NCBI GenBank assembly: GCA_965223905.1
Contig: CBDCXV010000001.1
Coordinates: forward strand, 416,001 to 480,000
DNA: 64,000 bases
Origin: Candidatus Latescibacterota bacterium
GTDB taxonomy: Bacteria; Latescibacterota; UBA2968; UBA8231
Reading direction: 5' to 3'
Position numbers and translations under genes: made by a program. The number at the start of each line of letters is the position of its first letter. The stretch's first letter is position 1. Positions 1 through 64,000 of this stretch are shown here, in pieces. Under the pieces are notes generated by a model, which saw only the letters and a list, made by a program, of their open reading frames with translations, had not been told where the DNA came from and did not search any database.

Positions 1-848
1 CCGGGCTTCAGCCGGAACAGCGAGCCGGCCAGCGGTTGCCCGGCCAGGGCTTCCTCGTCCAGGCCCTCGCGCGCGCAGGTGACGTAGAGGTCTTCGAGGT
101 TGTCGCCGCCGAAGGCGCAGAAAGTCACGTTGCTGACCGGCAGCCTCAGCTCGCGAATCAGGGTGCCGGAAGCAGAATCGTAACAGCGCACCCCCGACCC
201 CTGGTACACGGCGATCCAGAGGTTGTCCTCGGCATCGATCGCCATGCCGTCGAAGCCGCCTGCGCGCTCGTTGACGACCACGACGCGCTCGTTGCCGATC
301 TCCCCGCTGTCGATGTCGTAGTCGTAGGCGCGCACGTTGTTGGCCGCGGTGTCGATGTAGAACATGGTGTCGCAAGCGCCGTTCCAGACGATGCCGTTCG
401 AAATCGTCACCGGCGAAATCTTTTTGGTGAGGGTGCGGTCCGTATCCAGGCAGTACAGGGCTCCGGCGTCGGGTGTGGCGTCGAAGGCCATGGTGCCTGC
501 CCACAGGCGTCCGGCCGGATCGCACTTGCCGTCGTTGAAGCGGTTGCCCGGGATATCCCGTTCCGGATCGACGATCGGCGCGATCTTCCCGGACTCGAGG
601 TCGAGGGTGGCGATACCGTTGTGGAGGGCGACCACGACGCCGGCGCCGGCATGGGGGACAACGGTCCCGACCGCCTGACAGGTCGGGATGGCGCGATTGG
701 AGCCGGTTTCGGGGTCGTAGAGATAGAGCTCGTGGTCGAGGATGCTCACCCACAGGAGCAGCTTGCGCTGCGGGTCCCAGAGAGCCCCCTCTCCGAGGCG
801 GGCGGGCTTCTCGACGACGGCTTCGAATTCAGCGTATTCGTTGGCCAT
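1..848 (-). CDS. SMP-30/gluconolactonase/LRE family protein, 3' end runs off the window
   Basis: Not in the ORF track because there is no stop in the window. Manual translation from ATG at 848 gives MANEYAEFEAVVEKPARLGEGALWD...NRFNDGKCDPAGRLWAGTM...ISNGIVW...GFDGMAIDAEDNLWIA...CAFGG, the typical SGL motifs. Confidence 0.92.
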   Translation of the reverse strand, partial: MANEYAEFEAVVEKPARLGEGALWDPQRKLLLWVSILDHELYLYDPETGSNRAIPTCQAVGTVVPHAGAGVVVALHNGIATLDLESGKIAPIVDPERDIPGNRFNDGKCDPAGRLWAGTMAFDATPDAGALYCLDTDRTLTKKISPVTISNGIVWNGACDTMFYIDTAANNVRAYDYDIDSGEIGNERVVVVNERAGGFDGMAIDAEDNLWIAVYQGSGVRCYDSASGTLIRELRLPVSNVTFCAFGGDNLEDLYVTCAREGLDEEALAGQPLAGSLFRLKP

Positions 849-1025
849 GAACAGTTTCCTTATTGGATGGGCGAAAGCAAAGAATACGGGGCGGCGGCCT
901 GGTTTGCCATCCTCTCGGAGGGGGACATACACTTCTGCGCGCGTTCGGAAACCGCGCCGGCCGCAAGGACCCGTGCACTTTCCGGGCAGAGCGCACTGCG
1001 CGTTGCTGGACGATCTGCACGCCGT

Positions 1026-1053
1026 TGGCCGGCGCCCCCTGGCCGGCGCCCCC
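1026..1053 (+). repeat. 14-bp perfect tandem duplication (tggccggcgccccc x2)
   Basis: Read directly from the sequence just upstream of the HAD start codon. Confidence 0.75.
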
Positions 1054-1060
1054 GCATCTC

Positions 1061-1678
1061 ATGAAAACCGATCTGCCACAGGCACCCCTGGCCGGCCGCA
1101 GCCACTGGGTGTTCGACATGGACGGCACCCTGACAGTGGCGGCCCACGACTTCGACGCCATCCGCAGCGAGCTCGGAGTGCAGCCGGGGAAGCCCCTCCT
1201 GGAGACGCTGGCAACCCTGCCGGCCGATGAAGCCGAAAGGGCCAACCGCCGGCTCGCCGAAATCGAGCTCGAAATCGCGGCGGACGCAGTCGCCCAGGAA
1301 GGGGTGGGCGAGCTTCTCGCCCACCTGCGCGATGGCGGGCGAAACATCGGCATCCTGACGCGAAATACCGCCCCGGCCGCCAGGGAGACGCTCGCCGCGG
1401 CCGGCCTGATGCGGTATTTCGACGACGGCGCCATCGTCGCGCGCGAAACCTGCGCACCGAAACCGAGCCCCGCCGGGGTGCACCACCTGCTGGGGCACTG
1501 GCGGGCCCCGGCCGCTGCCGCCGTCGTCGTCGGGGATTACCTGTACGATCTGCAGGCGGGACGGGCAGCGGAGGCAACGACCGTCCACCTCGACGTCACC
1601 GGACTGTTTCCCTGGCCGCAGTTCGCCGACTACGCCGTCAACCACCTCCGGCAGCTGCTCGTCTTGGCGGGCGGGTAA
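1061..1678 (+). CDS. HAD family hydrolase (phosphatase)
   Basis: Motifs FDMDGTL, LTRN, KPSP and VGDYLYD. Start moved from 863 to the ATG at 1061. Confidence 0.9.
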   Translation: MKTDLPQAPLAGRSHWVFDMDGTLTVAAHDFDAIRSELGVQPGKPLLETLATLPADEAERANRRLAEIELEIAADAVAQEGVGELLAHLRDGGRNIGILTRNTAPAARETLAAAGLMRYFDDGAIVARETCAPKPSPAGVHHLLGHWRAPAAAAVVVGDYLYDLQAGRAAEATTVHLDVTGLFPWPQFADYAVNHLRQLLVLAGG

Positions 1679-1701
1679 GTCGGGCAGCATACCGAGTTTC
1701 C

Positions 1702-2031
1702 GTGCCGTACGACGAATCCCTGGGACAACGAGTACGCGACCTGCTGGCAGCCCAAAAGGGATTGTCGGAGCGCAAGATGTTCGGCGGGCTCTGCTTCATG
1801 CTGAACGGCAACATGTGCTGCGGAGTGATTGCCGGCGACCTGATGTTGCGCGTCGGGCCGGACCGGTACGCCGAGTGTATCGAGCACCCGCACGCGCGGG
1901 AGATGGATTTCACCGGCAAAGCACTGAAGGGGTTCGTTTATGTCGGGCCCCAAGGCCAGGAATCGGACGCGGAGTTGGCCGGATGGGTGCAGTTGGCGGC
2001 CGATTTCGCGCTTGGTTTGCCGCCCAAGTAG
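1702..2031 (+). CDS. TfoX/Sxy N-terminal domain protein
   Basis: ERKMFGGLCFMLNGNMCCGV...LMLRVG and a C-terminal LPPK, typical of the family. Confidence 0.88.
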   Translation: MPYDESLGQRVRDLLAAQKGLSERKMFGGLCFMLNGNMCCGVIAGDLMLRVGPDRYAECIEHPHAREMDFTGKALKGFVYVGPQGQESDAELAGWVQLAADFALGLPPK

Positions 2032-2037
2032 GCGGGA

Positions 2038-3027
2038 TCAGCCCCAAAGCTCCGGGGCGGGCGGGTACAGCAGAGAGCCCTCGTAACGCAGCCCCGGGTT
2101 GCGGTCTCCTTGCAGCAGCAGCGGACCGTCGAGGTCTACGAAGTCGGCTTCCCGGGCGAGCAGGGCGGCCGGGGCCATCGCCAGGGAAGTCCCCACCATG
2201 CATCCGACCATCACCCCGAGGGAGGCCGCGCGGGCGGCGGCCACGACGGCCAGGGCTTCGGTCAGGCCGCCGGTCTTGTCGAGCTTGACGTTGACGAACT
2301 CGTAGCGGCCGGCGAGGCGCTCGAGGTCGGCGCTGGTGTGGCAGGACTCGTCGGCACACAACGGCACCGGGTGCACGAGCCGCTCCAGGACGGCGTCTCC
2401 GGCGGCCGGCAACGGCTGCTCGATGAGGGCGACATCGAGATCGGCCAGCCGACTGCCGCAGCCTTCCAGTTCCGCAGCGGACCACCCTTCGTTGGCGTCG
2501 ACGATGAGCTGCGATTGCGGGGCGTTCTCGCGGATGGCCGCGATGCGCTCCATATCGCCTTCTCCTCCGAGCTTGATTTTGAGCAGGGGGCGCTCCTTCT
2601 GGGCCGCCGCCGCCCGTCCCATCGCCTCGGGGGTGTCGAGGCTCAGGGTGTAGGCGGTGGCCACCGGGACCGGCGGCGGCAGACCGGCGAGCTCGTACAC
2701 GCGCCGGCCTGCCCGGCGGGCCTCAAGGTCCCAGAAGGCGCAGTCAAGGGCATTGCGCGCCGCCCCTGCGGGCAGGGCGCGCTGCAGTTCGGCGCGGCCC
2801 ACGCCGCCGGAGGTCAGCTCGCCGCGAAGCGCCTCGACCGCGGCGGCCACCCCCTCGAGCGACTCGCCGTAGCGGGCGTAAGGGACGCATTCCCCGCGGC
2901 CTGTGGCGGCTCCATCGGCCAGCTCGACAACCACGACATCGGCAGAGGTCTTGGCCCCCCGGGAGATCTCGAAGCTGCCGGTGATCGGCCAGCTCTCGGT
3001 GCGGACGCGCAGTTCGAGGGATGCCAC
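2038..3027 (-). CDS. dgcA: N-acetyl-D-glutamate racemase DgcA / L-Ala-D/L-Glu epimerase (enolase superfamily)
   Basis: FEISRG, GECVPYARYGE, KIKLG, VDANEGW, EQP, ADES, KLDKTGG, GCM and DLDG motifs. Lies directly downstream of a DUF1611 gene. Confidence 0.85.
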   Translation of the reverse strand: MASLELRVRTESWPITGSFEISRGAKTSADVVVVELADGAATGRGECVPYARYGESLEGVAAAVEALRGELTSGGVGRAELQRALPAGAARNALDCAFWDLEARRAGRRVYELAGLPPPVPVATAYTLSLDTPEAMGRAAAAQKERPLLKIKLGGEGDMERIAAIRENAPQSQLIVDANEGWSAAELEGCGSRLADLDVALIEQPLPAAGDAVLERLVHPVPLCADESCHTSADLERLAGRYEFVNVKLDKTGGLTEALAVVAAARAASLGVMVGCMVGTSLAMAPAALLAREADFVDLDGPLLLQGDRNPGLRYEGSLLYPPAPELWG

Positions 3028-3036
3028 GCGGGGCAG

Positions 3037-4038
3037 CTATTGAAGGGCGTCGACCAGCCGGCCCGCGCCGTGGCGGCAGGCGTCGACGGCCGGCAGTCCG
3101 GTTTCCTCTTCGAGAGCTGCCAACAGCGACTCGGCCTCGCCGTCCTCCAGCTTCGACGTGTTGATGGAAATGCCGGCTACGCGGCAGTCCGGGTTGGTGA
3201 GGCGGGCGGTGCGTTCGTTGAGGTCGATGCAGGCCGCCAGGGAGGGGAGGGGGTAGCCGGGCAGGCCGCGCATGTGCTCGCGGCCCGGGTCGTGGCAGAG
3301 CACCAGCCGGTCCGGCTGCGAGCCGTGGATGAGCCCGAGGGTGACGCCGGCGTACGAAGCGTGAAACAGCGACCCCTGCCCTTCGACGAGGTCCCAGTGG
3401 TCCGGGTCGGCGTCGGGGCTCAGCTGTTCCGCGGCCCCGGAGATGAAGTCGGCGATCACCGCGTCCACCGAGATGCCGCTGCCGGCGATGAAGATCCCCG
3501 TCTGCCCGGTGGCGCGGAAGTCGGCGGAGATGCCGCGCGCCCGCATCTCCTTCTCGATCGCCAAAGCGGTGAACATCTTGCCGCAGGAGACGTCGGTGCC
3601 GACCGTGAGCAGCCGCTTGCCGGTGCGCCGGACGCCGTTGCCTACCGGGGGATCGATCTCGGGATAGCGCACGTCGACGAGGTCGAGGCCCGCGGCTGCG
3701 GCCGTTTCGGCGAGCGCGGGGATTTCCCCGAGCCTGGTGTGGAGACCGCTGGCGATGTCGTATCCCAGGTCGAGGGCCGCGGACAGCGTGGCAATCCACT
3801 CGTCGGAGATGACGCCGCCGCGATTGGCGACTCCGACGATCAGGGTGCGGGCCCCGGCGGCGCGTCCTTCTTCCAGGGTGAGGTCCGGCAGGCCGAGGTC
3901 GGCGCGGCAGCCGTCGAGGCGCAGCTGGCCGACGCACCAGCCGGGCCGCCAGTAGGCTATGCCCCCGGCGGTCTTGGCGGCCAGCTGGTCGGCGGCGTCT
4001 CCGAGAAACAGCAGGTAGGGTTTTTTGAGGGGCTGCAC
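3037..4038 (-). CDS. dgcN: D-glutamate N-acetyltransferase DgcN (DUF1611 family)
   Basis: KPYLLFLGD, AAKTAGG, VGTDVSCGKMFT P-loop, ATGQTG and VEGQGSL. Paired with dgcA. Confidence 0.88.
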   Translation of the reverse strand: MQPLKKPYLLFLGDAADQLAAKTAGGIAYWRPGWCVGQLRLDGCRADLGLPDLTLEEGRAAGARTLIVGVANRGGVISDEWIATLSAALDLGYDIASGLHTRLGEIPALAETAAAAGLDLVDVRYPEIDPPVGNGVRRTGKRLLTVGTDVSCGKMFTALAIEKEMRARGISADFRATGQTGIFIAGSGISVDAVIADFISGAAEQLSPDADPDHWDLVEGQGSLFHASYAGVTLGLIHGSQPDRLVLCHDPGREHMRGLPGYPLPSLAACIDLNERTARLTNPDCRVAGISINTSKLEDGEAESLLAALEEETGLPAVDACRHGAGRLVDALQ

Positions 4039-4191
4039 CGGTCGGACAGGGGAGTTTGGTGGGGCGGAAATCGAGGCACCAACCTACCAGCGACGCCCCC
4101 CGCGGTCAAGGCGCCGGAGAGCGGAAGCACAAGCGCTGGAAGGGGATGCGTCATCCGCGTGCGGAACCGGCCCGCTGCCGTACTGTATATT

Positions 4192-4238
4192 CCCCGGCGC
4201 GGAGTCCGGCTCGAGATAGAGCAGACTCCTCGCCGGGG
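4192..4238 (+). promoter_or_regulatory. Long imperfect hairpin in the likely 5' leader of the zinc-finger gene
   Basis: CCCCGGCG/CGCCGGGG, GGAGTC/GACTCC and GCTC/GAGC pair in nested order. A TATATT -10-like hexamer lies just before it. Confidence 0.45.
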
Positions 4239-4273
4239 CTCTGGCGGCCAACTGAAGGGAAAGCGGACGACTC

Positions 4274-4693
4274 GTGGAAACCCTGGTCATATGTCCCGAA
4301 TGCGGCAAAAGGGTCTCCCTGCGGGGACTGAACGGGCATCTGCGCTTCGAGCACGACTACGGCCTTCAGAAAGCCAGGAAGATGGCCGCGGCAATCGACG
4401 TCGACGCCACGCTGAATCGCCTCGAGCAGGAGGTGATGCAGCACGTCGCTCTCCTGTACCAGCTAAAAAAGAAGGCAGAGGAGCTGAAGGAGGCGTACCG
4501 GGAAGGGGTCATCGGAGAGGCCCTGTACGAGCGCATGATCACCCAGAAGGGCCAGGAGCTCACCGCCGCGAGCCGGTACCTGCAGCGGCTGGAGAGCAGT
4601 TGGCTGGAGCGCATGGGGGAGCGCACCGGTATTTCCGACCTTGGCGAGAGCATGGGAATCGAGGGTCCGGCCGACGCTTCGGGATCCGGTTGA
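4274..4693 (+). CDS. Hypothetical protein with an N-terminal C2H2-like zinc finger and a coiled coil
   Basis: CPECGKRVSLRGLNGHLRFEH (C-x2-C-x11-H-x4-H) followed by a heptad-rich helical region. Confidence 0.75.
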   Translation: METLVICPECGKRVSLRGLNGHLRFEHDYGLQKARKMAAAIDVDATLNRLEQEVMQHVALLYQLKKKAEELKEAYREGVIGEALYERMITQKGQELTAASRYLQRLESSWLERMGERTGISDLGESMGIEGPADASGSG

Positions 4694-4946
4694 TCGACTG
4701 ATAGTTTTTCTGGATTCGGACGGCACGACCTTGCTTGAACAAGACCAAACCAATGTGACGCAGACCGACCCGGGGAAGACACCTCGGTCGAGTCGGTCAC
4801 CCGGGGCCGAATCAAGCCCTCCCTGGAGATGGAGCAGGCGGCGTACCGGCCACCCCATCGCAGCCTTCGACCCGGCCGATCCCGCCCCTGAAAATCAGCC
4901 CCAGCCTTCCACAGCCTTGCACCTGCCTCTGCTAACCATCTGATCC

Positions 4947-7130
4947 ATGCCTGGATCGCTTTCAAAGCCGATGGTTCTCCTGGTAACCGCCCTGGCCGCG
5001 TGGACATCCGCCTGCAGCCAGGATCTCCCTCCGCAGGAGCCGGCCGGATCGGCAGAGATCCTGTGGGACACCTGGGGTGTGCCGCACATCTTCGCCCCCG
5101 GCGCCGAGCAGCTGTTCCACGCCTTCGGCTGGGCGCAGACGGCCAGCCACGGCGACCTGCTGCTGGAGCTGTACGGCCAGGCCCGGGGCCGGGCCGCCGA
5201 GTACTGGGGAACCGGCTATCTCCGGGGCGACCAGTACGTGCGGACCATGGGGGTCCCGCAGCGCGCCCGCGCCTGGCACCGGGCCCAGACTCCCCTCATG
5301 CGCGCCTGCCTCGAGGCCTTCGCCGCCGGAATCAACGCCTATGCCCGCGCCCACCCGGAGCGGCTGGATCCCGTGCGGCAGGTGGTGCTGCCGGTCGAGC
5401 CTGAGGATGTGCTGGCCCACCTGCAGCGCGTCGTCCACCTCTCCTTTGTCGCCGGCGGTCAGTCCCGGGCGGCTGGTCTCTGGCAGCATGCCGGATCGAA
5501 CGCCTGGGCCGTGGCCCCGTCCCGGTCGGCGAGCGGCAATGCCCTGCTGCTGGCCAACCCCCACCTGCCCTGGGGCGGCATTACGACTTGGTTCGAGGTG
5601 CAGCTGCAGGGGCCGGGCGTGGACGCCTACGGGGCGACGCTGGTCGGCTTCCCCATCCTGGGGATCGCCTTCAACGACCACCTCGGCTGGACCCACACCA
5701 ACAACCCCATGGACGGGGCCGACCTGTACGAGCTGGAGCTGGTGGAGGGCGGTTACCGCTGGGACGGCGGGGTGAGGGCTTTCGAGCAGAGCATCGACAC
5801 CCTGCGTGTGCGGCAGGAGGACGGGACGCTCAGGGCCGAGTCGCTGCCTGTATTGCGGTCGGTTCACGGGCCGGTGCTGGCCCGCAAGCGGGACCGGGCG
5901 GTGGCCCTGTGTCTCGTCGGCCTCGACCTGCCCCATGTCATGGAGCAGTACTGGGACATGATTCGGGCGGCATCGCTGGCGGAGTTCGAGGAGGCGCTCG
6001 CGCGCTTGCAGATGCCCTTCTTCAACGTGATCTACGCCGACCGGGAGGGCCATATCCTCTACCTGTTCGGGGGGCGCACGCCGAAGCGGCCCCAGGGTGA
6101 TCGGGAGTTCTGGCATGGGGTGGTGCCCGGGAACACCTCGGCGACCCTGTGGACCGAATCGCACTCCTACCGGGAGCTGCCGCGGCTGCTCGACCCGCCC
6201 GCCGGCTGGGTGCAGAACTGCAACGACCCGCCTTGGACGGCGACGCTGCCCCTGCTTCTGGATGCGGGGCAATTTCCCTCCTACATGGCGCCGCCCCCGC
6301 ACCTGGATTTCCGCCAGCAGCGCTCGCTGCGCATGCTGAGCGAGGATGCGTCGATCAGCTTCGAGGAGCTGGTCTCGTACAAGCACTCGACCCGACGGGA
6401 AATGGCCGACCATGTGCTCGAAGATCTGCTCGCCGCGGTGGAGGCACACGGCGGCGAGAAGACGCGTGGGGCCGCGGCGGTGCTGGCGGCCTGGGACCGG
6501 AAGGTGGCCGCGGAAAGCCGCGGGGCGGTGCTGTTCGACCAGTGGGTCGCCGAGGCGGGTCCGTCCCTGTTCCTCACGCCCTGGCAGGTCGAGGACCCGC
6601 TGGGCACTCCCTCCGGTCTCGCCGATCCTCCGGGCGCCGTTGCGGCCCTGGAGAGGGCGGCCGGCAAGGTGCTGGAGGCGCACGGTGCGCTCGATATCGC
6701 CTGGGGCGAGGTCCACCGCCTGCGTTCGGCAGGAAGGGACCTGGCGGCCAGCGGCGGGCCTGTTTTCCGCAGGCTGTGGTTCGCTCCGGGCGCCGACGGC
6801 CGCATGGAGGCGCGCGGTGGGGATTCGTACGTCGCAGTCGTGGAATTCGGCGACCCGGTTCGGGCCCGGGCGCTCCTGGGGTACGGCAACGCCAGCCAGC
6901 CTCATTCCCCACACCGGGGCGATCAGTTCGAGCTGATGGCGCGGCAGGAGCTGCGGCCGGTGTGGCGCACCCGGGAGGAAGTGGAGGCGCACCTGTGGAG
7001 CGGCGGGAGATGGTGGAGTGGGATGGGGAAAGTGAACGCGGTGAGAGCTCCCCCGCCGTTGCCCGCGACAGGTAAATTCCGCTTTTTGAAACGGTTCGCG
7101 AGGAACGGAACCGGCCCCCTTCCCCCATGA
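4947..7130 (+). CDS. Penicillin acylase family Ntn-hydrolase (AHL/aculeacin acylase-like), probable lipoprotein; C-terminus possibly frameshifted near 6996
   Basis: WDTWGVPHI, the catalytic GSNAWA, LLANPHL and GGDSYVAVVEF, plus a lipobox-like WTSAC. The alternate frame after ...EAHL reads ERREMVEW and stops at 7075. Confidence 0.92.
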   Translation: MPGSLSKPMVLLVTALAAWTSACSQDLPPQEPAGSAEILWDTWGVPHIFAPGAEQLFHAFGWAQTASHGDLLLELYGQARGRAAEYWGTGYLRGDQYVRTMGVPQRARAWHRAQTPLMRACLEAFAAGINAYARAHPERLDPVRQVVLPVEPEDVLAHLQRVVHLSFVAGGQSRAAGLWQHAGSNAWAVAPSRSASGNALLLANPHLPWGGITTWFEVQLQGPGVDAYGATLVGFPILGIAFNDHLGWTHTNNPMDGADLYELELVEGGYRWDGGVRAFEQSIDTLRVRQEDGTLRAESLPVLRSVHGPVLARKRDRAVALCLVGLDLPHVMEQYWDMIRAASLAEFEEALARLQMPFFNVIYADREGHILYLFGGRTPKRPQGDREFWHGVVPGNTSATLWTESHSYRELPRLLDPPAGWVQNCNDPPWTATLPLLLDAGQFPSYMAPPPHLDFRQQRSLRMLSEDASISFEELVSYKHSTRREMADHVLEDLLAAVEAHGGEKTRGAAAVLAAWDRKVAAESRGAVLFDQWVAEAGPSLFLTPWQVEDPLGTPSGLADPPGAVAALERAAGKVLEAHGALDIAWGEVHRLRSAGRDLAASGGPVFRRLWFAPGADGRMEARGGDSYVAVVEFGDPVRARALLGYGNASQPHSPHRGDQFELMARQELRPVWRTREEVEAHLWSGGRWWSGMGKVNAVRAPPPLPATGKFRFLKRFARNGTGPLPP

Positions 7131-7690
7131 TCGCCAAGACCCGCAAAGCACCCCGGAAAAAGAACGCCACGCCGATCGAGATCGGCGCCCTGCTGATGGA
7201 GACCGTGTGTGTTTCGGGGGTCTCCGAGCAGCCGGCCCTCGAGGAGCTGGCCGAGTACCTCGGCACGCCGCTGGGGCGGATGCAGTCCGAGTTGCTGTTT
7301 CTGCGCGCCTTTGCCGTCGATTTCGCCCTCAACATGTCGCTTGGTGACGGTCCGGCGCGCTGGGCGATAGCCGAGCAGTACTACCGGCACTGGGAGACCG
7401 TGGCGGAGGGCGCCGGGGAGGATACGATGGACGGCCTGGAAGAGCATCTCAATTTCTACACTGAAGTGATCAACACCTCCCACTTCGGGGCCGCCGGCTT
7501 GACGGAGCAGGTCGGCATGGCCTTCGCCTCGCGCTGCCTGTCCGCCGACGCGGCCGGGGGGGAGGACGGAGACTCCCAATCCGGAAACACCGTCGACCTG
7601 GCGATGCTCGGCGGCTCGATGTTCGTCGCCCTGTTCGACGAGGTCTCCGACATGCTCACCCAGATCGAAATCGTTCTTATCGATCCATGA
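7127..7690 (+). CDS. Hypothetical protein
   Basis: Protein-like acidic helical ORF with host-like codon usage. No motif recognised. Confidence 0.7.
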   Translation: MIAKTRKAPRKKNATPIEIGALLMETVCVSGVSEQPALEELAEYLGTPLGRMQSELLFLRAFAVDFALNMSLGDGPARWAIAEQYYRHWETVAEGAGEDTMDGLEEHLNFYTEVINTSHFGAAGLTEQVGMAFASRCLSADAAGGEDGDSQSGNTVDLAMLGGSMFVALFDEVSDMLTQIEIVLIDP

Positions 7691-7709
7691 GAAAGGAGGA
7701 TGGGCAGTC

Positions 7710-9011
7710 ATGACTGTCGCCGCCGCTTGTTCCGCGGTCGAGACAACGCTTGGCCTGGTCGAGCAGGTCTTCGGCGGGCTCGACCAGCGCAGCATCGCCA
7801 TCCGGCTCTGGGACGGCACCACCTGGGATCCGGCCCCGGGCACGGAAGCGAAATGCACCGTCGTGCTGCAGCACCCGGGAGCCCTGCGCCGGATGCTCCT
7901 CACTCTGACCGAGCTCAATCTTGCGGAGTGCTACCTCTACGACGACTACGATATCGAGGGAGACATCGAAGCCCTCATGCCGGTCGGCGAACAGCTGGTC
8001 GCTCAGCCCCGCAGCTTCTGGGACAAGCTTCGAATCGGGCGCCAACTGCTCAGTCTGCCATCCGGCCGCGGGCGCTGGCAGAACGGCTTCGGGAGGGCAC
8101 GGCTGTCCGGCTCGGAGCATTCCGTCGACCGCGACAGCGCCGCGGTCACTCACCACTACAACGTTTCCAACGCCTTCTATTCCCTCTGGCTCGACCGCAA
8201 CATGGTCTACTCCTGTGCCCTGTTCGGCTCAGAGGAGGAGTCGCTGGACGCCGCCCAGGAACGCAAGCTCGACTACATCTGCCGCAAGCTGCGGCTGCGG
8301 CCGGGAGAGCGCTTTCTCGACATCGGCTGCGGCTGGGGGGGCCTGATCATCCACGCCGCACGCGAGTACGGGGTCGAGGCCCTCGGCATCACTCTCAGCC
8401 AGCCGCAGGCCGATGTCGCCAACGAGCGCATCCGCGAGGCGGGACTGCAGGACCGCTGTCGCGCCGAGGTGGTCGATTACCGGCAGTTCGGCGAGTCGGA
8501 GTTCGACAAGCTCGCCAGCATCGGCATGGTCGAGCACGTGGGGGAAGAACGGCTGCACGAGTACTTCGGCGCCGCCTTCGGGCTGCTGAAGCCGGGCGGG
8601 GTGTTCCTCAACCACGGGATCGGCGAGCTGCCGGGCCGCCCGCGCAGCCGCAAGCCCGGGTTCGTGCGAACCTACGTCTTCCCCGACAGCGCCCTGCCCT
8701 CGATCGCGTCGGTCGTCAAAGCCGCGGAGGACAACCGTTTCGAGCCGCGCGACGTCGAGAGCCTGCGCGAGCATTACGCCATGACCCTGAGGCACTGGGT
8801 GCGGCGCCTCGAGGCGCGGCAGGAGGAGGCGAAGAAGGAGGTGGGAGAGACGACCTACCGGGTGTGGCGGCTCTACATGGGGGGCTGTGCCCACTGGTTC
8901 GCCGCCGCCTACGCCGGGGTGTATCAGACCTTGCTGGTCAAGCGCCGCGAGGGCTGCAGCGGCTTTCCCCTGCTGCGCAACGACTGGTACGAACCGAGAT
9001 CCGATTCATAG
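7710..9011 (+). CDS. cfa: Cyclopropane-fatty-acyl-phospholipid synthase family SAM methyltransferase
   Basis: HHYNVSNAFYSLWLD, MVYSCA, LDIGCGWGG, SIGMVEHVG, YVFP and HYAMTLRHW. Confidence 0.92.
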   Translation: MTVAAACSAVETTLGLVEQVFGGLDQRSIAIRLWDGTTWDPAPGTEAKCTVVLQHPGALRRMLLTLTELNLAECYLYDDYDIEGDIEALMPVGEQLVAQPRSFWDKLRIGRQLLSLPSGRGRWQNGFGRARLSGSEHSVDRDSAAVTHHYNVSNAFYSLWLDRNMVYSCALFGSEEESLDAAQERKLDYICRKLRLRPGERFLDIGCGWGGLIIHAAREYGVEALGITLSQPQADVANERIREAGLQDRCRAEVVDYRQFGESEFDKLASIGMVEHVGEERLHEYFGAAFGLLKPGGVFLNHGIGELPGRPRSRKPGFVRTYVFPDSALPSIASVVKAAEDNRFEPRDVESLREHYAMTLRHWVRRLEARQEEAKKEVGETTYRVWRLYMGGCAHWFAAAYAGVYQTLLVKRREGCSGFPLLRNDWYEPRSDS

Positions 9012-9093
9012 CGCTCGGGCAACTATTTAGAGGATCTCCGGATGAAGCAAATCCCAAGGCAGCATCCGTTGATCTTCGATTAAAGGAGATACA

Positions 9094-9898
9094 ATGGCAG
9101 AATTCCTCACTACAACAGGCGTCTCGGAGCGGCTTGAGAATATCATTACGGGCGCCACGGAGCAGCTTGTGCTCATCAGCCCGTACCTCAAAATCAATGA
9201 CCGTATCAAAGGTTTCCTTGGGGATAAGGACCGCGAGTTCCTCGAGGATAAGGAGGGCCACATCGATTCGCATAAAAAACTTTATTTTCGACAGCGAAAA
9301 AGACCAGAAAAAAATCTATATGATCTACGGAAAGAAGCTCGATCAGCAGGAAGTAAGCAACTGGCTCACGTCGGCTTCTTCCATAACGATTCGTTTTCGA
9401 AAAAACCTCCACGCCAAATGCTATCTGAACGAAAACGAGGCGCTGTTGACCTCAATGAACCTTCATGAGTTCTCCCAGCAAAATAACGATGAAATGGGGA
9501 TTCTCGTTTCTCGAAAGAGAGACCGGGAACTTTACGACAAAATCCATGAGGATGCGATGCGAATCGTGACAGGGAGCGAAGAGATTGTTCTTGTTACGGG
9601 TGCGGGGGACAAGGATCCCGAAGACGGCAGGGAGCGTTTAGAGAAGAGAGATCAACGAGAGACTCCCGGTACTCCGAGTGAAGGTTTCTGTATCCGGTGC
9701 GGAGGTGGCCTACCCGCCTCGCCATTAAGACCGTACTGTAAGCGCTGCTATACGGATTGGAAGGAGTTTGAAAACTCGGAATATGAGGAAAATTATTGCC
9801 ACACGTGTGGCAATGGGTGCGAGACGACTCTATTGAAGCCCCTTTGTTTCGCCTGCTATAAGAAGTACAAGGACGTCTTTGAATTCGCAGCCGATTAG
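9094..9898 (+). CDS. Phospholipase D-like (Nuc-type) domain protein with C-terminal Cys-rich Zn ribbons; frameshifted at about 9274-9314
   Basis: The N-part MAEFLTT...LISPYLK is in one frame. IYGK...LHAKCYLNENEALLTSMNL...NDEMG and CIRC/CKRC/CHTC/CFAC are in the +1 frame. A6 and A7 runs sit at the junction. Confidence 0.8.
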
Positions 9899-10109
9899 CA
9901 TACCCGCGGGAGATCGTCAACGTCATTCTACACCGACGGAAGTGGGGTGCGAAGCTCGAATACCCCGCCCGGCTGGTCGAGGCGGGCATGATAGATCACC
10001 CGGACGAAAGCCCGAAATAACAAGGGCGAGGCATTTCCCCGGGTAGTTGGGTCAGGAGCTTGGTGGCGGTTTGGGTACCCCTATCTGAATGGGAAAATGA
10101 AGGGAAGAC

Positions 10110-10761
10110 ATGTCGACTTCCGTACACATCGGCCAGACCATCCGGAACGCCTGCGTCTTCAACTTCCGCCGATACGAGAAATCCCCGATGAATGCGGATG
10201 CCCTGGTGCAAACCGTATCCCGCTTTTTTTCGCTTTTGGACGAACGGGAAGTCGAGTACTTGCTGGTCGGGGGCGTGGCGATGCTCCATTACGTTGAAGG
10301 GCGCAATACCGAAGACATCGACCTGATCGTGGGCGTCGCTTCCCTGGGGGCACTTCCCGAAATCACTATCGAACACCGGGACGGCCACTTTGCGTGCGGC
10401 AGGTTTGACGACCTGCGGGTGGAGTTGCTGCTGACCACCAATCCGCTCTTCGCCTTGGTGCAGCGGCGATACGCAACCCAGCACACTTTTCGGGAGCGCA
10501 GGATTCCCTGCGCAACGGTCGAGGGCCTCATCCTGCTCAAGCTGTACGCCCTTCCGTCCCTGTACCGCCAAGGCAACTTCGCCCCCGTTGGTCTCTACGA
10601 AAACGATCTCGCCACCCTGATGCACACCTACCAGCCCGACCTCGAACCACTCTTTGCGGATCTCGGTTCCCAGCTCAGCCCCGCCGGACCTGGGGGAGGT
10701 GCGCCGAATCACCGCAGAGCTCCAGCAGCGCATCGAGCGTTTCCGGCGTCCTTGGAAGTAG
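10110..10761 (+). CDS. Nucleotidyltransferase-fold protein (AbiEii/DUF6036-like); apparent +1 frameshift at about 10686
   Basis: Motif YLLVGGVAMLHYVEGRNTEDIDL and LILLKLYA. The +1 frame gives a natural helical end, DLGEVRRITAELQQRIERFRRPWK*. Confidence 0.72.
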
Positions 10762-10856
10762 GTCCCCGTCTCTGCCCCTCGAAGGCCCGCTCCGGTCAGC
10801 CACTCCCCTGGAATCTCGAACGGCGGATGCGGTCCGGAGGCAGGTGAGTTGATACG

Positions 10857-11510
10857 ATGCACATAGAAAACCACCGGCTCCGGGGTGACGGAGTGGAGTT
10901 CACCGAATCGCCGAACATCGGCGACCCCTTCGCGCCGGGCTACCCCGACACCATCGTCATACACTACACCGCCTGCCGCGACGCGCGCGCGGCCATCGCC
11001 ACCCTGACCGATCCGGAGCGGAAGGTATCCGCACACCTCGTGGTCGTCCGGGAGGGGGCCGTCGCGCAGCTGGTTCCGTTCGATACGGTCGCCTGGCACG
11101 CCGGGGTCAGCGCGTGGAAGGGGCGCACCTCCCTCAACCGGTTTTCGCTCGGAATCGAGGTCGACAACGCCGGGCGTCTCGAAGCGAGGGACGGCCTGTA
11201 TCTCACCCGGTTCGGAGACAGCTGTCCGGCGGCGGAGACGGTGCGCGCCGTGCACCGCAACGAGACCGAGGTGGCGTACTGGCACGCCTATCCCGAGTCG
11301 CAGCTCGACGTAGTCGAGAAGCTCTGCCGTCTGCTGATAGCGGAGTACGGAATCGTCGAAATCGTCGGCCACGAGGAGATCGCCCCGGATCGCAAGGTCG
11401 ATCCGGGCCCCGCATTTCCCCTCGACGAGATGAGGATCCGGCTTCTGGGCGGGACGGGGCCCGGTGGACTGGCGAACGGTAGCGGGGCGGCACTTCAAAC
11501 GGCCTCGTAA
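10857..11510 (+). CDS. N-acetylmuramoyl-L-alanine amidase (Amidase_2, AmpD-like)
   Basis: IVIHYT, VSAHLVV, AWHAGVS, SLGIEVDN and GHEEIAPDRKVDPG. Confidence 0.93.
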   Translation: MHIENHRLRGDGVEFTESPNIGDPFAPGYPDTIVIHYTACRDARAAIATLTDPERKVSAHLVVVREGAVAQLVPFDTVAWHAGVSAWKGRTSLNRFSLGIEVDNAGRLEARDGLYLTRFGDSCPAAETVRAVHRNETEVAYWHAYPESQLDVVEKLCRLLIAEYGIVEIVGHEEIAPDRKVDPGPAFPLDEMRIRLLGGTGPGGLANGSGAALQTAS

Positions 11511-11559
11511 CCACCGGAAAGCCGCCAGGCCGAACATTTACAGAAAGGGAGGCAGACGG

Positions 11560-12708
11560 ATGAAGATCACCGCCATAAAACCGGTCCTGGTCAGCGAAGG
11601 GGGCCGCAACTACTCCTTCGTGAAGGTGGAAACCGACGAGGGCATCTACGGTCTCGGCGAGGCCGGCGTCGGCCGCCGCGTCACCGCCGTGGCCGAGGTG
11701 TGGAAGTCGTTCGAGCGCGACCTCGCCGGAGCCGATCCGTTCCGCATCGAGCACCTCTGGCAGGTGATGTTTCGCGGCGGCTTCTTCCCGGGAGGGGTGG
11801 TGCAGACCGCGGCCGTGAGCGCCGTCGACATCGCCCTCTGGGACATCAAGGCGAAGGCGCTGAACGTCCCTGTCTACGAGCTTCTCGGCGGCCGCGTCAG
11901 GGACAAGGTGGCCTGCTATCCCCACGTCGTCGGCGCCGACACCGACAGCCTCGTGGCCGGCTGCCGGGCGCGCGCCGAAGCGGGGTGGAAGTTCGTGCGC
12001 TTCTCTGTCGACGACGTCGAGGGAAGAGAGCGGCTGTTCGAGCCGGGGCGTGCGCTGCGCCGGACCGTGGAAGGGGTGCGCGCCGTCCGCGAGGAGCTGG
12101 GAGAGGAGATTGAGATCTGCGTCGACGTGCACACCCGCCTCGACCCGCCGGACGCCATTCACTTCTGCCGCCAGGTGGAGCCCTACCGACCCTTCTTCAT
12201 CGAGGATCCGCTGCGCAGCGAGAATGCCGCCAGCCTGCGCACGGTGCGCCAGCAGACCAGCGTGCCCCTGGCGATCGGCGAGCAGTTCGCCAGCAAGTGG
12301 CAGTTCCGCGAGGTCCTGGAGGAGGACCTGCTCGACTACTGCCGCCTCGACCTGTGCATCGTCGGCGGTCTCACGGAAGGCAGGAAGATCGCCGGCTGGT
12401 GCGAGACCCATTACGTCGCCCTGGCGCCGCACAATCCCCTCGGCCCGGTCTGTACCGCGGCCAGCCTGCACTTCTGCCTCGCCTCGTCGCTGGTCGGGGT
12501 GCAGGAGCTGTCGCGCGAGCCTGGGACCGTCCTGAACGACGTCTTCCCCGTCCAGGTCGGCTTCGCCGACGGCCACCTGCTGGTGCCGGACGGCCCGGGG
12601 CTCGGGGTCGAGATCGACGACGAGGCCGCGGCCGCCAATCCCCACGTCGAGAACGACGGCCCGGTCTTGGGGTACCGCCGCGTGGACGGCTCCTATTCCA
12701 ACTGGTAG
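11560..12708 (+). CDS. Mandelate racemase/muconate lactonizing family sugar-acid dehydratase (galactonate dehydratase-like)
   Basis: VETDEGIYGLGE, SAVDIALWDIKAK, DVH, EDP, GE and APHNP. A GGAGG ribosome-binding site precedes ATG 11560. Confidence 0.9.
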   Translation: MKITAIKPVLVSEGGRNYSFVKVETDEGIYGLGEAGVGRRVTAVAEVWKSFERDLAGADPFRIEHLWQVMFRGGFFPGGVVQTAAVSAVDIALWDIKAKALNVPVYELLGGRVRDKVACYPHVVGADTDSLVAGCRARAEAGWKFVRFSVDDVEGRERLFEPGRALRRTVEGVRAVREELGEEIEICVDVHTRLDPPDAIHFCRQVEPYRPFFIEDPLRSENAASLRTVRQQTSVPLAIGEQFASKWQFREVLEEDLLDYCRLDLCIVGGLTEGRKIAGWCETHYVALAPHNPLGPVCTAASLHFCLASSLVGVQELSREPGTVLNDVFPVQVGFADGHLLVPDGPGLGVEIDDEAAAANPHVENDGPVLGYRRVDGSYSNW

Positions 12709-12784
12709 CGAGGGTCCGGAAGCCGGGTGCGGGTTCCGAACCCCGGGGTCAACCCGTATTATTGACCTACCCTCCTGGCACCTC

Positions 12785-15025
12785 ATGGTTCTACTCCTTC
12801 TCGCAATCGTCCTCATCCCGATACCGGACCCTGCCGGGGCCGACGGCTGGCCCCACTGGAGGGGCCCCGGCCATAACGGCGCTTCCGGCGAGACCGGTCT
12901 GGTTTCGGCCTGGTCCCGATCCGGAAGCGGCCTGCTCTGGAGCGCCGACTTCAGCGGCCGCTCGACTCCCATCCTCATGAACGGCCGTGTCTACGTCATC
13001 GGCCGGGTCGGAGAGGGGATCACCGAGCAGGAGCGCATCGCCTGCTTCGACGCCGGCACCGGCGCCCTGCTCTGGGAGGACCGACTCAACGTCTTCCACA
13101 CCACGATCCCGTTCAACCGCGTCGGCTGGGCCAACCTCGCCGGCGATCCCGAGACCGGCAACGTCTACGCCCACGGGGTACAGGGGATCTTCAACTGCTA
13201 CTCCGGCCACGGCGAGCTGCTGTGGTCGCGGTCGCTGACCGAGGAGTTCGGCCGCATCTCCGGATACGGGGGCCGCACCCACACCCCGTTCGTCGACGGC
13301 GACCTCGTGGTGATCTCGTTCCTCAACTCGAGCTGGGGGAACCAGGCCGTGCCCCGGCACCGGTATTTCGCCTTCGACAAGAACGGCGGCGAGGTGGTGT
13401 GGGTGTCGACTCCGGGCGGGCGGCCCCTCGACACCACCTATTCGACCCCCGTGGCCGCCGATATCGGCGGGCAGCGGCTGATGATCGCCGGCAACGCCGA
13501 CGGGGCCGTTTACGCCCTGCGCGCGGCGACCGGAGAGAAGGTGTGGGGCTTCCGGCTCAGCAAGCGCGGCATCAACGTCTCCGTAGTAGCCGGCGGCGGC
13601 CGGGTCTACGTCTCCCACAGCGAGGAGAACGTCGACAACACCGAAATGGGCCGTGTCGTCTGCATCGACGCCACCGGCACGGGGGACGTGACCGGCACCG
13701 GGGAAATCTGGCGCCGCGACGCCTTTCTGGCCGGCTACGCCTCGCCCGCTCTCGACGACGGCAGGCTCTACGTCGTCGACAACTCCGCCAACCTGCTCTG
13801 CCTCGACGCCGGCGACGGGACCCTGCTCTGGGAGCGCAACATCGGCACCATCGGCAGGGGCTCCCCCGTGGTCGCCGGCGGCAAGATCTTCGTCGCCACC
13901 GTCAACGGCAGGTTCGAGATCCTGCAGCCGGGAGAGGGGGAGTGCCTGCTCCTCGACGAGGAGCTGCTGGCCGCGGAAGGGGGACGGCCGCTGGAGATCT
14001 ACGGCTCGCCGGCGGTCGCCTGGGGCTGCGTCTACTTCGCGACCGAAAACGGGCTGTTCTGCCTCGGCGATTCCTACCGCGGGCCTTCGACATCCGCACC
14101 CTCCGGCTCTTCGGCAGCGCCGCCGGGTGCCCCTGTTCCGGCGGATAACCCGCCTGCATCGATTCAGCTCGTTCCGGCGGAGGTTCTTCTCGCCCCGGGA
14201 GAGTCGGCGCGGTTCGCCGCCCGCCTCTTCGATGCCGCGGGCAGGCTGTTGTCGGATGCAGGCGCCGGCCCGCAGTCCGTGGACTGGAGCCTCGAAGAGC
14301 TGGCGGGGGAAGTCGAGGCGGAAGAAGCGGCAACGGCCCTTTTCACCGCGGTTCCCGAGGTTTCGCAGACCGGCCTCGTAAGCGCGAGCCTCCGTTTCGG
14401 GCCCGAGGAGAGGGCGGCCCTGGCCGCACTCGCCCGGGTGCGCGTGGCCGCGGAGCGCGGCTGGAGCGAAGACTTCGAGTCCCTGAGCGCGACCGAAGGG
14501 GAGAACGCCGCCCCCGCCCACTGGATCGGCTCGGCGCGCAAGTTCTTCGTCCGCGAGCTCGACGGCAGCAAGGTCCTGGCAAAACCTCTGGCAAAGCGCG
14601 GTCTGCAGCGTTCCAACGTCTACCTCGGCCCGCCGGGGATGTCGGGATACACCATCCAGGCGGACATGATGGCCGCCCGGGGCAAGCGCAACCGTCCCGA
14701 CATGGGGCTGATCGCCAACCGCTATACCCTCGACATGATGGGCAACCACCAGCGCCTGCAGATCCGCTCCTGGGCCTCCGACCTGCGCATGGCGAAAACC
14801 ATCGACTTCGAGTGGGAACCGGAGGTCTGGTACACCGTCAGGATGACCGTGGATGTCGAAGCGGACAGGGCGGTCGTCAAGGGCAAGGTCTGGCGCCGCG
14901 GCGAAGACGAGCCGCAGGACTGGACGATCGAAGCGGAGGACCCGCTGCCGAACCGCAACGGAAGTCCGGGGCTCTACGGGTACTCCGCCGCCGAGATTTT
15001 CTACGACAACGTCCGCGTTTGGTAG
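12785..15025 (+). CDS. Secreted PQQ-like beta-propeller protein with an additional C-terminal beta-sandwich region
   Basis: Hydrophobic N-terminus then WPHWRGP, with repeated xTP...A.D..TG..LW blades. Ig-like and lectin-like C-terminal segments are inferred. Confidence 0.85.
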   Translation: MVLLLLAIVLIPIPDPAGADGWPHWRGPGHNGASGETGLVSAWSRSGSGLLWSADFSGRSTPILMNGRVYVIGRVGEGITEQERIACFDAGTGALLWEDRLNVFHTTIPFNRVGWANLAGDPETGNVYAHGVQGIFNCYSGHGELLWSRSLTEEFGRISGYGGRTHTPFVDGDLVVISFLNSSWGNQAVPRHRYFAFDKNGGEVVWVSTPGGRPLDTTYSTPVAADIGGQRLMIAGNADGAVYALRAATGEKVWGFRLSKRGINVSVVAGGGRVYVSHSEENVDNTEMGRVVCIDATGTGDVTGTGEIWRRDAFLAGYASPALDDGRLYVVDNSANLLCLDAGDGTLLWERNIGTIGRGSPVVAGGKIFVATVNGRFEILQPGEGECLLLDEELLAAEGGRPLEIYGSPAVAWGCVYFATENGLFCLGDSYRGPSTSAPSGSSAAPPGAPVPADNPPASIQLVPAEVLLAPGESARFAARLFDAAGRLLSDAGAGPQSVDWSLEELAGEVEAEEAATALFTAVPEVSQTGLVSASLRFGPEERAALAALARVRVAAERGWSEDFESLSATEGENAAPAHWIGSARKFFVRELDGSKVLAKPLAKRGLQRSNVYLGPPGMSGYTIQADMMAARGKRNRPDMGLIANRYTLDMMGNHQRLQIRSWASDLRMAKTIDFEWEPEVWYTVRMTVDVEADRAVVKGKVWRRGEDEPQDWTIEAEDPLPNRNGSPGLYGYSAAEIFYDNVRVW

Positions 15026-15045
15026 CGGCACGGGGGGAAACAGGA

Positions 15046-16491
15046 ATGATGAAGGGTGTCTTCTCGAAGCCGCGACTCCGCGGTGCGGTCCTGGCCGCCA
15101 TGGCCGCAGCTGCGCCGGCCGCGGCTGCTGAAACCGCGATGTTCGGCTTCACCCCGGGACGCAACATGACTGTCGAGGCCAGTTCCCTGCCGGCCGGCTG
15201 GAACGTGGAGACCGGGGAGGGAATCCTGTGGACGGCGCAGCTCGGCTCCCAGACCTACGCCGGCCCCCTGATCCACGGGGGCAAGGTGTTCGTCGGCACC
15301 AACAACCAGGCGCTGTACAACGGGAAACTCACCGGCGACCGCGGCGTCATCGCCGCCTTCGCGCTGGGAGACGGCAGCTTCCTGTGGCAGTCGACGCACA
15401 CCAAGCTCCCTTCCGGGCGGGTCAACGACTGGCCGCAGCAGGGAGTCTGCTCGACCCCGTACGCCGAGGGGGAGCGCCTGTACTACATATCCAACCGCTG
15501 CGAGGTCGTCGCCGCGGACACCGAGGGGTTCCGCGACGGCGAGAACGACGGGCCCTACCGGGACGAGGCGGATTCCAGCGACATCGACGGGGACGTCGTG
15601 TGGAAGCTCGACATGATCGAGGAGCTCAACGTCTTCCCGCACAACCTGGCCGTCTGCTCTCCCGTGGCGGCCGGCGACCTGCTGTTCGTTATCACCGGCA
15701 ACGGCGTCGATGAAGGCCACGTCCACATCCCGTCGCCGTTCGCCCCCAGCTTCATCGCCGTCGACAAGAGAACGGGCGAGTTGGCCTGGGAGGACGCCTC
15801 CCCGGGGGAGAACATCCTCCACGGCCAGTGGTCGAACCCGGCTTACGGGGTCATCGCCGGCCGCCCCCAGGTGATCTTCTCCGGCGGCGACGGCTGGGTC
15901 TACGCCCTCGACCCGGCGACCGGCGCGCTGCTCTGGAAGTTCGACTGCAACCCCAAGGAATCGGTCTGGGAGCTGGGGGGCAGGGGGACGCGCAACGCCA
16001 TCATCTCGACCCCCGTCATCTACGGGAACCGCGTCATCATCGGCGTCGGCCAGGATCCCGAGCACGGCGAAGGGGTGGGCAACCTGTGGTGCATCGACGC
16101 CACCGGAAACGGCGACGTCACCGCGACCGCGGGGGTCTGGCACCTCGGGGGCAGGAGCTTTCACCGCACCATGTCGACGGCCGCCGTCGAAGGGGGCCTG
16201 GTGTACCTCGCCGACCTCAGCGGCTTCGTCTACTGCATCGACGCCGAGACCGGTGAGGTGCAGTGGAAGTACGACGCCTTCGCGGCGATCTGGGGGTCCG
16301 CCCTGGTCGCCGACGGCAAGGTCTACATCGGCGACGAGGACGGCGACGTGGCCATCCTCAAGACCGGGCGCGAGCTCGAGGTGATCGCCGAGATCAACAT
16401 GGGCAGCTCGGTGTACACCACCCCGGTCGCCGACTCCGGCATCCTCTACATAGCCAGCCGCAACCGCCTGTTCGCCATCGGTGCGCCGTAG
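15046..16491 (+). CDS. Secreted PQQ-like beta-propeller protein
   Basis: Ala-rich signal peptide and blades such as AVDKRTGELAW, ALDPATGALLW and CIDAETGEVQW. Confidence 0.87.
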   Translation: MMKGVFSKPRLRGAVLAAMAAAAPAAAAETAMFGFTPGRNMTVEASSLPAGWNVETGEGILWTAQLGSQTYAGPLIHGGKVFVGTNNQALYNGKLTGDRGVIAAFALGDGSFLWQSTHTKLPSGRVNDWPQQGVCSTPYAEGERLYYISNRCEVVAADTEGFRDGENDGPYRDEADSSDIDGDVVWKLDMIEELNVFPHNLAVCSPVAAGDLLFVITGNGVDEGHVHIPSPFAPSFIAVDKRTGELAWEDASPGENILHGQWSNPAYGVIAGRPQVIFSGGDGWVYALDPATGALLWKFDCNPKESVWELGGRGTRNAIISTPVIYGNRVIIGVGQDPEHGEGVGNLWCIDATGNGDVTATAGVWHLGGRSFHRTMSTAAVEGGLVYLADLSGFVYCIDAETGEVQWKYDAFAAIWGSALVADGKVYIGDEDGDVAILKTGRELEVIAEINMGSSVYTTPVADSGILYIASRNRLFAIGAP

Positions 16492-16501
16492 CCGTCCGGG
16501 G

Positions 16502-17605
16502 ATGAGCGCGACCCCGGCAGAAAACCCGCCCGCCTCCCTGGCCGCGAAGGCCGCCGCTGCCCGGGAGCGGCTCGACGCCCACGTGCGCGAGCTGGTGCGC
16601 TGGCATTTCGGCCCCGATACCGGGTGCCCCTTCTGGCTCCAGTTCGCCGGACAGCTCGACTTCGACCCCCGCACCGAGATCGGCGGCTACGATGACCTGA
16701 AGCTGCTCGGGCACTTCCGCGACGAGTGGCTGCGCGGCGGGCCGGTGCGCAGGTGGGTGCCCAAGGCGTACGCGAACGATCCCGTGTACGTGTTCGAGAC
16801 CGGCGGCTCGACCGGCCTTCCCAAGAACCGCATCAACATCCGCGACTTCGAGATCGACTACCGGCAGTTCGGCGAGCGCCTTTCCGAAGAGGGGTTCCCA
16901 CAGGGCGGCGACTGGCTGATGCTGGGACCGACGGGACCGCGGCGACTGCGCCTGGCGGTCGAGCGCCTGGCCCAGATGCGCGGCGGCATCTGCTTCTTCG
17001 TCGACCTCGACCCCCGCTGGGTCAACAACCTGATCCGCCGCCGGGCCCACCAGGAGCTCGAGGCCTACAAGAGCCACGTCGTCGACCAGGGGCTGAAGAT
17101 CCTGCGCGCCCACGACAGCGTCCGCTGCCTGTTCACGACCCCGAGGCTGCTCGAGGCGCTGTGCGAGAAGGTCTCGCTCCCAAGGGCCGGGATCACCGGG
17201 ATCTTCTGCGGCGGCACCGAGATGGACGCCCAGTTCCACCGCTTCGCCCGCGAGGAGCTCGTCCCCGGCATCGACTTCGTGCCGACCTACGGCAACACCC
17301 TGATGGGTTTGGCGCACTGCCGGCCCTTCGAGCCGGGGCTGGGATACGACATCATCTACCATCCGCCGCACCCGCGCGCCGTCATCGAGCTCGTGGACCG
17401 GGAAGACAGCAGCCGTACGGTCGCCTACGGGGAGACCGGGCGGGTGATGCTGACGACGCTCACGCGGGAGTTCTTCATGCCCCGCTTTCTCGAGCGCGAC
17501 GAGGGGGAGCGCGCCGAGCCGGTCGACGACTACCCGTGGGACGGGGTCGCCAACGTGCGCCTGCTGTCGTCGCTGCAGGAGTCCGTGACCGTAGGGGTGT
17601 ACTGA
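16502..17605 (+). CDS. EhpF/LuxE-like short adenylate-forming enzyme (ANL superfamily)
   Basis: WHFGPDTGCPFW, P-loop FETGGSTGLPK, GGT, PTYGNT and ERD. Lacks the usual ANL C-terminal domain. Confidence 0.72.
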   Translation: MSATPAENPPASLAAKAAAARERLDAHVRELVRWHFGPDTGCPFWLQFAGQLDFDPRTEIGGYDDLKLLGHFRDEWLRGGPVRRWVPKAYANDPVYVFETGGSTGLPKNRINIRDFEIDYRQFGERLSEEGFPQGGDWLMLGPTGPRRLRLAVERLAQMRGGICFFVDLDPRWVNNLIRRRAHQELEAYKSHVVDQGLKILRAHDSVRCLFTTPRLLEALCEKVSLPRAGITGIFCGGTEMDAQFHRFAREELVPGIDFVPTYGNTLMGLAHCRPFEPGLGYDIIYHPPHPRAVIELVDREDSSRTVAYGETGRVMLTTLTREFFMPRFLERDEGERAEPVDDYPWDGVANVRLLSSLQESVTVGVY

Positions 17606-17610
17606 CCGCC

Positions 17611-19047
17611 ATGGCCGCACCCTGCCACATCCCGATTCTCAGACAGGGAGAGCCGTACCGCAGCCTGCGCCTGGAAACCCTGCGGCACACAGCCGGGGGC
17701 GAGCCGGTCGCCGAGGTCTCCCAGGCCAACGCCGGCCTCATGGCGCGCGATCTGTCGCGGGCCCACCTCGCGCAGCAGCAGCTGGCAGCGCTGCCGGCGG
17801 AAGAGCTGCTGCGGATCTGCCGCCGCGCCGGCGAGCTGTTCGCCTCCGCCGACCTGCCGCTCGGGGAGCAGGCGCAGCCCTTCGACACCTACGTCGCGCA
17901 GCTGTCGGCCACCACCGGACTGCCCCGGACCCTGTGCCGCAGCAATGCCGCCAAGATCGCCTCCGCCCTCGGACAGATGGCCGAGATCGTCGGCGGACTG
18001 ACGCGCGGCGCCGGGCTCGATATCATCGACAGCGGCTGGGGGGAGCAGGGCGCCCGCCCGCTCAGCTACCGGCGCCTGGCCGACGCTCTCGGAGCGGTGC
18101 TGCCCAACAATTCCCCCGGGGTGCACACCCTGTGGCTGCCTGCGCCGGCTCTGAAGATTCCGGTGGCGCTGAAGCCGGGCAGCAGGGAGCCGTGGACTCC
18201 CTTCCGCATCGCCCAGGCCTTCATCGCCGCCGGCTGTCCCCCGGCCGGCTTCAGCCTCTATCCCGGCGGCCACGACATCGCCGGGGAGCTGCTGCTCCGC
18301 TGCGGCCGCTCGCTGCTGTTCGGGGGAGAGGAGACGGTCGCCCCCTGGGCCGGCGACCCCCGCGTCGAGATACACGGCCCTGGGTGCAGCAAGATCCTGT
18401 TCGGCAGCGATGCCGCCGGCGACTGGGAAAGGCATCTGCCGCTGCTGCTCTCCTCGGTCGCCGACAACGGCGGCCGCTCCTGTATCAATGCCTCCGGGGT
18501 GTGGGTTCCCGCCCGGGGGCGCGAGATCGCCGAGGCCCTGGCCCGGCGCCTGTCCGAGATCGAGCCGCTTCCCCTCGACCACCCCGAGGCCGCCCTCGCC
18601 GCCTTCCCGGACCCGGACGCGGCCCGGCGGATTTCCGACTTCATCGATCAGAGGCTGGAAACTCCCGGGGCCGCCGACCTGACCGCGGCGGTTCGGGCAA
18701 ACGGCCGCGTCGCCACCGCCGGCGGGTGCACCTTCCTGCGCCCGACGGTGATCTGGTGCGAGGATCCGGAGCACCCGCTCGCCGACACCGAGTTCCTGTT
18801 CCCGTTCGTCGCCGTGGTCGAGGCTCCCGCGGAAGAGATGGCGGAACGGATCGGCCCTTCCCTCGTCGTCACCGCCGTGACCGAAGACGCGACGCTACGG
18901 GCGCAGCTGATGGGCTCTTCCAGGATCGACCGCCTCAACTTCGGGGAGGTGCCGACGAACGAGATCTCCTGGGACCAGCCGCACGAGGGAAACCTGTTCG
19001 AGCTGCTCTACAGGCAGCGGGCCTTCACCATGAGGCGGCGCGCCTGA
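17611..19047 (+). CDS. Aldehyde dehydrogenase-fold protein (EhpG/LuxC-like acyl reductase candidate)
   Basis: VLPNNSPG, LKPG, FGG, HGPG and a catalytic Cys in NGGRSCINAS, plus EFLFP. Confidence 0.8.
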   Translation: MAAPCHIPILRQGEPYRSLRLETLRHTAGGEPVAEVSQANAGLMARDLSRAHLAQQQLAALPAEELLRICRRAGELFASADLPLGEQAQPFDTYVAQLSATTGLPRTLCRSNAAKIASALGQMAEIVGGLTRGAGLDIIDSGWGEQGARPLSYRRLADALGAVLPNNSPGVHTLWLPAPALKIPVALKPGSREPWTPFRIAQAFIAAGCPPAGFSLYPGGHDIAGELLLRCGRSLLFGGEETVAPWAGDPRVEIHGPGCSKILFGSDAAGDWERHLPLLLSSVADNGGRSCINASGVWVPARGREIAEALARRLSEIEPLPLDHPEAALAAFPDPDAARRISDFIDQRLETPGAADLTAAVRANGRVATAGGCTFLRPTVIWCEDPEHPLADTEFLFPFVAVVEAPAEEMAERIGPSLVVTAVTEDATLRAQLMGSSRIDRLNFGEVPTNEISWDQPHEGNLFELLYRQRAFTMRRRA

Positions 19048-20183
19048 TGCAGGGGTTCGAGTACGAGAGCGTAACCCGCCTGGTGTTCGGCACCGGGGCC
19101 CTGGCCAGGCTCGGCGGTCTGGCCGCAGAGCTCGGGGCCGGGCAGGTGCTGGTGGTCACCGACCCCGGCATCGCCGCCGCCGGCATCCTCGACAGGGCGA
19201 CCGAATCCCTCGCCGCGGCCGGATTGCAATACGCCGTCTTCGACGGGGTCGAGAAGAATCCTGGCAGCCGCCACGTCGAGACCGGGCGCCGCTTCGCCGA
19301 GGAGCTGCCGCGGCCGGCCGACTTCGTCGTCGCTCTTGGCGGCGGCAGCGCCATGGACTGCGCCAAGGGAATCAACTTCCTGCTGACCAACGGCGGCCGC
19401 ATCGAGGAGTACCGCGGCGACGGCAAGGCGAAAAAACCGCTGCTCCCGGCCATCGGCGTCCCGACTACCGCGGGGACCGGCAGCGAGGCCCAGCGCTTCG
19501 CCCTGATCGGGGAAGCGGAGAGCCGCATGAAGATGGCCATCGGCGACCGCACCGCCCGCTTCCGCGTCGCCCTGCTCGATCCCGAGCTGACCGCGACGGC
19601 TCCGCGAGAGGTGGCCGCGGCCGCGGCGGCCGACGCCATTTCGCACGCCGTGGAGAGCTTCGCCAGCGCCAACGGCAATGAGGTCTCGCGGATGTTCGCA
19701 GGCCGCGCGCTGCAGCTTCTGGCGGCCAACCTGCGCGAAAGCCTGCGCGCCGGCTCGGTCGCGGCGCGCGCCGGCATGCTGCTCGGAGCCCACTGGGCCG
19801 GGGCCGCCATCGAGAACTCGATGCTGGGGGCCGCCCACGCCTGCGCCAACCCCCTGACGGCCCGCTACGGGATCACCCACGGAGTGGCGGTCGGGGTGAT
19901 GCTGCCGCACGTGATCCGCTTCAACGGCGCCGCGGTCGACGGAAGCTACACCGAGCTTGCAAGAGCGGCCGGTCTGGAGGGGGCGGGGGCGGAGGCCCTG
20001 GCGGAGTGCGTGCGCTGCTGGAACGCCGAGGCGGACCTGCCTGAACGCCTGCGCGATCTCGACGTCGAAGCGGCCTCCCTGCCGGGCCTCGCGCGCGAGG
20101 CCGCGGCGCAGAGAACGGCGCGCTTCAATCCCCGGCCCGCTGGAGAGCGGGAGCTCGCGGGCCTGTACGAGGCGGCCTTCTGA
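19047..20183 (+). CDS. Iron-containing alcohol dehydrogenase
   Basis: GGGSAMDCAK, PTTAGTGSE, DAISHAVES, AAHACANPL and HG. Start overlaps the upstream stop (TGATG). Confidence 0.93.
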   Translation: MQGFEYESVTRLVFGTGALARLGGLAAELGAGQVLVVTDPGIAAAGILDRATESLAAAGLQYAVFDGVEKNPGSRHVETGRRFAEELPRPADFVVALGGGSAMDCAKGINFLLTNGGRIEEYRGDGKAKKPLLPAIGVPTTAGTGSEAQRFALIGEAESRMKMAIGDRTARFRVALLDPELTATAPREVAAAAAADAISHAVESFASANGNEVSRMFAGRALQLLAANLRESLRAGSVAARAGMLLGAHWAGAAIENSMLGAAHACANPLTARYGITHGVAVGVMLPHVIRFNGAAVDGSYTELARAAGLEGAGAEALAECVRCWNAEADLPERLRDLDVEAASLPGLAREAAAQRTARFNPRPAGERELAGLYEAAF

Positions 20184-21316
20184 TGCGGGCGCCTCACCTC
20201 CTGACCGTCCCGGTCCTGGTTGCGTGCACCGCGGCCGCGGCTTCATCCGACTGGCCGAGCTTCCGCGGCGGCCCGCGCCTGACCGGCGTCGCAGCCTCCC
20301 CCGTTGCCGGCGACCTGGAGCTTCTGTGGGCCCTGGATACCGCCGCCTACGGGGACAGCTCCGCCCAGGGGGGAAGCGCCGGAATCGAATCGACGGCGGC
20401 GATCAGCGGTGGAACGGTCTACGTCGGCACCCTCGGCGGCCGCCTTCTCGCCGTATCCCTTATCGACGGCCGCATCGAGTGGACCTACAAGGCGGCAGGC
20501 GAGGTGAAGTCGTCCCCCGCGGTCCACGGGGGCGCCGTCCTGTTCGGCGACGAGTCCGGAACCTTTCACGCCGTCGACCGGGCCAGCGGCGCCGCCCTCT
20601 GGACGTTCGCCGCGGAAGGGGCGATCACCTCTTCACCGAACCTGTCCGAGGGCCGCGTCCTTTTCGGCAGCTACGACAACCACCTTTACTGCCTGGCGCT
20701 CGAGGGCGGGGAACTGCTGTGGAAATTCGAGACCGGCGGCTTCGTGCACGCATCCCCCGCAGTGGCCGGCACCCTCGCCGTCGCCGGAGGCTGCGACGGG
20801 CAGCTGCGCTTCATCAGTATCCGCACCGGGGTCGAGACTGCGAACATCCACGCCGGCCAGTACATTGCAGCCAGCGCCGCGATCGCGGGGGATGCAGCCT
20901 TTGTCGGCACCTTCGACAACGAGGTGGTGGCCGTCGACCTGGGAACGGCCCGGTTCGCCTGGCGCTACGCACCGGAACGCCGGTTCCCGTTCTATTCCTC
21001 GGCGGCCGTGAGCCGCGGGACCGTCGTCGTCGGCGGGCGCGACAAGCAGGTGCACGCCCTCGACGCGGCGAGCGGAACCCCGCGCTGGACCTGGGCCGCG
21101 GGCGCCCGCGTCGACGCCTCTCCCGTCATCGCCGGCGGGCGCGTCTTCGCCGCCACCACCGCCGGCAAGGTGGTCGCCCTCGACCTCGCCGACGGCAGCG
21201 AGCGCTGGCAGTTCGACACCGGCGAATCGTTCACCGCCTCTCCTGCGGTGGCCGCAGGCAGGCTCGTCATCGGCTCGCAGGAGGGCATACTCTACTGCTT
21301 CGGAAAGTCAGGATGA
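20183..21316 (+). CDS. Secreted PQQ-like (BamB-like) beta-propeller repeat protein
   Basis: Signal peptide, WPSFRGG and about eight regular W.F...SSP.V..G.V..G..D blades. Confidence 0.88.
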   Translation: MRAPHLLTVPVLVACTAAAASSDWPSFRGGPRLTGVAASPVAGDLELLWALDTAAYGDSSAQGGSAGIESTAAISGGTVYVGTLGGRLLAVSLIDGRIEWTYKAAGEVKSSPAVHGGAVLFGDESGTFHAVDRASGAALWTFAAEGAITSSPNLSEGRVLFGSYDNHLYCLALEGGELLWKFETGGFVHASPAVAGTLAVAGGCDGQLRFISIRTGVETANIHAGQYIAASAAIAGDAAFVGTFDNEVVAVDLGTARFAWRYAPERRFPFYSSAAVSRGTVVVGGRDKQVHALDAASGTPRWTWAAGARVDASPVIAGGRVFAATTAGKVVALDLADGSERWQFDTGESFTASPAVAAGRLVIGSQEGILYCFGKSG

Positions 21317-22665
21317 CTACCCATCTCCCGGAACCGGCGACCACCCGGCTCGACGACCTGCTGACCGACACCGAGGTCGGCAGCGTTTTCGTCTCCAACT
21401 ACCCGCCGTACTCGTTCTGGAACGAGGACGACGTCGCCGGGGCCCGCGCCCTTCTCGACACCCCGGCGGCGCCGGGGGCCGTTCCCGATCTCGGCCTCTA
21501 CCTGCACGTGCCGTTCTGCCGCAAGCGCTGCAAGTTCTGCTACTTCCGCGTCTACGTAGACAAGAACGCCGCGCAGATCCGGCAGTACCTCGACTCGATG
21601 GCGCGGGAAGTGGAGCTCTACGCCGGCTCGCCCAGGATCGCCGGCCGCGAGCTGAGATTCGTCTACTTCGGCGGCGGCACTCCCAGCTACATAAGCGCGC
21701 GCCACCTGAAAGCGCTGGCGGCTCGCCTCAATGCTGCGCTGCCGTGGGACGCCGCCGCGGAAATCGCCTTCGAGTGCGAGCCGGGAACCCTGACCGAGGC
21801 CAAGCTGGGGGCGATCCGGGAGATCGGGGTGACCCGCCTGAGTCTCGGCATCGAGAACATGAACGACGCCATCCTGCGCGAGAACGGCCGCGCCCACACC
21901 ACCCGCGAGGTGTTCCGCGTGCAGCCCTGGGTCGCGGCGCAGGGGTTCGCACAGGTCAACGTCGACCTGATCGCCGGCATGGTCGGCGAGACCTGGGAGA
22001 CCTGGAAGGAAACCGTCGAGCGCACCGTCGATCTCGACGCCGACAGCATCACCGTCTACCAGATGGAGCTGCCGTTCAACACGGTGTACTCGCAGTCGAT
22101 TGCCGGGGGCGGACGCGAGGAGATGATCCTCGCCGACTGGCGGACCAAGCGGGAGTGGCACGCCTTCGCCTTCGACCGTTTCGAGGCTGCCGGGTACGAG
22201 CGCTCGAGCGCCTACACCGTCGTCAAGCAGGGGACGGAGCAGTCCTTCGTGTACCGCGACGCGCTCTGGCGCGGCAGCGACATGATCGGCGCCGGGGTCG
22301 CCTCCTTCTCCCACATGGGCGGCATCCACTACCAGAACGCCTCTTCCTGGGAGCAGTACCTCGGCGATCTGGGGGAGGACCGGCTGCCGCTGGCGCGGGC
22401 CTTCGCGACCAACGCCGAGGAGCGCCTGACGCGGGAGCTGATTCTGCAGCTCAAGCTCGGGCAGGTCAGCACCCGTTACTTCGAGGAGAAGCACGGAGTC
22501 GACATCCTCGATCGCTTCGCCGCCCCCCTCGAGGGCCTGCGCGACGAAGGGATGCTGACCTGGGACGGCACGACCGTCGCCCTCACCCGCACCGGCCTGC
22601 TGCGCGTCGACCAGCTGCTGCCTGCATTCTACGATTCGAGGTACCGCAATGCGCGCTACACCTGA
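21313..22665 (+). CDS. HemN-like (coproporphyrinogen III oxidase family) radical SAM enzyme
   Basis: LYLHVPFCRKRCKFCYF (CxxxCxxC), YFGGGTPS, RLSLGIE and NVDLIAG. Confidence 0.9.
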   Translation: MTTHLPEPATTRLDDLLTDTEVGSVFVSNYPPYSFWNEDDVAGARALLDTPAAPGAVPDLGLYLHVPFCRKRCKFCYFRVYVDKNAAQIRQYLDSMAREVELYAGSPRIAGRELRFVYFGGGTPSYISARHLKALAARLNAALPWDAAAEIAFECEPGTLTEAKLGAIREIGVTRLSLGIENMNDAILRENGRAHTTREVFRVQPWVAAQGFAQVNVDLIAGMVGETWETWKETVERTVDLDADSITVYQMELPFNTVYSQSIAGGGREEMILADWRTKREWHAFAFDRFEAAGYERSSAYTVVKQGTEQSFVYRDALWRGSDMIGAGVASFSHMGGIHYQNASSWEQYLGDLGEDRLPLARAFATNAEERLTRELILQLKLGQVSTRYFEEKHGVDILDRFAAPLEGLRDEGMLTWDGTTVALTRTGLLRVDQLLPAFYDSRYRNARYT

Positions 22666-24742
22666 GATCCGGGCCTGGGGGCGCCAGCTCCTGTTGCTGG
22701 CCGCCCTTGCCCCTGCTGCCGCCCTCGCCGACGAGCCGGAGAGCACCCCGGACCCGCCGGCCTACACCGCCGGCGAGGTGGTCGTCACCGGGTCGCGCTA
22801 CACCCTTCCGGAACGGGGCGGGATGGTGACCCGGTGGCCGATGGCGCTGCGCGACACCCCGGCCTCGGTCGCCGTGGTGCCGGGGGCTCTCGTCGCGGCG
22901 CAGCACGGCGAGGTTCTCGGCGACGCGCTGGCCAACGTCAGCGGCGTCAACGTGCAGAGCGGCTTCGGGGTCTCCGACTACTTCGTCGTGCGCGGCTTCG
23001 ACTCGCTGTCGAGCGGCATGGTCCTCTACGACGGCGCCGTCGAGCCGGAGGTCAGCTTCTACCCGATGTACAACGTCTCCCGCATCGAGGTCCTGAAAGG
23101 CCCGGGCGCCTTCCTGTACGGAGGCAAGCCGCTGTCCGGCGCGGTGAACCTCGTCCGCAGGAAACCGGTCTTCGCCGCCGGCCCGTTCGCCGTTCTCGGG
23201 GGCAGCTACGGCAGCCACGGCAGCTACCGGACGACCGCCGACGCCGGCTGGAGGCGGGGAGAGCGCGTGGCGCTGCGAGTCAACGCCATGGGGCGCGGCT
23301 CGGACAACTACCGCGACGACAAGGGGTACTCCGAGTGGGCCATCAACCCGGCCGCTGCGGTCCGCTTCGGCGACCGCGCCGTCATCGAGGCGAGCGCCGA
23401 GTACATCGCCAACGACTACAGCCCGGACTCCGGGCTGCCCCTGCTCGGCGAGGACCTGGCGCCGGTGCCGCGCACGCGCTCGTACCAGGCACCCGGCGAC
23501 TTCTCCGAGCAGGCGATTCTGCGCCTTAGGCTCGACGGCGAGCTCAAGCTGTCGGACCGCCTGACCCTGCGGGACAAGCTCTACTTCACCAACTTCGAGT
23601 GGCCCTCCGCCGGCACCCTGCTCAACGGCGTCCTTCCCGGCGAGGACGGCTCCCTGAGCGTGTTGCGCACGCGGCTGTCGCTCGACGACCGCCAGCGCTT
23701 CACCGGCAACCAGCTCGAGGCGGTCATGGCCGCCGGCAGGCACCGGCTGCTTGCCGGCCTCGAGGTCGCGCGGCTGACAGACGACTTCACCCTCGATGCG
23801 GTGCTGCTGCCAGTGATCGGTCTCCACCGTCCGGTCGAGCCGGGGGGGAGCGGGTTTCCGGTTCAGTCGCAGACCGCCGAGGCCCGCGCCACCGTCCTCG
23901 CCCCGTACGTCGCCGCCCAGTCGTCAATTACCGGGAGTCTCGAATCGATAGCAGGACTCCGCTTCGACCGCATCGGCTACGAAGAGGAGATCTCGGCGAG
24001 CGAGCGCAGTTACGGCAAGCTCAGTCCCTTCCTCGGCGCCACCTGGTCGGCGACGGAGGATCTGCGGCTGTACGCCAGCGCCGGCAGGGCCTTCGCACCT
24101 CCTTCCACCCAGATAACCGGCGAGCGCGAGGCCGAGGAGAGCAGGCAGCTCGAAGCCGGTGCGCGCCGGCAGTGGCTGCAGGGGAGGGTGCGGGCTTCGG
24201 CCGCCGCCTACCTGCTCGAGAAGGAGAACATCGCCATCCCGGACGGGACCGGGGTCGTGAAGGAGAACGGCGCCCAGCGCTCCCGGGGGATCGAGCTCGA
24301 GGTCGCCGCGCAGCCGTCCCGGCGCTGGTATATCCTCGCTGCCTACGCCTTCGCCGACGCCGAGCTGACGGCCTTCACCGAGCTCGTGCCGACATTCACC
24401 GGCGAGTACGTCTTCGCCGACCGGGCCGGCAACGTTCCCGCCTTCGCGCCGGCGCATATCCTGAACCTCTGGAGCTCGGCCCGCACCGTGCTCGGCATCG
24501 AGGCCGCCCTCGGCGCGCGCTACGTGAGCGAGCAGTACATCGCCCCGGACAACGGCTACCGGATCGATCCCGCTTTCACCGTCGACGCTGCCCTGGGGTA
24601 TCGCGCCGGGGGTGCGCGCATCCGCCTGCACCTGCGCAACCTGACCGGCGCCGAGTACGAGACCCGCGGCTTCGGCGGCGGCTCCGTCATTCCGGGGGAT
24701 CCGGCTTCCTTCTACTCGAGCCTGGAGTGGGCCATCCAGTGA
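22649..24742 (+). CDS. TonB-dependent receptor (siderophore receptor-like)
   Basis: EVVVTG TonB box, plug motifs VRGF and IEVLKGPGAFLYG...GAVNLV, SRGIELE and RNLT. Confidence 0.92.
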   Translation: MRATPEIRAWGRQLLLLAALAPAAALADEPESTPDPPAYTAGEVVVTGSRYTLPERGGMVTRWPMALRDTPASVAVVPGALVAAQHGEVLGDALANVSGVNVQSGFGVSDYFVVRGFDSLSSGMVLYDGAVEPEVSFYPMYNVSRIEVLKGPGAFLYGGKPLSGAVNLVRRKPVFAAGPFAVLGGSYGSHGSYRTTADAGWRRGERVALRVNAMGRGSDNYRDDKGYSEWAINPAAAVRFGDRAVIEASAEYIANDYSPDSGLPLLGEDLAPVPRTRSYQAPGDFSEQAILRLRLDGELKLSDRLTLRDKLYFTNFEWPSAGTLLNGVLPGEDGSLSVLRTRLSLDDRQRFTGNQLEAVMAAGRHRLLAGLEVARLTDDFTLDAVLLPVIGLHRPVEPGGSGFPVQSQTAEARATVLAPYVAAQSSITGSLESIAGLRFDRIGYEEEISASERSYGKLSPFLGATWSATEDLRLYASAGRAFAPPSTQITGEREAEESRQLEAGARRQWLQGRVRASAAAYLLEKENIAIPDGTGVVKENGAQRSRGIELEVAAQPSRRWYILAAYAFADAELTAFTELVPTFTGEYVFADRAGNVPAFAPAHILNLWSSARTVLGIEAALGARYVSEQYIAPDNGYRIDPAFTVDAALGYRAGGARIRLHLRNLTGAEYETRGFGGGSVIPGDPASFYSSLEWAIQ

Positions 24743-24764
24743 GAGCAGCGGCCCCGGCGGCAGG

Positions 24765-26030
24765 GTGCGGCGCGGGATAAGCGCCGGCCAGCTCGCCAGG
24801 CTCAGGGAGCTGCTCGGGCCGGTTCTGGAGCGGAACGGGTTCTACCGCCGCAAGCTGCGCGCCTCGGGGCTGGCAGAGGCCGGTGACGTGAGAACGACCT
24901 GGGACTACGCGCGGCTGCCGTTCACCACAAAGAGGGAGCTCTCGGTCGACCAGACCGCCCGACCTCCGTACGGCACCAATCTCACCTTCGACCGCGACCG
25001 CTACACCCGCCTGCACCTGACCTCGGGCACCACCGGCGAGCGCCTGCGATGGCTCGATACCGCCGAGAGCTGGGACTGGTGGGGCCGCTGCTGGGAAGAG
25101 GTGTACGCCGGCGCCGGGGTGCAGGGTAACGACCGCATTTTTTTCGCCTTTTCGTTCGGGCCCTTCATCGGCTTCTGGAGCGCCTGGGAAGGGGCCCGCC
25201 GCCTCGGGTCGCTGGCGATACCGGGCGGCGGCATGAGCTCCCAGCAGCGGATTGAGGCGATCGCCGCCAACGAGGCGACGGTGCTGGTCTGCACGCCTAC
25301 CTACGCCCTGCACCTGGCCGAGGTGGCGGGGGAACTCGGCGAGGACCTGCCTTCGGGCAGCGTCGCCATCACCATCCACGCCGGGGAACCGGGAGCCGGC
25401 CTGCCGGCCACCCGGGCCCGCATCGAGGCGGCTTGGGGTGCCCGCTGTTTCGACCACGCCGGCGCCACCGAGGTCGGCGCCTGGGGGTTCGAGTGCGGCG
25501 AACGGAGCGGGATGCACCTCAACGAGAAGGAGTTCATCTTCGAGGTGCTGGCCCCCGGCGGCAGCGACCCTGTCGCCGAAGGGGAGCTGGTCGTCACCAA
25601 TCTCGGCCGCGCCGGGATGCCGGTGATCCGCTACCGCACCGGAGACCTGGTGCGCCTCGCCGGGGACGGCCCCTGCAGGTGCGGCCGCCCGGGCAGACGG
25701 CTGCAGGGGGGCGTGATCGGCCGCCTCGACGACGCCCTGCTGATTCGCGGCACCAACGTCTACCCCAGCGCCATCGAGAACGTCGTGCGCCGCTTCCCGC
25801 AGGTGACGGAGTTCGCCGTCGACGTGCGCCGCCGGGGCGCCCTCGACGAGCTCGAGGTCCGGGTGGAGCTCGAAGCCGCGGACCCGGCCGGTCTCGAGTC
25901 GGAGCTGGCGCAGGCCCTGCACAGCGGCCTCGGCCTGCGCGCCGCGGTCGCCGTGGTTCCCGCAGGCACCCTGCCGCGCTTCGAGCTCAAGGCGCGGCGC
26001 GTCACCGATCACCGCGCGAACGATGGCTGA
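24765..26030 (+). CDS. Phenylacetate-CoA ligase (PaaK) family protein
   Basis: LPFTTK, TSGTTG, AGEPG, HAGATEVG, RYRTGD, GRLDD, RGTNVYPSAIE and KARR. The start is uncertain. Confidence 0.9.
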   Translation: MRRGISAGQLARLRELLGPVLERNGFYRRKLRASGLAEAGDVRTTWDYARLPFTTKRELSVDQTARPPYGTNLTFDRDRYTRLHLTSGTTGERLRWLDTAESWDWWGRCWEEVYAGAGVQGNDRIFFAFSFGPFIGFWSAWEGARRLGSLAIPGGGMSSQQRIEAIAANEATVLVCTPTYALHLAEVAGELGEDLPSGSVAITIHAGEPGAGLPATRARIEAAWGARCFDHAGATEVGAWGFECGERSGMHLNEKEFIFEVLAPGGSDPVAEGELVVTNLGRAGMPVIRYRTGDLVRLAGDGPCRCGRPGRRLQGGVIGRLDDALLIRGTNVYPSAIENVVRRFPQVTEFAVDVRRRGALDELEVRVELEAADPAGLESELAQALHSGLGLRAAVAVVPAGTLPRFELKARRVTDHRANDG

Positions 26031-27294
26031 TCCGGGCTACGACGTCGTCGTCGTCGGCGGGGGACCGGCCGGCGCCACCGTCGCTGCGCTGGTGGCGGAA
26101 AAAGGCCACCGCGTGCTCCTGCTCGAGCGCGAGGCCACCTCGCAGTTCCAGGTCGGCGAGTCGCTGATGCCGGGAACCTGGGCGACCTTCGCCCGCCTCG
26201 GCATGCTCGACCGGCTTCGGGCGAGCGCCTTCCCCAGGAAGTACAGCGTCCAGTTCTACGGCCGCTCGGGGCGCGCTTCGGCCCCCTTCTACTTCTTCGA
26301 AACCAACGACCACGAGAGCGCCGTCACCTGGCAGGTGCTGCGCAGCGAGTTCGACCGGCTGATGCTGGAGAACGCGCGCGAAAAAGGGGCCGAGGTGGAG
26401 GAAGGGGTGCCGGTGCGGGAGGTGGTTTTCGAGGGGCAGCGCGCCACCGGCGTAATCGCCGGGATGCCGGACGGAACCAGGAAGCAGATCCGCGGGCGCG
26501 TCGTCGTCGACGCCACCGGCCAGAGCGCCCTGGTCGCCCGGCGGCTCAAGCTGAAAAGCGACGAACCGGAGCTCAGGAAAGCCTCGATCTACACCCATTA
26601 CGAGGGGAGCGTCCGCGACGGGGGGATCGACGAAGGGGCCACCCTGATCCTGCATACCCGCAACCAGGACTCCTGGTTCTGGTACATCCCGTTGCCCGAG
26701 GATCGCGTCAGCGTCGGGGTGGTAGGCTCGCTCGACTACCTGCTGCGGGACCGCGCCGACGGCGGGGCGCAGCGGGTTTTCGACGCCGAGCTGGCGCTCT
26801 GCGAGCCGTTGCGGGAACGGCTGCGCCCGGCCCGCCAGCTGTTCCCCGTCAAGGTCACCAGGGACTTTTCCTACCGCGCCGACCGCATCTCCGGGGACGG
26901 CTGGGTGCTGGTTGGGGACGCCTTCGGCTTCATCGACCCGATCTACTCCTCCGGCCTCTTCTTCGCCCTGAAATCGGGAGAGATGGCGGCCGACGCCATC
27001 TGCGAGGGACTGGACCGCGGCGACCTGTCGGCGCAGCAGCTCGGCAAGTTCGGGCCCCGGTTCATCACCGGCATGGAGGCGGTGCGCAAGCTGGTCTATG
27101 CGTTCTACACCAGGGAATTCAGCTTCGCCGAGTTCCTGAAGCGCTACCCCGAGTGCAAGCAGGGGATCGTCGACATCCTCAGCGGCGACGTGTACAAAGA
27201 GGGAGTGCTCGACGTATTCGGGCCGATGTCGGAGATGATCGACCTCCCTGCGGACAAGGTCCTTATTAGGCGGAGCCTTTCGGATAGTTGCTGA
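26023..27294 (+). CDS. FAD-dependent oxidoreductase, flavin-dependent halogenase-like
   Basis: GGGPAG, VGESL, FPRKYS (Lys at the catalytic position), WFWYIP and VGDAFGFIDPIYSSG. Confidence 0.85.
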   Translation: MADPGYDVVVVGGGPAGATVAALVAEKGHRVLLLEREATSQFQVGESLMPGTWATFARLGMLDRLRASAFPRKYSVQFYGRSGRASAPFYFFETNDHESAVTWQVLRSEFDRLMLENAREKGAEVEEGVPVREVVFEGQRATGVIAGMPDGTRKQIRGRVVVDATGQSALVARRLKLKSDEPELRKASIYTHYEGSVRDGGIDEGATLILHTRNQDSWFWYIPLPEDRVSVGVVGSLDYLLRDRADGGAQRVFDAELALCEPLRERLRPARQLFPVKVTRDFSYRADRISGDGWVLVGDAFGFIDPIYSSGLFFALKSGEMAADAICEGLDRGDLSAQQLGKFGPRFITGMEAVRKLVYAFYTREFSFAEFLKRYPECKQGIVDILSGDVYKEGVLDVFGPMSEMIDLPADKVLIRRSLSDSC

Positions 27295-27317
27295 CCCGGT
27301 CGTCCAAGTTTGGCGTT

Positions 27318-27648
27318 TATGGCTTCAATATTTTCCTTACAGGGAACCATTGTGCTATTGGCACTGCCCGATCCCCACAGCAGCCGAGCCTAGGATTATT
27401 CCGATTTCCGAAATCGGAAGGGGTAGGGTAGGGCCAATGGACGGCTCCACGCAGCTGCTCCGGTTTGGAGGGATTTTGAGAAGCATTCTTTCGTAAAAAT
27501 CATTCAACTAGTTGCCCGTTCGCTTGGCGTACGTCTTACCAAAGCTGAATTAGCACAAATAGTACCTGTTACGGGTGCAGTAGTGGGGGCCGGTTTTAAT
27601 GCCTATTATACAGACAAGGCTTGTGACGCCGCTTTTTTTCTTGTATAG
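27318..27648 (+). pseudogene. Degraded EcsC-family gene fragment
   Basis: The frame from about 27466 reads WRDFEKHSFVKIIQLVARSLGVRLTKAELAQIVPVTGAVVGAGFNAYYTDKACDAAFFLV*, resembling EcsC C-termini. No start codon, lower GC. Confidence 0.6.
27399..27419. promoter_or_regulatory. Perfect 10-1-10 palindrome (operator-like)
   Basis: TTCCGATTTC-C-GAAATCGGAA. Confidence 0.5.
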
Positions 27649-27653
27649 CCGAT

Positions 27654-28151
27654 ATGGACAGACCACGCGTATATGTTGAGGCCACGATCCCCAGCTTCTA
27701 CCACGAAGAACGCACCGCCCCCGACATCGTGGCGCGCCGGGAGTGGACCCAGCGGTGGTGGGACGGTGGTGCGTTCGAGCGCTACGAGCTGGTCACCAGC
27801 CCAGCCGTGCTGGACGAGCTGGCAGGCGGAATACCGGAGCGCAGCGCCAAACGGCTGGCACTGGTTCGGGATCTACCGCTCCTTCCCGTCGAGTTGCCCA
27901 TCGCCGAGATAGTACAGGGATATATCCGGCACAAGCTGATGCCGGCTGATCCTGGTGGTGACGCGCTGCACTTGGCGCTTGCATCATATCACAAGTGCGA
28001 TTTTCTGGTAACCTGGAATTGCCGGCATCTTGCAAACGCGAACAAGTTCGCACACATCCGCCGTGTGAATGCCATGTTAGGTCTTTTCGTACCCGGGTTG
28101 GTGACACCCCTGGAACTACTTGGAGGTAGTGATGGAGCAGAACCTGAGTGA
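27654..28151 (+). CDS. PIN domain protein (VapC-like toxin)
   Basis: VYVEATIPS, S.AVLDEL, DALHLALA, DFLVTWNCRHLAN and TPLEL. Confidence 0.87.
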   Translation: MDRPRVYVEATIPSFYHEERTAPDIVARREWTQRWWDGGAFERYELVTSPAVLDELAGGIPERSAKRLALVRDLPLLPVELPIAEIVQGYIRHKLMPADPGGDALHLALASYHKCDFLVTWNCRHLANANKFAHIRRVNAMLGLFVPGLVTPLELLGGSDGAEPE

Positions 28152-28728
28152 TCCGGTAATCGCGGAGATCCGTGAAGTGCGGCACCGCATCTCCGCGCGC
28201 TTTGATCATGATCCTGCGCAACTAGTGGGTTATTACATGGAACTGCAGATGCAGTACCAGGACCGAATGATTGGGACCGCCAAGGCAAGAGTAAGTAGCG
28301 GAAACAGAATTGTAGCCGGCAAGCAGACATTTCATACGAACTCGCATGGTCCTGATCAAGACGCCCTTCAACGCGGATTTGCGAAAACGACAGCATTGGC
28401 ACAAGCATTCTCGGGCAGCGCCTACGTTGCTGTTCATGGTGAGCGGAACATCCAGGATTGCTTTGAACCTCTTGTCGGGTCTGCAGGTGTGAAGGAACTT
28501 CTCAAATCGAAGTCAGTAAATCTTAATGACGTTGAATTCTATCTCCTGACCGAATGCATTGCACCAGTGTATGACGATCCGGCTCCTGTCTTTGCCCCTT
28601 ATGATAGTTTGAAATATACATTGTCTCTTCTACAGCAAGAGAAGTATACCGCGTTAGTATACGTACCGTGGACAAAGAGAGAACTCGACCAGTTCCTCGA
28701 AAAAATCCCGGATTCAGTTGAAATCTAG
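28132..28728 (+). CDS. Putative antitoxin-like N-terminus fused to an unrelated hypothetical region
   Basis: DPVIAEIREVRHRISARFDHD resembles the short partners found downstream of this PIN type. The tail of about 140 aa is lower GC. Confidence 0.6.
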   Translation: MEQNLSDPVIAEIREVRHRISARFDHDPAQLVGYYMELQMQYQDRMIGTAKARVSSGNRIVAGKQTFHTNSHGPDQDALQRGFAKTTALAQAFSGSAYVAVHGERNIQDCFEPLVGSAGVKELLKSKSVNLNDVEFYLLTECIAPVYDDPAPVFAPYDSLKYTLSLLQQEKYTALVYVPWTKRELDQFLEKIPDSVEI

Positions 28729-28841
28729 TCCAGGGGCAATCTACCTGAATGATGACCGCCGAGGGCATTCTGACGCCCAAGCTCATCTTGCACTGTAAAG
28801 CGCCGTAACGACATCCCCCCAACCTGGCCTTTTCATCCTCC

Positions 28842-29069
28842 GTGCGCGCCATCCTATACATCCTCCTTCTTCTCCTCTACGCCCTCCACAACGACCTCTG
28901 GCTGTGGGACGACGGCACCCTGGTGCTCGGCCTGCCCCCCGGGTTCCTCTATCACATCGGCTACTGCGTCGCAGCCGCCGGTCTCCTGGTCCTGCTCGTC
29001 AACTTCGCCTGGCCCCGGCACCTGTCCGAACCTGAGGGCGGGGAAGAGCCGGAGGACTCGCGGCCATGA
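28842..29069 (+). CDS. Small membrane protein (DUF3311-like), SSS transporter partner
   Basis: Two hydrophobic segments and HNDLWLW...LGLP. ATGA overlap with the SSS gene. Confidence 0.8.
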   Translation: MRAILYILLLLLYALHNDLWLWDDGTLVLGLPPGFLYHIGYCVAAAGLLVLLVNFAWPRHLSEPEGGEEPEDSRP

Positions 29070-30538
29070 CCCTGGGCGTCATCCTCGTCTACCTGCTGCT
29101 CGTCCTCTTCGTCGGGGGGCTGAGCCACCGCCTCTTCCGGGGGACCGGCGAGGACTACTTCGTCGCCAGCCGCACCGTCGGGCCGTTCCTGCTGCTGATG
29201 TCGCTGTTCGGCACCAACATGACCGCCTTCGCCATCCTCGGGGCCTCGGGAGAAGCCTACCACGAGGGGATCGGGGTGTTCGGCCTGATGGCCTCGGCCT
29301 CGGCCCTGGTCATTCCCTGCGTCTTCTTCTTCGTCGGCACGCGGCTGTGGGCGATCGGCAAGCGCCACGGGTTCCTGACCCAGGTACAGTACTTCCGCCG
29401 GCGCTGGGACAGCGACGGGCTGGGGCTGCTGCTGTTCGCGGTGCTGATCGCCCTCGTCGTTCCCTACCTGCTGATCGGGGTGATGGGAGGCGGACTGACG
29501 CTGCACCAGATCACCAAGGGGCAGGTCCCGGAGTGGGTCGGTGGGCTGCTGGTCTGCGCCGTGGTGATGACCTACGTCTGCTACGGCGGCCTGCGCGGCA
29601 CGGCCTGGGCAAACGCCTTCCAGACCCTCGTCTTCATGGTTCTCGGCGGCGTAGCCTTCGTCGTCATCCTCGGCGAGCTCGGCGGCCTCGAGGCGGCGAT
29701 GACGGCGGTGGCCGCCGCCCATCCCGACCTGATGGTCAGGTCGGCGCACATCGAGCCGGCCAAGTGGCTTTCCTACACCTGCATCCCGCTGTCGGTCGGC
29801 ATGTTCCCGCACATGTTCATGCACTGGCTCACCGCCCGCAGCGCCGGGACCTTCCGCTACCCGCTGATGTTCTACCCCCTGTGCATCGCCGCGGTCTGGG
29901 TGCCGAGCGTGACCCTCGGCATCGCCGGGCGCCTCGACTTTCCCGACCTCGCAGGGCCGGCGGCCAACTCGGTGCTGGTGAAGATGATCGACCTGCACGC
30001 GCCGGAGCTGCTGGCCGGGCTGCTGGCGGCCGGGGTATTCGCCGCGGTCATGTCCTCCCTCGACTCGCAGGTGCTGTCGATCGGGACCATGTTCACCCAG
30101 GACATCGTCCGCCACTACGGCGGGAAGGACAGCATGAGCGAGCGCCGGCAGGTGCTCTACGGCCGCCTCTTCGTCGCGGGGGTTCTGGTCGTCACCTTCC
30201 TCCTGGCGCAGGTGGCCGACCGCAGCATCTTCAAGCTCGCGGTCTGGTCATTCACCGGGTTCGCCTCCCTTTTCCCGGTGGTTCTGGCGGCGCTGTTCTG
30301 GCGCCGGAGCACGAAGGCGGGAGCCTTCGCCTCGATCGTCAGCGTCGTCCTGCTCTGGAGCTACTTCTTCGCCCGCGGCTGGGAGACCCCTGACTACACC
30401 GTCGCCGGCAGCGGCGTCATGCCGGTGGCCGTCATCCTCGCGGCGTCCGCGGCCGCCATGGTCGCCGGGTCGCTGCTGACGCGCCCGCCCGCGCCCGAGG
30501 TGCTGCGGCGCTTCTTCCCGGATCGGAACGGTTCGTAG
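29066..30538 (+). CDS. Sodium:solute symporter family protein
   Basis: EDYFVASR, YGGLRGTAWANAFQ, AAVMSSLDSQ and many transmembrane segments. Confidence 0.93.
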   Translation: MTLGVILVYLLLVLFVGGLSHRLFRGTGEDYFVASRTVGPFLLLMSLFGTNMTAFAILGASGEAYHEGIGVFGLMASASALVIPCVFFFVGTRLWAIGKRHGFLTQVQYFRRRWDSDGLGLLLFAVLIALVVPYLLIGVMGGGLTLHQITKGQVPEWVGGLLVCAVVMTYVCYGGLRGTAWANAFQTLVFMVLGGVAFVVILGELGGLEAAMTAVAAAHPDLMVRSAHIEPAKWLSYTCIPLSVGMFPHMFMHWLTARSAGTFRYPLMFYPLCIAAVWVPSVTLGIAGRLDFPDLAGPAANSVLVKMIDLHAPELLAGLLAAGVFAAVMSSLDSQVLSIGTMFTQDIVRHYGGKDSMSERRQVLYGRLFVAGVLVVTFLLAQVADRSIFKLAVWSFTGFASLFPVVLAALFWRRSTKAGAFASIVSVVLLWSYFFARGWETPDYTVAGSGVMPVAVILAASAAAMVAGSLLTRPPAPEVLRRFFPDRNGS

Positions 30539-30575
30539 GGACCGGGCCGGGCCGCGTGGCTTTTCTCGTTCCCCC

Positions 30576-31907
30576 ATGCGCGTAGGCTACATCACCGCCG
30601 GGGCCGCGGGCATGTACTGCGGCGCCTGCATCCACGACAACACCCTTGCCGCGGCGCTGATGCGCCGGGGGGTCGAGGTCGCCCTGGTGCCGACCTACAC
30701 CCCGCTGCGCACCGACGAGGCGGACGTCAGCCTGAAGCAGGTGTTCTACGGCGGCATCGGGGTCTATCTCGAGCAGAAGCTGCCGCCGTTCCGGCGCATG
30801 CCCCGGTTCGTCGACTGGGCCCTCAGGCGTCCCGCCCTGCTGAAGGGGGTGTCGCGGTTCTCCGCGGCGACGCGGGCCGAGGACCTCGGGGCCCTCACCG
30901 TGTCCGTGCTCAAGGGACCGGAGGGCCATCAGCGACGCGAGCTCGAACGGCTCGTCGAGTGGCTGCGCACCGATTTCAGGCCCGATATCGTGCTGCTCAC
31001 CAACAGCCTCTTCCTCGGCCTGGCGGGGAGGCTGAAGAGCGCCCTCGGGGTACCGGTGCTGTGCGCGGTGCAGGGGGAGGAGATCTTCCTCGAGGCGCTC
31101 GTCGAGCCGTACCGCTCCCAGGTCCTCGGCCTGCTGCGCGAGCGAGCCGGCGACGCCGACGGTTTCGTCGCCCCCAGCACATACGCCGCCGACTTGATGG
31201 CGCAGTATCTCCAGGTCGAGCGCGACCGCTTCCGCGTGGTGCCCCTCGGGCTGCACCTCCCCGGACACGGCGAAGGCGACGCCGCGGCGCCCCCTTCCGC
31301 GGAGGCGCCGTTCACCATCGGGTTCCTGGCGCGGATCTGCCCGGAGAAGGGGCTGCACCTGCTCGCCGAGGCGTTCGCGCTCCTCGCCGAAGAGAGAGGT
31401 GCGGAGTCGGTGAGGCTGCTGGCTGCCGGTTGGCTCGGCGCCGGCGACCGCCCCTACCTGAGGGAGGTCGAGGAAACCCTGCGGCGGGCCGGACTCGCGG
31501 CGCGCTTCGAGTACCGGGGGAAGCTGGATCGGACGCAGAAGATCCGTTTCTTACGGGAGCTCCACGTGCTCTCGGTGCCGGCCCCCTTCAAGGAGCCGAA
31601 GGGGCTCTACGTCCTCGAGGCGCTGGCCAACGGCGTGCCGGTCGTCCAGCCCGATCACGGCGCCTTCCCGGAGCTGATCGCGGCAACAGGCGGCGGCCTT
31701 CTCGCCGCCGGGGCCACGGCGGAAGCGGTCGCGGCCGGCATCGGGCAGCTGGTCGACGACGAGGCCCTGCGGCAGCGCCTGGCCGCCCGCGGCAGAGAGG
31801 CGGTTCGCGAGCGCTTCAACGACGGCGTCATGGCCGCCGAGACCCACGCCCTGTTCGAGCGCTTCGTTCCATCCCGCCCGTCCACCCGCAAAGAGGAAAT
31901 CCCATGA
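30576..31907 (+). CDS. Glycosyltransferase family 4 with an N-terminal CxxC
   Basis: ARICPEKG and EPKGLYVLEALANGVPVV. The N-terminus carries GMYCGACIHDN. Confidence 0.9.
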   Translation: MRVGYITAGAAGMYCGACIHDNTLAAALMRRGVEVALVPTYTPLRTDEADVSLKQVFYGGIGVYLEQKLPPFRRMPRFVDWALRRPALLKGVSRFSAATRAEDLGALTVSVLKGPEGHQRRELERLVEWLRTDFRPDIVLLTNSLFLGLAGRLKSALGVPVLCAVQGEEIFLEALVEPYRSQVLGLLRERAGDADGFVAPSTYAADLMAQYLQVERDRFRVVPLGLHLPGHGEGDAAAPPSAEAPFTIGFLARICPEKGLHLLAEAFALLAEERGAESVRLLAAGWLGAGDRPYLREVEETLRRAGLAARFEYRGKLDRTQKIRFLRELHVLSVPAPFKEPKGLYVLEALANGVPVVQPDHGAFPELIAATGGGLLAAGATAEAVAAGIGQLVDDEALRQRLAARGREAVRERFNDGVMAAETHALFERFVPSRPSTRKEEIP

Positions 31908-32374
31908 CCTGGTTGCTGTTCGCCTTCATCACCGTGGCCTCCTGGGGGCTGTACGGAGTCCTCCTGCACAGCGGACAGACGGCGATGGCCGATCCCGTCA
32001 ACGGGCGCTACAAGGCGTTCCTTTTCGTCGGCGTCGCCTATCTCCTGACCGCCGTCCTCGGTTCGCTGCTGGTGCTCAAGATCAACGGCGTCGACTGGGG
32101 CTTCCCGGTCAAGGGGGTCGTCTTGTCGACTGTAGCAGGAACCGCCGGCGCCATCGGGGCCTTCGGGGTACTGCTCGCCTTCGGGGCCAAGGGATCGCCG
32201 GCCGTGGTGATGGCGATCGTCTTCGCCGGGGCCCCGGTCGTCAACGCCGTCGCCGCGATGATCTTGCACCCGCCCGCGGCCGGCCTCGGCGCGCTCAGCT
32301 GGCCGTTCCTGCTCGGGATCGCCATGGCCGCAGGCGGCGGTTGCCTGGTCACCCTGTTCAGGCCGGGGTCGTAG
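31904..32374 (+). CDS. Small multi-pass membrane protein (EamA/DMT half-like)
   Basis: About five hydrophobic helices. AGAGGA ribosome-binding site and ATGA overlap with the GT4 gene. Confidence 0.8.
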   Translation: MTWLLFAFITVASWGLYGVLLHSGQTAMADPVNGRYKAFLFVGVAYLLTAVLGSLLVLKINGVDWGFPVKGVVLSTVAGTAGAIGAFGVLLAFGAKGSPAVVMAIVFAGAPVVNAVAAMILHPPAAGLGALSWPFLLGIAMAAGGGCLVTLFRPGS

Positions 32375-32381
32375 GCAGGCC

Positions 32382-32804
32382 GTGGCCTCGGAGTTTCGCA
32401 CCCGGCGCCGCATCGAGTTCGAGGACACCGACGCGGCCGGCATCGTCCACTTCTCCCGTTTCCACGTGTTCATGGAGCAGGCCGAGCACGCCTTCCTGCG
32501 TTCCCTCGGCCTCAGCGTGCACATGCATTTCGAAGGCGACCTGGTGAGCTGGCCGCGAATGGCCTCCTCCTGCGAGTTCTACGCCGCGGCGAGGTTCGAG
32601 GAGGTCGTCGACATCCACCTGCGAGTGGCGCGCATGGGTCCCCGGTCGGTGACCTACGCCTGCGATTTCTGGAAGGGGGAGGAGAAGCTGGCGAGCGGCG
32701 AAATCTCTTCGGCCTGCTGCATCTGCAACCCTGGCGAGCCGATGCGGTCGATCGAGATCCCGGCCCTCATCGCCGCGCGGCTCGACGAGGCGCCGCCGCG
32801 GTGA
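32382..32804 (+). CDS. Acyl-CoA thioesterase (4HBT/YbgC hot-dog fold)
   Basis: FEDTDAAGIVHFSRF...EQAE. Confidence 0.9.
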   Translation: MASEFRTRRRIEFEDTDAAGIVHFSRFHVFMEQAEHAFLRSLGLSVHMHFEGDLVSWPRMASSCEFYAAARFEEVVDIHLRVARMGPRSVTYACDFWKGEEKLASGEISSACCICNPGEPMRSIEIPALIAARLDEAPPR

Positions 32805-33517
32805 GCGGCGACCGCGATCCCCATGGCGCCTCCCGGGCCGGGGGTTTCCGGCTCGAGGTCCGCGGCCTGCGCAAACAGTTCGAGCAGGGCGGGCAGTCGC
32901 TGCGCGTCCTCGACGGGATCGACCTCGAGTTGGAGGCGGGCCAGTCGCTGGCGGTTACCGGCCCCTCCGGCTCGGGAAAGAGCACCCTTCTGCACATTCT
33001 CGGGACCCTCGACGAGCCGACCGGCGGGGCCGTGGAGATCGGCGGCCGCAACCCCTTCGCCCTGGCCGAACCGGAGCTGGCGCGGTTCCGCAACAAGGTG
33101 ATCGGCTTCGTCTTCCAGGACCACCACCTGCTGCCGCAGTACTCCGCCCTGGAGAACGTGCTGATTCCCGCGCTGGCCTTCGGCAGGCCGGACGCCGTCA
33201 GACAGCGGCGGGCGCGCGAGCTGCTCGAGCGCGTCGGCCTCGGCGAGCGGGCAGGGCACCGCCGCGCCGCCCTGTCGGGCGGGGAGTGCCAGCGGGTAGC
33301 GGTCGCCAGGGCGCTGATAAACGCCCCGCGCCTGCTGCTGTGTGACGAGCCGACAGGCAACCTCGACCGCGCCGCCGCCGGTTCGGTTGCCGACCTGTTG
33401 TTCGCGCTGCACCGGGAGGAGGGGAACATCCTGGTAGTGGTGACGCACAGCGAAGAGCTGGCCGCCCGCTGTGAACGGCGCATCGAGCTGATCCACGGGC
33501 GATGCGCCGAACGCTGA
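32801..33517 (+). CDS. ABC transporter ATP-binding protein (LolD/MacB-like)
   Basis: GPSGSGKST, LSGGECQRVA, DEPTGNLD and VTH. Confidence 0.94.
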   Translation: MSGDRDPHGASRAGGFRLEVRGLRKQFEQGGQSLRVLDGIDLELEAGQSLAVTGPSGSGKSTLLHILGTLDEPTGGAVEIGGRNPFALAEPELARFRNKVIGFVFQDHHLLPQYSALENVLIPALAFGRPDAVRQRRARELLERVGLGERAGHRRAALSGGECQRVAVARALINAPRLLLCDEPTGNLDRAAAGSVADLLFALHREEGNILVVVTHSEELAARCERRIELIHGRCAER

Positions 33518-36500
33518 CGCATTTCTGGAAGATCAACGTCGCGGTCGCCCTCGGCGCCGCGGTGGCGACCGCGGTGCTGACCGGGGCCCTCCTGGTCGGC
33601 GATTCGGTGCGCGCCAGCCTCCGCTCCCTCGTCCTCGACCGCCTCGGATCCGTCGACTGCGCCCTCGTGGCGCCCCGGTTTTTCCGCGGTGGGCTCGCCA
33701 CCTCCCTGTCGATCGACGACGAGAGCGGCGCAGGTGCCGGGGTGGCGCCCGTCATCCTCCTCGAGGGGGCTGCCACCCACGCCCGCTCCCGGGCACGCGC
33801 CCCGGTGCAGATCCTCGGGGTCGACGACCGCTTCAGCGCTTTTTTCGGCGATAATGGCGGGCTCCCCGCGATGCACAGGCAGGGCCCGTTCCCGCCGGCG
33901 ATACTGAACGAGCGGCTGGCCGCAGAGCTCGGTGCCGCTGCCGGCGACGCGGTGCTGCTGGCGCTGCCGCGGCGTGCCGAGGTGCCGCGCGCGACGGTGT
34001 TCGGGCGCCGCGACTCCGAGGACGTGGTGCAGACCCTGCGGGTGGTGGTCGCCGCGATCATTCCGGACCGCGGACCCGGCGGCTTCGGGCTGCATCCTCA
34101 CCAGGCGGCGCCGCACAACGTCTATCTCGACCTCGGCGACCTGCAACGGGAGCTCGGTCTTCCCGGAAGGGCGAACGCGCTGCTGGCCAGGTACCCGGGG
34201 GTTTCGGGCACTATCGCCTCCGCCGCCCTGCAACGGGATTTGCAAGCGGCCCTGGGCCTGACCGACCTCGGCCTGGTCCTGCGGGAGCTGCCGGGCCGCG
34301 GCCTCTTCGCCCTCGAGAGCGAGCAGTTCATCCTCGGCGACGCGCGCGCCGGCCTGGCCGCCGCGGCCGCATCCGGGCTCGGCATTCCCCGGCTGCCGCT
34401 CTTCACCTACCTCGCCAACAGTCTGTCCGCGGGCGAGCGCTCGCTGCCGTACTCGACAGTCTCCGCCCTCGGCGAGGGCGCTTTCGGCGGCGGTTTCGGT
34501 GAGATGCTTCTGGCCGGCGGCGGGCGGTTGCCGCCACTGCGGGAAGGGGAGATCGCCCTCAACGAGTGGGCGGCCGCGGACCTCGCCGTTGTCGTAGGGG
34601 ATTCCCTGCGCCTGGAGTACTTCGTCGTCGACGAGGGGGAGCAGCTGTCGGAAAGGTCCGCCCGCCTGCGGGTCGCCGGCGTTCTGCAGATGCGCGGCCT
34701 TGCCGCGGACCCGGGGCTGACCCCCCGCTATCCCGGCATTCAGGACGCCCGCGACATGTCGGCGTGGTCGCCGCCGTTCCCCCTCGACCTCGACCGCATC
34801 CGCCCCCGGGACGAGGCGTACTGGGACGAGTACGGGGCGGCGCCCAAAGCGTTCGTCTCCGAGGGGACCGGAAAAAAGCTCTGGGGCAGCCGCCACGGCA
34901 GCCTCACCGCCCTGAGACTCGGCGCCAGGCCGGGGGAGCCCCCGGCGGCTGCGGCCGCGGCCTTCGAGCGCGCCTATCTCGCCGCGGTGCAACCGCAGCG
35001 GTTGGGGATGAGCTTCATCCCGGTGCGGGAGCGCAGCCTGAAGGCCGCAGACGGGGCCACCGATTTCGGCGGGCTCTTCATCGGCTTCAGCCTGTTCCTG
35101 ATCGCCGCCGCGGCGATGCTGATGGGACTCCTGTTCCGCCTCGGGGTCGAGCAGCGGGTGCGGGAGATGGGGCTTCTGCGCGCTCTGGGCATGCCGCTGC
35201 GGCGCGTGCGCCGCCGGTTTCTCGGCGAAGGTCTGGCGGTCGCCGCCCTCGGTGGGCTGCTCGGAACCGCCGCCGCCGTCGCCTACGCCGGGATGATGAT
35301 GGCCGGGCTGCGCACCTTGTGGCGCGAGGCCGTCGGAACGGCGCACCTGTCCCTGACCGTCACCCCCGCCACCCTGGCCATCGGCTACGCCGCCTCGCTC
35401 ATCGTCGCCGCCGCGGTCGTCGCCTGGACGGTGAGGACCCTCGGCCGCCTGGCGCCCCGCGCCCTGCTGGCAGGCGAACCCTCCCGCCCTTCCACGCGCC
35501 GCGGAAAAGGTGCGTTACTGTTCGCCGCCGGGGCCGCCCTCGCCGCGGGCGCCCTGTCCGCAGCCGGGTCGCTGGTCTCCGCGGCGACGGCCAGCGTCCT
35601 CTTCTTCGCCAGCGGGGCGCTGCTCCTCGCCGCCGGGGTGGCCGGGTTTGCGAGCTGGCTGAGAACCGGAGGGGGCCCTGCATCCGGACTGCCGCCGACG
35701 ACCCTCGGGCTGGCGGTCACATCCACGCGGCGTCAGCCGGGACGCAGCCTGCTGGCTGCCGGCCTGGTGGCCTGCGCCTGTTTCGCGATCACTGCGGTGG
35801 CGGCCAACCGCCGCGCCGGCCTGCCGGACGCAGCCGCACTGGAGAGGGACTCCGGCACCGGCGGCTACGCCGTGAGGGCGAAAGCCGACATCCCCGTGTT
35901 TACGGATCTCAACGAAGACGACGGGCTGATCGAAGAGGGGTTCACTCCGGAAGAGCGAGCCATGCTCGGCGGCTCCCGCATCTTCCGCCTGCGCGGCTCC
36001 CCCGGAGAGGACGTGAGCTGCCTCAACCTCTACAAACCGGCGCGGCCTACCCTGCTCGGCCTGCCTGCCGGCTTCATCGAACGCGGCGGTTTCCGGTTCG
36101 CGGAGGCCGCTCCGGAAGCCGGGTCCAACCCCTGGGAGCTGCTCACCGAAGAGCTGGAACCCGGAGTGGTGCCGGCGATCGGCGACTACAACTCCGTGCG
36201 CTGGATCCTCCATTCCGGCCTCGGGGAGGAGATCCTGCTTGCGGACGAGAGTGGCGGCGAGCTGAGACTGCGCCTGGTCGGGCTGCTCCAGGGCAGCATT
36301 TTCCAGAGCGAGATCCTGGTATCGGAGGAGCAGTTCAAGCGCCACTTCCCGGGCGCCGAAGGCTACCGCTACTTCCTGGTCGAGGGGGGACAGCAGGAGC
36401 CGGCCTTGACCGCCGCCCTGCTCGAACGGCGCATGGAGACGTACGGACTCGAGGCGACGGCAACTCCATCCCTGCTTGCGCGCTTCGGGGCGGTCGAGAA

Positions 36501-36882
36501 CACCTACCTGTCGACCTTCCAGACCTTGGGCGGGTTCGGGCTGTTGCTGGGAACCGTCGGGCTGGCCCTGGTGCTGCTGCGCAACGCCATCGAGCGCAGC
36601 GGCGAGCTGGCCGCATGGCGCGCCTGCGGGTTCAGCCGCGCGCGCCTGCGGAGCATCCTGGTGCTGGAGAATGCGTTTCTGCTGCTGGCCGGCGCCGCAA
36701 TCGGAACGGTTGCCGCCCTGGTCGCCGTGGCCCCTCACCTGGCCGTGCACTTGAGCGGCATTCCCTGGGGATCGCTGGCGGCGACGCTGGCAGCGGTGCT
36801 GGGGTTCGGGGTTTGCGCCGCAGCGGCCGCCTCGGGGTTCGTCCTGCGCCAGCCGCTGCTCCCGGCCTTGAGAAGGGAGTAG
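33502..36882 (+). CDS. FtsX-like ABC permease with two fused modules and large periplasmic domains
   Basis: Two FtsX signatures, EQRVREMGLLRALG and ERSGELAAWRACG, each with transmembrane clusters. Confidence 0.9.
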   Translation: MRRTLTHFWKINVAVALGAAVATAVLTGALLVGDSVRASLRSLVLDRLGSVDCALVAPRFFRGGLATSLSIDDESGAGAGVAPVILLEGAATHARSRARAPVQILGVDDRFSAFFGDNGGLPAMHRQGPFPPAILNERLAAELGAAAGDAVLLALPRRAEVPRATVFGRRDSEDVVQTLRVVVAAIIPDRGPGGFGLHPHQAAPHNVYLDLGDLQRELGLPGRANALLARYPGVSGTIASAALQRDLQAALGLTDLGLVLRELPGRGLFALESEQFILGDARAGLAAAAASGLGIPRLPLFTYLANSLSAGERSLPYSTVSALGEGAFGGGFGEMLLAGGGRLPPLREGEIALNEWAAADLAVVVGDSLRLEYFVVDEGEQLSERSARLRVAGVLQMRGLAADPGLTPRYPGIQDARDMSAWSPPFPLDLDRIRPRDEAYWDEYGAAPKAFVSEGTGKKLWGSRHGSLTALRLGARPGEPPAAAAAAFERAYLAAVQPQRLGMSFIPVRERSLKAADGATDFGGLFIGFSLFLIAAAAMLMGLLFRLGVEQRVREMGLLRALGMPLRRVRRRFLGEGLAVAALGGLLGTAAAVAYAGMMMAGLRTLWREAVGTAHLSLTVTPATLAIGYAASLIVAAAVVAWTVRTLGRLAPRALLAGEPSRPSTRRGKGALLFAAGAALAAGALSAAGSLVSAATASVLFFASGALLLAAGVAGFASWLRTGGGPASGLPPTTLGLAVTSTRRQPGRSLLAAGLVACACFAITAVAANRRAGLPDAAALERDSGTGGYAVRAKADIPVFTDLNEDDGLIEEGFTPEERAMLGGSRIFRLRGSPGEDVSCLNLYKPARPTLLGLPAGFIERGGFRFAEAAPEAGSNPWELLTEELEPGVVPAIGDYNSVRWILHSGLGEEILLADESGGELRLRLVGLLQGSIFQSEILVSEEQFKRHFPGAEGYRYFLVEGGQQEPALTAALLERRMETYGLEATATPSLLARFGAVENTYLSTFQTLGGFGLLLGTVGLALVLLRNAIERSGELAAWRACGFSRARLRSILVLENAFLLLAGAAIGTVAALVAVAPHLAVHLSGIPWGSLAATLAAVLGFGVCAAAAASGFVLRQPLLPALRRE

Positions 36883-36930
36883 CCGCGTACCGGTCGTCCC
36901 CGGAAGCAGCGGCTCGAATCGAGGTAAGAA

Positions 36931-37923
36931 ATGGTGACAGAAAGCCACGCGTCCACGATCGCCGTCGACGGTCTCTCGAAGACCTACCGGGTTCCGGTGC
37001 GCCAACCGGGCCTGGCCAATGCCTTCAAGAGCATCTTCAGACGCGAGACCCGCGAAGTCGAGGCGGTAAGGGAGATCTCGTTCTCCGTCGCAGCCGGGGA
37101 GGTGGTCGGCTTCCTGGGCCCCAACGGGGCCGGCAAGACGACGACCCTCAAGATGCTGTCCGGCCTGCTCAATCCCGACGCCGGGAGGGCATCCGTTCTC
37201 GGACACGAACCGTACCGCCGAGAGCGCGATTTCCTCAGACAGATCACGCTGGTCATGGGGAATCGAAACCAGCTGATCTGGGACATTCCCGTTTCCGATT
37301 CGTTCGAGCGCAATCGCGCCATCTACCGGCTGCCGTCCGCATCGTTCAAGGAAACGGTGGCAGGCCTGACCGACCTGCTCGAACTCGGAGAGCTGCTCGA
37401 CAAACCGGTGCGCAACCTCTCCCTCGGGGAGCGGATGAAGTGTGAAATCGCCGCGGCGCTGCTGCACAGACCGAAGATCCTCTTTCTCGACGAACCGACC
37501 ATCGGACTCGACGTCACCATGCAGCGCCGGATTCGCGCCTTTGTCGCCGAGTACAACCGGATCTTCAACGCCACCGTCCTGTTGACGAGCCACTACATGG
37601 CCGACGTCGAAGCCCTCTGCCAGCGCGTCATCGTCATCCACCACGGGCAGCTGCTGTTCGACGGCGACCTCGCCGACCTCGTGGAGCGTTTCGCTCCCCA
37701 CAAGACGATCGTCGTCGAGTTGGAAAGGGAAGGAGTCGACGTGACCCGGTTCGGGGAAGTGGTCGGCAGCGAAGGGCTGCGGCACACCCTGCTGGTGCCC
37801 AAGGAGGAGACCGCGCGCGTCACCGGTGAACTGCTGGCCGAGCTGCCGGTGGCCGACCTCACGGTCGAAGATCCCCCGATCGAGGAAGTGATCGAGCAGG
37901 TGTTCGCGCAGGAGGCGCCATGA
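36931..37923 (+). CDS. ABC-2 type exporter ATP-binding protein
   Basis: GPNGAGKTT, LSLGERMK, LDEPTIGLD and TSH. Confidence 0.94.
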   Translation: MVTESHASTIAVDGLSKTYRVPVRQPGLANAFKSIFRRETREVEAVREISFSVAAGEVVGFLGPNGAGKTTTLKMLSGLLNPDAGRASVLGHEPYRRERDFLRQITLVMGNRNQLIWDIPVSDSFERNRAIYRLPSASFKETVAGLTDLLELGELLDKPVRNLSLGERMKCEIAAALLHRPKILFLDEPTIGLDVTMQRRIRAFVAEYNRIFNATVLLTSHYMADVEALCQRVIVIHHGQLLFDGDLADLVERFAPHKTIVVELEREGVDVTRFGEVVGSEGLRHTLLVPKEETARVTGELLAELPVADLTVEDPPIEEVIEQVFAQEAP

Positions 37924-38723
37924 TCGCGCTGGGCCGCATCTACGGCGTTCTGTTGAAGACCGACCTGGCGGTGATGATGCAGTACCGGGCGGCGATGCTG
38001 ATCTATCTCATCGGCGGGGTGCTGCAACCGGTCGTCTACCTCGTGGTCTGGCTGACGGTTGCCGAGGCCAGGGGAGGCACTGTCGGCGACTTCGACAAGG
38101 GGGAGCTGGCCGCCTACTACATCGCCTTCATGCTGGTCAGTCACGTGACCTTCGACTGGCACATGTTCGAGATGGGATGGCGCGTTCGCAGCGGCTCCTT
38201 TTCCCCTATTCTGTTGCAACCGCTGCACCCGCTGCACCGAGATCTTTCCGAGAACGTGTCGTACAAACTGCTGACCCTGTCGGTCATGGTTCCGGTTGCC
38301 GGTCTCCTCGTCTGGTTCTTCGAACCGGAGTTCCCGGCATCGGCCTGGGCATGGGGCGCTTTCGTGCCCGCCCTGGTGTTCGCATTTCTCGTGCGCTTCC
38401 TGGTCGAGTGGACGGTTGCCCTTCTCGCCTTCTGGATCACCGACACGTCCGGTTTGAACCAGGTCTACTACATCTCGGTAACCTTCCTGGCCGGCAGAAT
38501 GGCCCCCCTGTCGCTGATGCCGGAGTGGGTGCAGAACGCCGCGGCGCTGCTGCCTTTCAAGTGGATGGTGGCGTTTCCGGTCGAGCTTCTTCTCGGGCGC
38601 CTGACCCCGCGGGAAGCGGTCGACGGGTTCATCGCCCAGGGGGCCTGGCTGGTCCTGGCGCTGGCGCTACTGAGCCTGTCCTGGAGCCGCGCCGTGAAGA
38701 GATACTCGGCGGTGGGAGCATGA
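37920..38723 (+). CDS. ABC-2 family transporter permease (DUF990-like)
   Basis: QYRA N-terminus, LLQP and six transmembrane segments. Translationally coupled to the ATPase. Confidence 0.88.
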   Translation: MIALGRIYGVLLKTDLAVMMQYRAAMLIYLIGGVLQPVVYLVVWLTVAEARGGTVGDFDKGELAAYYIAFMLVSHVTFDWHMFEMGWRVRSGSFSPILLQPLHPLHRDLSENVSYKLLTLSVMVPVAGLLVWFFEPEFPASAWAWGAFVPALVFAFLVRFLVEWTVALLAFWITDTSGLNQVYYISVTFLAGRMAPLSLMPEWVQNAAALLPFKWMVAFPVELLLGRLTPREAVDGFIAQGAWLVLALALLSLSWSRAVKRYSAVGA

Positions 38724-39505
38724 GCATCCTGAGGCTGCTCTGCGTCTTCTTTCGCATCGGTCTGCTCAACGAGCTGCAGTACCGGGCGAATTTCCTGCTT
38801 CAGCTGTTCAAGACCCTCTTCAACTTCGCCTGGTCGATCGGGGCGGTCGCCGTCGTTTTCGGGCATACGGATGATCTAAACGGCTGGCAGCCGGCCGAAG
38901 TAGTCGCCCTGCTGGGGGTGTTCGTGCTGATGGGGGGACTGATCGGCGTCGTGGTTCAGCCGAGCATGGAGAAATTCATCGAAGACGTGCGGGAAGGGAC
39001 CCTCGATTTCACACTGACAAAGCCGGAGGAGGCGCAGGTGCTGGTCAGTGTCAGCCAGGTGCGGGTCTGGCGCCTCCTCGACGTCGTCGCCGGTCCCGTC
39101 ATCATCGCCGCGGCCCTGTACCACCTGGGGCGCGGCGTCGGCCCGGAGGCGGCGGTGCAGTTCGGCGTCGCGCTGTCAGCCGGGAGCGTGATCATGTACA
39201 GCTTCTGGCTGATTCTGGCGACCATCTCGTTCTGGTTCATCCGCATCGAGAACATACTGATGATTTTCCAGAACATGTACGACGCGGCGCGCTGGCCGGT
39301 CACCATCTACCCGGGGTGGCTGCGGGCGGCGCTGACGTTCCTCGTCCCGGTGACCTTTGCGGTTACCGTGCCGGCGCAGGCGTTGGTGGGGCGGCTCACT
39401 GGGGACTTCCTGATCGCTACCGTGGCGCTTGCCCTGGTCTTGCTCGCCGGCTCGCGGCTGTTCTGGAAAATCGGGGTGCGCCACTATTCCGGCGCCTCGG
39501 CATGA
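38720..39505 (+). CDS. ABC-2 family transporter permease (DUF990-like)
   Basis: QYRANF, GTLDFTLTKP, RWPVTIYP and a C-terminal YSGAS. Confidence 0.88.
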   Translation: MSILRLLCVFFRIGLLNELQYRANFLLQLFKTLFNFAWSIGAVAVVFGHTDDLNGWQPAEVVALLGVFVLMGGLIGVVVQPSMEKFIEDVREGTLDFTLTKPEEAQVLVSVSQVRVWRLLDVVAGPVIIAAALYHLGRGVGPEAAVQFGVALSAGSVIMYSFWLILATISFWFIRIENILMIFQNMYDAARWPVTIYPGWLRAALTFLVPVTFAVTVPAQALVGRLTGDFLIATVALALVLLAGSRLFWKIGVRHYSGASA

Positions 39506-39602
39506 GGACTTTTGAAGGCGAGGCGGTGATCGCGGGCGGCAACGAACCGGCCATTCCCCGGAAAATCTGGAAAGACAATTGCATCTGATCCCTGCCTGAA
39601 AG

Positions 39603-39641
39603 AAAAAAAGGGCGCATCGAATCGGATCGGTGGGCCCCTTT
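39603..39641 (-). terminator. Possible intrinsic terminator of the DUF433/PIN operon
   Basis: On the - strand an imperfect GC hairpin (GGGC...GCCC) is followed by a run of T, just after the stop at 39654. Confidence 0.45.
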
Positions 39642-39653
39642 GTGTCTTGTGGG

Positions 39654-40046
39654 TTACTCGTTTTCTGTAGACGGGGTGATAAGACTGAGCTTTCCCGACA
39701 GATCAACGCCGCAAATAAACGGCCGCGGCGTCGTGGCGAAGGAGCTCTCCATCTTCTCCAGCGTCAGGACAAGAAGCTTCAGGTATTGCCAGCGGGTTGG
39801 GTCTTTTTTCTGCGTGAGGAAGAAGCAACCTTTTCCGTTTCCGAGGATGGCTCGCCGTTCCCCTGGACGGGTCCTGATTTTCTTGTCGCGTGTGATGACG
39901 AGCCAGCCCTCGGCACCTGCAACCGGCAGCCAATCAGTGTCCTTGGTGTCGTGCTGAAAGCGATCCTCCAACCAGAGTACATCATCTCGCACTGCTTTGA
40001 GCGCAGTGGCAACACTCTTGGGGATCGAGCGATCTATAAAGATCAT
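39654..40046 (-). CDS. PIN-like toxin (VapC45-like)
   Basis: IFIDRSI, DTDWL and WLVITRDKKIRTRPGE. Confidence 0.83.
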   Translation of the reverse strand: MIFIDRSIPKSVATALKAVRDDVLWLEDRFQHDTKDTDWLPVAGAEGWLVITRDKKIRTRPGERRAILGNGKGCFFLTQKKDPTRWQYLKLLVLTLEKMESSFATTPRPFICGVDLSGKLSLITPSTENE

Positions 40047-40717
40047 GCAGCACGTTGCAACTCAAACTGAAGCGCACGCGCAACATGAAGCGGTTCGATA
40101 TTGAAGTCCGCTGAGATTTGCTCGTTTAGATCGCCCGCTTTGAATCGCTCCAGGATGATCTCGGTGCGCACTCCGGATCTTTCTACTACAGGAAAGCCGA
40201 AACCGTACTCCGGATCGATGACAACGAGGGCACTGCGTCCCAAGGGCCACCAGCGCGCTACAAGCTCTCCAGCGTACTCCAACTCCTCCAGGAACGGCTC
40301 CAACACCTGAATCCACGCCTGCATCCGCTTCTTTCGCCCCACTTCGATCAGGACATCCTCACGATTAACGAACACCTCGCGGCCGCCCGTCTTGAACCGC
40401 AATGTCGCTAGTGGACGTGGAACCTCCAGAATTTCCTGGCAATTGAGGACTATCTCGCGAACCATCCGCAGTGAAAAGCCCATCTCTTTCAGGCGTCCGA
40501 TAGCGGCAATCTCCACGAGATCGGTAAACGAGACGATCTCCTGCTCTTCTGCCCGTTGTACGCCGGGAGTGACAGGTGGTCGGACAACCCGCTGGCCGCG
40601 GGTATCGAAATAGGTATACCCCTCAAGCCAGCGCTTTGCAGTTCCACGGCTCACGTTGGCGAGGTAGTCTGCATCCGCAAAGCTGTAAAGAGGCCGGATA
40701 GCAAGGGTATCGTCCAC
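40043..40717 (-). CDS. DUF433 domain antitoxin (VapB45-like, HTH plus DUF433)
   Basis: PLYSFADA HTH, SFTDLVE and IDPEYGFGFPVVERSGVRTE...ALQFE. Overlaps the toxin gene. Confidence 0.85.
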   Translation of the reverse strand: MDDTLAIRPLYSFADADYLANVSRGTAKRWLEGYTYFDTRGQRVVRPPVTPGVQRAEEQEIVSFTDLVEIAAIGRLKEMGFSLRMVREIVLNCQEILEVPRPLATLRFKTGGREVFVNREDVLIEVGRKKRMQAWIQVLEPFLEELEYAGELVARWWPLGRSALVVIDPEYGFGFPVVERSGVRTEIILERFKAGDLNEQISADFNIEPLHVARALQFELQRAA

Positions 40718-40937
40718 TGCTCTTCTCCTATCCGCTTACCTGTAGCATAAGTGTGTGGAGCCCTGCCATGCAGGGATCAAATTTAGTTCTACTGGTGGCT
40801 TGGCGATGCTGCCCCCCGGGCTTTCCCCGTCCTGCTTGATCTGATCCAATCCGGGGTCTGGCGAGGCGGTTGGGGGTAGAACTTACACCGCCTCCAATAC
40901 CGTGGAAATACATGGAGCATCAACCGAAAAAGTGGAA

Positions 40938-41750
40938 TCAGGCCGCCGCTTCCGCGGCGATCGGAACGTACTCCGGGAACACCTGCGGCCAGCACTGGCC
41001 TGTTTGGTTGTGGACGGTCTTCGCGTCTATGTAGCAAACGCTGAAAGCGCGGCGGGGCCTGTCGGTGGTGTTGGGCTCGGAGCGGTGCAGGGTCCAGTTG
41101 TGAAGGAGCACCACCTCACCCCGCTCCAGCTCGAGGTGCAGGCGCTTTTCGTCCGAGGCGTGCACGGGAATCTGCTCGGGGTAGAGCCCGTCGTGATTGG
41201 CGTTGATCATCGACTTGTGGGACCCTGGGACTATCTGGAGGCAGCCGTTGACCACCGAGGTCGCGTCGAGCGCCGTCCAGATGGTGACCACCGGGGAAAT
41301 GCTCAGGCCCCAGCTGCCGGTCCCGTCCTGGTGCCAGTTGAGCAGGGTCCCGCGCCCGGCCGGCTTGTTCATGAACATCGAGCGGAACGACGAGACCCTG
41401 TCGCCGATGATCTTGCGGGTGATGTCGCGGAACAGCGGCTGCTGGATGTAGGCGAGAAATAGCGGGTCCTGTTCGAGGTCTTGGATCTTGCGGTACGTGA
41501 GAGACGAGCCCTTGAACACCTTGGTCTGCCTCGCCTTCTCGGGATCCCCGGCGGACGGACACAGCTGCATCATCATGTTCGGGTAGCTCACCTCACCCAG
41601 CATGATCTCGTCGATGCGGTCGCAGAGCGCTTCGATCTCCGCCAGCGGGGCGACGCGGCCGAGCCGGACGTAGCCGTTCTCCCGCCAGTCTGACAGCTCG
41701 CTCTCGCTGATGGCCGGGGGGTGCAGCGCTTCCTCGTTGTTTCTCGTCAT
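40938..41750 (-). CDS. Phytanoyl-CoA dioxygenase family (Fe/2OG) protein
   Basis: WHQD, WTALD, NGCLQIVPGSH and HRSEPN...RRA. Start set at ATG 41750. Confidence 0.92.
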   Translation of the reverse strand: MTRNNEEALHPPAISESELSDWRENGYVRLGRVAPLAEIEALCDRIDEIMLGEVSYPNMMMQLCPSAGDPEKARQTKVFKGSSLTYRKIQDLEQDPLFLAYIQQPLFRDITRKIIGDRVSSFRSMFMNKPAGRGTLLNWHQDGTGSWGLSISPVVTIWTALDATSVVNGCLQIVPGSHKSMINANHDGLYPEQIPVHASDEKRLHLELERGEVVLLHNWTLHRSEPNTTDRPRRAFSVCYIDAKTVHNQTGQCWPQVFPEYVPIAAEAAA

Positions 41751-41791
41751 TGGGAAACCTCGTTCCGTCGGGTTGTCGATAGGGATGGATC

Positions 41792-43558
41792 TCACCCGGG
41801 TCCCTGCCGCCAGCGGCCCTCGAAAACCTGCTGGAGCCAGAGCTCCAGCGTCAGGTAGCGGCAAAGCTGCCCGCTGCGGTCGCTTCCGTCCAGGTGCTCC
41901 TCGAGCGTTGCGGTCACTTCCTTCCTTGAAATGTAGCTCCGATACAGGGCGCCGGGGTTGGACAGCAATTCGGAAAAGGTGCTGCGGGCCGGGTCCCGGC
42001 GGATCCATCCGGAGTAATCGAAAAGGCCGGTGCGCTCGCCCAGGCCTCCGAAGCCCAGCCGTCGCGCAAACCCGCGGAACTTTGCCTGTCCCCTGACCGC
42101 CCACAAGGGCCAGGCGAGAGGCAGCCCCGTAGCCTGCCAGGGGATCTCCTTGAAATAGTCGGGGAAGGTGGTCAGAAGCATGGTTCGGTAGAGCCGGTTG
42201 TTCCGTTTCAGGGCGGTGGGGATGGCGAAGAGCAGCTCCTGAAACTGGTTGTCGAGAAAGGGGAGGCGGTAGTCGGCGCCTCGGGCGATCCACAACCGCA
42301 GGCCGTGGAGGGTGAAGCAGCGCATGCGTTGGGTGATGTAAAGGGCGTGGGCAGAGCCGGCCCGGGAGAACTCCTCCTCGAGGACGGCGGCGAGGGCGGA
42401 GGAGCGCTCCGGGTCGAGGTAAAGCACGTTGCGGGCATAAGCGGAAAAGCCGGCTGCTTCGAACAGGTGGCCGCCGCCGACGATTCCGTCTCCGCCCGCA
42501 CCCGACAGCGCCGTTGCAAACAGATCCCCCAAACCGGGATACTCGACGCCGTGCATGTGGTAGAGGTCGAGCTGGACGTCGGTCGTCCAGACTCCGCCGA
42601 TGCGGGGGAGAAACCAGTTCCCGGGACCGATCTCGAAGGTGTGGTGCCGGGCCCCCTTGCGCGCCGCGGCCATGGCGGCGATGCGGACCTCGCTGCTGCC
42701 CTCGGAGCCGAAGGTCAGGGCCGGGACCGGCTCCTGGCGCTGCGGCATGGCTGCAAGGATCGCCCGGGAGTCGAGCCCGCCGCTGAGGGTCAGGCCGACG
42801 CGCTCTCCCGGTCCGCAGCGCCGTTCGACTGCCCGCACGAACCGCCTGCCCAGCTCTTCGGCCAGCTCCCGGGGGGATGCTTTGCCGATGTCGGGAGAAA
42901 CCCTACTCCAGTCCCAGTAGCGCCTTTCCTGTATCGTCCGGTCGCGGAGGTCCCAGGTCAGGCAGGTTGCCGGCGCCAGACGCTCGACGTTTTCCATCCA
43001 GGTACGGTTTCCCATGAGGTAGCCGATGCCGAGAAAGGCTTTCAGGGACAGGCGGTCGAGGACGGGACTGAACCCGGGCAGGTGCAGCAGGGCCTTGGAC
43101 TCCGTCGCCCAGGCGAGGGCGTCTCCGCGGCGGGTCCAGCAGAGCTGGCGCAGTCCGTAGCGGTCGGAGACGAGGTGGATTTTCCGGTGCCGGGCGTCGT
43201 TCACCGCGGCGGCGTAGATACCGTCGAGGGTGGCGAGTGCGGAAAGGTAATCCCCGGTTCGGAACAGGGCGTGGAGGAGCGCAGGGCCGGACGCGGCCTC
43301 GGCGCCGGGAATGCCGGCGCTCTCGTCGCCGATGCGGCATTCACCATCCATCCAGACGGTGAGATCTTCGGTGCTGAAGACCTGTTCCTGGTGCGGGTTG
43401 GTGGAGACGCAGGACCCCCGCACCCCTGGGAAGGAAAAGCAGGCGCGGGGCCGGTGCTTTTCGTGGTACTGGAGTGCGTCCCGCATCTTGAGCAGGGCGG
43501 CGTCGGCCTCCTTATCGCTCCAGCCGGGGGGCGCGGTGAATCCGACTATTCCCGGCAC
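41792..43558 (-). CDS. Asparagine synthase-related amidotransferase lacking the N-terminal Cys
   Basis: Begins MPGIVG. Contains DRYGLR, LSGGLDSR, SGAGGD and RLPFLD. Confidence 0.85.
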   Translation of the reverse strand: MPGIVGFTAPPGWSDKEADAALLKMRDALQYHEKHRPRACFSFPGVRGSCVSTNPHQEQVFSTEDLTVWMDGECRIGDESAGIPGAEAASGPALLHALFRTGDYLSALATLDGIYAAAVNDARHRKIHLVSDRYGLRQLCWTRRGDALAWATESKALLHLPGFSPVLDRLSLKAFLGIGYLMGNRTWMENVERLAPATCLTWDLRDRTIQERRYWDWSRVSPDIGKASPRELAEELGRRFVRAVERRCGPGERVGLTLSGGLDSRAILAAMPQRQEPVPALTFGSEGSSEVRIAAMAAARKGARHHTFEIGPGNWFLPRIGGVWTTDVQLDLYHMHGVEYPGLGDLFATALSGAGGDGIVGGGHLFEAAGFSAYARNVLYLDPERSSALAAVLEEEFSRAGSAHALYITQRMRCFTLHGLRLWIARGADYRLPFLDNQFQELLFAIPTALKRNNRLYRTMLLTTFPDYFKEIPWQATGLPLAWPLWAVRGQAKFRGFARRLGFGGLGERTGLFDYSGWIRRDPARSTFSELLSNPGALYRSYISRKEVTATLEEHLDGSDRSGQLCRYLTLELWLQQVFEGRWRQGPG

Positions 43559-43630
43559 GGTGTATGCAGGGGCTCGTTCAACCGAGACAGGGCCGGGGAA
43601 ATGTCAGGAGCACTCTGGCCACGGACCCCC

Positions 43631-44392
43631 TCAGGAGATCGCCTTGCGGAAATGTTTGAGCAGGGACCAGGCAAGGAGAACGGGAAGCAAGGGGGCCAGA
43701 ACCGGGCGGGCCGCGATCAGGTGGAGGAAAGCGCGCATCTCCCCGCTCCGCATCGCCCGGCGGTTCTCGCTCAGGCCCCCGGCCGTAAGCTGGGGCCGCC
43801 CCAGCTCGGTCAGCCTGGCCGGAGAGAAGTAGCAGCCATGTCCGGCCGCGGCGATCCGCAGCCAGAGATCGTAATCCTCGCTGTGCCGCATGCCCTCGTC
43901 GAACCGCTGGGCAAGCGAGCGGCGCAGCACAACCGAGGAGGTCTGGCCCGGGTTCGAAACCAAAAGCCGGCGCAGGGAAAGTCTGGCGGGAGCCGCCTCA
44001 ACCTCCTCCGGCTCCGTCGGTCCGACCGCGTAGCCGTGGGCCAGCCAGTCGATGGCGGGATTGTCAGTCAGCCAGGCATCGACAACTTCCAGCTTCTCCT
44101 CATCCCAGCGATCGTCGGCATCGAGGAAAGCGACGAAGTCCCCGGTGGCCGCAGCCCATCCGGTGTTTCTCGCCGCCGAGGGGCCGCGGTTTTTCGAGAG
44201 GGTAATGATCTTCAGCAGACCGCTGTCGCACTCGGCCGCAAATCGTTTCCGCAGCGATTCGGCGGGATGCTCGCTGCTGGCATCGTCGACGACGATGATC
44301 TCGTGGGGTCTCAGCCTTTGGTTCAGGCAGCTGTCGATCGCCTCGGAGAGATTCGGTGCATTGCGGGCGGGGATTACGGCGCTGAATCTCAT
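43631..44392 (-). CDS. Glycosyltransferase family 2
   Basis: VIPARN, IIVVDDAS, GPSAARN, FLDADD and EDYDLWLR. Confidence 0.92.
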   Translation of the reverse strand: MRFSAVIPARNAPNLSEAIDSCLNQRLRPHEIIVVDDASSEHPAESLRKRFAAECDSGLLKIITLSKNRGPSAARNTGWAAATGDFVAFLDADDRWDEEKLEVVDAWLTDNPAIDWLAHGYAVGPTEPEEVEAAPARLSLRRLLVSNPGQTSSVVLRRSLAQRFDEGMRHSEDYDLWLRIAAAGHGCYFSPARLTELGRPQLTAGGLSENRRAMRSGEMRAFLHLIAARPVLAPLLPVLLAWSLLKHFRKAIS

Positions 44393-44600
44393 TCGGGGAG
44401 TCCCGGTTGCGAACAGGTGTCCCGAGCACCAGTGGGGGCGATGGGAATGTCCGTCGAAGAAGCGTTCAAAATGTGAGCAGGTTGGCGGAGATCGCCCGAT
44501 GGCGACGGAACGGGCTTGAAATCACGGACGCCGCCGTTCAGCGGGGAATGATCGGGGAGGCCTGTTGTGTTGGGCAGGTGAAGCGAGACGGAGGGGTGTG

Positions 44601-45713
44601 TTATGACTCCATCAGCTTAAGCTGCCTGCCGAACTTAACGCCAGCAAGTTCGCAGGCAATAATGATTTTTTTCCGAATATCCCCTGTGCTGAGGTTATGA
44701 CCCAGCCACCATCCATTTTCCAAGTCCAGAGATTGTTTTTCCACGAAGTCGGGTCTATCCGGGAAGAGGTCATTAGGATTTCGTGCAACCAGCCTCCGCT
44801 TCCGAGTTGCGGTTTGGTCTGCAAAACGCACCATGAATTCGGGATCTCGACGGTCGAATTCTTTAACCAATTCACCCAAAGTTCGGTAACTAAACCCGGT
44901 TTCCACCTGCTTGTTGTCGAGAATGTAACCGATGATTCTTGTTGCCTTTTTCTTGTTCGACGGCGGCGGAGTGCTGGAGGAGGAGCTCTTCGATGGGGGG
45001 CGTGGGGCTGGCGGTGCGACACTCGACTTCCTTGGCAAAGTGTCGGAAAGCCGCTCCTTCAGAAACGACACGACATCCTCCGGTTCCGGCTTGGTTCCGC
45101 AGGATCTTTCTACCTCTTCAGCAAGCAGGTCACGAAGCATTTCGTCCGGAGTCTCTAGCAGAGTTCGCCAAGCGCCGGGAATTGCCTTACGGGCTTTCTC
45201 CCGCTCCCGGTTGCTCTCGTGTCGCTTTTCCGCTGAACGCCGGGCTTCTCCTGAAACGACGCGCGTTTTCCGAAGGTGTGTATCCAGAAAACGGGCGTAT
45301 TCGGGTATCCTCTCTTCCCGCGTCAACTCCGCCCTATAGAACCGTCGCTCCGCAGGGTCACCCGCCGCCATGCTGAGATAAAAATCCCAGAGGTCGCCGT
45401 CCGTCAGAATGAGAAACGGAACGCCCCTGTTCACCGCATATCGGAACAGCTGCTCCTCTCCCGCGATGTCAACACGACCAAGCCCTTTTGCTTCGATGAA
45501 GACCAGCGGCCCTCCTCCTTCCGGTATCAGCGCGTAGTCAACCCATCCCTTGCCAACGGAGAATTCCGGTTTGAACTCCGCGGGGTTAGTGTCGTCCCAA
45601 TCGAGGGCCCGAAGAATCGGCAGGATTATCGCCTGCTTCACCTGGGCTTCATTTTCCAGCGATCTGGAGCGAATGCGCTCGACTGCCACTTTCAGGATTT
45701 GTTCCAGACTCAT
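44601..45713 (-). CDS. HsdR N-terminal-like PD-(D/E)XK nuclease with a C-terminal putative DNA-binding domain
   Basis: NEAQVK...PILRALDW, PEF, VDYAL, IEAK, QLFRY and LTDG, then a Pro/Ser linker. Lower GC than the flanks. Confidence 0.82.
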   Translation of the reverse strand: MSLEQILKVAVERIRSRSLENEAQVKQAIILPILRALDWDDTNPAEFKPEFSVGKGWVDYALIPEGGGPLVFIEAKGLGRVDIAGEEQLFRYAVNRGVPFLILTDGDLWDFYLSMAAGDPAERRFYRAELTREERIPEYARFLDTHLRKTRVVSGEARRSAEKRHESNREREKARKAIPGAWRTLLETPDEMLRDLLAEEVERSCGTKPEPEDVVSFLKERLSDTLPRKSSVAPPAPRPPSKSSSSSTPPPSNKKKATRIIGYILDNKQVETGFSYRTLGELVKEFDRRDPEFMVRFADQTATRKRRLVARNPNDLFPDRPDFVEKQSLDLENGWWLGHNLSTGDIRKKIIIACELAGVKFGRQLKLMES

Positions 45714-45930
45714 ATGCCGGGGTCCCACCGTTTCGATGCTACTTCAAGCCTCGAAATAAGCCCGCGTATCGAGAGTGGGTCAAGGAAGTTGCCCCGGTCA
45801 TCTCCGGCAGGAGAGGCCCATGTATTGGCGCTTGGAGAACCCTCAGATGCCCCGAGAACCAAGGGGTTTTCTGCAAGATCCTAATCCTGGTGTTACCTCC
45901 CTGGGTCGTGAGGGGTCGTAGTGTAGAGCG

Positions 45931-46903
45931 ATGGAAAGCCCATCCACAGATGCCCAGCTCGTCGCCGCGATTCTTTCCGGCCGCCTTTCCGCCTTCGAAG
46001 CCCTGGTGGTGCACCATCAGGACCGCCTCTACCTGCAGGCGCTGAGTTACCTGTGTGGCGAGGAGGAGGCCCGGGATGCTCTCCAGGATGCATTCCTGAA
46101 GGCGTTCGACCAGCTCGAGGCTCTGAAGGAGCCTTCTCGATTCCCGGCTTGGGTGGGGCGGATACTCCGCAACATCTGCCTCAACAGGTTGAGGGATCGC
46201 CGCCGTCGAGCCATGGCGGAGTCGGTTGTCGAGCGGACGGATACCGAAGTGCATCCGGAGCCGGCGGTCATCCGCCGCGCAGCGTTTCAGGAGCTGCTTT
46301 CCAAGCTTCCCGAGAAAAGCGTCCGGGCGCTTACACTGCACTATCTGGAAGGCCGTTCGATTCAGGAAGTGGCTCTTCGGACGGGAACAAACCCCTTCAG
46401 GGGTGAAACAGCGGCTGTACAGGGCGCGCAGACAGCTTCAGGAGGAGGTCACTCGTATGGAAAGAGACACCAGGAACAAGCAGGATCTGCCCGAGGGATT
46501 CGCAGCGCGGACCATTGCCCGCCTTTTGGAACAGGGCAGGAAGGATCGGTTGTACATGCGGATGGGTGACGCGCGCGCACGCTTCCGGGAAGCACTGGAG
46601 GTGTTCCCGGATCATCCCGAGGCATTGATGGAGCTCGGACGTACCTATGACCCCATCGAGGGGCCGTCCCAGGAAGAAGAAGCAACTCTTCAGCGAGCCG
46701 CCGTCCACCGTGCACACTACTTCGTACCACTTCCCGACCTGTATCTGAAGGCCGGCGGACCGGCTCGCCGCGTGCGGTCCGTGTCACGGAATTGTCAACT
46801 CCATTGCGAATATTGGATATTCACCCGCTTGGCACCTGCCGGGCTCTCCGGCAGACCCTCACCCCGGGAGGGAAGTTGTGACCGCAAACAGCTACACCTA
46901 TGA
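45931..46903 (+). pseudogene. ECF sigma-70 factor with a C-terminal TPR-like extension, frameshifted at about 46390 and probably truncated
   Basis: Sigma2 has DALQDAFLKAF...FPAWV. Sigma4 is split: YLEGRSIQEVA in one frame and TPSGVKQRLYRARRQL in the +1 frame. A TPR-like FREALEVFPDHPEALMELG follows. Confidence 0.78.
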
Positions 46904-48332
46904 CCTCGTCTGCATCGGCAGCGGTCCGGCCGGCCAGCGGGCGGCCATCCAGGCCTCCAAGCTGGGCAAGAAGGTGGCCGTGGTCGAAAGGCAGCAGATG
47001 ATCGGCGGCGTCTGCATCGAGTCGGGCACCATTCCTTCCAAGACCTTCCGCGAGGCGGTGCAGCGCGGCTATTCCCGTCCGGGCCTGGAGGCATCCGAGC
47101 AGTTCCGGCCCCGCTATCGCCCCACCATGCACCAGCTGATCGGCCACGTGGAGCGCGTCATCGAGCGCGAGATCTTCGTCGTCCAGGAGAACCTGTCGCG
47201 CAACGACATCCAAGTCGTGCGCGGGATCGCCTCGTTCCTCGACGGGCACACCTTGCAGGTGGAGGGCGTCGAGGGGCGCCGCAGGCTGTCGACGGACAAG
47301 GTGCTGATCGCCGTGGGCACGCGCCCCAGCGATCCACCAGGTCTCAAGGCGGACAACCAGACCATCATGAACTCGGACTGCCTCCTCGACCTGGAGAAGA
47401 TGCCGCGCAGCATCGCCGTGGTCGGGGCCGGGGTCATCGGCATCGAGTACGCCTCGATGTTCGCCGCACTGGGGGTACAGGTGACGGTGATCGACCGGCG
47501 TCCCAGGCCGCTGGAGTTCCTCGACCACGAGATCGTCGACGAGCTCATCCACCAGATGCGCAAGGCGGACGTCACCTTCCGCTGCGGCGAAGCGGTGGAG
47601 CGCATCGAGGTGGTCGAGGTTCCCCAGCGCAAGGGTCTCATCGAGCTCGAGTCCGGCAAGCACATCGTCGCCGACGTGGTGCTGTTCTCCGCCGGCCGCA
47701 TCGGTTCGACCGAGGACCTCAATCTCGAATCGGTCGGCCTGCAGGCGGACGAGCGCGGCCGCCTGAAGGTCGACGAGCATCACCGCACGGCGACGGAGAA
47801 CATCTACGCAGCCGGCGACGTCATCGGTTTCCCCGCGCTGGCCGCCACCTCCAGCGAGCAGGGACGCCTCGCCGCCTGCCACATGTTCGGGGTCGAGGCG
47901 CAGCCGATGGGCAGCCACTTCCCGGTCGGGATCTACGCCATCCCGGAAATCTCCATGGTGGGGGCGACCGAGGAGGAGCTCACCCGGGACCGCGTGCCCT
48001 ACGAGACCGGCATCGCCCATTACAAGGAGATCTCGCGCGGGCAGATTCTCGGCGACGATTCGGGAATGGTGAAGCTGATCTTCCACCGCGAGGACGGGCG
48101 CCTTCTCGGGGCCCACTGCATCGGTTCGGGGGCCACCGAGCTGGTCCACGTGGGCCAGGCGGTGCTGGGTCTGGGGGGCGGCCTCGACTACTTCATCCGC
48201 ACGGTCTTCAACTATCCCACACTGGCGGAGTGCTACAAGGTGGCGGCCTTCAACGCGGCCAACAAGCTCTCCCTCGTGCGCAGCGCCGTCATGACCCAGG
48301 AGACGGCGACGGCCGCGGCCCTGGATGTCTGA
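46878..48332 (+). CDS. sthA: Soluble (Si-specific) NAD(P)+ transhydrogenase
   Basis: GSGPAG, GGVCIESGTIPSKT (single Cys), GAGVIGIEYAS, GIYAIPEIS and FNYPTLAECYKVAA. Confidence 0.93.
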   Translation: MTANSYTYDLVCIGSGPAGQRAAIQASKLGKKVAVVERQQMIGGVCIESGTIPSKTFREAVQRGYSRPGLEASEQFRPRYRPTMHQLIGHVERVIEREIFVVQENLSRNDIQVVRGIASFLDGHTLQVEGVEGRRRLSTDKVLIAVGTRPSDPPGLKADNQTIMNSDCLLDLEKMPRSIAVVGAGVIGIEYASMFAALGVQVTVIDRRPRPLEFLDHEIVDELIHQMRKADVTFRCGEAVERIEVVEVPQRKGLIELESGKHIVADVVLFSAGRIGSTEDLNLESVGLQADERGRLKVDEHHRTATENIYAAGDVIGFPALAATSSEQGRLAACHMFGVEAQPMGSHFPVGIYAIPEISMVGATEEELTRDRVPYETGIAHYKEISRGQILGDDSGMVKLIFHREDGRLLGAHCIGSGATELVHVGQAVLGLGGGLDYFIRTVFNYPTLAECYKVAAFNAANKLSLVRSAVMTQETATAAALDV

Positions 48333-48639
48333 CGGACCCGACGCCGACCCTGGAATCAGCGTTTTGAGCGACGAGCCGATCGACCATCCGATCGACGGCA
48401 CCCTCGACCTGCACACCTTTCTTCCGAGGGACGTCGGTACTCTCGTGCCCGACTACCTCGAGGCCTGCCGCGAGAAGGGGATCTTCGACGTTCGCATCGT
48501 GCACGGGAAAGGCAAGGGGATCCTTCGCGAGAGCGTCCACCGGATCCTGGAGCGCCAACCCGGCGTCGAGTCGTTCCGGCTGGCGGGTGCAGGGGGCGGC
48601 AGCTGGGGAGCCACCCTGGTGCACCTGAGGCGGGAATAG
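48325..48639 (+). CDS. Smr/MutS2 C-terminal domain protein
   Basis: LDLHTF, IVHGKGKGILR and GGSWGAT. Confidence 0.92.
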   Translation: MSDGPDADPGISVLSDEPIDHPIDGTLDLHTFLPRDVGTLVPDYLEACREKGIFDVRIVHGKGKGILRESVHRILERQPGVESFRLAGAGGGSWGATLVHLRRE

Positions 48640-48761
48640 GGAAAGGGAAAGGGGCGGCAGGGGAAAGGGCGTCCCGTTTGGCAGGCGCCAAGGGCCCGGG
48701 TTAGCTTGTGCAGCCAGGGATTTCGGGTACCAAAGAACCCCCTTCCACGGGCTTCGGAGCG

Positions 48762-49955
48762 ATGAGCGACAGGATAGAACAACTGATTCAGGCAGCCCTT
48801 CCCGGGCTGACGCAGCTGCGCCACGACCTTCACGAACACCCGGAGCTCGGCTACGAGGAGGAGCGCACCGCGGCCCGCATTCTCAGCGAGCTGCGGGAGC
48901 TTCCCGGACTGAGCATTCGCACCGGCGTGGCGGAGACCGGCCTGGTCGCCACCCTCGGTGCGGACAAGCCTGGGCGGTGCGTCGCCCTGCGGGCCGACAT
49001 GGACGCGCTGCCGATACAGGAGCAATCGGACAGGAGCTACGCATCCAAGGTGCCGGGCAAGATGCACGCCTGCGGCCACGACGGCCACGTGACCTGCCTG
49101 GTGGGCGCGGCGCGCGTGCTGACAGCGCTGGCCGACGAGCTGCCCGGTCCCGTGAAGTTCGTCTTTCAGCCGGCCGAGGAAGGGGGCGCCGGCGGCCGCC
49201 GCATGTGTGAAGAGGGAGTCCTCGCCGATCCCGAGGTGACGGCGATCTTCGGCCTTCACGGCTGGCCCACACTGAAGATCGGCGAGATCGCCCTGCGGCC
49301 CGGACCCGTCCTGGCGAGCTCCGACAAGATGGAGATCACCGTCCGCGGCCGGGGCGCTCACGCCGCCTTCCCGCACCAGGGCATCGACCCCATCGTCATC
49401 GCCTCCCACGTGATCGTCGCCCTGCAGACGATCGTCTCGCGGACCACGGATCCCCTCGACTCCGCGGTCGTCACCGTCGCCCGCGTCAGCGGCGGTACGG
49501 GCTTCAACATCATCCCGCCGCAGGTGGAGCTGGCCGGCACCGTGCGCAGCCTGAATTCGGCGACGCGCCAGAGGATCCACCGCCGCATCGCCGAGGTCGC
49601 CGAGGGCACCGCTTCCGCCCTGGGGGGAGCCGCCGAGGTGGAGATCTTCGACGGTTACCCGGTGCTCGAGAACGATCCGGTGGCCACCGAGGTCGTCGAG
49701 CGGACCGTCGCTGCCGCCGGCGCCGGCATTTCCTCCCTGCGGATGGACCCGGTTATGGGGGGCGAGGACTTCGCCTTCTACGCGCAGCGGATTCCGGCCG
49801 CCTTCTACGCTCTCGGAGTCTGTCCGGCCGGGGTGGACCAGTACCCGCACCTGCACCAGCCGAACTACGATTTTTCCGACGGGGCGATTCCTTGCGGGGT
49901 GCGCATGCACGTGGAGGTCGCGCGCCGTTTCTGGGACAACTGGCCAGGCAGCTGA
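48762..49955 (+). CDS. M20 family amidohydrolase
   Basis: HEHPELGYEE, RADMDALP, MHACGHDGH, FQPAEEG, EDF and LHQP. Confidence 0.94.
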   Translation: MSDRIEQLIQAALPGLTQLRHDLHEHPELGYEEERTAARILSELRELPGLSIRTGVAETGLVATLGADKPGRCVALRADMDALPIQEQSDRSYASKVPGKMHACGHDGHVTCLVGAARVLTALADELPGPVKFVFQPAEEGGAGGRRMCEEGVLADPEVTAIFGLHGWPTLKIGEIALRPGPVLASSDKMEITVRGRGAHAAFPHQGIDPIVIASHVIVALQTIVSRTTDPLDSAVVTVARVSGGTGFNIIPPQVELAGTVRSLNSATRQRIHRRIAEVAEGTASALGGAAEVEIFDGYPVLENDPVATEVVERTVAAAGAGISSLRMDPVMGGEDFAFYAQRIPAAFYALGVCPAGVDQYPHLHQPNYDFSDGAIPCGVRMHVEVARRFWDNWPGS

Positions 49956-49993
49956 AGCGGTTCGGCCTCCAAGCACCCACCCACGGCACGGCG

Positions 49994-50689
49994 ATGGAAC
50001 CATTACTCACCCCCGAGGAACTGCGCGTTCTCGGCTGCCTCATCGAAAAGGGGATCACCACCCCGGACTACTACCCGATGACCCTGAACGCCCTGACCGC
50101 GGCCTGCAACCAGAAGTCCAACCGCGATCCGGTGGTTCAGTACAACGAGAAGACGGTGGTGCGGACGCTCGATTCGCTGCGGGACAAGGAGCTGGTGCGC
50201 GTCGTCAGCGGACACGACACGCGGGTCCCCAAGTACTATCACCGGTTCACCGACGTCCGGGGGTTCTCCGAGCCGGAGGTGGCGGTGCTCTGCGAGCTGA
50301 TGCTGCGCGGGCCGCAGACGCCCGGCGAGCTGCGCAACCGCGGCAGCCGCATGCACCCCTTCGAGAACCTCGCGGAGGTGGAGGCGGCGCTCGAATCGCT
50401 GGCGAACCGGGAGGCCGGCGCCGCGGTCGTCAGGCTGCCCCGTCAACCCGGGTTCAAGGAGTCCCGCTTCGCCCACCTGCTCGGGGGTCCCCCCGAGATC
50501 GAGGAGCCTTCCGGCGACGGCTCGCCCGCTCCCGGAGAATCGGGCGGCGTTAAACCGGAAGCGGCGCGCCTGGCAGTGGCCGCGGAAAACGAGCGCCTGG
50601 ACCGACTCGAAACGACGGTGGCCGAGATGGCGGAGGGGATCGCTTCTCTGCGCGCCGAGCTCGAGGAGTTCAAGCGGCAGTTCGAATAG
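49994..50689 (+). CDS. YceH/DUF480 family protein
   Basis: RVLGCLIEK..TTPDYYPMTLNAL..ACNQKSNRDPV and LRGPQTPGELR. Confidence 0.93.
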   Translation: MEPLLTPEELRVLGCLIEKGITTPDYYPMTLNALTAACNQKSNRDPVVQYNEKTVVRTLDSLRDKELVRVVSGHDTRVPKYYHRFTDVRGFSEPEVAVLCELMLRGPQTPGELRNRGSRMHPFENLAEVEAALESLANREAGAAVVRLPRQPGFKESRFAHLLGGPPEIEEPSGDGSPAPGESGGVKPEAARLAVAAENERLDRLETTVAEMAEGIASLRAELEEFKRQFE

Positions 50690-50882
50690 GCAGCCTGCCC
50701 TGCCGGAATTACAGCATCCGGTTAACGGCACCGTCCGTGGTCTGTCTTGATGTTCCCCCCGCTTTGCCAGGGAGTACAGGACCGGACCGCGCTGCGAAGC
50801 AATCGTTCCCCCCCGAAGGGAACGCCGTTCTACCGGGGGCCCTTGGTGGGGGTTCGATGGAAAGCGGGGCGGTTCTTCCGGC

Positions 50883-51561
50883 TCAGTTCTGGCGTGAAAA
50901 GCTTAATCCCATACCCCAGTGGAAGTAGTAGTTCCCCCCCGGGTCCGTGAAGAGTCCGATTTCGGGATGAACCGTCATCCCCGCTGTCTCTTCGTCGGCC
51001 AATGAGAATCCGATGTTGATCCCCGTGAAATGATCCGCAGGTTCGTCAAGGGGGACGATGCCCTTCAATGCCAGGTTGAGCAGCTGCTTGGAGTTTCCGA
51101 AAGGGATGCTCGCGATGAAAGCAGGGTGAATCTGAATCGACTCCATCGAATCGATGTTTTCGCCGAAGAAAAATCCTGTCGGCAACAAAAAGGCCAATCG
51201 ATCTCTTACAATTGGGATCTTGGGATCGAAGGAAAGGAACTGGTATCCATCCTCGAGACTGATTCGGCTGATCCTGTATCCCATCTCCCACTTTTTCCAG
51301 GCCGTAACGGATTTGCAGATCCGCGACCGAGAACCTGTCGGTATAATCCAGATCGCGGCCGTCGATGGTGGCCAGGCGGCTAAGGCTTGGAGTTATCGAA
51401 CCATGCCCAGGGGGCAGCATTCGCGCCGATTGGAACAGGGAGAACGAATAGCATCCGGACATGTTGAGCGCGAGCGCCAGGGCTCCTGCGCAGAGAATGA
51501 GTCTTCCGGTTTTCACTTTCTTAACGGGAAGCTGATGTCCTGTCCCATCAATATCCTGCAT
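50883..51561 (-). CDS. Hypothetical outer-membrane protein or lipoprotein, frameshifted at about 51294
   Basis: Lipobox-like MSGC then FQSARML. Removing one base from the 5-nt run at 51292-51296 joins the two ORFs (LEKWEMGYRISR). Ends in an amphipathic strand, WGMGLSF. Confidence 0.6.
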
Positions 51562-51673
51562 TTCTTCCGCCAATCCATCCCGCCTCGCCGTGTTGCCTTC
51601 GCTCACCATTACACCCTCGGTACGACTCGCTCAGGCGCCTTCCGGGACAGGACACAGGGTTCGTGTTTCAGTT

Positions 51674-52882
51674 TCAATAGAGCAACCGCATGCCGAATGA
51701 GTGGACATATTTTTTGGTGTGGAAGGGAGCATCAGTCCAAAACCGGATCGGCGAATAGTGGAAAAGGATCTCGCCGGGAAACAGCCCCACCCGCCTTGGC
51801 GAAAGATTGATTCCCAACCCATAGCGATTGAAGAATCGGTATTGATCCGCGAATCCGTGGATCCAGCCGGTTCGCAGGGACAGCCAATCGTACAGGATGA
51901 GCTCAAAACCGAACCCTGCAAAATCGTCGTCATCAGACAAGGGAGATTCGAAACTCGATTTTTTGCCAGGATTGAGAAATCGCCGGTACTCCCCGGTAAC
52001 TACGAACCGAAGCGGAGGTGTGCCTTCCTCGGAAGGGCGGATGAGGTCGTACTTAAACCCTGTCCGAAGGTAAATCGGAAAAACGGCGTCGTACTCCGAT
52101 TCCCCATCCGGGGTTATGGATTTATTGGGATGTCCCGGGGACAGGTTTTGCAACGCCATGCCGAAGGAAAAGCCGGCGGGGTTCTCCGCGGTGCCTCCAG
52201 TGTGGTAGATCAGGCCTAAATCGAGAGCCGGGGCATACGTGGATTCGAAATTGTAGCCGGAAGGATAGCCGGAATAGGGGATAAAATACCTGTTGAACAG
52301 CTTGAGAACGGAACCTGCTCCGATCCTTCCCCAGGAGGTGGCGTATGCCAGGGAAAAAGTCTGGCCGTATCCCCGGGCATCGCTGGTCGTGCCTTCCTCC
52401 ATCCTGTTGAAGGAAAACCCGAACTTGCCTAGGCGAGTGGGTGAAACCATTCCGAAGGACCATGAATAAAGACCGTCAATATCCAGGTCATCATCGTCGA
52501 TCCAGTCGTAGGACCTGTAGCCGTAAAAGATTTCCGACCGCGAAACGGAAGCCAGGGTTGCGGGATTGGAGCTGAACGCCGCGGTGGAGTTTCCCGCATC
52601 TGCGACGGTGGACTCCCCCATCGCGATGCTTCGCGGGTCCGTCACGATATCGAAGGAGTTGAAGTCCGGAGTATATACCGGGTCCGGATAACAGTGAGTG
52701 CTTGTGAGACCTGAAATAACAGCGACGAGTGTCAGTTTATTGATTTGAGTGAATCTCCTGTGGGGAAATACAGGGTGGCGAACGGCCTGCTTGCCAGGAA
52801 AGTGGATCGGGAAAAAAATTCGCACCCCGGTCTGGATCGGCAGGCGAGTTCCTTTCCGGTTTCGTCGCGCAAGCATATACAT
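51674..52882 (-). CDS. PorV/PorQ (UPF0164)-like outer-membrane beta-barrel protein
   Basis: PRSIAMGE...SNPATLA, DLGLIY, GMALQNL and SLRTG. The true start is probably downstream of 52882. Confidence 0.72.
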   Translation of the reverse strand: MYMLARRNRKGTRLPIQTGVRIFFPIHFPGKQAVRHPVFPHRRFTQINKLTLVAVISGLTSTHCYPDPVYTPDFNSFDIVTDPRSIAMGESTVADAGNSTAAFSSNPATLASVSRSEIFYGYRSYDWIDDDDLDIDGLYSWSFGMVSPTRLGKFGFSFNRMEEGTTSDARGYGQTFSLAYATSWGRIGAGSVLKLFNRYFIPYSGYPSGYNFESTYAPALDLGLIYHTGGTAENPAGFSFGMALQNLSPGHPNKSITPDGESEYDAVFPIYLRTGFKYDLIRPSEEGTPPLRFVVTGEYRRFLNPGKKSSFESPLSDDDDFAGFGFELILYDWLSLRTGWIHGFADQYRFFNRYGLGINLSPRRVGLFPGEILFHYSPIRFWTDAPFHTKKYVHSFGMRLLY

Positions 52883-53032
52883 GCATATGCGTCCTGAAAA
52901 GGGCGCCTGCCCTTCTCATCCGGTTCCGGGATACCCTTCGTTTGCCGGAATCCCGGCCAGGAACTATTGTGACCGTCTGTTCGTCGCACAGACAGGTGGC
53001 TTTCCTGAAACAACGACACCAGATCCGAAACC

Positions 53033-53281
53033 ATGCCGAAAATCATCGCCTACCTGAATCCGGCCTGCCCCTGGGCGCGCGGAGTAGTCGATCTGCTCGA
53101 GCGCAACAGCCTCGAGTACGAGTATCGCGATATCATCGGGAACCCCGGCGACTACCGGGAGATGGTGGCCAAGAGCGGCCAGCACTCCTCTCCCTGCGTC
53201 GAGGTCGACGGACAGATGCTCGCCGACGTCGGGGAAGACGAGGTCGCCAGCTGCCTGAAGGAACGCGGCCTGATCGAGTAG
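53033..53281 (+). CDS. Glutaredoxin-like protein
   Basis: CPWA monothiol-like site and SGQHSSPCVEVDG. Confidence 0.85.
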   Translation: MPKIIAYLNPACPWARGVVDLLERNSLEYEYRDIIGNPGDYREMVAKSGQHSSPCVEVDGQMLADVGEDEVASCLKERGLIE

Positions 53282-53350
53282 CGCCGCCGCTGGCCGCCAG
53301 CTCCCCGCAAAGACCAGATACAGAGCCGCGGCCGGGGGCCGCCAGCCGGA

Positions 53351-55831
53351 CTAGCGGCGCGCGTGGTGGGAAGCCTCGGGAGCCTGGTAGGTTACCGACA
53401 GGTGCGGCGTTTCGAGCCGGGCGTTGTTCTGCGACCGGGACACGAGACAGCTTTCCTGGATTCCGTTGACGATCAGGGTGCGCTCCGCGGGAAACGCCGC
53501 TTTTCCGGTGACGATCGTCTCGACGATTTTCGCCACCAGCGAGGCTGAGTAGGTGACCGGCGGGGTCGGGGTGAGGAAGATCTGGGTCGACACCGGACGC
53601 TCCTCAGCGCTCAGCCTCGCGGCGAAGCAGTAGTCCCTGACTGCGCCGTTGAGCATCAGCAGCGTCGCCCGCAGGCCGTCGCGGAACTCGATCAGGTAGG
53701 CCGCCGGTTCCTCGGCGAGTCCCTTGACGTCGCCGCTGCCGACGAGGTCGTGCGTGCGTGCGTCTTCCAGCGTCGGGCCGCACGGCGAATCGGACCGCGA
53801 CAGCGCCGCCTCGAGCAGCTCCCACGACCAGAGGCGGTCGTCGCCTGCCTTCCAGACCGCGTCTCCGTCGAGCAGCTGCACCGCGGCGACCCCGGTCTCT
53901 CCGCCCCGGCGCCGCTCGATCATGCACTGCATCGTCTCGAGGGCGTGGTAGTCCATGGCGTCGGAGCCGCCGACGCCGACCATGAGGGCCTCCTCGATTT
54001 CGCAGCCGTGCGGCAGCTCGACGTCCGGCAGCCGCCAGGTGACCGGCAGCGACGATCCCGCTATGACGGGGAAGCCGAGGCGGTGCCCGTCGGCGACCAT
54101 CTCGCTCGCTTTTTCGAAGCTGTACGACAGGTGCTTGTCGTTGTAAACCGGCACCGCCCTTCCGTCCTCCTCGAACACCTCGACGCACTGCTTGAAGAAC
54201 TCGTAGCGCGGGTACTGCTTCTGCCCGAGCTCGTTGACGGGGTACTCGCCGTGCTCGCCGATGATGACGACGGCGTCGACGGCGAGCCGCTCTCCCCCGC
54301 ACCGGAGCGCTCCGGCGATGGTCGGATGGACGCTGAAACCGAACTCGCGGGCGCGGTCCTCGCTCTGGTCCCCTTCGGGCCGCTGGTCGACGTACATCGA
54401 CACCACCTGCATGTTGGGCCGGTGCCACGATCCCTCGTAGGCATAGCCGACCATGAAGCGGTCGCCGAAGTGCTGGCCGTGGGAGAGGTAACGGTAGATG
54501 CTGGCGATGATGGCGACGCGGACCGGCGGTTCCGCGGCGGTGCGGCGGTCGCTGACGATGTCGGCGTGAAGGGGCTGATCGTCGGGCGCCGCGGGGGCTG
54601 CCGGCTGCCCGGGTTCGCTGCCGGGCGCCCCCCAGAAAGTCGATTCCTCCTCCGCCCGGTAGGCGATGTCGAGGTGGGGGGTGTCGATTCTGACCTGTTC
54701 CCGGTGCAGGCTGTCGACGCCGGCAGCGACGAGACCGGTGGTCAGCAGGGTGCGTTCGACCGGGTACGACGGTTTGCCGCTGAGGAACATGCGCTCGACC
54801 TGGTAGCACTGGGGGCTGAAGAAATTGGCCAGGGTCGTGCGCACCGGGGGCATCGGCAGGTACATCTGGGTCGAGAACGGACGCTCGCTGCCCTCGAGCC
54901 GCGCCGCGAAGTTGAAGTCCTGCACCAGGCCGTTGAACAGGATCATCGTGCACCGGAGGCCGTCGAGGTGCTCGTAGTGGTAGGCGACCGGATCCTCGAC
55001 CAGGCGTTTCATCTCGTCGATGGTCGGGAACGGGTTGTTGAAGCCGCTGCGCGCTGGGGTCAGGGTGTGGCTTCGGCAGAGGGCGGTCTCGAACAGGTCG
55101 CGGGACCAGAGCCCGTCGCTGTGCGCCTGCCAGAAACGGTCGCCGCGGAACGCCTCGAGCCAGCGCACTCCGACCTCGCCCCCCTCCCTGCGCTCGACCA
55201 TGCACTGCAGGGTTTCGAGGGCGTGGAAGTCGTAGCTGTCGACGCCGCCGACGGCGACGCAGACCGCTTCCTCGACCCGTGCGCCCAGGGGCAGGTCGAC
55301 CGCTGGTGTGCGCCAGGTGACCGGCAGCGACGAGCCGGCCATGAAGGGGAATCCCATTGCCCGGGAGGTGTCGTACATTTCGCGCGCCCACTCCCAGTTC
55401 CAGGAGAGGTGCTTGTCGTTGAAGACAGGGGCGGTTCTGCCGGTGGTGCGGTAGACGGAGGCGATCTGCCGGAAGAACTCGTAGCGAGGGTAGAGGCGCT
55501 GGCCCTTCTCGTTGGTGCCGTAGGTGCCGTGCTCTCCGATGAGGAGGACGCCGTCGACGGCCAGGTCGCTACCGCCCAGAGTCAGGGCGTCGGCCACGGT
55601 CGGGTAGATGGTCAGGTGCTCGAAGCGGGATTCGCGCTCGCGGCTCAGGTCGGTTTCGGGGAACTGGTCGACGTACAGCGACACCAGATCCATCGCCGGG
55701 CGGTGGTGGCGGCTGCCCCAGCCGTACCCTTCGAGGAAGCGGTCGCAGATGTGCTGGCCATGGGAGTGCCTGCGGTACTCGGTGACGATGCCGGCGATTC
55801 GCGGGCGGGCTCCTTCAGGGGAAGTGGTCAT
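53351..55831 (-). CDS. Uncharacterised protein made of two homologous modules of about 400 aa
   Basis: Both halves contain SHGQH..DRF..GY, YVDQ, LAVD.V..IGEHG.Y, YPRYEFF, NDKHLS, AGSSLPVTWR and HALET.QCM.ERR. Confidence 0.9.
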   Translation of the reverse strand: MTTSPEGARPRIAGIVTEYRRHSHGQHICDRFLEGYGWGSRHHRPAMDLVSLYVDQFPETDLSRERESRFEHLTIYPTVADALTLGGSDLAVDGVLLIGEHGTYGTNEKGQRLYPRYEFFRQIASVYRTTGRTAPVFNDKHLSWNWEWAREMYDTSRAMGFPFMAGSSLPVTWRTPAVDLPLGARVEEAVCVAVGGVDSYDFHALETLQCMVERREGGEVGVRWLEAFRGDRFWQAHSDGLWSRDLFETALCRSHTLTPARSGFNNPFPTIDEMKRLVEDPVAYHYEHLDGLRCTMILFNGLVQDFNFAARLEGSERPFSTQMYLPMPPVRTTLANFFSPQCYQVERMFLSGKPSYPVERTLLTTGLVAAGVDSLHREQVRIDTPHLDIAYRAEEESTFWGAPGSEPGQPAAPAAPDDQPLHADIVSDRRTAAEPPVRVAIIASIYRYLSHGQHFGDRFMVGYAYEGSWHRPNMQVVSMYVDQRPEGDQSEDRAREFGFSVHPTIAGALRCGGERLAVDAVVIIGEHGEYPVNELGQKQYPRYEFFKQCVEVFEEDGRAVPVYNDKHLSYSFEKASEMVADGHRLGFPVIAGSSLPVTWRLPDVELPHGCEIEEALMVGVGGSDAMDYHALETMQCMIERRRGGETGVAAVQLLDGDAVWKAGDDRLWSWELLEAALSRSDSPCGPTLEDARTHDLVGSGDVKGLAEEPAAYLIEFRDGLRATLLMLNGAVRDYCFAARLSAEERPVSTQIFLTPTPPVTYSASLVAKIVETIVTGKAAFPAERTLIVNGIQESCLVSRSQNNARLETPHLSVTYQAPEASHHARR

Positions 55832-56231
55832 TTTTCTCTTTCAGATTTTTCGGTTTGTGAATCGGCGGAGGGACCGCCGTTTGGGGGGGCAGCGGCCGGA
55901 AATGGCCCGGCGGCTGCCCGTGGCGGGAAAAGGTTCCGTGCGTTCGTTGAGAAGCGAGCTACCCTGGGATTTCGAAGGCGGTCCCCCTTGCCGGTCCCCC
56001 AGGCTCTCCCGGAATCCGTGCTATCCTTGAAAAGCCGGCGGACTCCGGCGACGCGTATCAGCTATTTTCATCTCCCGGTTTCGGAAGGGCCGGAAGATAA
56101 TCGGCCGAAGAGCAGGGTCAACGAACCGGTAAGGCGATTTCTACGGCGCGGGAAACCGTCGCCTGTCCGGGCTGCATGATCAGTCACTCACAGTCACCGC
56201 GCCACGGAATCCCGAAGGAACGGAGCATCCG

Positions 56232-56288
56232 ATGACCGTTTACTACAAAGTCTTCCGGCAGACACCCGAAGAAGGAGGCGAGGCATGA
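56232..56288 (+). CDS. Possible 18-aa leader ORF MTVYYKVFRQTPEEGGEA
   Basis: GGAG upstream. Its TGA overlaps the next ATG (ATGA). Confidence 0.35.
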   Translation: MTVYYKVFRQTPEEGGEA

Positions 56289-57346
56289 AAGCGGTATTCG
56301 ACGACCTGTTCTGCTGGTCAGTGTTCAGCGAGCGCCGGCAGATCGATTTCAACGGCCATCTCTGGGTTCGGGAGGAAGGCAATGTCCTGATCGATCCCGT
56401 GCCGATGATCGAGTCGGACCTGCGGCAGTTCGACGACCTGGGGGGCGCGAAGTGGATCGTGGTGACCAACAGGGACCACCAGCGGGAAGCCGCCGCCTTC
56501 CGCGAGCGCTGCGGCGCGCAGCTCGTCGCTCACGGCGAAGATGTGGAGGGTATCGAAGCGCAGGTCGATCGCACCGTCGGCGACGGCGAAGAGATCGTGC
56601 CGGGGCTGCGGGCAGTGCACCTCCGCTTCGGGAAGAGCGCCGGGGAAATCTCCCTGTACTGGCCGGAGAAGCGGACCATCCTCGCCAGCGACCTCCTGGT
56701 CGGGGCGCCCGTGGGCCGGTTCTCTCTGTTGATGGACGAGGTCCTGGAAGATCCTCCGGCGGCCGCCCTGGAAGTGCGCAAGCTGCTGGCGCTCGATTTC
56801 GACGCCATCGTCGTCGGCGACGGTCACTCGGTCATGCGGGACGCCAGGGAGCGGTTGCTGGAGTGCCTCGAAGAGCGAACGGACATCTACATCAACCGGG
56901 TCAGCAGCAGTGATGCGGTCTGGACCCCCTGCTCGCGCCGGGAAGGGTATGCCTGGGACACCAAGGAGATCGACGCCCTCATCGGCGCCCGCAACCTCGG
57001 CTACCGGTTGATTCGCCTGCCGGCGGGCCAGTCGACCTTTCCCCTTCATTTCCACCATCGCGCCGAAGAGCTGTTCTTCGCCGTCGAAGGGGAATGCACC
57101 CTCGTCACACCCCGTGGCAACCTGCCGGTGCGAAAGGGGGATTTCATCGCCTTTCCGCCAGGACCTCGCGGGGCCCACAAGTTCACCAACGAAGGGGCCG
57201 AGCCCTGCGAGCTGTTGGCTCTCGGCGACCGCCGGCACGGGGACGTCGCCGAGTACCCCGACTCTGGCAAAATCAACTTCATCCGCCGGCCCGGACCCCT
57301 CATCTTCCGCAAGCGGGACGCCGTCGACTACTGGGAGGGGGAGTAG
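56285..57346 (+). CDS. MBL-fold plus cupin fusion protein
   Basis: N-part LIDP, TNRDH and VGDGH. C-part HFHHRAEE...GDFIAFP...AHKFTN...YPDSGK. Confidence 0.85.
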   Translation: MKAVFDDLFCWSVFSERRQIDFNGHLWVREEGNVLIDPVPMIESDLRQFDDLGGAKWIVVTNRDHQREAAAFRERCGAQLVAHGEDVEGIEAQVDRTVGDGEEIVPGLRAVHLRFGKSAGEISLYWPEKRTILASDLLVGAPVGRFSLLMDEVLEDPPAAALEVRKLLALDFDAIVVGDGHSVMRDARERLLECLEERTDIYINRVSSSDAVWTPCSRREGYAWDTKEIDALIGARNLGYRLIRLPAGQSTFPLHFHHRAEELFFAVEGECTLVTPRGNLPVRKGDFIAFPPGPRGAHKFTNEGAEPCELLALGDRRHGDVAEYPDSGKINFIRRPGPLIFRKRDAVDYWEGE

Positions 57347-58369
57347 GTGGACAGCTTCATCGTCGTTCACAATGGCTTCGACGGCGGCTGGCCCTGGGCG
57401 GCCGACCACTTCCGCGACCTGTGGCTGAGGCAGGGGGAGGTCGGATTCCGGCGCCTCGTCCACGGGGACGACCGCCGGCTCGCGGAGGTAGCCGGCGAAC
57501 ATGCAGTCTCGGTGGCCAGACTCGCCTGCCTCGGGGTGCGCGTCACCCTCGATTGCCTGGAGGCGTTTCCGTCGCTGCGGGAAGCGTCCTTCCAGGGCCC
57601 GCCCCACAGGCTTGGCGCCGAATGCGAGGCGGCGCTCGCCGGGAGGGGCGTCGCCCTGTACAGACAGCTTTCCGAGGGGTTCTGGGGACAGTCGGTCGCC
57701 GAATGCGGGCTGGCTCTCACCCTGTGCGCGCTGCGCCGCATTCCACAGCTGCACACCGGGATCGCCACCGGCACCCCGGACTGGGACTGGCGCCCGCCCG
57801 GAGGCATCGGCGCTCCGGGGCGGCGGGGGGCGCAGTACAGCGACGATTCGGCCTTCGCCAACGGCACCCTCGCCGGCAAGCGGGTGCGGGTGGTCGGCGC
57901 CGGCAACATCGGCAGCCGCTACGCGAGCTTCGCGAGCGCCCTGGGGGCCGAGGTCGCCGCCTGGGATCCGTTTGCCGCCGAACCCGCCTTCCACCGCGCC
58001 GCCGCCCGCCGCGAGCACCACCTTGCCCGCCTGGTGGAGGATGCGCAGGTGTTCGCCCCGATGGTTCCCCTGAGGGATTCCACTCGGGGGCTCGTAACCG
58101 CAGACCATATCGACGCCCTGCCTGCCGGCTGCCTGGTCGTTCTGGTGACCCGGGCGGGGATCTGCGACATGGGGGCGCTGCGGCGCCGGGTGCTCGTCGA
58201 CGAGCTGAGTCTGGCCGCCGATGTATTCGACCGGGAGCCGCTGCCGGCGGACGACCCGCTGATCGGCCGCCACAACGTCGTGCACACGCCCCATATCGCC
58301 GGGCGCACCGCCGACGCCAACCGCTCCTGGGCGGAGCACCTGGCGGACCCGTTTCAGCCGCGGGGTTGA
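57347..58369 (+). CDS. D-isomer specific 2-hydroxyacid dehydrogenase family protein
   Basis: SVAE, VVGAGNIG, VTRAG, DVFDREP and TPHIAG. Confidence 0.9.
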   Translation: MDSFIVVHNGFDGGWPWAADHFRDLWLRQGEVGFRRLVHGDDRRLAEVAGEHAVSVARLACLGVRVTLDCLEAFPSLREASFQGPPHRLGAECEAALAGRGVALYRQLSEGFWGQSVAECGLALTLCALRRIPQLHTGIATGTPDWDWRPPGGIGAPGRRGAQYSDDSAFANGTLAGKRVRVVGAGNIGSRYASFASALGAEVAAWDPFAAEPAFHRAAARREHHLARLVEDAQVFAPMVPLRDSTRGLVTADHIDALPAGCLVVLVTRAGICDMGALRRRVLVDELSLAADVFDREPLPADDPLIGRHNVVHTPHIAGRTADANRSWAEHLADPFQPRG

Positions 58370-58714
58370 CGGGTTTCCGGAGGTTTGGCTGCAAGCCTCT
58401 TTGCCTCCCAAACAGGCCGCTGGCTCAGTCCGGCTGCACGCGGACATCGAGGCAGGTTCTCCGGAGGGAGCTCCACCGCGGTCAAAAGGCGGACCGCGGC
58501 ACCCTTCACTTCCAGGCATCGACTGCTTGCAAACAGGAGTGGCACCGCCGAACTTCCCGTTCGCGCGGCAGGTTTCAGGCCGCTGCGGTTTGGATATTTC
58601 AACCAGCGGAAAAACAATGAGTTACAACGAAATATCCACCTGTGCTCTAGTGACCATTCCGGCCAGCAAACCAGCGGTTTCCAGCATGGCTGCCGGCAAT
58701 TCGATCCAGGGTTC

Positions 58715-60973
58715 ATGAACGGGATGCAATCGGCGATTCAGGGTCAGGAGCGGCGCAACCGGAAGCTGCTGAAGTCCGCCGGCTACCTCGGTGCGGAGGT
58801 GACCTCCGAGGTGCTGCCGCTGCAGATCGACGTCGGCTCCCAGGAGAGCCTGACCCGCGGGCAGGCCGATCTCCTCGAAGCGCTGCAGATCCAGTCGGCC
58901 TGCACGGCGATCCGTTCGCTCGCCTCCCTGGCCGCCATCGGCGAGCTCGATCACCTCGGCGGCGGTCTCGAGCTGATTCCCGGCCTGCTGCTGACGTTGG
59001 GCTGCACCGATTTCGAGCGCATCGAGTACACGATCGAGCACGCCCACACCAGCATCGGCTACTACGCCAGCCTCGCCACCTTCGGCTACGTCGGGGAAGA
59101 GGCGGTTGTCGAGGGCTTCCGCCGCGGCCTGGACTTTCCCGGGCACGTCTCCTGGCTGCCCGGGGGGACCCAGCTCAACGGCGGCCGTCTCGGGGTGATG
59201 ATTCCGGTCGCCGTGGGGCAGGCCCTCGGCAAGCGCGCCCGCCACGGCCGCGCCTGGGTAATCACCCACTGCGGCGACGCCGGCTGGGTGTCGGGGCAGG
59301 CGCTCAACGGGTTCAACGGCGCCGACGTCGCCGGGGCGCCGGTCACCTTTGTCATGCACCGCAACGGCATCCAGCTTTCGGGTGCGACCCACAGCATCAT
59401 GGACAAGGACCCGCGCCCGATCATCGAGGCGCTGGGGATCCGCATCATCGAGATACCGACCCTGCACGACAGCGCGCGGCTGTACGAAGCCTACCGCGAG
59501 GGGTACCGCATGGCGCAGGAGGGGCGGCCGAACCTGATCTTCCCGACCGGCTACCGGTCGCGCGACGGCGAGGTCGTCAACCTCGACTGGTTCGCCGCGC
59601 AGCATGGGATCAAGCGGGAGACCAGGAAGTTCGCGAGCGCCCACGGCGTCCCCATGGACCGGGAGATCTGGGTCCCCGGTTCGCTGATGAGCTATCGCGA
59701 CCTCGTCCCGATGCTGGAGTGCCTGTTTCTCGTCAACCGGCTCCCGGGTGGCGAGGGCCACCACGACGGCCACATGAAGGGCCGGGACGCCGATGAGGTG
59801 CTCTCCAACCCGATGTTCCGCGTGAAAAGCAGGCAGCGGAAAGCCCTGGCCGCGGCGACCGGCGCCCCGAGGCGGACGGTGGTCACCAGGGCGCGGCCCG
59901 AGGCCGGCAGCCCCAACCTCATCCTGTCGCGGGAGATCCTGGAGGCGGTCGAGCTTCCGGCGGCCGGGGAGAAGGTCAGTCCGCGCGCCGGCTCGGAGGC
60001 CGGGTACGCCGCGGTGGCAGAGGCGCACCCGGAGAACGTGTTCGTCGTCAGCTGCGATCTCGACGCCTCGACCAAGCTCGGCAAGGCGCGCGGCTTCCTG
60101 GCGCCCGACCACCAGTTCGAGATGAGCATCGAGGAACAGGCATCCGCCCTGCTCGCCAACGGGCTGGCGATGAGCGGCCCGCAGCCCCAGCTCAACGTCA
60201 TCTCCACCTTCGCCGCCTTCTTCGAGGGAATCGCCCGCGAAGGGTTCGACATGTGGCGCTACCAGCGCAATCTGAACGGCGTCAACGAAGGCCTGAACGT
60301 CACCTACCACCTCTCGCACGTCGGCGCCTGCACCGGCCGCGACCACTTTTCCGGGTGGGGACTGGACTGGATCAACGTCGGCCTTACCTACCTGCCGTAC
60401 CTGCATCGTTTCTACGCCCCCGCGGACGCGCGCGCGGCCTTTGTCGCGGTCCGCGATCTCGCCGCTCGCTACGGAGGACACGTGATCGGCATTCCGCGCG
60501 ACGAGCTGCCGATCCTCGACAGACAGGACGGCTCGGGGCCGCTGTGGCGGGCCGACGACGACTGGCAGCCGGTCACCCCGTACCGGACCTGCCCGGGAGC
60601 CAGGCGCGCCATCCTCACCTTCGGCGCACCTGCCTTCCTAGGGGCGGAGGCGGCCGCCCGGCTGGAGAAGAAGGGGGTGGCCGCCGACGTCCACATCGTC
60701 AACGGACTGCCGCTGTCGCCATCGGCTCTCGAGAAGCTGCTGGCCCCGTACACCGGCGGGGTGGTGACGGTCGAGGACGGATTCATCGGCACCCCACGGA
60801 CCGGCCTCCGGGGGTTCGCCGGTCTGGTCGCCGGCGCGGCGAGCCCCGGACAGCCGCGGGCGCACATAGGGATCACCGACCCGCGCATCGCCCCTTCCGA
60901 GGGGCACATGGAAACGTGGGAACACTTCGGCATCACGGCGCGGGCGATCGCTGCCGCCGTTGCCGGCATATAG
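58715..60973 (+). CDS. Divergent single-chain transketolase-like ThDP enzyme; start uncertain, possibly 58617 with a frameshift
   Basis: DHLGGGL, EHAH, FPGH, CGDAG...HRNGIQL, DLDAST, SIEEQ, STFAAF, SHVG..TGRDHFS and VTVEDG. Confidence 0.85.
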   Translation: MNGMQSAIQGQERRNRKLLKSAGYLGAEVTSEVLPLQIDVGSQESLTRGQADLLEALQIQSACTAIRSLASLAAIGELDHLGGGLELIPGLLLTLGCTDFERIEYTIEHAHTSIGYYASLATFGYVGEEAVVEGFRRGLDFPGHVSWLPGGTQLNGGRLGVMIPVAVGQALGKRARHGRAWVITHCGDAGWVSGQALNGFNGADVAGAPVTFVMHRNGIQLSGATHSIMDKDPRPIIEALGIRIIEIPTLHDSARLYEAYREGYRMAQEGRPNLIFPTGYRSRDGEVVNLDWFAAQHGIKRETRKFASAHGVPMDREIWVPGSLMSYRDLVPMLECLFLVNRLPGGEGHHDGHMKGRDADEVLSNPMFRVKSRQRKALAAATGAPRRTVVTRARPEAGSPNLILSREILEAVELPAAGEKVSPRAGSEAGYAAVAEAHPENVFVVSCDLDASTKLGKARGFLAPDHQFEMSIEEQASALLANGLAMSGPQPQLNVISTFAAFFEGIAREGFDMWRYQRNLNGVNEGLNVTYHLSHVGACTGRDHFSGWGLDWINVGLTYLPYLHRFYAPADARAAFVAVRDLAARYGGHVIGIPRDELPILDRQDGSGPLWRADDDWQPVTPYRTCPGARRAILTFGAPAFLGAEAAARLEKKGVAADVHIVNGLPLSPSALEKLLAPYTGGVVTVEDGFIGTPRTGLRGFAGLVAGAASPGQPRAHIGITDPRIAPSEGHMETWEHFGITARAIAAAVAGI

Positions 60974-60987
60974 ACAGGAGTCGAGCC

Positions 60988-61644
60988 ATGAAACGCATAC
61001 TCGTTGCGGCCGCCGCGGTCGGCATCGTCGCCGGGGGTTGCCAGGAAGAAGAAGGGACGACAACCGGCGAGGCCAACATGGAGGCGCTGATGAATCCGGA
61101 CGGCCCGGAGATGAAGAAGACGGCGCCGGCCTCTTACAAGGCGAAGTTCGAGACCTCTGCCGGCGACTTCGTGATCGAGGTGACGCGGGACTGGGCTCCG
61201 CACGGGGCGGACCGCTTCTACAACCTGGTGAGAAACGGCTTCTACAACGGCACCCGCTTCTTTCGCGTCATTCCGGGGTTCATCGTCCAGTGGGGGATGC
61301 ACGGGGACCCGGAAGTGACCGCTAAATGGCATGGAGCGAGGATCCCGGACGACCCGGTCAAACAGGGGAACGAGCTCGGCACCGTAACCTTCGCCAAGGG
61401 CGGCGGAAGGGACAACCGCACCGTGCAGGTGTTCGTCAACTTCGCCGACAACACCAACCTCGACGGCCAGGGATTCGCCGCTTTCGGGAAGGTGGTCTCC
61501 GGGATGGAGGCGGTTGAAGCGATCAATCCTGAGTACGAAAAGCGCACCCCCAACCAGGGGCAGATCGCCCAGAAGGGGAACAAGTACCTCGACAAGCTGT
61601 TCCCCAACCTCGACTACATCCGGTCCGCCAGCATAGTCGATTGA
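60988..61644 (+). CDS. Cyclophilin-type peptidyl-prolyl isomerase, probable lipoprotein
   Basis: WAPHGADRFYNLV, FFRVIPGFIVQWG and FGKVVSGM, plus a VAGGC lipobox. Confidence 0.93.
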   Translation: MKRILVAAAAVGIVAGGCQEEEGTTTGEANMEALMNPDGPEMKKTAPASYKAKFETSAGDFVIEVTRDWAPHGADRFYNLVRNGFYNGTRFFRVIPGFIVQWGMHGDPEVTAKWHGARIPDDPVKQGNELGTVTFAKGGGRDNRTVQVFVNFADNTNLDGQGFAAFGKVVSGMEAVEAINPEYEKRTPNQGQIAQKGNKYLDKLFPNLDYIRSASIVD

Positions 61645-62555
61645 GCGAAGCGGCGGTTCCTGCCCGCTACAGCGCCGAGCGCATAGGGGCCGGCGCCGCC
61701 AGCCTCGCCCTGCTCGCCTCCTTCCTGTGGGGAGGCAACCAGGTTTTCATCAAGATCGGGCTGCAGGGGATGCCCCCGCTGGCGATGGCGGGGGCTCGTT
61801 TCGCCATCGGCCTGCTGGTGGTGGGAACGGCTGCGGCCGCCTCGCGGGAGCCGCTTCGCGCATACCCGGGGGAGCGGCGGCAGCTGCTCTTCCTCGCCCT
61901 CCTCTTCCTGGTGCAGATCGGCCTGCTCAACCAGGGAGTCTTCCACACCACCGCCAGCCGCGCCAGCGTCGTCATCGCGGCGCACCCGTTCTTCCTCGCC
62001 CTCTTCTGCCACTACTTCGTTCCCGGCGACCGCCTCACCCCGCCCAAGGTCGCCGGCATTCTGCTCGCCTTCGCCGGCGTCGTGCTCGCCTTCGCCGAGT
62101 CGGTGTCGCTTGCCGACGCGAGCCACCTTTCCGGGGACCTGATGATCCTCGGCAGCGCCGTGCTGCTGGGACTGCGGCAGACGGTAATGAAGCGGATGGT
62201 GCGCGGCTTTCACCCCTACAAGGTGCTGTTCTGGCAGTCGCTGCTTAGCCTGCCGATGTTCGCCGCGTCCAGTGCCTGGCTCGAGGGGGACGCGGTCTAC
62301 GACTTCACCCCGGAGGTCGTCGTGGCGGTGCTTTACCAGGGGGTCGTGGTGGCGGGGCTCTGTTTCATTTCGTGGGTGTTCCTGCTGCGCCGGCACAGCG
62401 CCAGCCAGCTCGGGGTGTTCGCGTTCACGACCCCGGTAGCGGGGGTGGCGCTGAGCGCGCTGCTGGTCGGAGAGGAACTGTCCTGGATGCTGCTGGTGAG
62501 CATGGTCCTGGTGGCGTCCGGGATTGCGATCGCGGCGCGCGGGCGGCGTGCCTGA
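61641..62555 (+). CDS. DMT/EamA family transporter
   Basis: LWGGN, ARF and two repeats of five transmembrane segments. Confidence 0.9.
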   Translation: MSEAAVPARYSAERIGAGAASLALLASFLWGGNQVFIKIGLQGMPPLAMAGARFAIGLLVVGTAAAASREPLRAYPGERRQLLFLALLFLVQIGLLNQGVFHTTASRASVVIAAHPFFLALFCHYFVPGDRLTPPKVAGILLAFAGVVLAFAESVSLADASHLSGDLMILGSAVLLGLRQTVMKRMVRGFHPYKVLFWQSLLSLPMFAASSAWLEGDAVYDFTPEVVVAVLYQGVVVAGLCFISWVFLLRRHSASQLGVFAFTTPVAGVALSALLVGEELSWMLLVSMVLVASGIAIAARGRRA

Positions 62556-62842
62556 AGACCAGGCAGATTCCGCTTCCTCCCGGCTGGTTTCGGATCTGTC
62601 AGAGAAGGCTTGGCCGGCGGTATCCCATTGCTTCCACACTGATGCCTGAGCGATTCGTGCCCCGTGAGTACGGCGAGCGAAGCAAAGCCGCGAACCGGGA
62701 AAACAGACTGCGCCGAGTTCGCGGGGAATTCGCGTGCGCAGGCACCAAGGTTGCCTGTCTGCCGGGAGAAGACTTGGCGGCCCACGGTCTCCGGGTTGCG
62801 CTCGATTCGCCGAATCCTCGGGAGCGTCGGGCTCGCCCCGTT

Positions 62843-64000
62843 CTACCGCACCTTCTCCTGCAGCTCAGCCGCCCCGGGGACCGCTGAGAACACCCTCTCC
62901 TCCTCGGCGCTCATGCGGTAGTCCCGCCTCGCCACAACCCGGCGCGCCACCGCGAGGGCCCGATCCGCGTCATACGGTTCGACCCGGTCGCCGTCGATCC
63001 AGGTGAAGCTGGGCACGAACCTGGGGGGCCGGGCCGCGGCGACGCTGGAGCTGAACCCGACGACGGCGCCGGTCGGGAAGCAGACGCCGATCGCGGCCTT
63101 GGAGTGGTCCCCCATCACCATGCCGGCGAAACGCTTTCCGGTCTCCACCTCTTCGCCGTTGATCGGCACCCGCACCGTCCCGTAGGTGTTCTTGAGGTCG
63201 CTGATGGTGCAGCCGGCGCCGAGGTTGGTCCACGAGCCGATGTAGCTGTGGCCGAGAAAGCCGAAGTGCTGCTTGTTGCCGTACCCCTGCAGAATGGAGG
63301 CCTCGATCTCGCCACCGACCCGGCAGGCCGGACCCAGCGAGGTGCCGCCGCGGATTGCGGCGTGAGGCTGCAGGATGCTGCCGGGGCCGATGCAGGCCGG
63401 CCCCTCGATGTAGGCGTGCGGGCGCACGCGAACGCCGGTGTCGATGTACACCGGTCCGTCGCGGCTGTCGACGACCGTCCCCGGATCGAGCCGGGCGGAG
63501 CCGGCGACAAAGACATCCTCACCCAGCACCGTGACTCCCGGTCCGATCTGGCCGCGCTCGGAGCGGCCAAGGCCCAGCTGCTCCCACCCGGAGGCAAGGG
63601 CCTCGGGGTTTGCACCCACGATTTCCCACGGCCAGGAGAACAGCCGGCAGCGGTCGCCGACGTCGCGGCGCGGGACCCCCTCCAGCAGCCGGGAGATCGC
63701 GGCGTCCTCCTGCAGGCCTTCGGCGGCGAGGGCGGCGGTGAGCTCGGCATCGGCAAGGACAGAGGCGATGCCTCCGTCAGCCGCAGTGCCGACCCAGGGT
63801 TTTTCATCTGAGTTGCAGTCCGGAAGGGAAGACCAGAGGGCGCGGCCGTTGAGCAGCAGGGAAGGACCGGTCAGCCTCTCGTTGACCCCCAGGCCGGTCT
63901 GTTCCTTCACGAGGCCGGCGAGCCGGGGCCGGCAGGAAAGGGAGAGATCCGCGGCCGGCAGCTCCCGCAGCAGGGTGTGGACCCGGGACAGCAGGTCCCC
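62843..64000 (-). CDS. GlmU-like putative sugar nucleotidyltransferase with hexapeptide repeats, 5' end outside the window
   Basis: GPVYID, GNKQHFGFLGHSYIGSWTNLGAG..SDLKNTY and GDHSK. The frame stays open to the window edge. Confidence 0.87.
   Translation of the reverse strand, partial: GDLLSRVHTLLRELPAADLSLSCRPRLAGLVKEQTGLGVNERLTGPSLLLNGRALWSSLPDCNSDEKPWVGTAADGGIASVLADAELTAALAAEGLQEDAAISRLLEGVPRRDVGDRCRLFSWPWEIVGANPEALASGWEQLGLGRSERGQIGPGVTVLGEDVFVAGSARLDPGTVVDSRDGPVYIDTGVRVRPHAYIEGPACIGPGSILQPHAAIRGGTSLGPACRVGGEIEASILQGYGNKQHFGFLGHSYIGSWTNLGAGCTISDLKNTYGTVRVPINGEEVETGKRFAGMVMGDHSKAAIGVCFPTGAVVGFSSSVAAARPPRFVPSFTWIDGDRVEPYDADRALAVARRVVARRDYRMSAEEERVFSAVPGAAELQEKVR

Follow-up and report, generated by a model that had tools for sequence, protein, structure and literature searches.

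A conserved 17-gene array in a Latescibacterota genome with a proposed role in the biosynthesis and envelope handling of a small aromatic metabolite

A 24-kb array at positions 12785-36882 of the window (the whole 64,000-nt stretch of Candidatus Latescibacterota DNA that was analyzed) most likely takes an aromatic acid derived from chorismate and yields a halogenated and reduced molecule with a sugar attached, destined for exported propeller proteins of the envelope. The array itself is confirmed as a genuine observation: the GC3 frame plot and the ORF list give 17 genes, all on the + strand. For the full six-step scheme, in which the operon serves biosynthesis and envelope handling of a small aromatic metabolite, we would put the chances at about even.

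Gene content and layout of the array

Families were assigned to the operon proteins by Pfam and NCBIfam profile searches. The features are given with the junction to the following gene.

g01, 12785..15025 (+): prop1, exported propeller, 746 aa (PQQ_2, 116.6 bits); 20 nt gap
g02, 15046..16491 (+): prop2, exported propeller with a signal-like N-terminus, 481 aa (PQQ_2, 93.2 bits); overlap 11 nt
g03, 16481..17605 (+): EhpF-like adenylating enzyme, ANL N-terminal domain only, without the C-terminal domain; 5 nt gap
g04, 17611..19047 (+): ALDH-fold reductase partner, EhpG/GriD-like role (Aldedh, 53.7 bits); overlap 1 nt
g05, 19047..20183 (+): iron-containing alcohol dehydrogenase (Fe-ADH, 155.9 bits; ADH_Fe_C, 119.3 bits); overlap 1 nt
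g06, 20183..21316 (+): prop3, probable lipoprotein, 8-bladed BamB/YxaL-like propeller; overlap 4 nt
g07, 21313..22665 (+): HemN-like radical SAM enzyme (Radical_SAM, HemN_C); overlap 17 nt
g08, 22649..24742 (+): TonB-dependent receptor (TBDR), siderophore-receptor class, plug and barrel domains; 22 nt gap
g09, 24765..26030 (+): PaaK-like aryl/acyl-CoA (or AMP) ligase (AMP-binding_C_2); overlap 8 nt
g10, 26023..27294 (+): flavin-dependent halogenase, PltA type; 1547 nt of low-GC DNA before g13
27295..28841: low-GC insert outside the conserved system, with two ORFs, 27654-28151 (weakly PIN-like, E 4e-4, below the Pfam cut-off) and 28120-28728 (without family)
g13, 28842..29069 (+): DUF3311 small membrane partner of SSS (28.8 bits, cut-off 30); overlap 4 nt
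g14, 29066..30538 (+): sodium:solute symporter, SSS (SSF, 140.2 bits); 37 nt gap
g15, 30576..31907 (+): GT4 glycosyltransferase (Glycos_transf_1, 83.2 bits; Glyco_transf_4, 52 bits); overlap 4 nt
g16, 31904..32374 (+): half-size EamA/DMT-like membrane protein, ~5 TM; 7 nt gap
g17, 32382..32804 (+): hotdog 4HBT/YbgC-type thioesterase (4HBT, 34.9 bits); overlap 4 nt
g18, 32801..33517 (+): LolD/MacB-type ABC ATPase; overlap 16 nt
g19, 33502..36882 (+): permease, 1126 aa, with two FtsX and two large periplasmic domains

An earlier, sequence-only reading had described this gene content, its tight packing and its co-orientation. Every item was matched by Pfam/NCBIfam, and the coordinates bear out the packing, mostly as overlaps or short gaps. 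That reading had also found no PKS, NRPS, terpene cyclase, phz or pqq gene; none of these families matched any of the 17 proteins in Pfam/NCBIfam at the thresholds used. Judged by their intact catalytic motifs, the operon enzymes look functional.

Conservation across phyla

Gene order is kept in genomes of Latescibacterota, Acidobacteriota, Gemmatimonadota and Planctomycetota, several of them phyla that have received little study, and on many metagenome contigs; the synteny anticipated earlier is there, and these genes do co-occur elsewhere. The shared order was seen in nine genome loci, from the four phyla and one unclassified MAG, and exceeds 13 kb in six of the nine. At least 575 metagenome stretches encode a relative, and 80 of them were kept. 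Counts refer to 89 loci, with loci that have enough flank for the gene in question as denominator. By this measure prop3 is present in 42/63, Fe-ADH in 28/48, ALDH in 18/38, the EhpF-like gene in 18/35, the halogenase in 23/33, and GT4 and LolD in 14/27 and 12/27, respectively; the TBDR occurs in 18/41. A single-copy radical SAM orthologue was found in 98/168 genomes from the source phylum, and an EhpF-like orthologue in 79/301 sampled Acidobacteriota and 57/301 sampled Planctomycetota.

Proposed pathway

In the scheme that we propose, a chorismate-lyase-fold enzyme encoded on another contig would convert chorismate to a hydroxybenzoate-type acid, which uptake may supplement (step 1). The PltA-type halogenase would then halogenate the ring of the acid; it may do so on a thioester that the PaaK-like ligase forms and the 4HBT-type thioesterase frees (step 2). 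The HemN-like enzyme would further alter the ring (step 3), where C-methylation, the reaction of class C radical SAM methylases, is a guess. In step 4, which homology, motifs and a predicted complex support, the EhpF-like enzyme would adenylate the carboxylate, the acyl group would pass to Cys291 of the ALDH-fold partner and on to the aldehyde, and Fe-ADH would yield a benzyl-type alcohol. GT4 would glycosylate the product, and LolD/double-FtsX, an ABC system of MacB/Lol type, would together with the half-DMT protein shift it out of the cytoplasmic membrane (step 5). Finally, the three BamB-like propellers, a fourth propeller (prop4) and the TonB receptor would bind, carry or process it in the periplasm or outer membrane (step 6).

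This scheme retains the activate-reduce-tailor-glycosylate-export logic of the earlier interpretation, which is consistent with the enzyme families and their intact motifs; overall, that interpretation is partly supported. It had named no characterised pathway with this gene content, and our searches likewise revealed none. Similar "Halo_AMP" clusters are the subject of a 2026 preprint, which gives no product; it reports that MIBiG reference BGCs were absent from all of its GCFs and that none of the complete MIBiG BGCs was similar to the Halo_AMP clusters.

Probable origin of the aromatic acid

A chorismate-lyase-fold gene, new here, belongs to the system. A family of ~190-aa proteins is encoded directly after the radical SAM gene or inside the cluster in 12 metagenome/genome loci. 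For its AF2 model (pLDDT 92) the best match was 2nwi, which is a Pfam DUF98 protein (E 4.9e-8, TMt 0.75); chorismate lyase of E. coli, 1fw9, was matched as well (E 8.5e-5), and none of the 12 members had a Pfam match. In hhalign, this family is weakly linked (E 0.0011, probability 20%) to a second lyase-like family, PF01947. A single PF01947 gene (39 bits, above cut-off) occurs in the source genome, on a contig other than the operon's and 13 nt upstream of the orthologue of prop4, the propeller of the system encoded away from the array. The two genes have been relocated together, unlinked to the cluster. Elsewhere the PF01947 gene is flanked by the TBDR and PaaK genes in a complete cluster (G162) or by the TBDR and prop4 genes (G101), and in L068 the 190-aa gene accompanies DUF3311/SSS.

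Since the system includes a chorismate-lyase-fold gene, the acid is probably synthesised from chorismate and of the 4-hydroxybenzoate type, and not merely imported; import via the TBDR or SSS may also occur. Synthesis is thus a better reading than the import proposed earlier, yet neither query found the gene in G168 and G172, two carriers from the Acidobacteriota. Of the 28 loci that extend 8.5 kb or more downstream, eight have the 190-aa lyase-like gene only, 13 an importer (TBDR/SSS) only, seven neither and none both. Given the pairings in G162, G101 and L068, this apparent exclusion follows taxonomy.

These distributions also bear on an uptake-and-conversion locus, in which an environmental aromatic acid enters through the TBDR and DUF3311/SSS and is detoxified or salvaged by the cytoplasmic enzymes, the exporter expels the end product and the propellers are periplasmic binding partners on the uptake route. 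We consider this unlikely. Clusters of the window type conserve the TBDR and SSS, and both the absence of the 190-aa gene from importer loci among those 28 and the lyase-free G168 and G172 would suit it, but the PF01947 gene stands directly beside the TBDR in G162 and G101, and L068 combines the 190-aa gene with DUF3311/SSS. Catabolism would not typically involve a GT4, a halogenase or a Lol/MacB-type exporter, and Pfam/NCBIfam revealed no ring-cleavage or beta-oxidation genes among the operon proteins.

Proposed transport, glycosylation and export

The TonB receptor scored 219 bits against TIGR01783 (cut-off 223.5), and its nearest solved relatives, at ~100 bits each, are the catecholate-siderophore receptors 5fok, 5nec and Fiu. 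With such kin, uptake fits this protein at least as well as export. The SSS had no equivalog at cut-off and its orthologues are 60–78% identical; its DUF3311 neighbor has two predicted TM segments, and the adjacency of the two genes is conserved. In GT4, N-terminal C15..C18..D21 is invariant (11 sequences). The half-size membrane protein, 58–76% identical across phyla, had no Pfam match; its nearest Atlas clusters are named "putative EamA domain-containing protein" (score 0.97). The ABC ATPase scored 243.9 bits for LolD (TIGR02211, cut-off 307.75) and 224.6 bits for YbbA. The periplasmic parts of the permease had no Pfam match, and permease orthologues occur in L005, L006 and L122. Transporters of lipid type recur among the loci: where the present array has LolD/FtsX, L004 has MlaE and MlaD genes flanking one for an ABC ATPase, and L073 has an MMPL protein near the radical SAM gene.

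MacB-type pumps export pyoverdine. Together with the near-threshold siderophore-receptor score and solved relatives of the TBDR, this would accord with a metallophore cycle, in which a phenolate- or catecholate-like chelator is made, exported by the MacB-type pump and retrieved as its metal complex via the TBDR. Such a cycle seems improbable, given that the planctomycete-type loci L004 and L005 retain the enzymes without a TBDR and that the receptor is present in only 18/41 loci. The flavoenzyme motifs are those of a halogenase, not a hydroxylase, reduction of a carboxylate to an alcohol loses a ligand group, and NIS and NRPS genes are absent from the operon proteins (Pfam/NCBIfam).

A putative two-protein carboxylate reductase

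EhpF is the sole PDB relative of the EhpF-like protein (3l2k/3hgu, E 7.8e-44, query 30-364), which is 57–74% identical across phyla and has an invariant P-loop, TGG.TG.PK (15 sequences). The ALDH-fold protein retains Cys291, Asn167, Lys188 and Glu394, and an invariant His255 occupies the position of the general-base (hydrolytic) Glu. A complex of the two proteins was predicted with an ipSAE of 0.75 (median of three runs), versus 0.00 for the best of three controls; this mark is met by 58/80 solved complexes versus 2/110 mismatched pairs. The runs had at least 75% of contacts in common, partner pLDDT was at least 90, and the predicted interface involves the N-terminus of the ALDH-fold protein, which is conserved and family-specific. 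Homology, motifs and the predicted complex support the assignment of the pair as a putative two-protein carboxylate reductase. Fe-ADH had no NCBIfam equivalog at cut-off.

The sequence of acid, aldehyde, alcohol, glycoside and Lol/Dev-type export would also fit a fatty-acid route, with Lux-like activation and reduction to a fatty alcohol and then a glycolipid, which a DevA/DevC-like ABC system would export in the manner of heterocyst glycolipids. Variants carrying Mla-type and MMPL-type lipid transporters point the same way. We nevertheless give this route little credence: LuxC and LuxE had no Pfam match among the operon proteins, and EhpF, the only solved relative of the adenylating enzyme, acts on an aromatic dicarboxylate. 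An aromatic substrate is also indicated by the chorismate-lyase-fold gene, the PaaK-like ligase and the phenol/pyrrole-type halogenase.

Halogenase, ligase, thioesterase and radical SAM enzyme

The flavoenzyme belongs to the Trp_halogenase family (Pfam/NCBIfam), and its PDB matches are 8zop (212.9 bits), PltA (188) and 3e1t (181). Its lysine aligns with that of PltA and 3e1t, WxWxIP is present, and K73 and W218/W220/I222/P223 are invariant in 30/30 sequences. The gene is absent within at least 6.5 kb downstream of the radical SAM gene in 10/33 loci. The PaaK-like ligase scored 235 and 213 bits against PaaK models, below cut-off, and 148 bits against FlxY. The thioesterase fell below cut-off for YbgC/FadM models; its D17 and H23 are invariant (nine sequences). 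Because the ligase occurs in just 9/33 loci with enough downstream sequence, and the thioesterase is kept without it, a ligase-halogenase-thioesterase sub-scheme cannot be general.

The radical SAM enzyme scored about equally against ChuW/HutW, HemN, STM4012 and HemW, all below cut-off. C69, C73 and C76 are invariant, without a fourth Cys, and identity across phyla is 50–67%. Equally similar orthologues occur without other operon genes, beside GcvH-like and ferredoxin-like genes, so the role of this enzyme may be broader.

Propellers

The hydrophobic, signal-like N-terminus of prop1 leads into a PQQ_2 (BamB-like) propeller, followed by a ~310-aa C-terminal domain that had no Pfam match and whose Atlas neighbors are unnamed Planctomycetota and Verrucomicrobiota clusters. 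Orthologues of prop1 are 47–60% identical in L003, L006, L007 and L009, and those of prop2 59–71%. The third propeller, prop3, has a lipobox-like LVAC at its N-terminus, and its gene lies upstream of the radical SAM gene in 42/63 loci. In Foldseek, its AF2 model (pLDDT 93.4) matched BamB (TM 0.72–0.85), YxaL (0.82–0.85) and also tetrathionate hydrolase; the matches listed included no PQQ dehydrogenase. The propellers are thus of BamB/YxaL type rather than akin to PQQ dehydrogenases, and the redox cofactor once suggested for them is therefore unsupported.

Could the propellers instead be the substrates? QhpD and QhpG modify residues of quinohemoprotein amine dehydrogenase, and we take the qhp operon to resemble the present mix of propeller, radical SAM enzyme, flavoprotein and ABC exporter. 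By analogy, the radical SAM enzyme and flavoenzyme would modify a propeller residue before the ABC system exports the matured protein. This is very improbable. The flavoenzyme does score against QhpG (133.6 bits), LodB (99.4) and GoxB (81.7), all below cut-off, but its halogenase matches are stronger (177–213 bits), with the halogenase Lys and WxWxIP invariant. The radical SAM enzyme is HemN-like, not SPASM, 13 of the 15 invariant columns of prop3 are Gly, Trp or Pro, and the carboxylate reductase, GT4 and lyase-like gene would be left without a role.

Linkage of the two halves

The run of co-oriented, abutting genes is interrupted once, by the 1.5-kb insert of foreign composition (GC 0.5–0.6, frame bias not clear). 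Its two ORFs were not found in more distant operon carriers. That two or three unrelated operons, divided at this gap, came together by chance is scarcely credible, since the halves abut without an insert in L003, L057, L061, L066 and L122, and synteny preserved across phyla implies far more than chance juxtaposition. These data support the array as a single functional unit, with both halves linked across phyla. In L122, a propeller gene stands between the halogenase and DUF3311 genes, at the position of the insert.

Gene array at 12785-36882

We called 17 genes in 12785-36882 from the ORF list and in-frame start codons. A codon-position G+C plot placed all genes between 10.1 and 39.5 kb on the + strand (window G+C ~68%). 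Neighbouring gene ends overlap by 1–17 nt or lie 5–37 nt apart, with a sole exception at 27295-28841, where a 1547-nt stretch of reduced G+C (~0.5–0.6) divides the operon. This insert holds a weakly PIN-like ORF (27654-28151; E 4e-4, below the cut-off) and an overlapping second ORF of 202 aa with no family, and it looks like a small toxin–antitoxin-type insertion. A propeller gene sits at the same position in genome G162, and at locus L003 both halves of the operon adjoin without an insert.

Genes of the operon (12785-36882, + strand), assigned with Pfam and NCBIfam except g16
g01, g02 and g06: PQQ_2 propellers (prop1, prop2 and prop3)
g03: short ANL enzyme (EhpF-like)
g04: ALDH-fold protein
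g05: Fe-ADH
g07: HemN-like radical SAM enzyme (rSAM)
g08: TonB-dependent receptor (TBDR)
g09: PaaK-like ligase
g10: Trp_halogenase-family flavoenzyme
g13 and g14: DUF3311 protein and SSS transporter
g15 (30576-31907): GT4
g16: 156-aa membrane protein
g17: 4HBT thioesterase
g18: LolD
g19: 1126-aa protein with two FtsX domains

Every item of gene content listed in the sequence-only reading was borne out by these searches. So was its statement that PKS, NRPS, terpene, phz and pqq genes are lacking, as none of the 17 proteins matched such families. More broadly, no canonical BGC core synthase or precursor peptide (PKS, NRPS, terpene, RiPP, NIS siderophore) was found among the 17, and standard genome-mining rules miss the operon because it has no core synthase. 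NCBIfam equivalog cut-offs were reached by none of 20 proteins. The pqqC model (TIGR02111) was without a match in the window genome and likewise in the control genomes. Rfam gave no family at the gathering threshold across the whole window, and hence no riboswitch clue. Promoter-like sites (3 versus 0.9 expected) and terminator-like sites (8 versus 8.7 expected) in 12000-31999 were uninformative. The GT4 protein carries a Cys-x-x-Cys followed by Asp near its N-terminus (C15, C18, D21), invariant in 11 orthologues; to our knowledge, this pattern is unusual among GT4 enzymes.

Genes flanking the array were considered as operon members. Left out of the unit were the ABC-2 genes downstream and, on the upstream side, the enolase-superfamily and amidase genes, because, where visible, they recur only in the 96%-identical locus L001. 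The ABC-2 type transporter (36931-39505; one ATPase and two ABC2_membrane_6 permeases) begins 48 nt past the operon, and no ABC-2 genes were found after the FtsX gene in loci L122 or L005. Upstream, 4944-9011 encodes a penicillin-amidase family protein and a cyclopropane-fatty-acid-synthase-like methyltransferase, with no operon link seen. Farther downstream, an 829-aa ORF on the - strand (53351-55840) shows strong codon bias (GC3 0.90) and has no Pfam match at E <= 1e-5.

Conservation of the operon across phyla

Searching one genome per species with the rSAM protein gave 9 loci, from a Latescibacterota MAG (96% identity), three Thermoanaerobaculia, another member of the Acidobacteriota, and one each of Gemmatimonadetes, Planctomycetaceae, Isosphaeraceae and an unclassified MAG. 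All window proteins were then compared with these loci by tblastn. The common order is prop1, prop2, EhpF-like, ALDH, Fe-ADH, prop3, rSAM, (prop4), TBDR, (PaaK), halogenase, DUF3311, SSS, GT4, (membrane protein, thioesterase), LolD, FtsX, where prop4 is a fourth propeller of the system that is absent from the window cluster. Operon proteins are 45–75% identical across the 9 loci, and prop1 is the first cluster gene wherever the upstream side is visible (L003, L006, L007 and L009). The array read from the window is thus confirmed: the cluster is a genuine multi-phylum operon, with gene order kept across phyla.

When metagenomes were scanned with seven aligned rSAM orthologues as query, at least 575 relatives were returned, and 80 loci were kept. 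Counts over these and the 9 genome loci are tabulated below.

Occurrence of operon genes at 89 loci (80 metagenome, 9 genome). Each gene was scored only at loci with enough flank, whose number is the denominator; the loci were picked by rSAM similarity and are not independent.
prop3: 42/63
Fe-ADH: 28/48
ALDH: 18/38
EhpF-like: 18/35
prop2: 15/33
prop1: 14/30
fourth propeller: 22/63
TBDR: 18/41
halogenase: 23/33
PaaK: 9/33
SSS: 10/28
GT4: 14/27
thioesterase: 11/27
LolD: 12/27

Three layouts repeat: the window type, a planctomycete-like type (rSAM, GcvH-like, ferredoxin-like) and a short type (rSAM, lyase-like, halogenase, thioesterase, PaaK). At planctomycete-like loci (L081, L086, L093, L099, L104, L113 and others), the gene after rSAM is GcvH-like, with its Lys kept within an ET.KA motif, and next comes a ~350-aa 4Fe–4S ferredoxin-like gene. 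This trio lies at about 11300-13400 of the 21-kb loci, often with a squalene–hopene cyclase a few genes beyond it, and in L086 and L093 it stands without the remaining operon. For some equally similar rSAM orthologues (L073, L086, L093, L101 and L102), no other operon gene lies within 10 kb. At L006 (10001-11306; genome G172) the rSAM match falls in two pieces, residues 13–89 and 91–450. Neither the EhpF-like nor the ALDH gene is present at this locus, and the g03 query found no EhpF-like gene anywhere in G172, which may carry a decaying copy.

A predicted two-protein carboxylate reductase

In a PDB search, EhpF was the sole solved-structure relative of g03 (E 7.8e-44 over 335 of 374 residues), with the alignment spanning EhpF residues 19–355 of 366. 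Like EhpF, g03 has the ANL N-terminal domain and P-loop and is without the C-terminal (A10) domain; Pfam gives only a partial AMP-binding match. The P-loop TGG.TG.PK is invariant in a family whose mean column identity is 70%. The ALDH-fold gene adjoins the EhpF-like gene and is translationally close to it, an adjacency that is conserved.

The g04 protein aligns to ordinary aldehyde dehydrogenases such as KauB. Residues of the ALDH superfamily are present, namely the catalytic C291, the oxyanion N167 and the NAD(P)-binding K188 and E394, which match KauB and are conserved in 14–15 sequences. The general-base Glu, which serves thioester hydrolysis in the oxidative direction, is absent, and an invariant His255 stands in its place. 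This replacement would suit a reductase, in which the acyl-enzyme must escape hydrolysis, and we read g04 as an enzyme that would keep its thioester.

With both family alignments as input, the predicted g03–g04 complex had a median ipSAE of 0.75 over three runs, versus 0.00 for the best of three controls. Among solved complexes, 58 of 80 attained this value; among mismatched pairs, 2 of 110 did. The runs agreed in at least 75% of contacts, with a partner pLDDT of at least 90. The interface on g04 (residues 18–20 and 38–49) falls in a conserved, family-specific N-terminal segment. These models support binding between g03 and g04; we know of no solved complex of the EhpF-like/ALDH-fold kind.

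Aromatic carboxylates are reduced to aldehydes by EhpF with EhpG and by GriC with GriD. These systems, from the D-alanylgriseoluteic acid phenazine pathway of Pantoea agglomerans and from grixazone synthesis, likewise pair a short ANL enzyme lacking the C-terminal domain with an ALDH-family partner. The likeness of g04 to EhpG and GriD is one of presumed role, its sequence comparison having been made with ordinary ALDHs only. In contrast to both pathways, phenazine and 3,4-AHBA genes are absent around the pair in this operon. On this evidence the EhpF-like and ALDH-fold proteins very probably form a two-protein reductase. The neighbouring Fe-ADH would take the aldehyde on to the alcohol, completing the reduction.

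Halogenase and radical SAM enzyme

The best matches of g10 are PDB 8zop (212.9 bits), PltA (188) and 3e1t (181). It has the features of flavin-dependent halogenases: GGGPAG (GxGxxG), K73 and WFWYIP (WxWxIP). K73 aligns with the Lys of PltA and of 3e1t, positions that we take to be the catalytic K73 and K76. The family is invariant at K73, W218, W220, I222 and P223 (30 of 30 members). Weaker matches, to the Trp-hydroxylating maturases QhpG, LodB and GoxB, do not outweigh this halogenase signature. Judged from these motifs, g10 is likely a true halogenase. Its best structural-sequence relatives, PltA, 3e1t, 5buk and 5bva (the last three presumably CndH, Mpy16 and Bmp2), are carrier- or thioester-dependent phenol or pyrrole halogenases that score 164–213 bits and share the Lys and WxWxIP. 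Unlike PltA-type systems, this cluster encodes no carrier protein. As a guess, a CoA thioester from the PaaK-like ligase could be the halogenase substrate, although many loci lack PaaK.

The rSAM protein has HemN-like class C features, with C69, C73 and C76 of the CxxxCxxC motif invariant, and scores 74.4 bits for Radical_SAM and 31.6 bits for HemN_C. It falls below the equivalog cut-offs for HemN (173.5 of 324.95 bits), ChuW/HutW (179.1 of 400), HemW (149.3 of 205.4) and STM4012 (169.1 of 380). By these scores, g07 is a subfamily apart from all four. C-methylation by this enzyme is a tentative assignment, and we lean slightly against it.

A chorismate-lyase-fold gene and the probable source of the acid

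In the short and planctomycete-like layouts, a gene of ~190 aa without a Pfam family follows the rSAM gene or lies inside the cluster. This 190-aa family has 12 members and is present in 15 loci by tblastn. As Pfam matched none of the 12 members, a fold search was needed. The AlphaFold model (12-row alignment; pLDDT 92.1) came closest to 2nwi of Archaeoglobus (Pfam DUF98; E 4.9e-8, TM 0.63/0.75) and also matched the chorismate lyase of E. coli (1fw9; E 8.5e-5); GntR-type effector (ligand-binding) domains of the same fold ranked between the two. The family profile reaches 2nwi by sequence as well (E 7.5e-5).

Profile searches of the window genome (completeness 93.6%) found no member of the 190-aa family and no UbiC (PF04345), a model that matched its E. 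coli control. This genome has one PF01947 gene (Rv2949c-like chorismate pyruvate-lyase; 39.1 and 36.2 bits, cut-off 22), located on contig 9 and encoding 192 aa counted from the ATG where codon bias begins. It stops 13 nt upstream of a prop4 orthologue, which is mostly 43–54% identical to full-length members of the prop4 family (E down to 1e-135). The pair is unlinked to the window cluster:

764035-765878 of contig 9 in the window genome, G000 (10036-11878 of locus L121): PF01947 gene and prop4 orthologue

Elsewhere, the PF01947-type gene is present in 12 of 76 genomes of the window's taxonomic family. In G162 it lies between the TBDR and PaaK genes inside a complete cluster, in G101 between TBDR and prop4, and in G105 and G103 it is paired with prop4. 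Five carriers from other phyla were searched for a lyase-fold gene: G169, G170 and G171 have one, that of G171 matching both queries, and neither query found one in G168 or G172. The 190-aa and PF01947-type families are weakly related by sequence (hhalign E 0.0011). We conclude that a chorismate-lyase-fold enzyme with putative lyase activity belongs to the system in several lineages, the window's included. This would make a 4-hydroxybenzoate-type acid the most likely substrate, and we favour a hydroxybenzoate-type substrate by a modest margin.

The sequence-only reading had the acid imported. The lyase-fold gene favours synthesis, and uptake is compatible with the data. A rule by which import replaces synthesis was suggested by the 190-aa gene, which is never found together with TBDR or SSS in 28 loci. 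We dropped it as a general rule, because the PF01947-type gene adjoins TBDR in G162 and G101 and because locus L068 pairs the 190-aa gene with DUF3311/SSS.

Propellers, receptor and exporter

The three propellers have hydrophobic, signal-like N-termini, with a lipobox-like LVAC in g06 (by eye), and a prop3 orthologue at L040 (2159-3322) begins with SRRQLL, which resembles a twin-arginine export signal. The model of prop3 (25 sequences; pLDDT 93.4) is an eight-bladed propeller. Its Foldseek matches listed include BamB (TM 0.72–0.85), YxaL (0.82–0.85), tetrathionate hydrolase and designed propellers; no PQQ dehydrogenase is among them. Scores against the PQQ-dependent dehydrogenase model TIGR03075 (26–70 bits, cut-off 480) place the propellers outside that family, and those against the BamB equivalog TIGR03300 (60–151 bits, cut-off 285) indicate likeness of fold with no claim of membership. 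The idea that the propellers use a redox cofactor thus gained no support, PQQ dehydrogenases being absent from the prop3 matches listed and their model being far from its cut-off. Of 15 invariant columns in prop3, 13 are Gly, Trp or Pro, and the others are Cys204 and Asp205. Polar residues at 95% conservation or above number 40 in prop1 and 19 in prop2, and no family matched the C-terminal domain of prop1. We consider any specific role for the propellers doubtful.

The ATPase g18 is LolD/YbbA/MacB-like. Its partner g19 has about ten TM segments, two FtsX domains and two large periplasmic domains, for which no family matched. The pair resembles MacB, LolCDE and YbbAP in combining such an ATPase with an FtsX permease that has a periplasmic domain (type VII features), and differs from systems of that type in that no membrane-fusion or outer-membrane factor partner is encoded here. 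The stretch after the rSAM and GcvH-like genes of L004 (10426-13415) carries MlaE, ABC-ATPase and MlaD genes in place of the LolD/FtsX of other loci, and L073 has an MMPL protein near the rSAM gene. Three kinds of lipid-type transporter at the exporter position suggest that the cargo would be hydrophobic and envelope-bound. The membrane protein g16 is half-size EamA/DMT-like by language-model similarity (0.97). The TBDR scores 219 bits for the siderophore-receptor class (cut-off 223.5), and among solved structures it is closest to 5fok, 5nec and Fiu.

Comparison with known systems

Clusters for aryl polyenes, xanthomonadin and flexirubin combine an aryl-acid head group and its ligase with a halogenase, a thioesterase, a glycosyltransferase and Lol-like or MMPL outer-membrane export. 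The FlxY model scores 148 bits against the PaaK-like g09. Unlike those clusters, this operon has no ketosynthase, ACP or other chain-extension genes, and it has a carboxylate reductase, propellers and a TBDR, which they lack.

The accessible part of one preprint describes adjacent chorismate-lyase-like and flavin halogenase genes, baaA and baaB, in Planctomycetales strain 10988, tied without a mutant to 3,5-dibromo-p-anisic acid (bioRxiv 10.1101/723874). As with Bmp6/Bmp5 of Pseudoalteromonas, a lyase-like gene stands beside a flavin halogenase, no core synthase is involved, and the product is a halogenated 4-hydroxybenzoate derivative. For comparison, rSAM, lyase-like and halogenase genes are consecutive at metagenome loci of the present system. 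The BaaA/BaaB model, compared by its description there, comprises two genes only, and the reductase, GT4, propellers and exporter fall outside it (bioRxiv 10.1101/723874).

A second preprint, in its available text, reports 840 'Halo_AMP' clusters (Trp_halogenase plus AMP-binding) from sponge metagenomes (Loureiro et al.; bioRxiv 10.64898/2026.08.03.742642). Acidobacteriota account for 16% and Latescibacterota for 9% of the gene cluster families (GCFs), among others, and a MIBiG reference BGC is in 0 of them. Like this operon, they feature PQQ-like domains at high frequency, TonB transporters, rSAM, GT, TE and toxin–antitoxin genes. The survey is computational and aimed at brominated peptidic alkaloids, with no product linked in the text available, and its detailed family CC A has P450s, of which this operon has none (bioRxiv 10.64898/2026.08.03.742642). 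Compared by text description, the Halo_AMP families might include this operon.

A halogenase is co-localised with a beta-propeller enzyme in CylC/CylK and BrtJ/BrtB, where a C–C or C–O bond is formed at the halogenated carbon (PMC7081238, in the part available). The CylK and BrtB propellers are NHL-repeat, Ca-binding, cytoplasmic proteins that act on alkyl halides, whereas those of the operon are PQQ_2/BamB-type and exported; the operon halogenase is of the aromatic-ring type, unlike CylC and BrtJ.

Our literature search found no paper characterising this operon, and none describing its combination of aromatic chemistry, propellers, receptor and Lol-type ABC machine as a pathway. This agrees with the earlier statement that no characterised pathway with this content is known.

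Distribution and possible product

The operon is common. By the rSAM orthologue (E <= 1e-60, 59–96% identity), 98 of 168 genomes in the phylum of the window carry one copy: 48/75, 20/22 and 28/31 in three families, 1/3 in another and 0/36 in the remaining ten. The EhpF-like gene (E <= 1e-80) occurs in 79 of 301 sampled genomes, about a quarter, of the Acidobacteriota (phylum of L003; the 79 include G324 and G221, marked unpublished) and in 57 of 301, about a fifth, of the Planctomycetota (phylum of L004). In both phyla, several of these hits are in genomes that consist of a single contig.

The best-supported mechanism, to which we give roughly even odds, starts from a chorismate-derived acid, turns it into a modified aromatic alcohol glycoside and exports this to envelope propellers. 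A more specific proposal, which we hold to be improbable, is a hitherto undescribed envelope pathway of wide distribution, as opposed to an ordinary secondary metabolite. Here the cytoplasmic module would yield a halogenated hydroxybenzyl alcohol glycoside, which an ATP-driven Lol/MacB-type machine would pass to four exported BamB-like propellers. The propellers, as carriers or as enzymes, would then couple it to some outer-envelope structure or insert it there, with the halogen as leaving or activating group, as in CylC/CylK chemistry. Such a pathway would fit the single-copy rSAM gene in 20/22 and 28/31 genomes of two families, the 50–75% identity of operon proteins across phyla and the replacement of the export unit by Mla-type or MMPL-type lipid transporters in variants.

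In this system, aromatic chemistry of the cytoplasm is linked with an outer-membrane receptor, a Lol-type ABC machine and four exported propellers. If the product were known, functions could be assigned to ~17 gene families from phyla where genetics hardly exists, and it could be tested whether small molecules are handled by the BamB-like 'PQQ-repeat' propellers, of which these phyla have very many. For in-vitro work, concrete starting substrates follow from the chorismate link and from the predicted reductase complex.

Sequences from the window also occur in public sequencing runs. Two RNA libraries from one study, labelled sponge metagenome, held 13–14% of sampled words and gave contigs near-identical to the window (95–100% identity, depth 2–6) that lie on 21 of the 30 bins in 12785-32784. 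The finding is one of presence in RNA libraries, as such contigs have no power to show transcripts, DNA carry-over is possible and uncovered bins prove nothing. In nineteen DNA-type runs from seven studies, 22–94% of sampled words were present.
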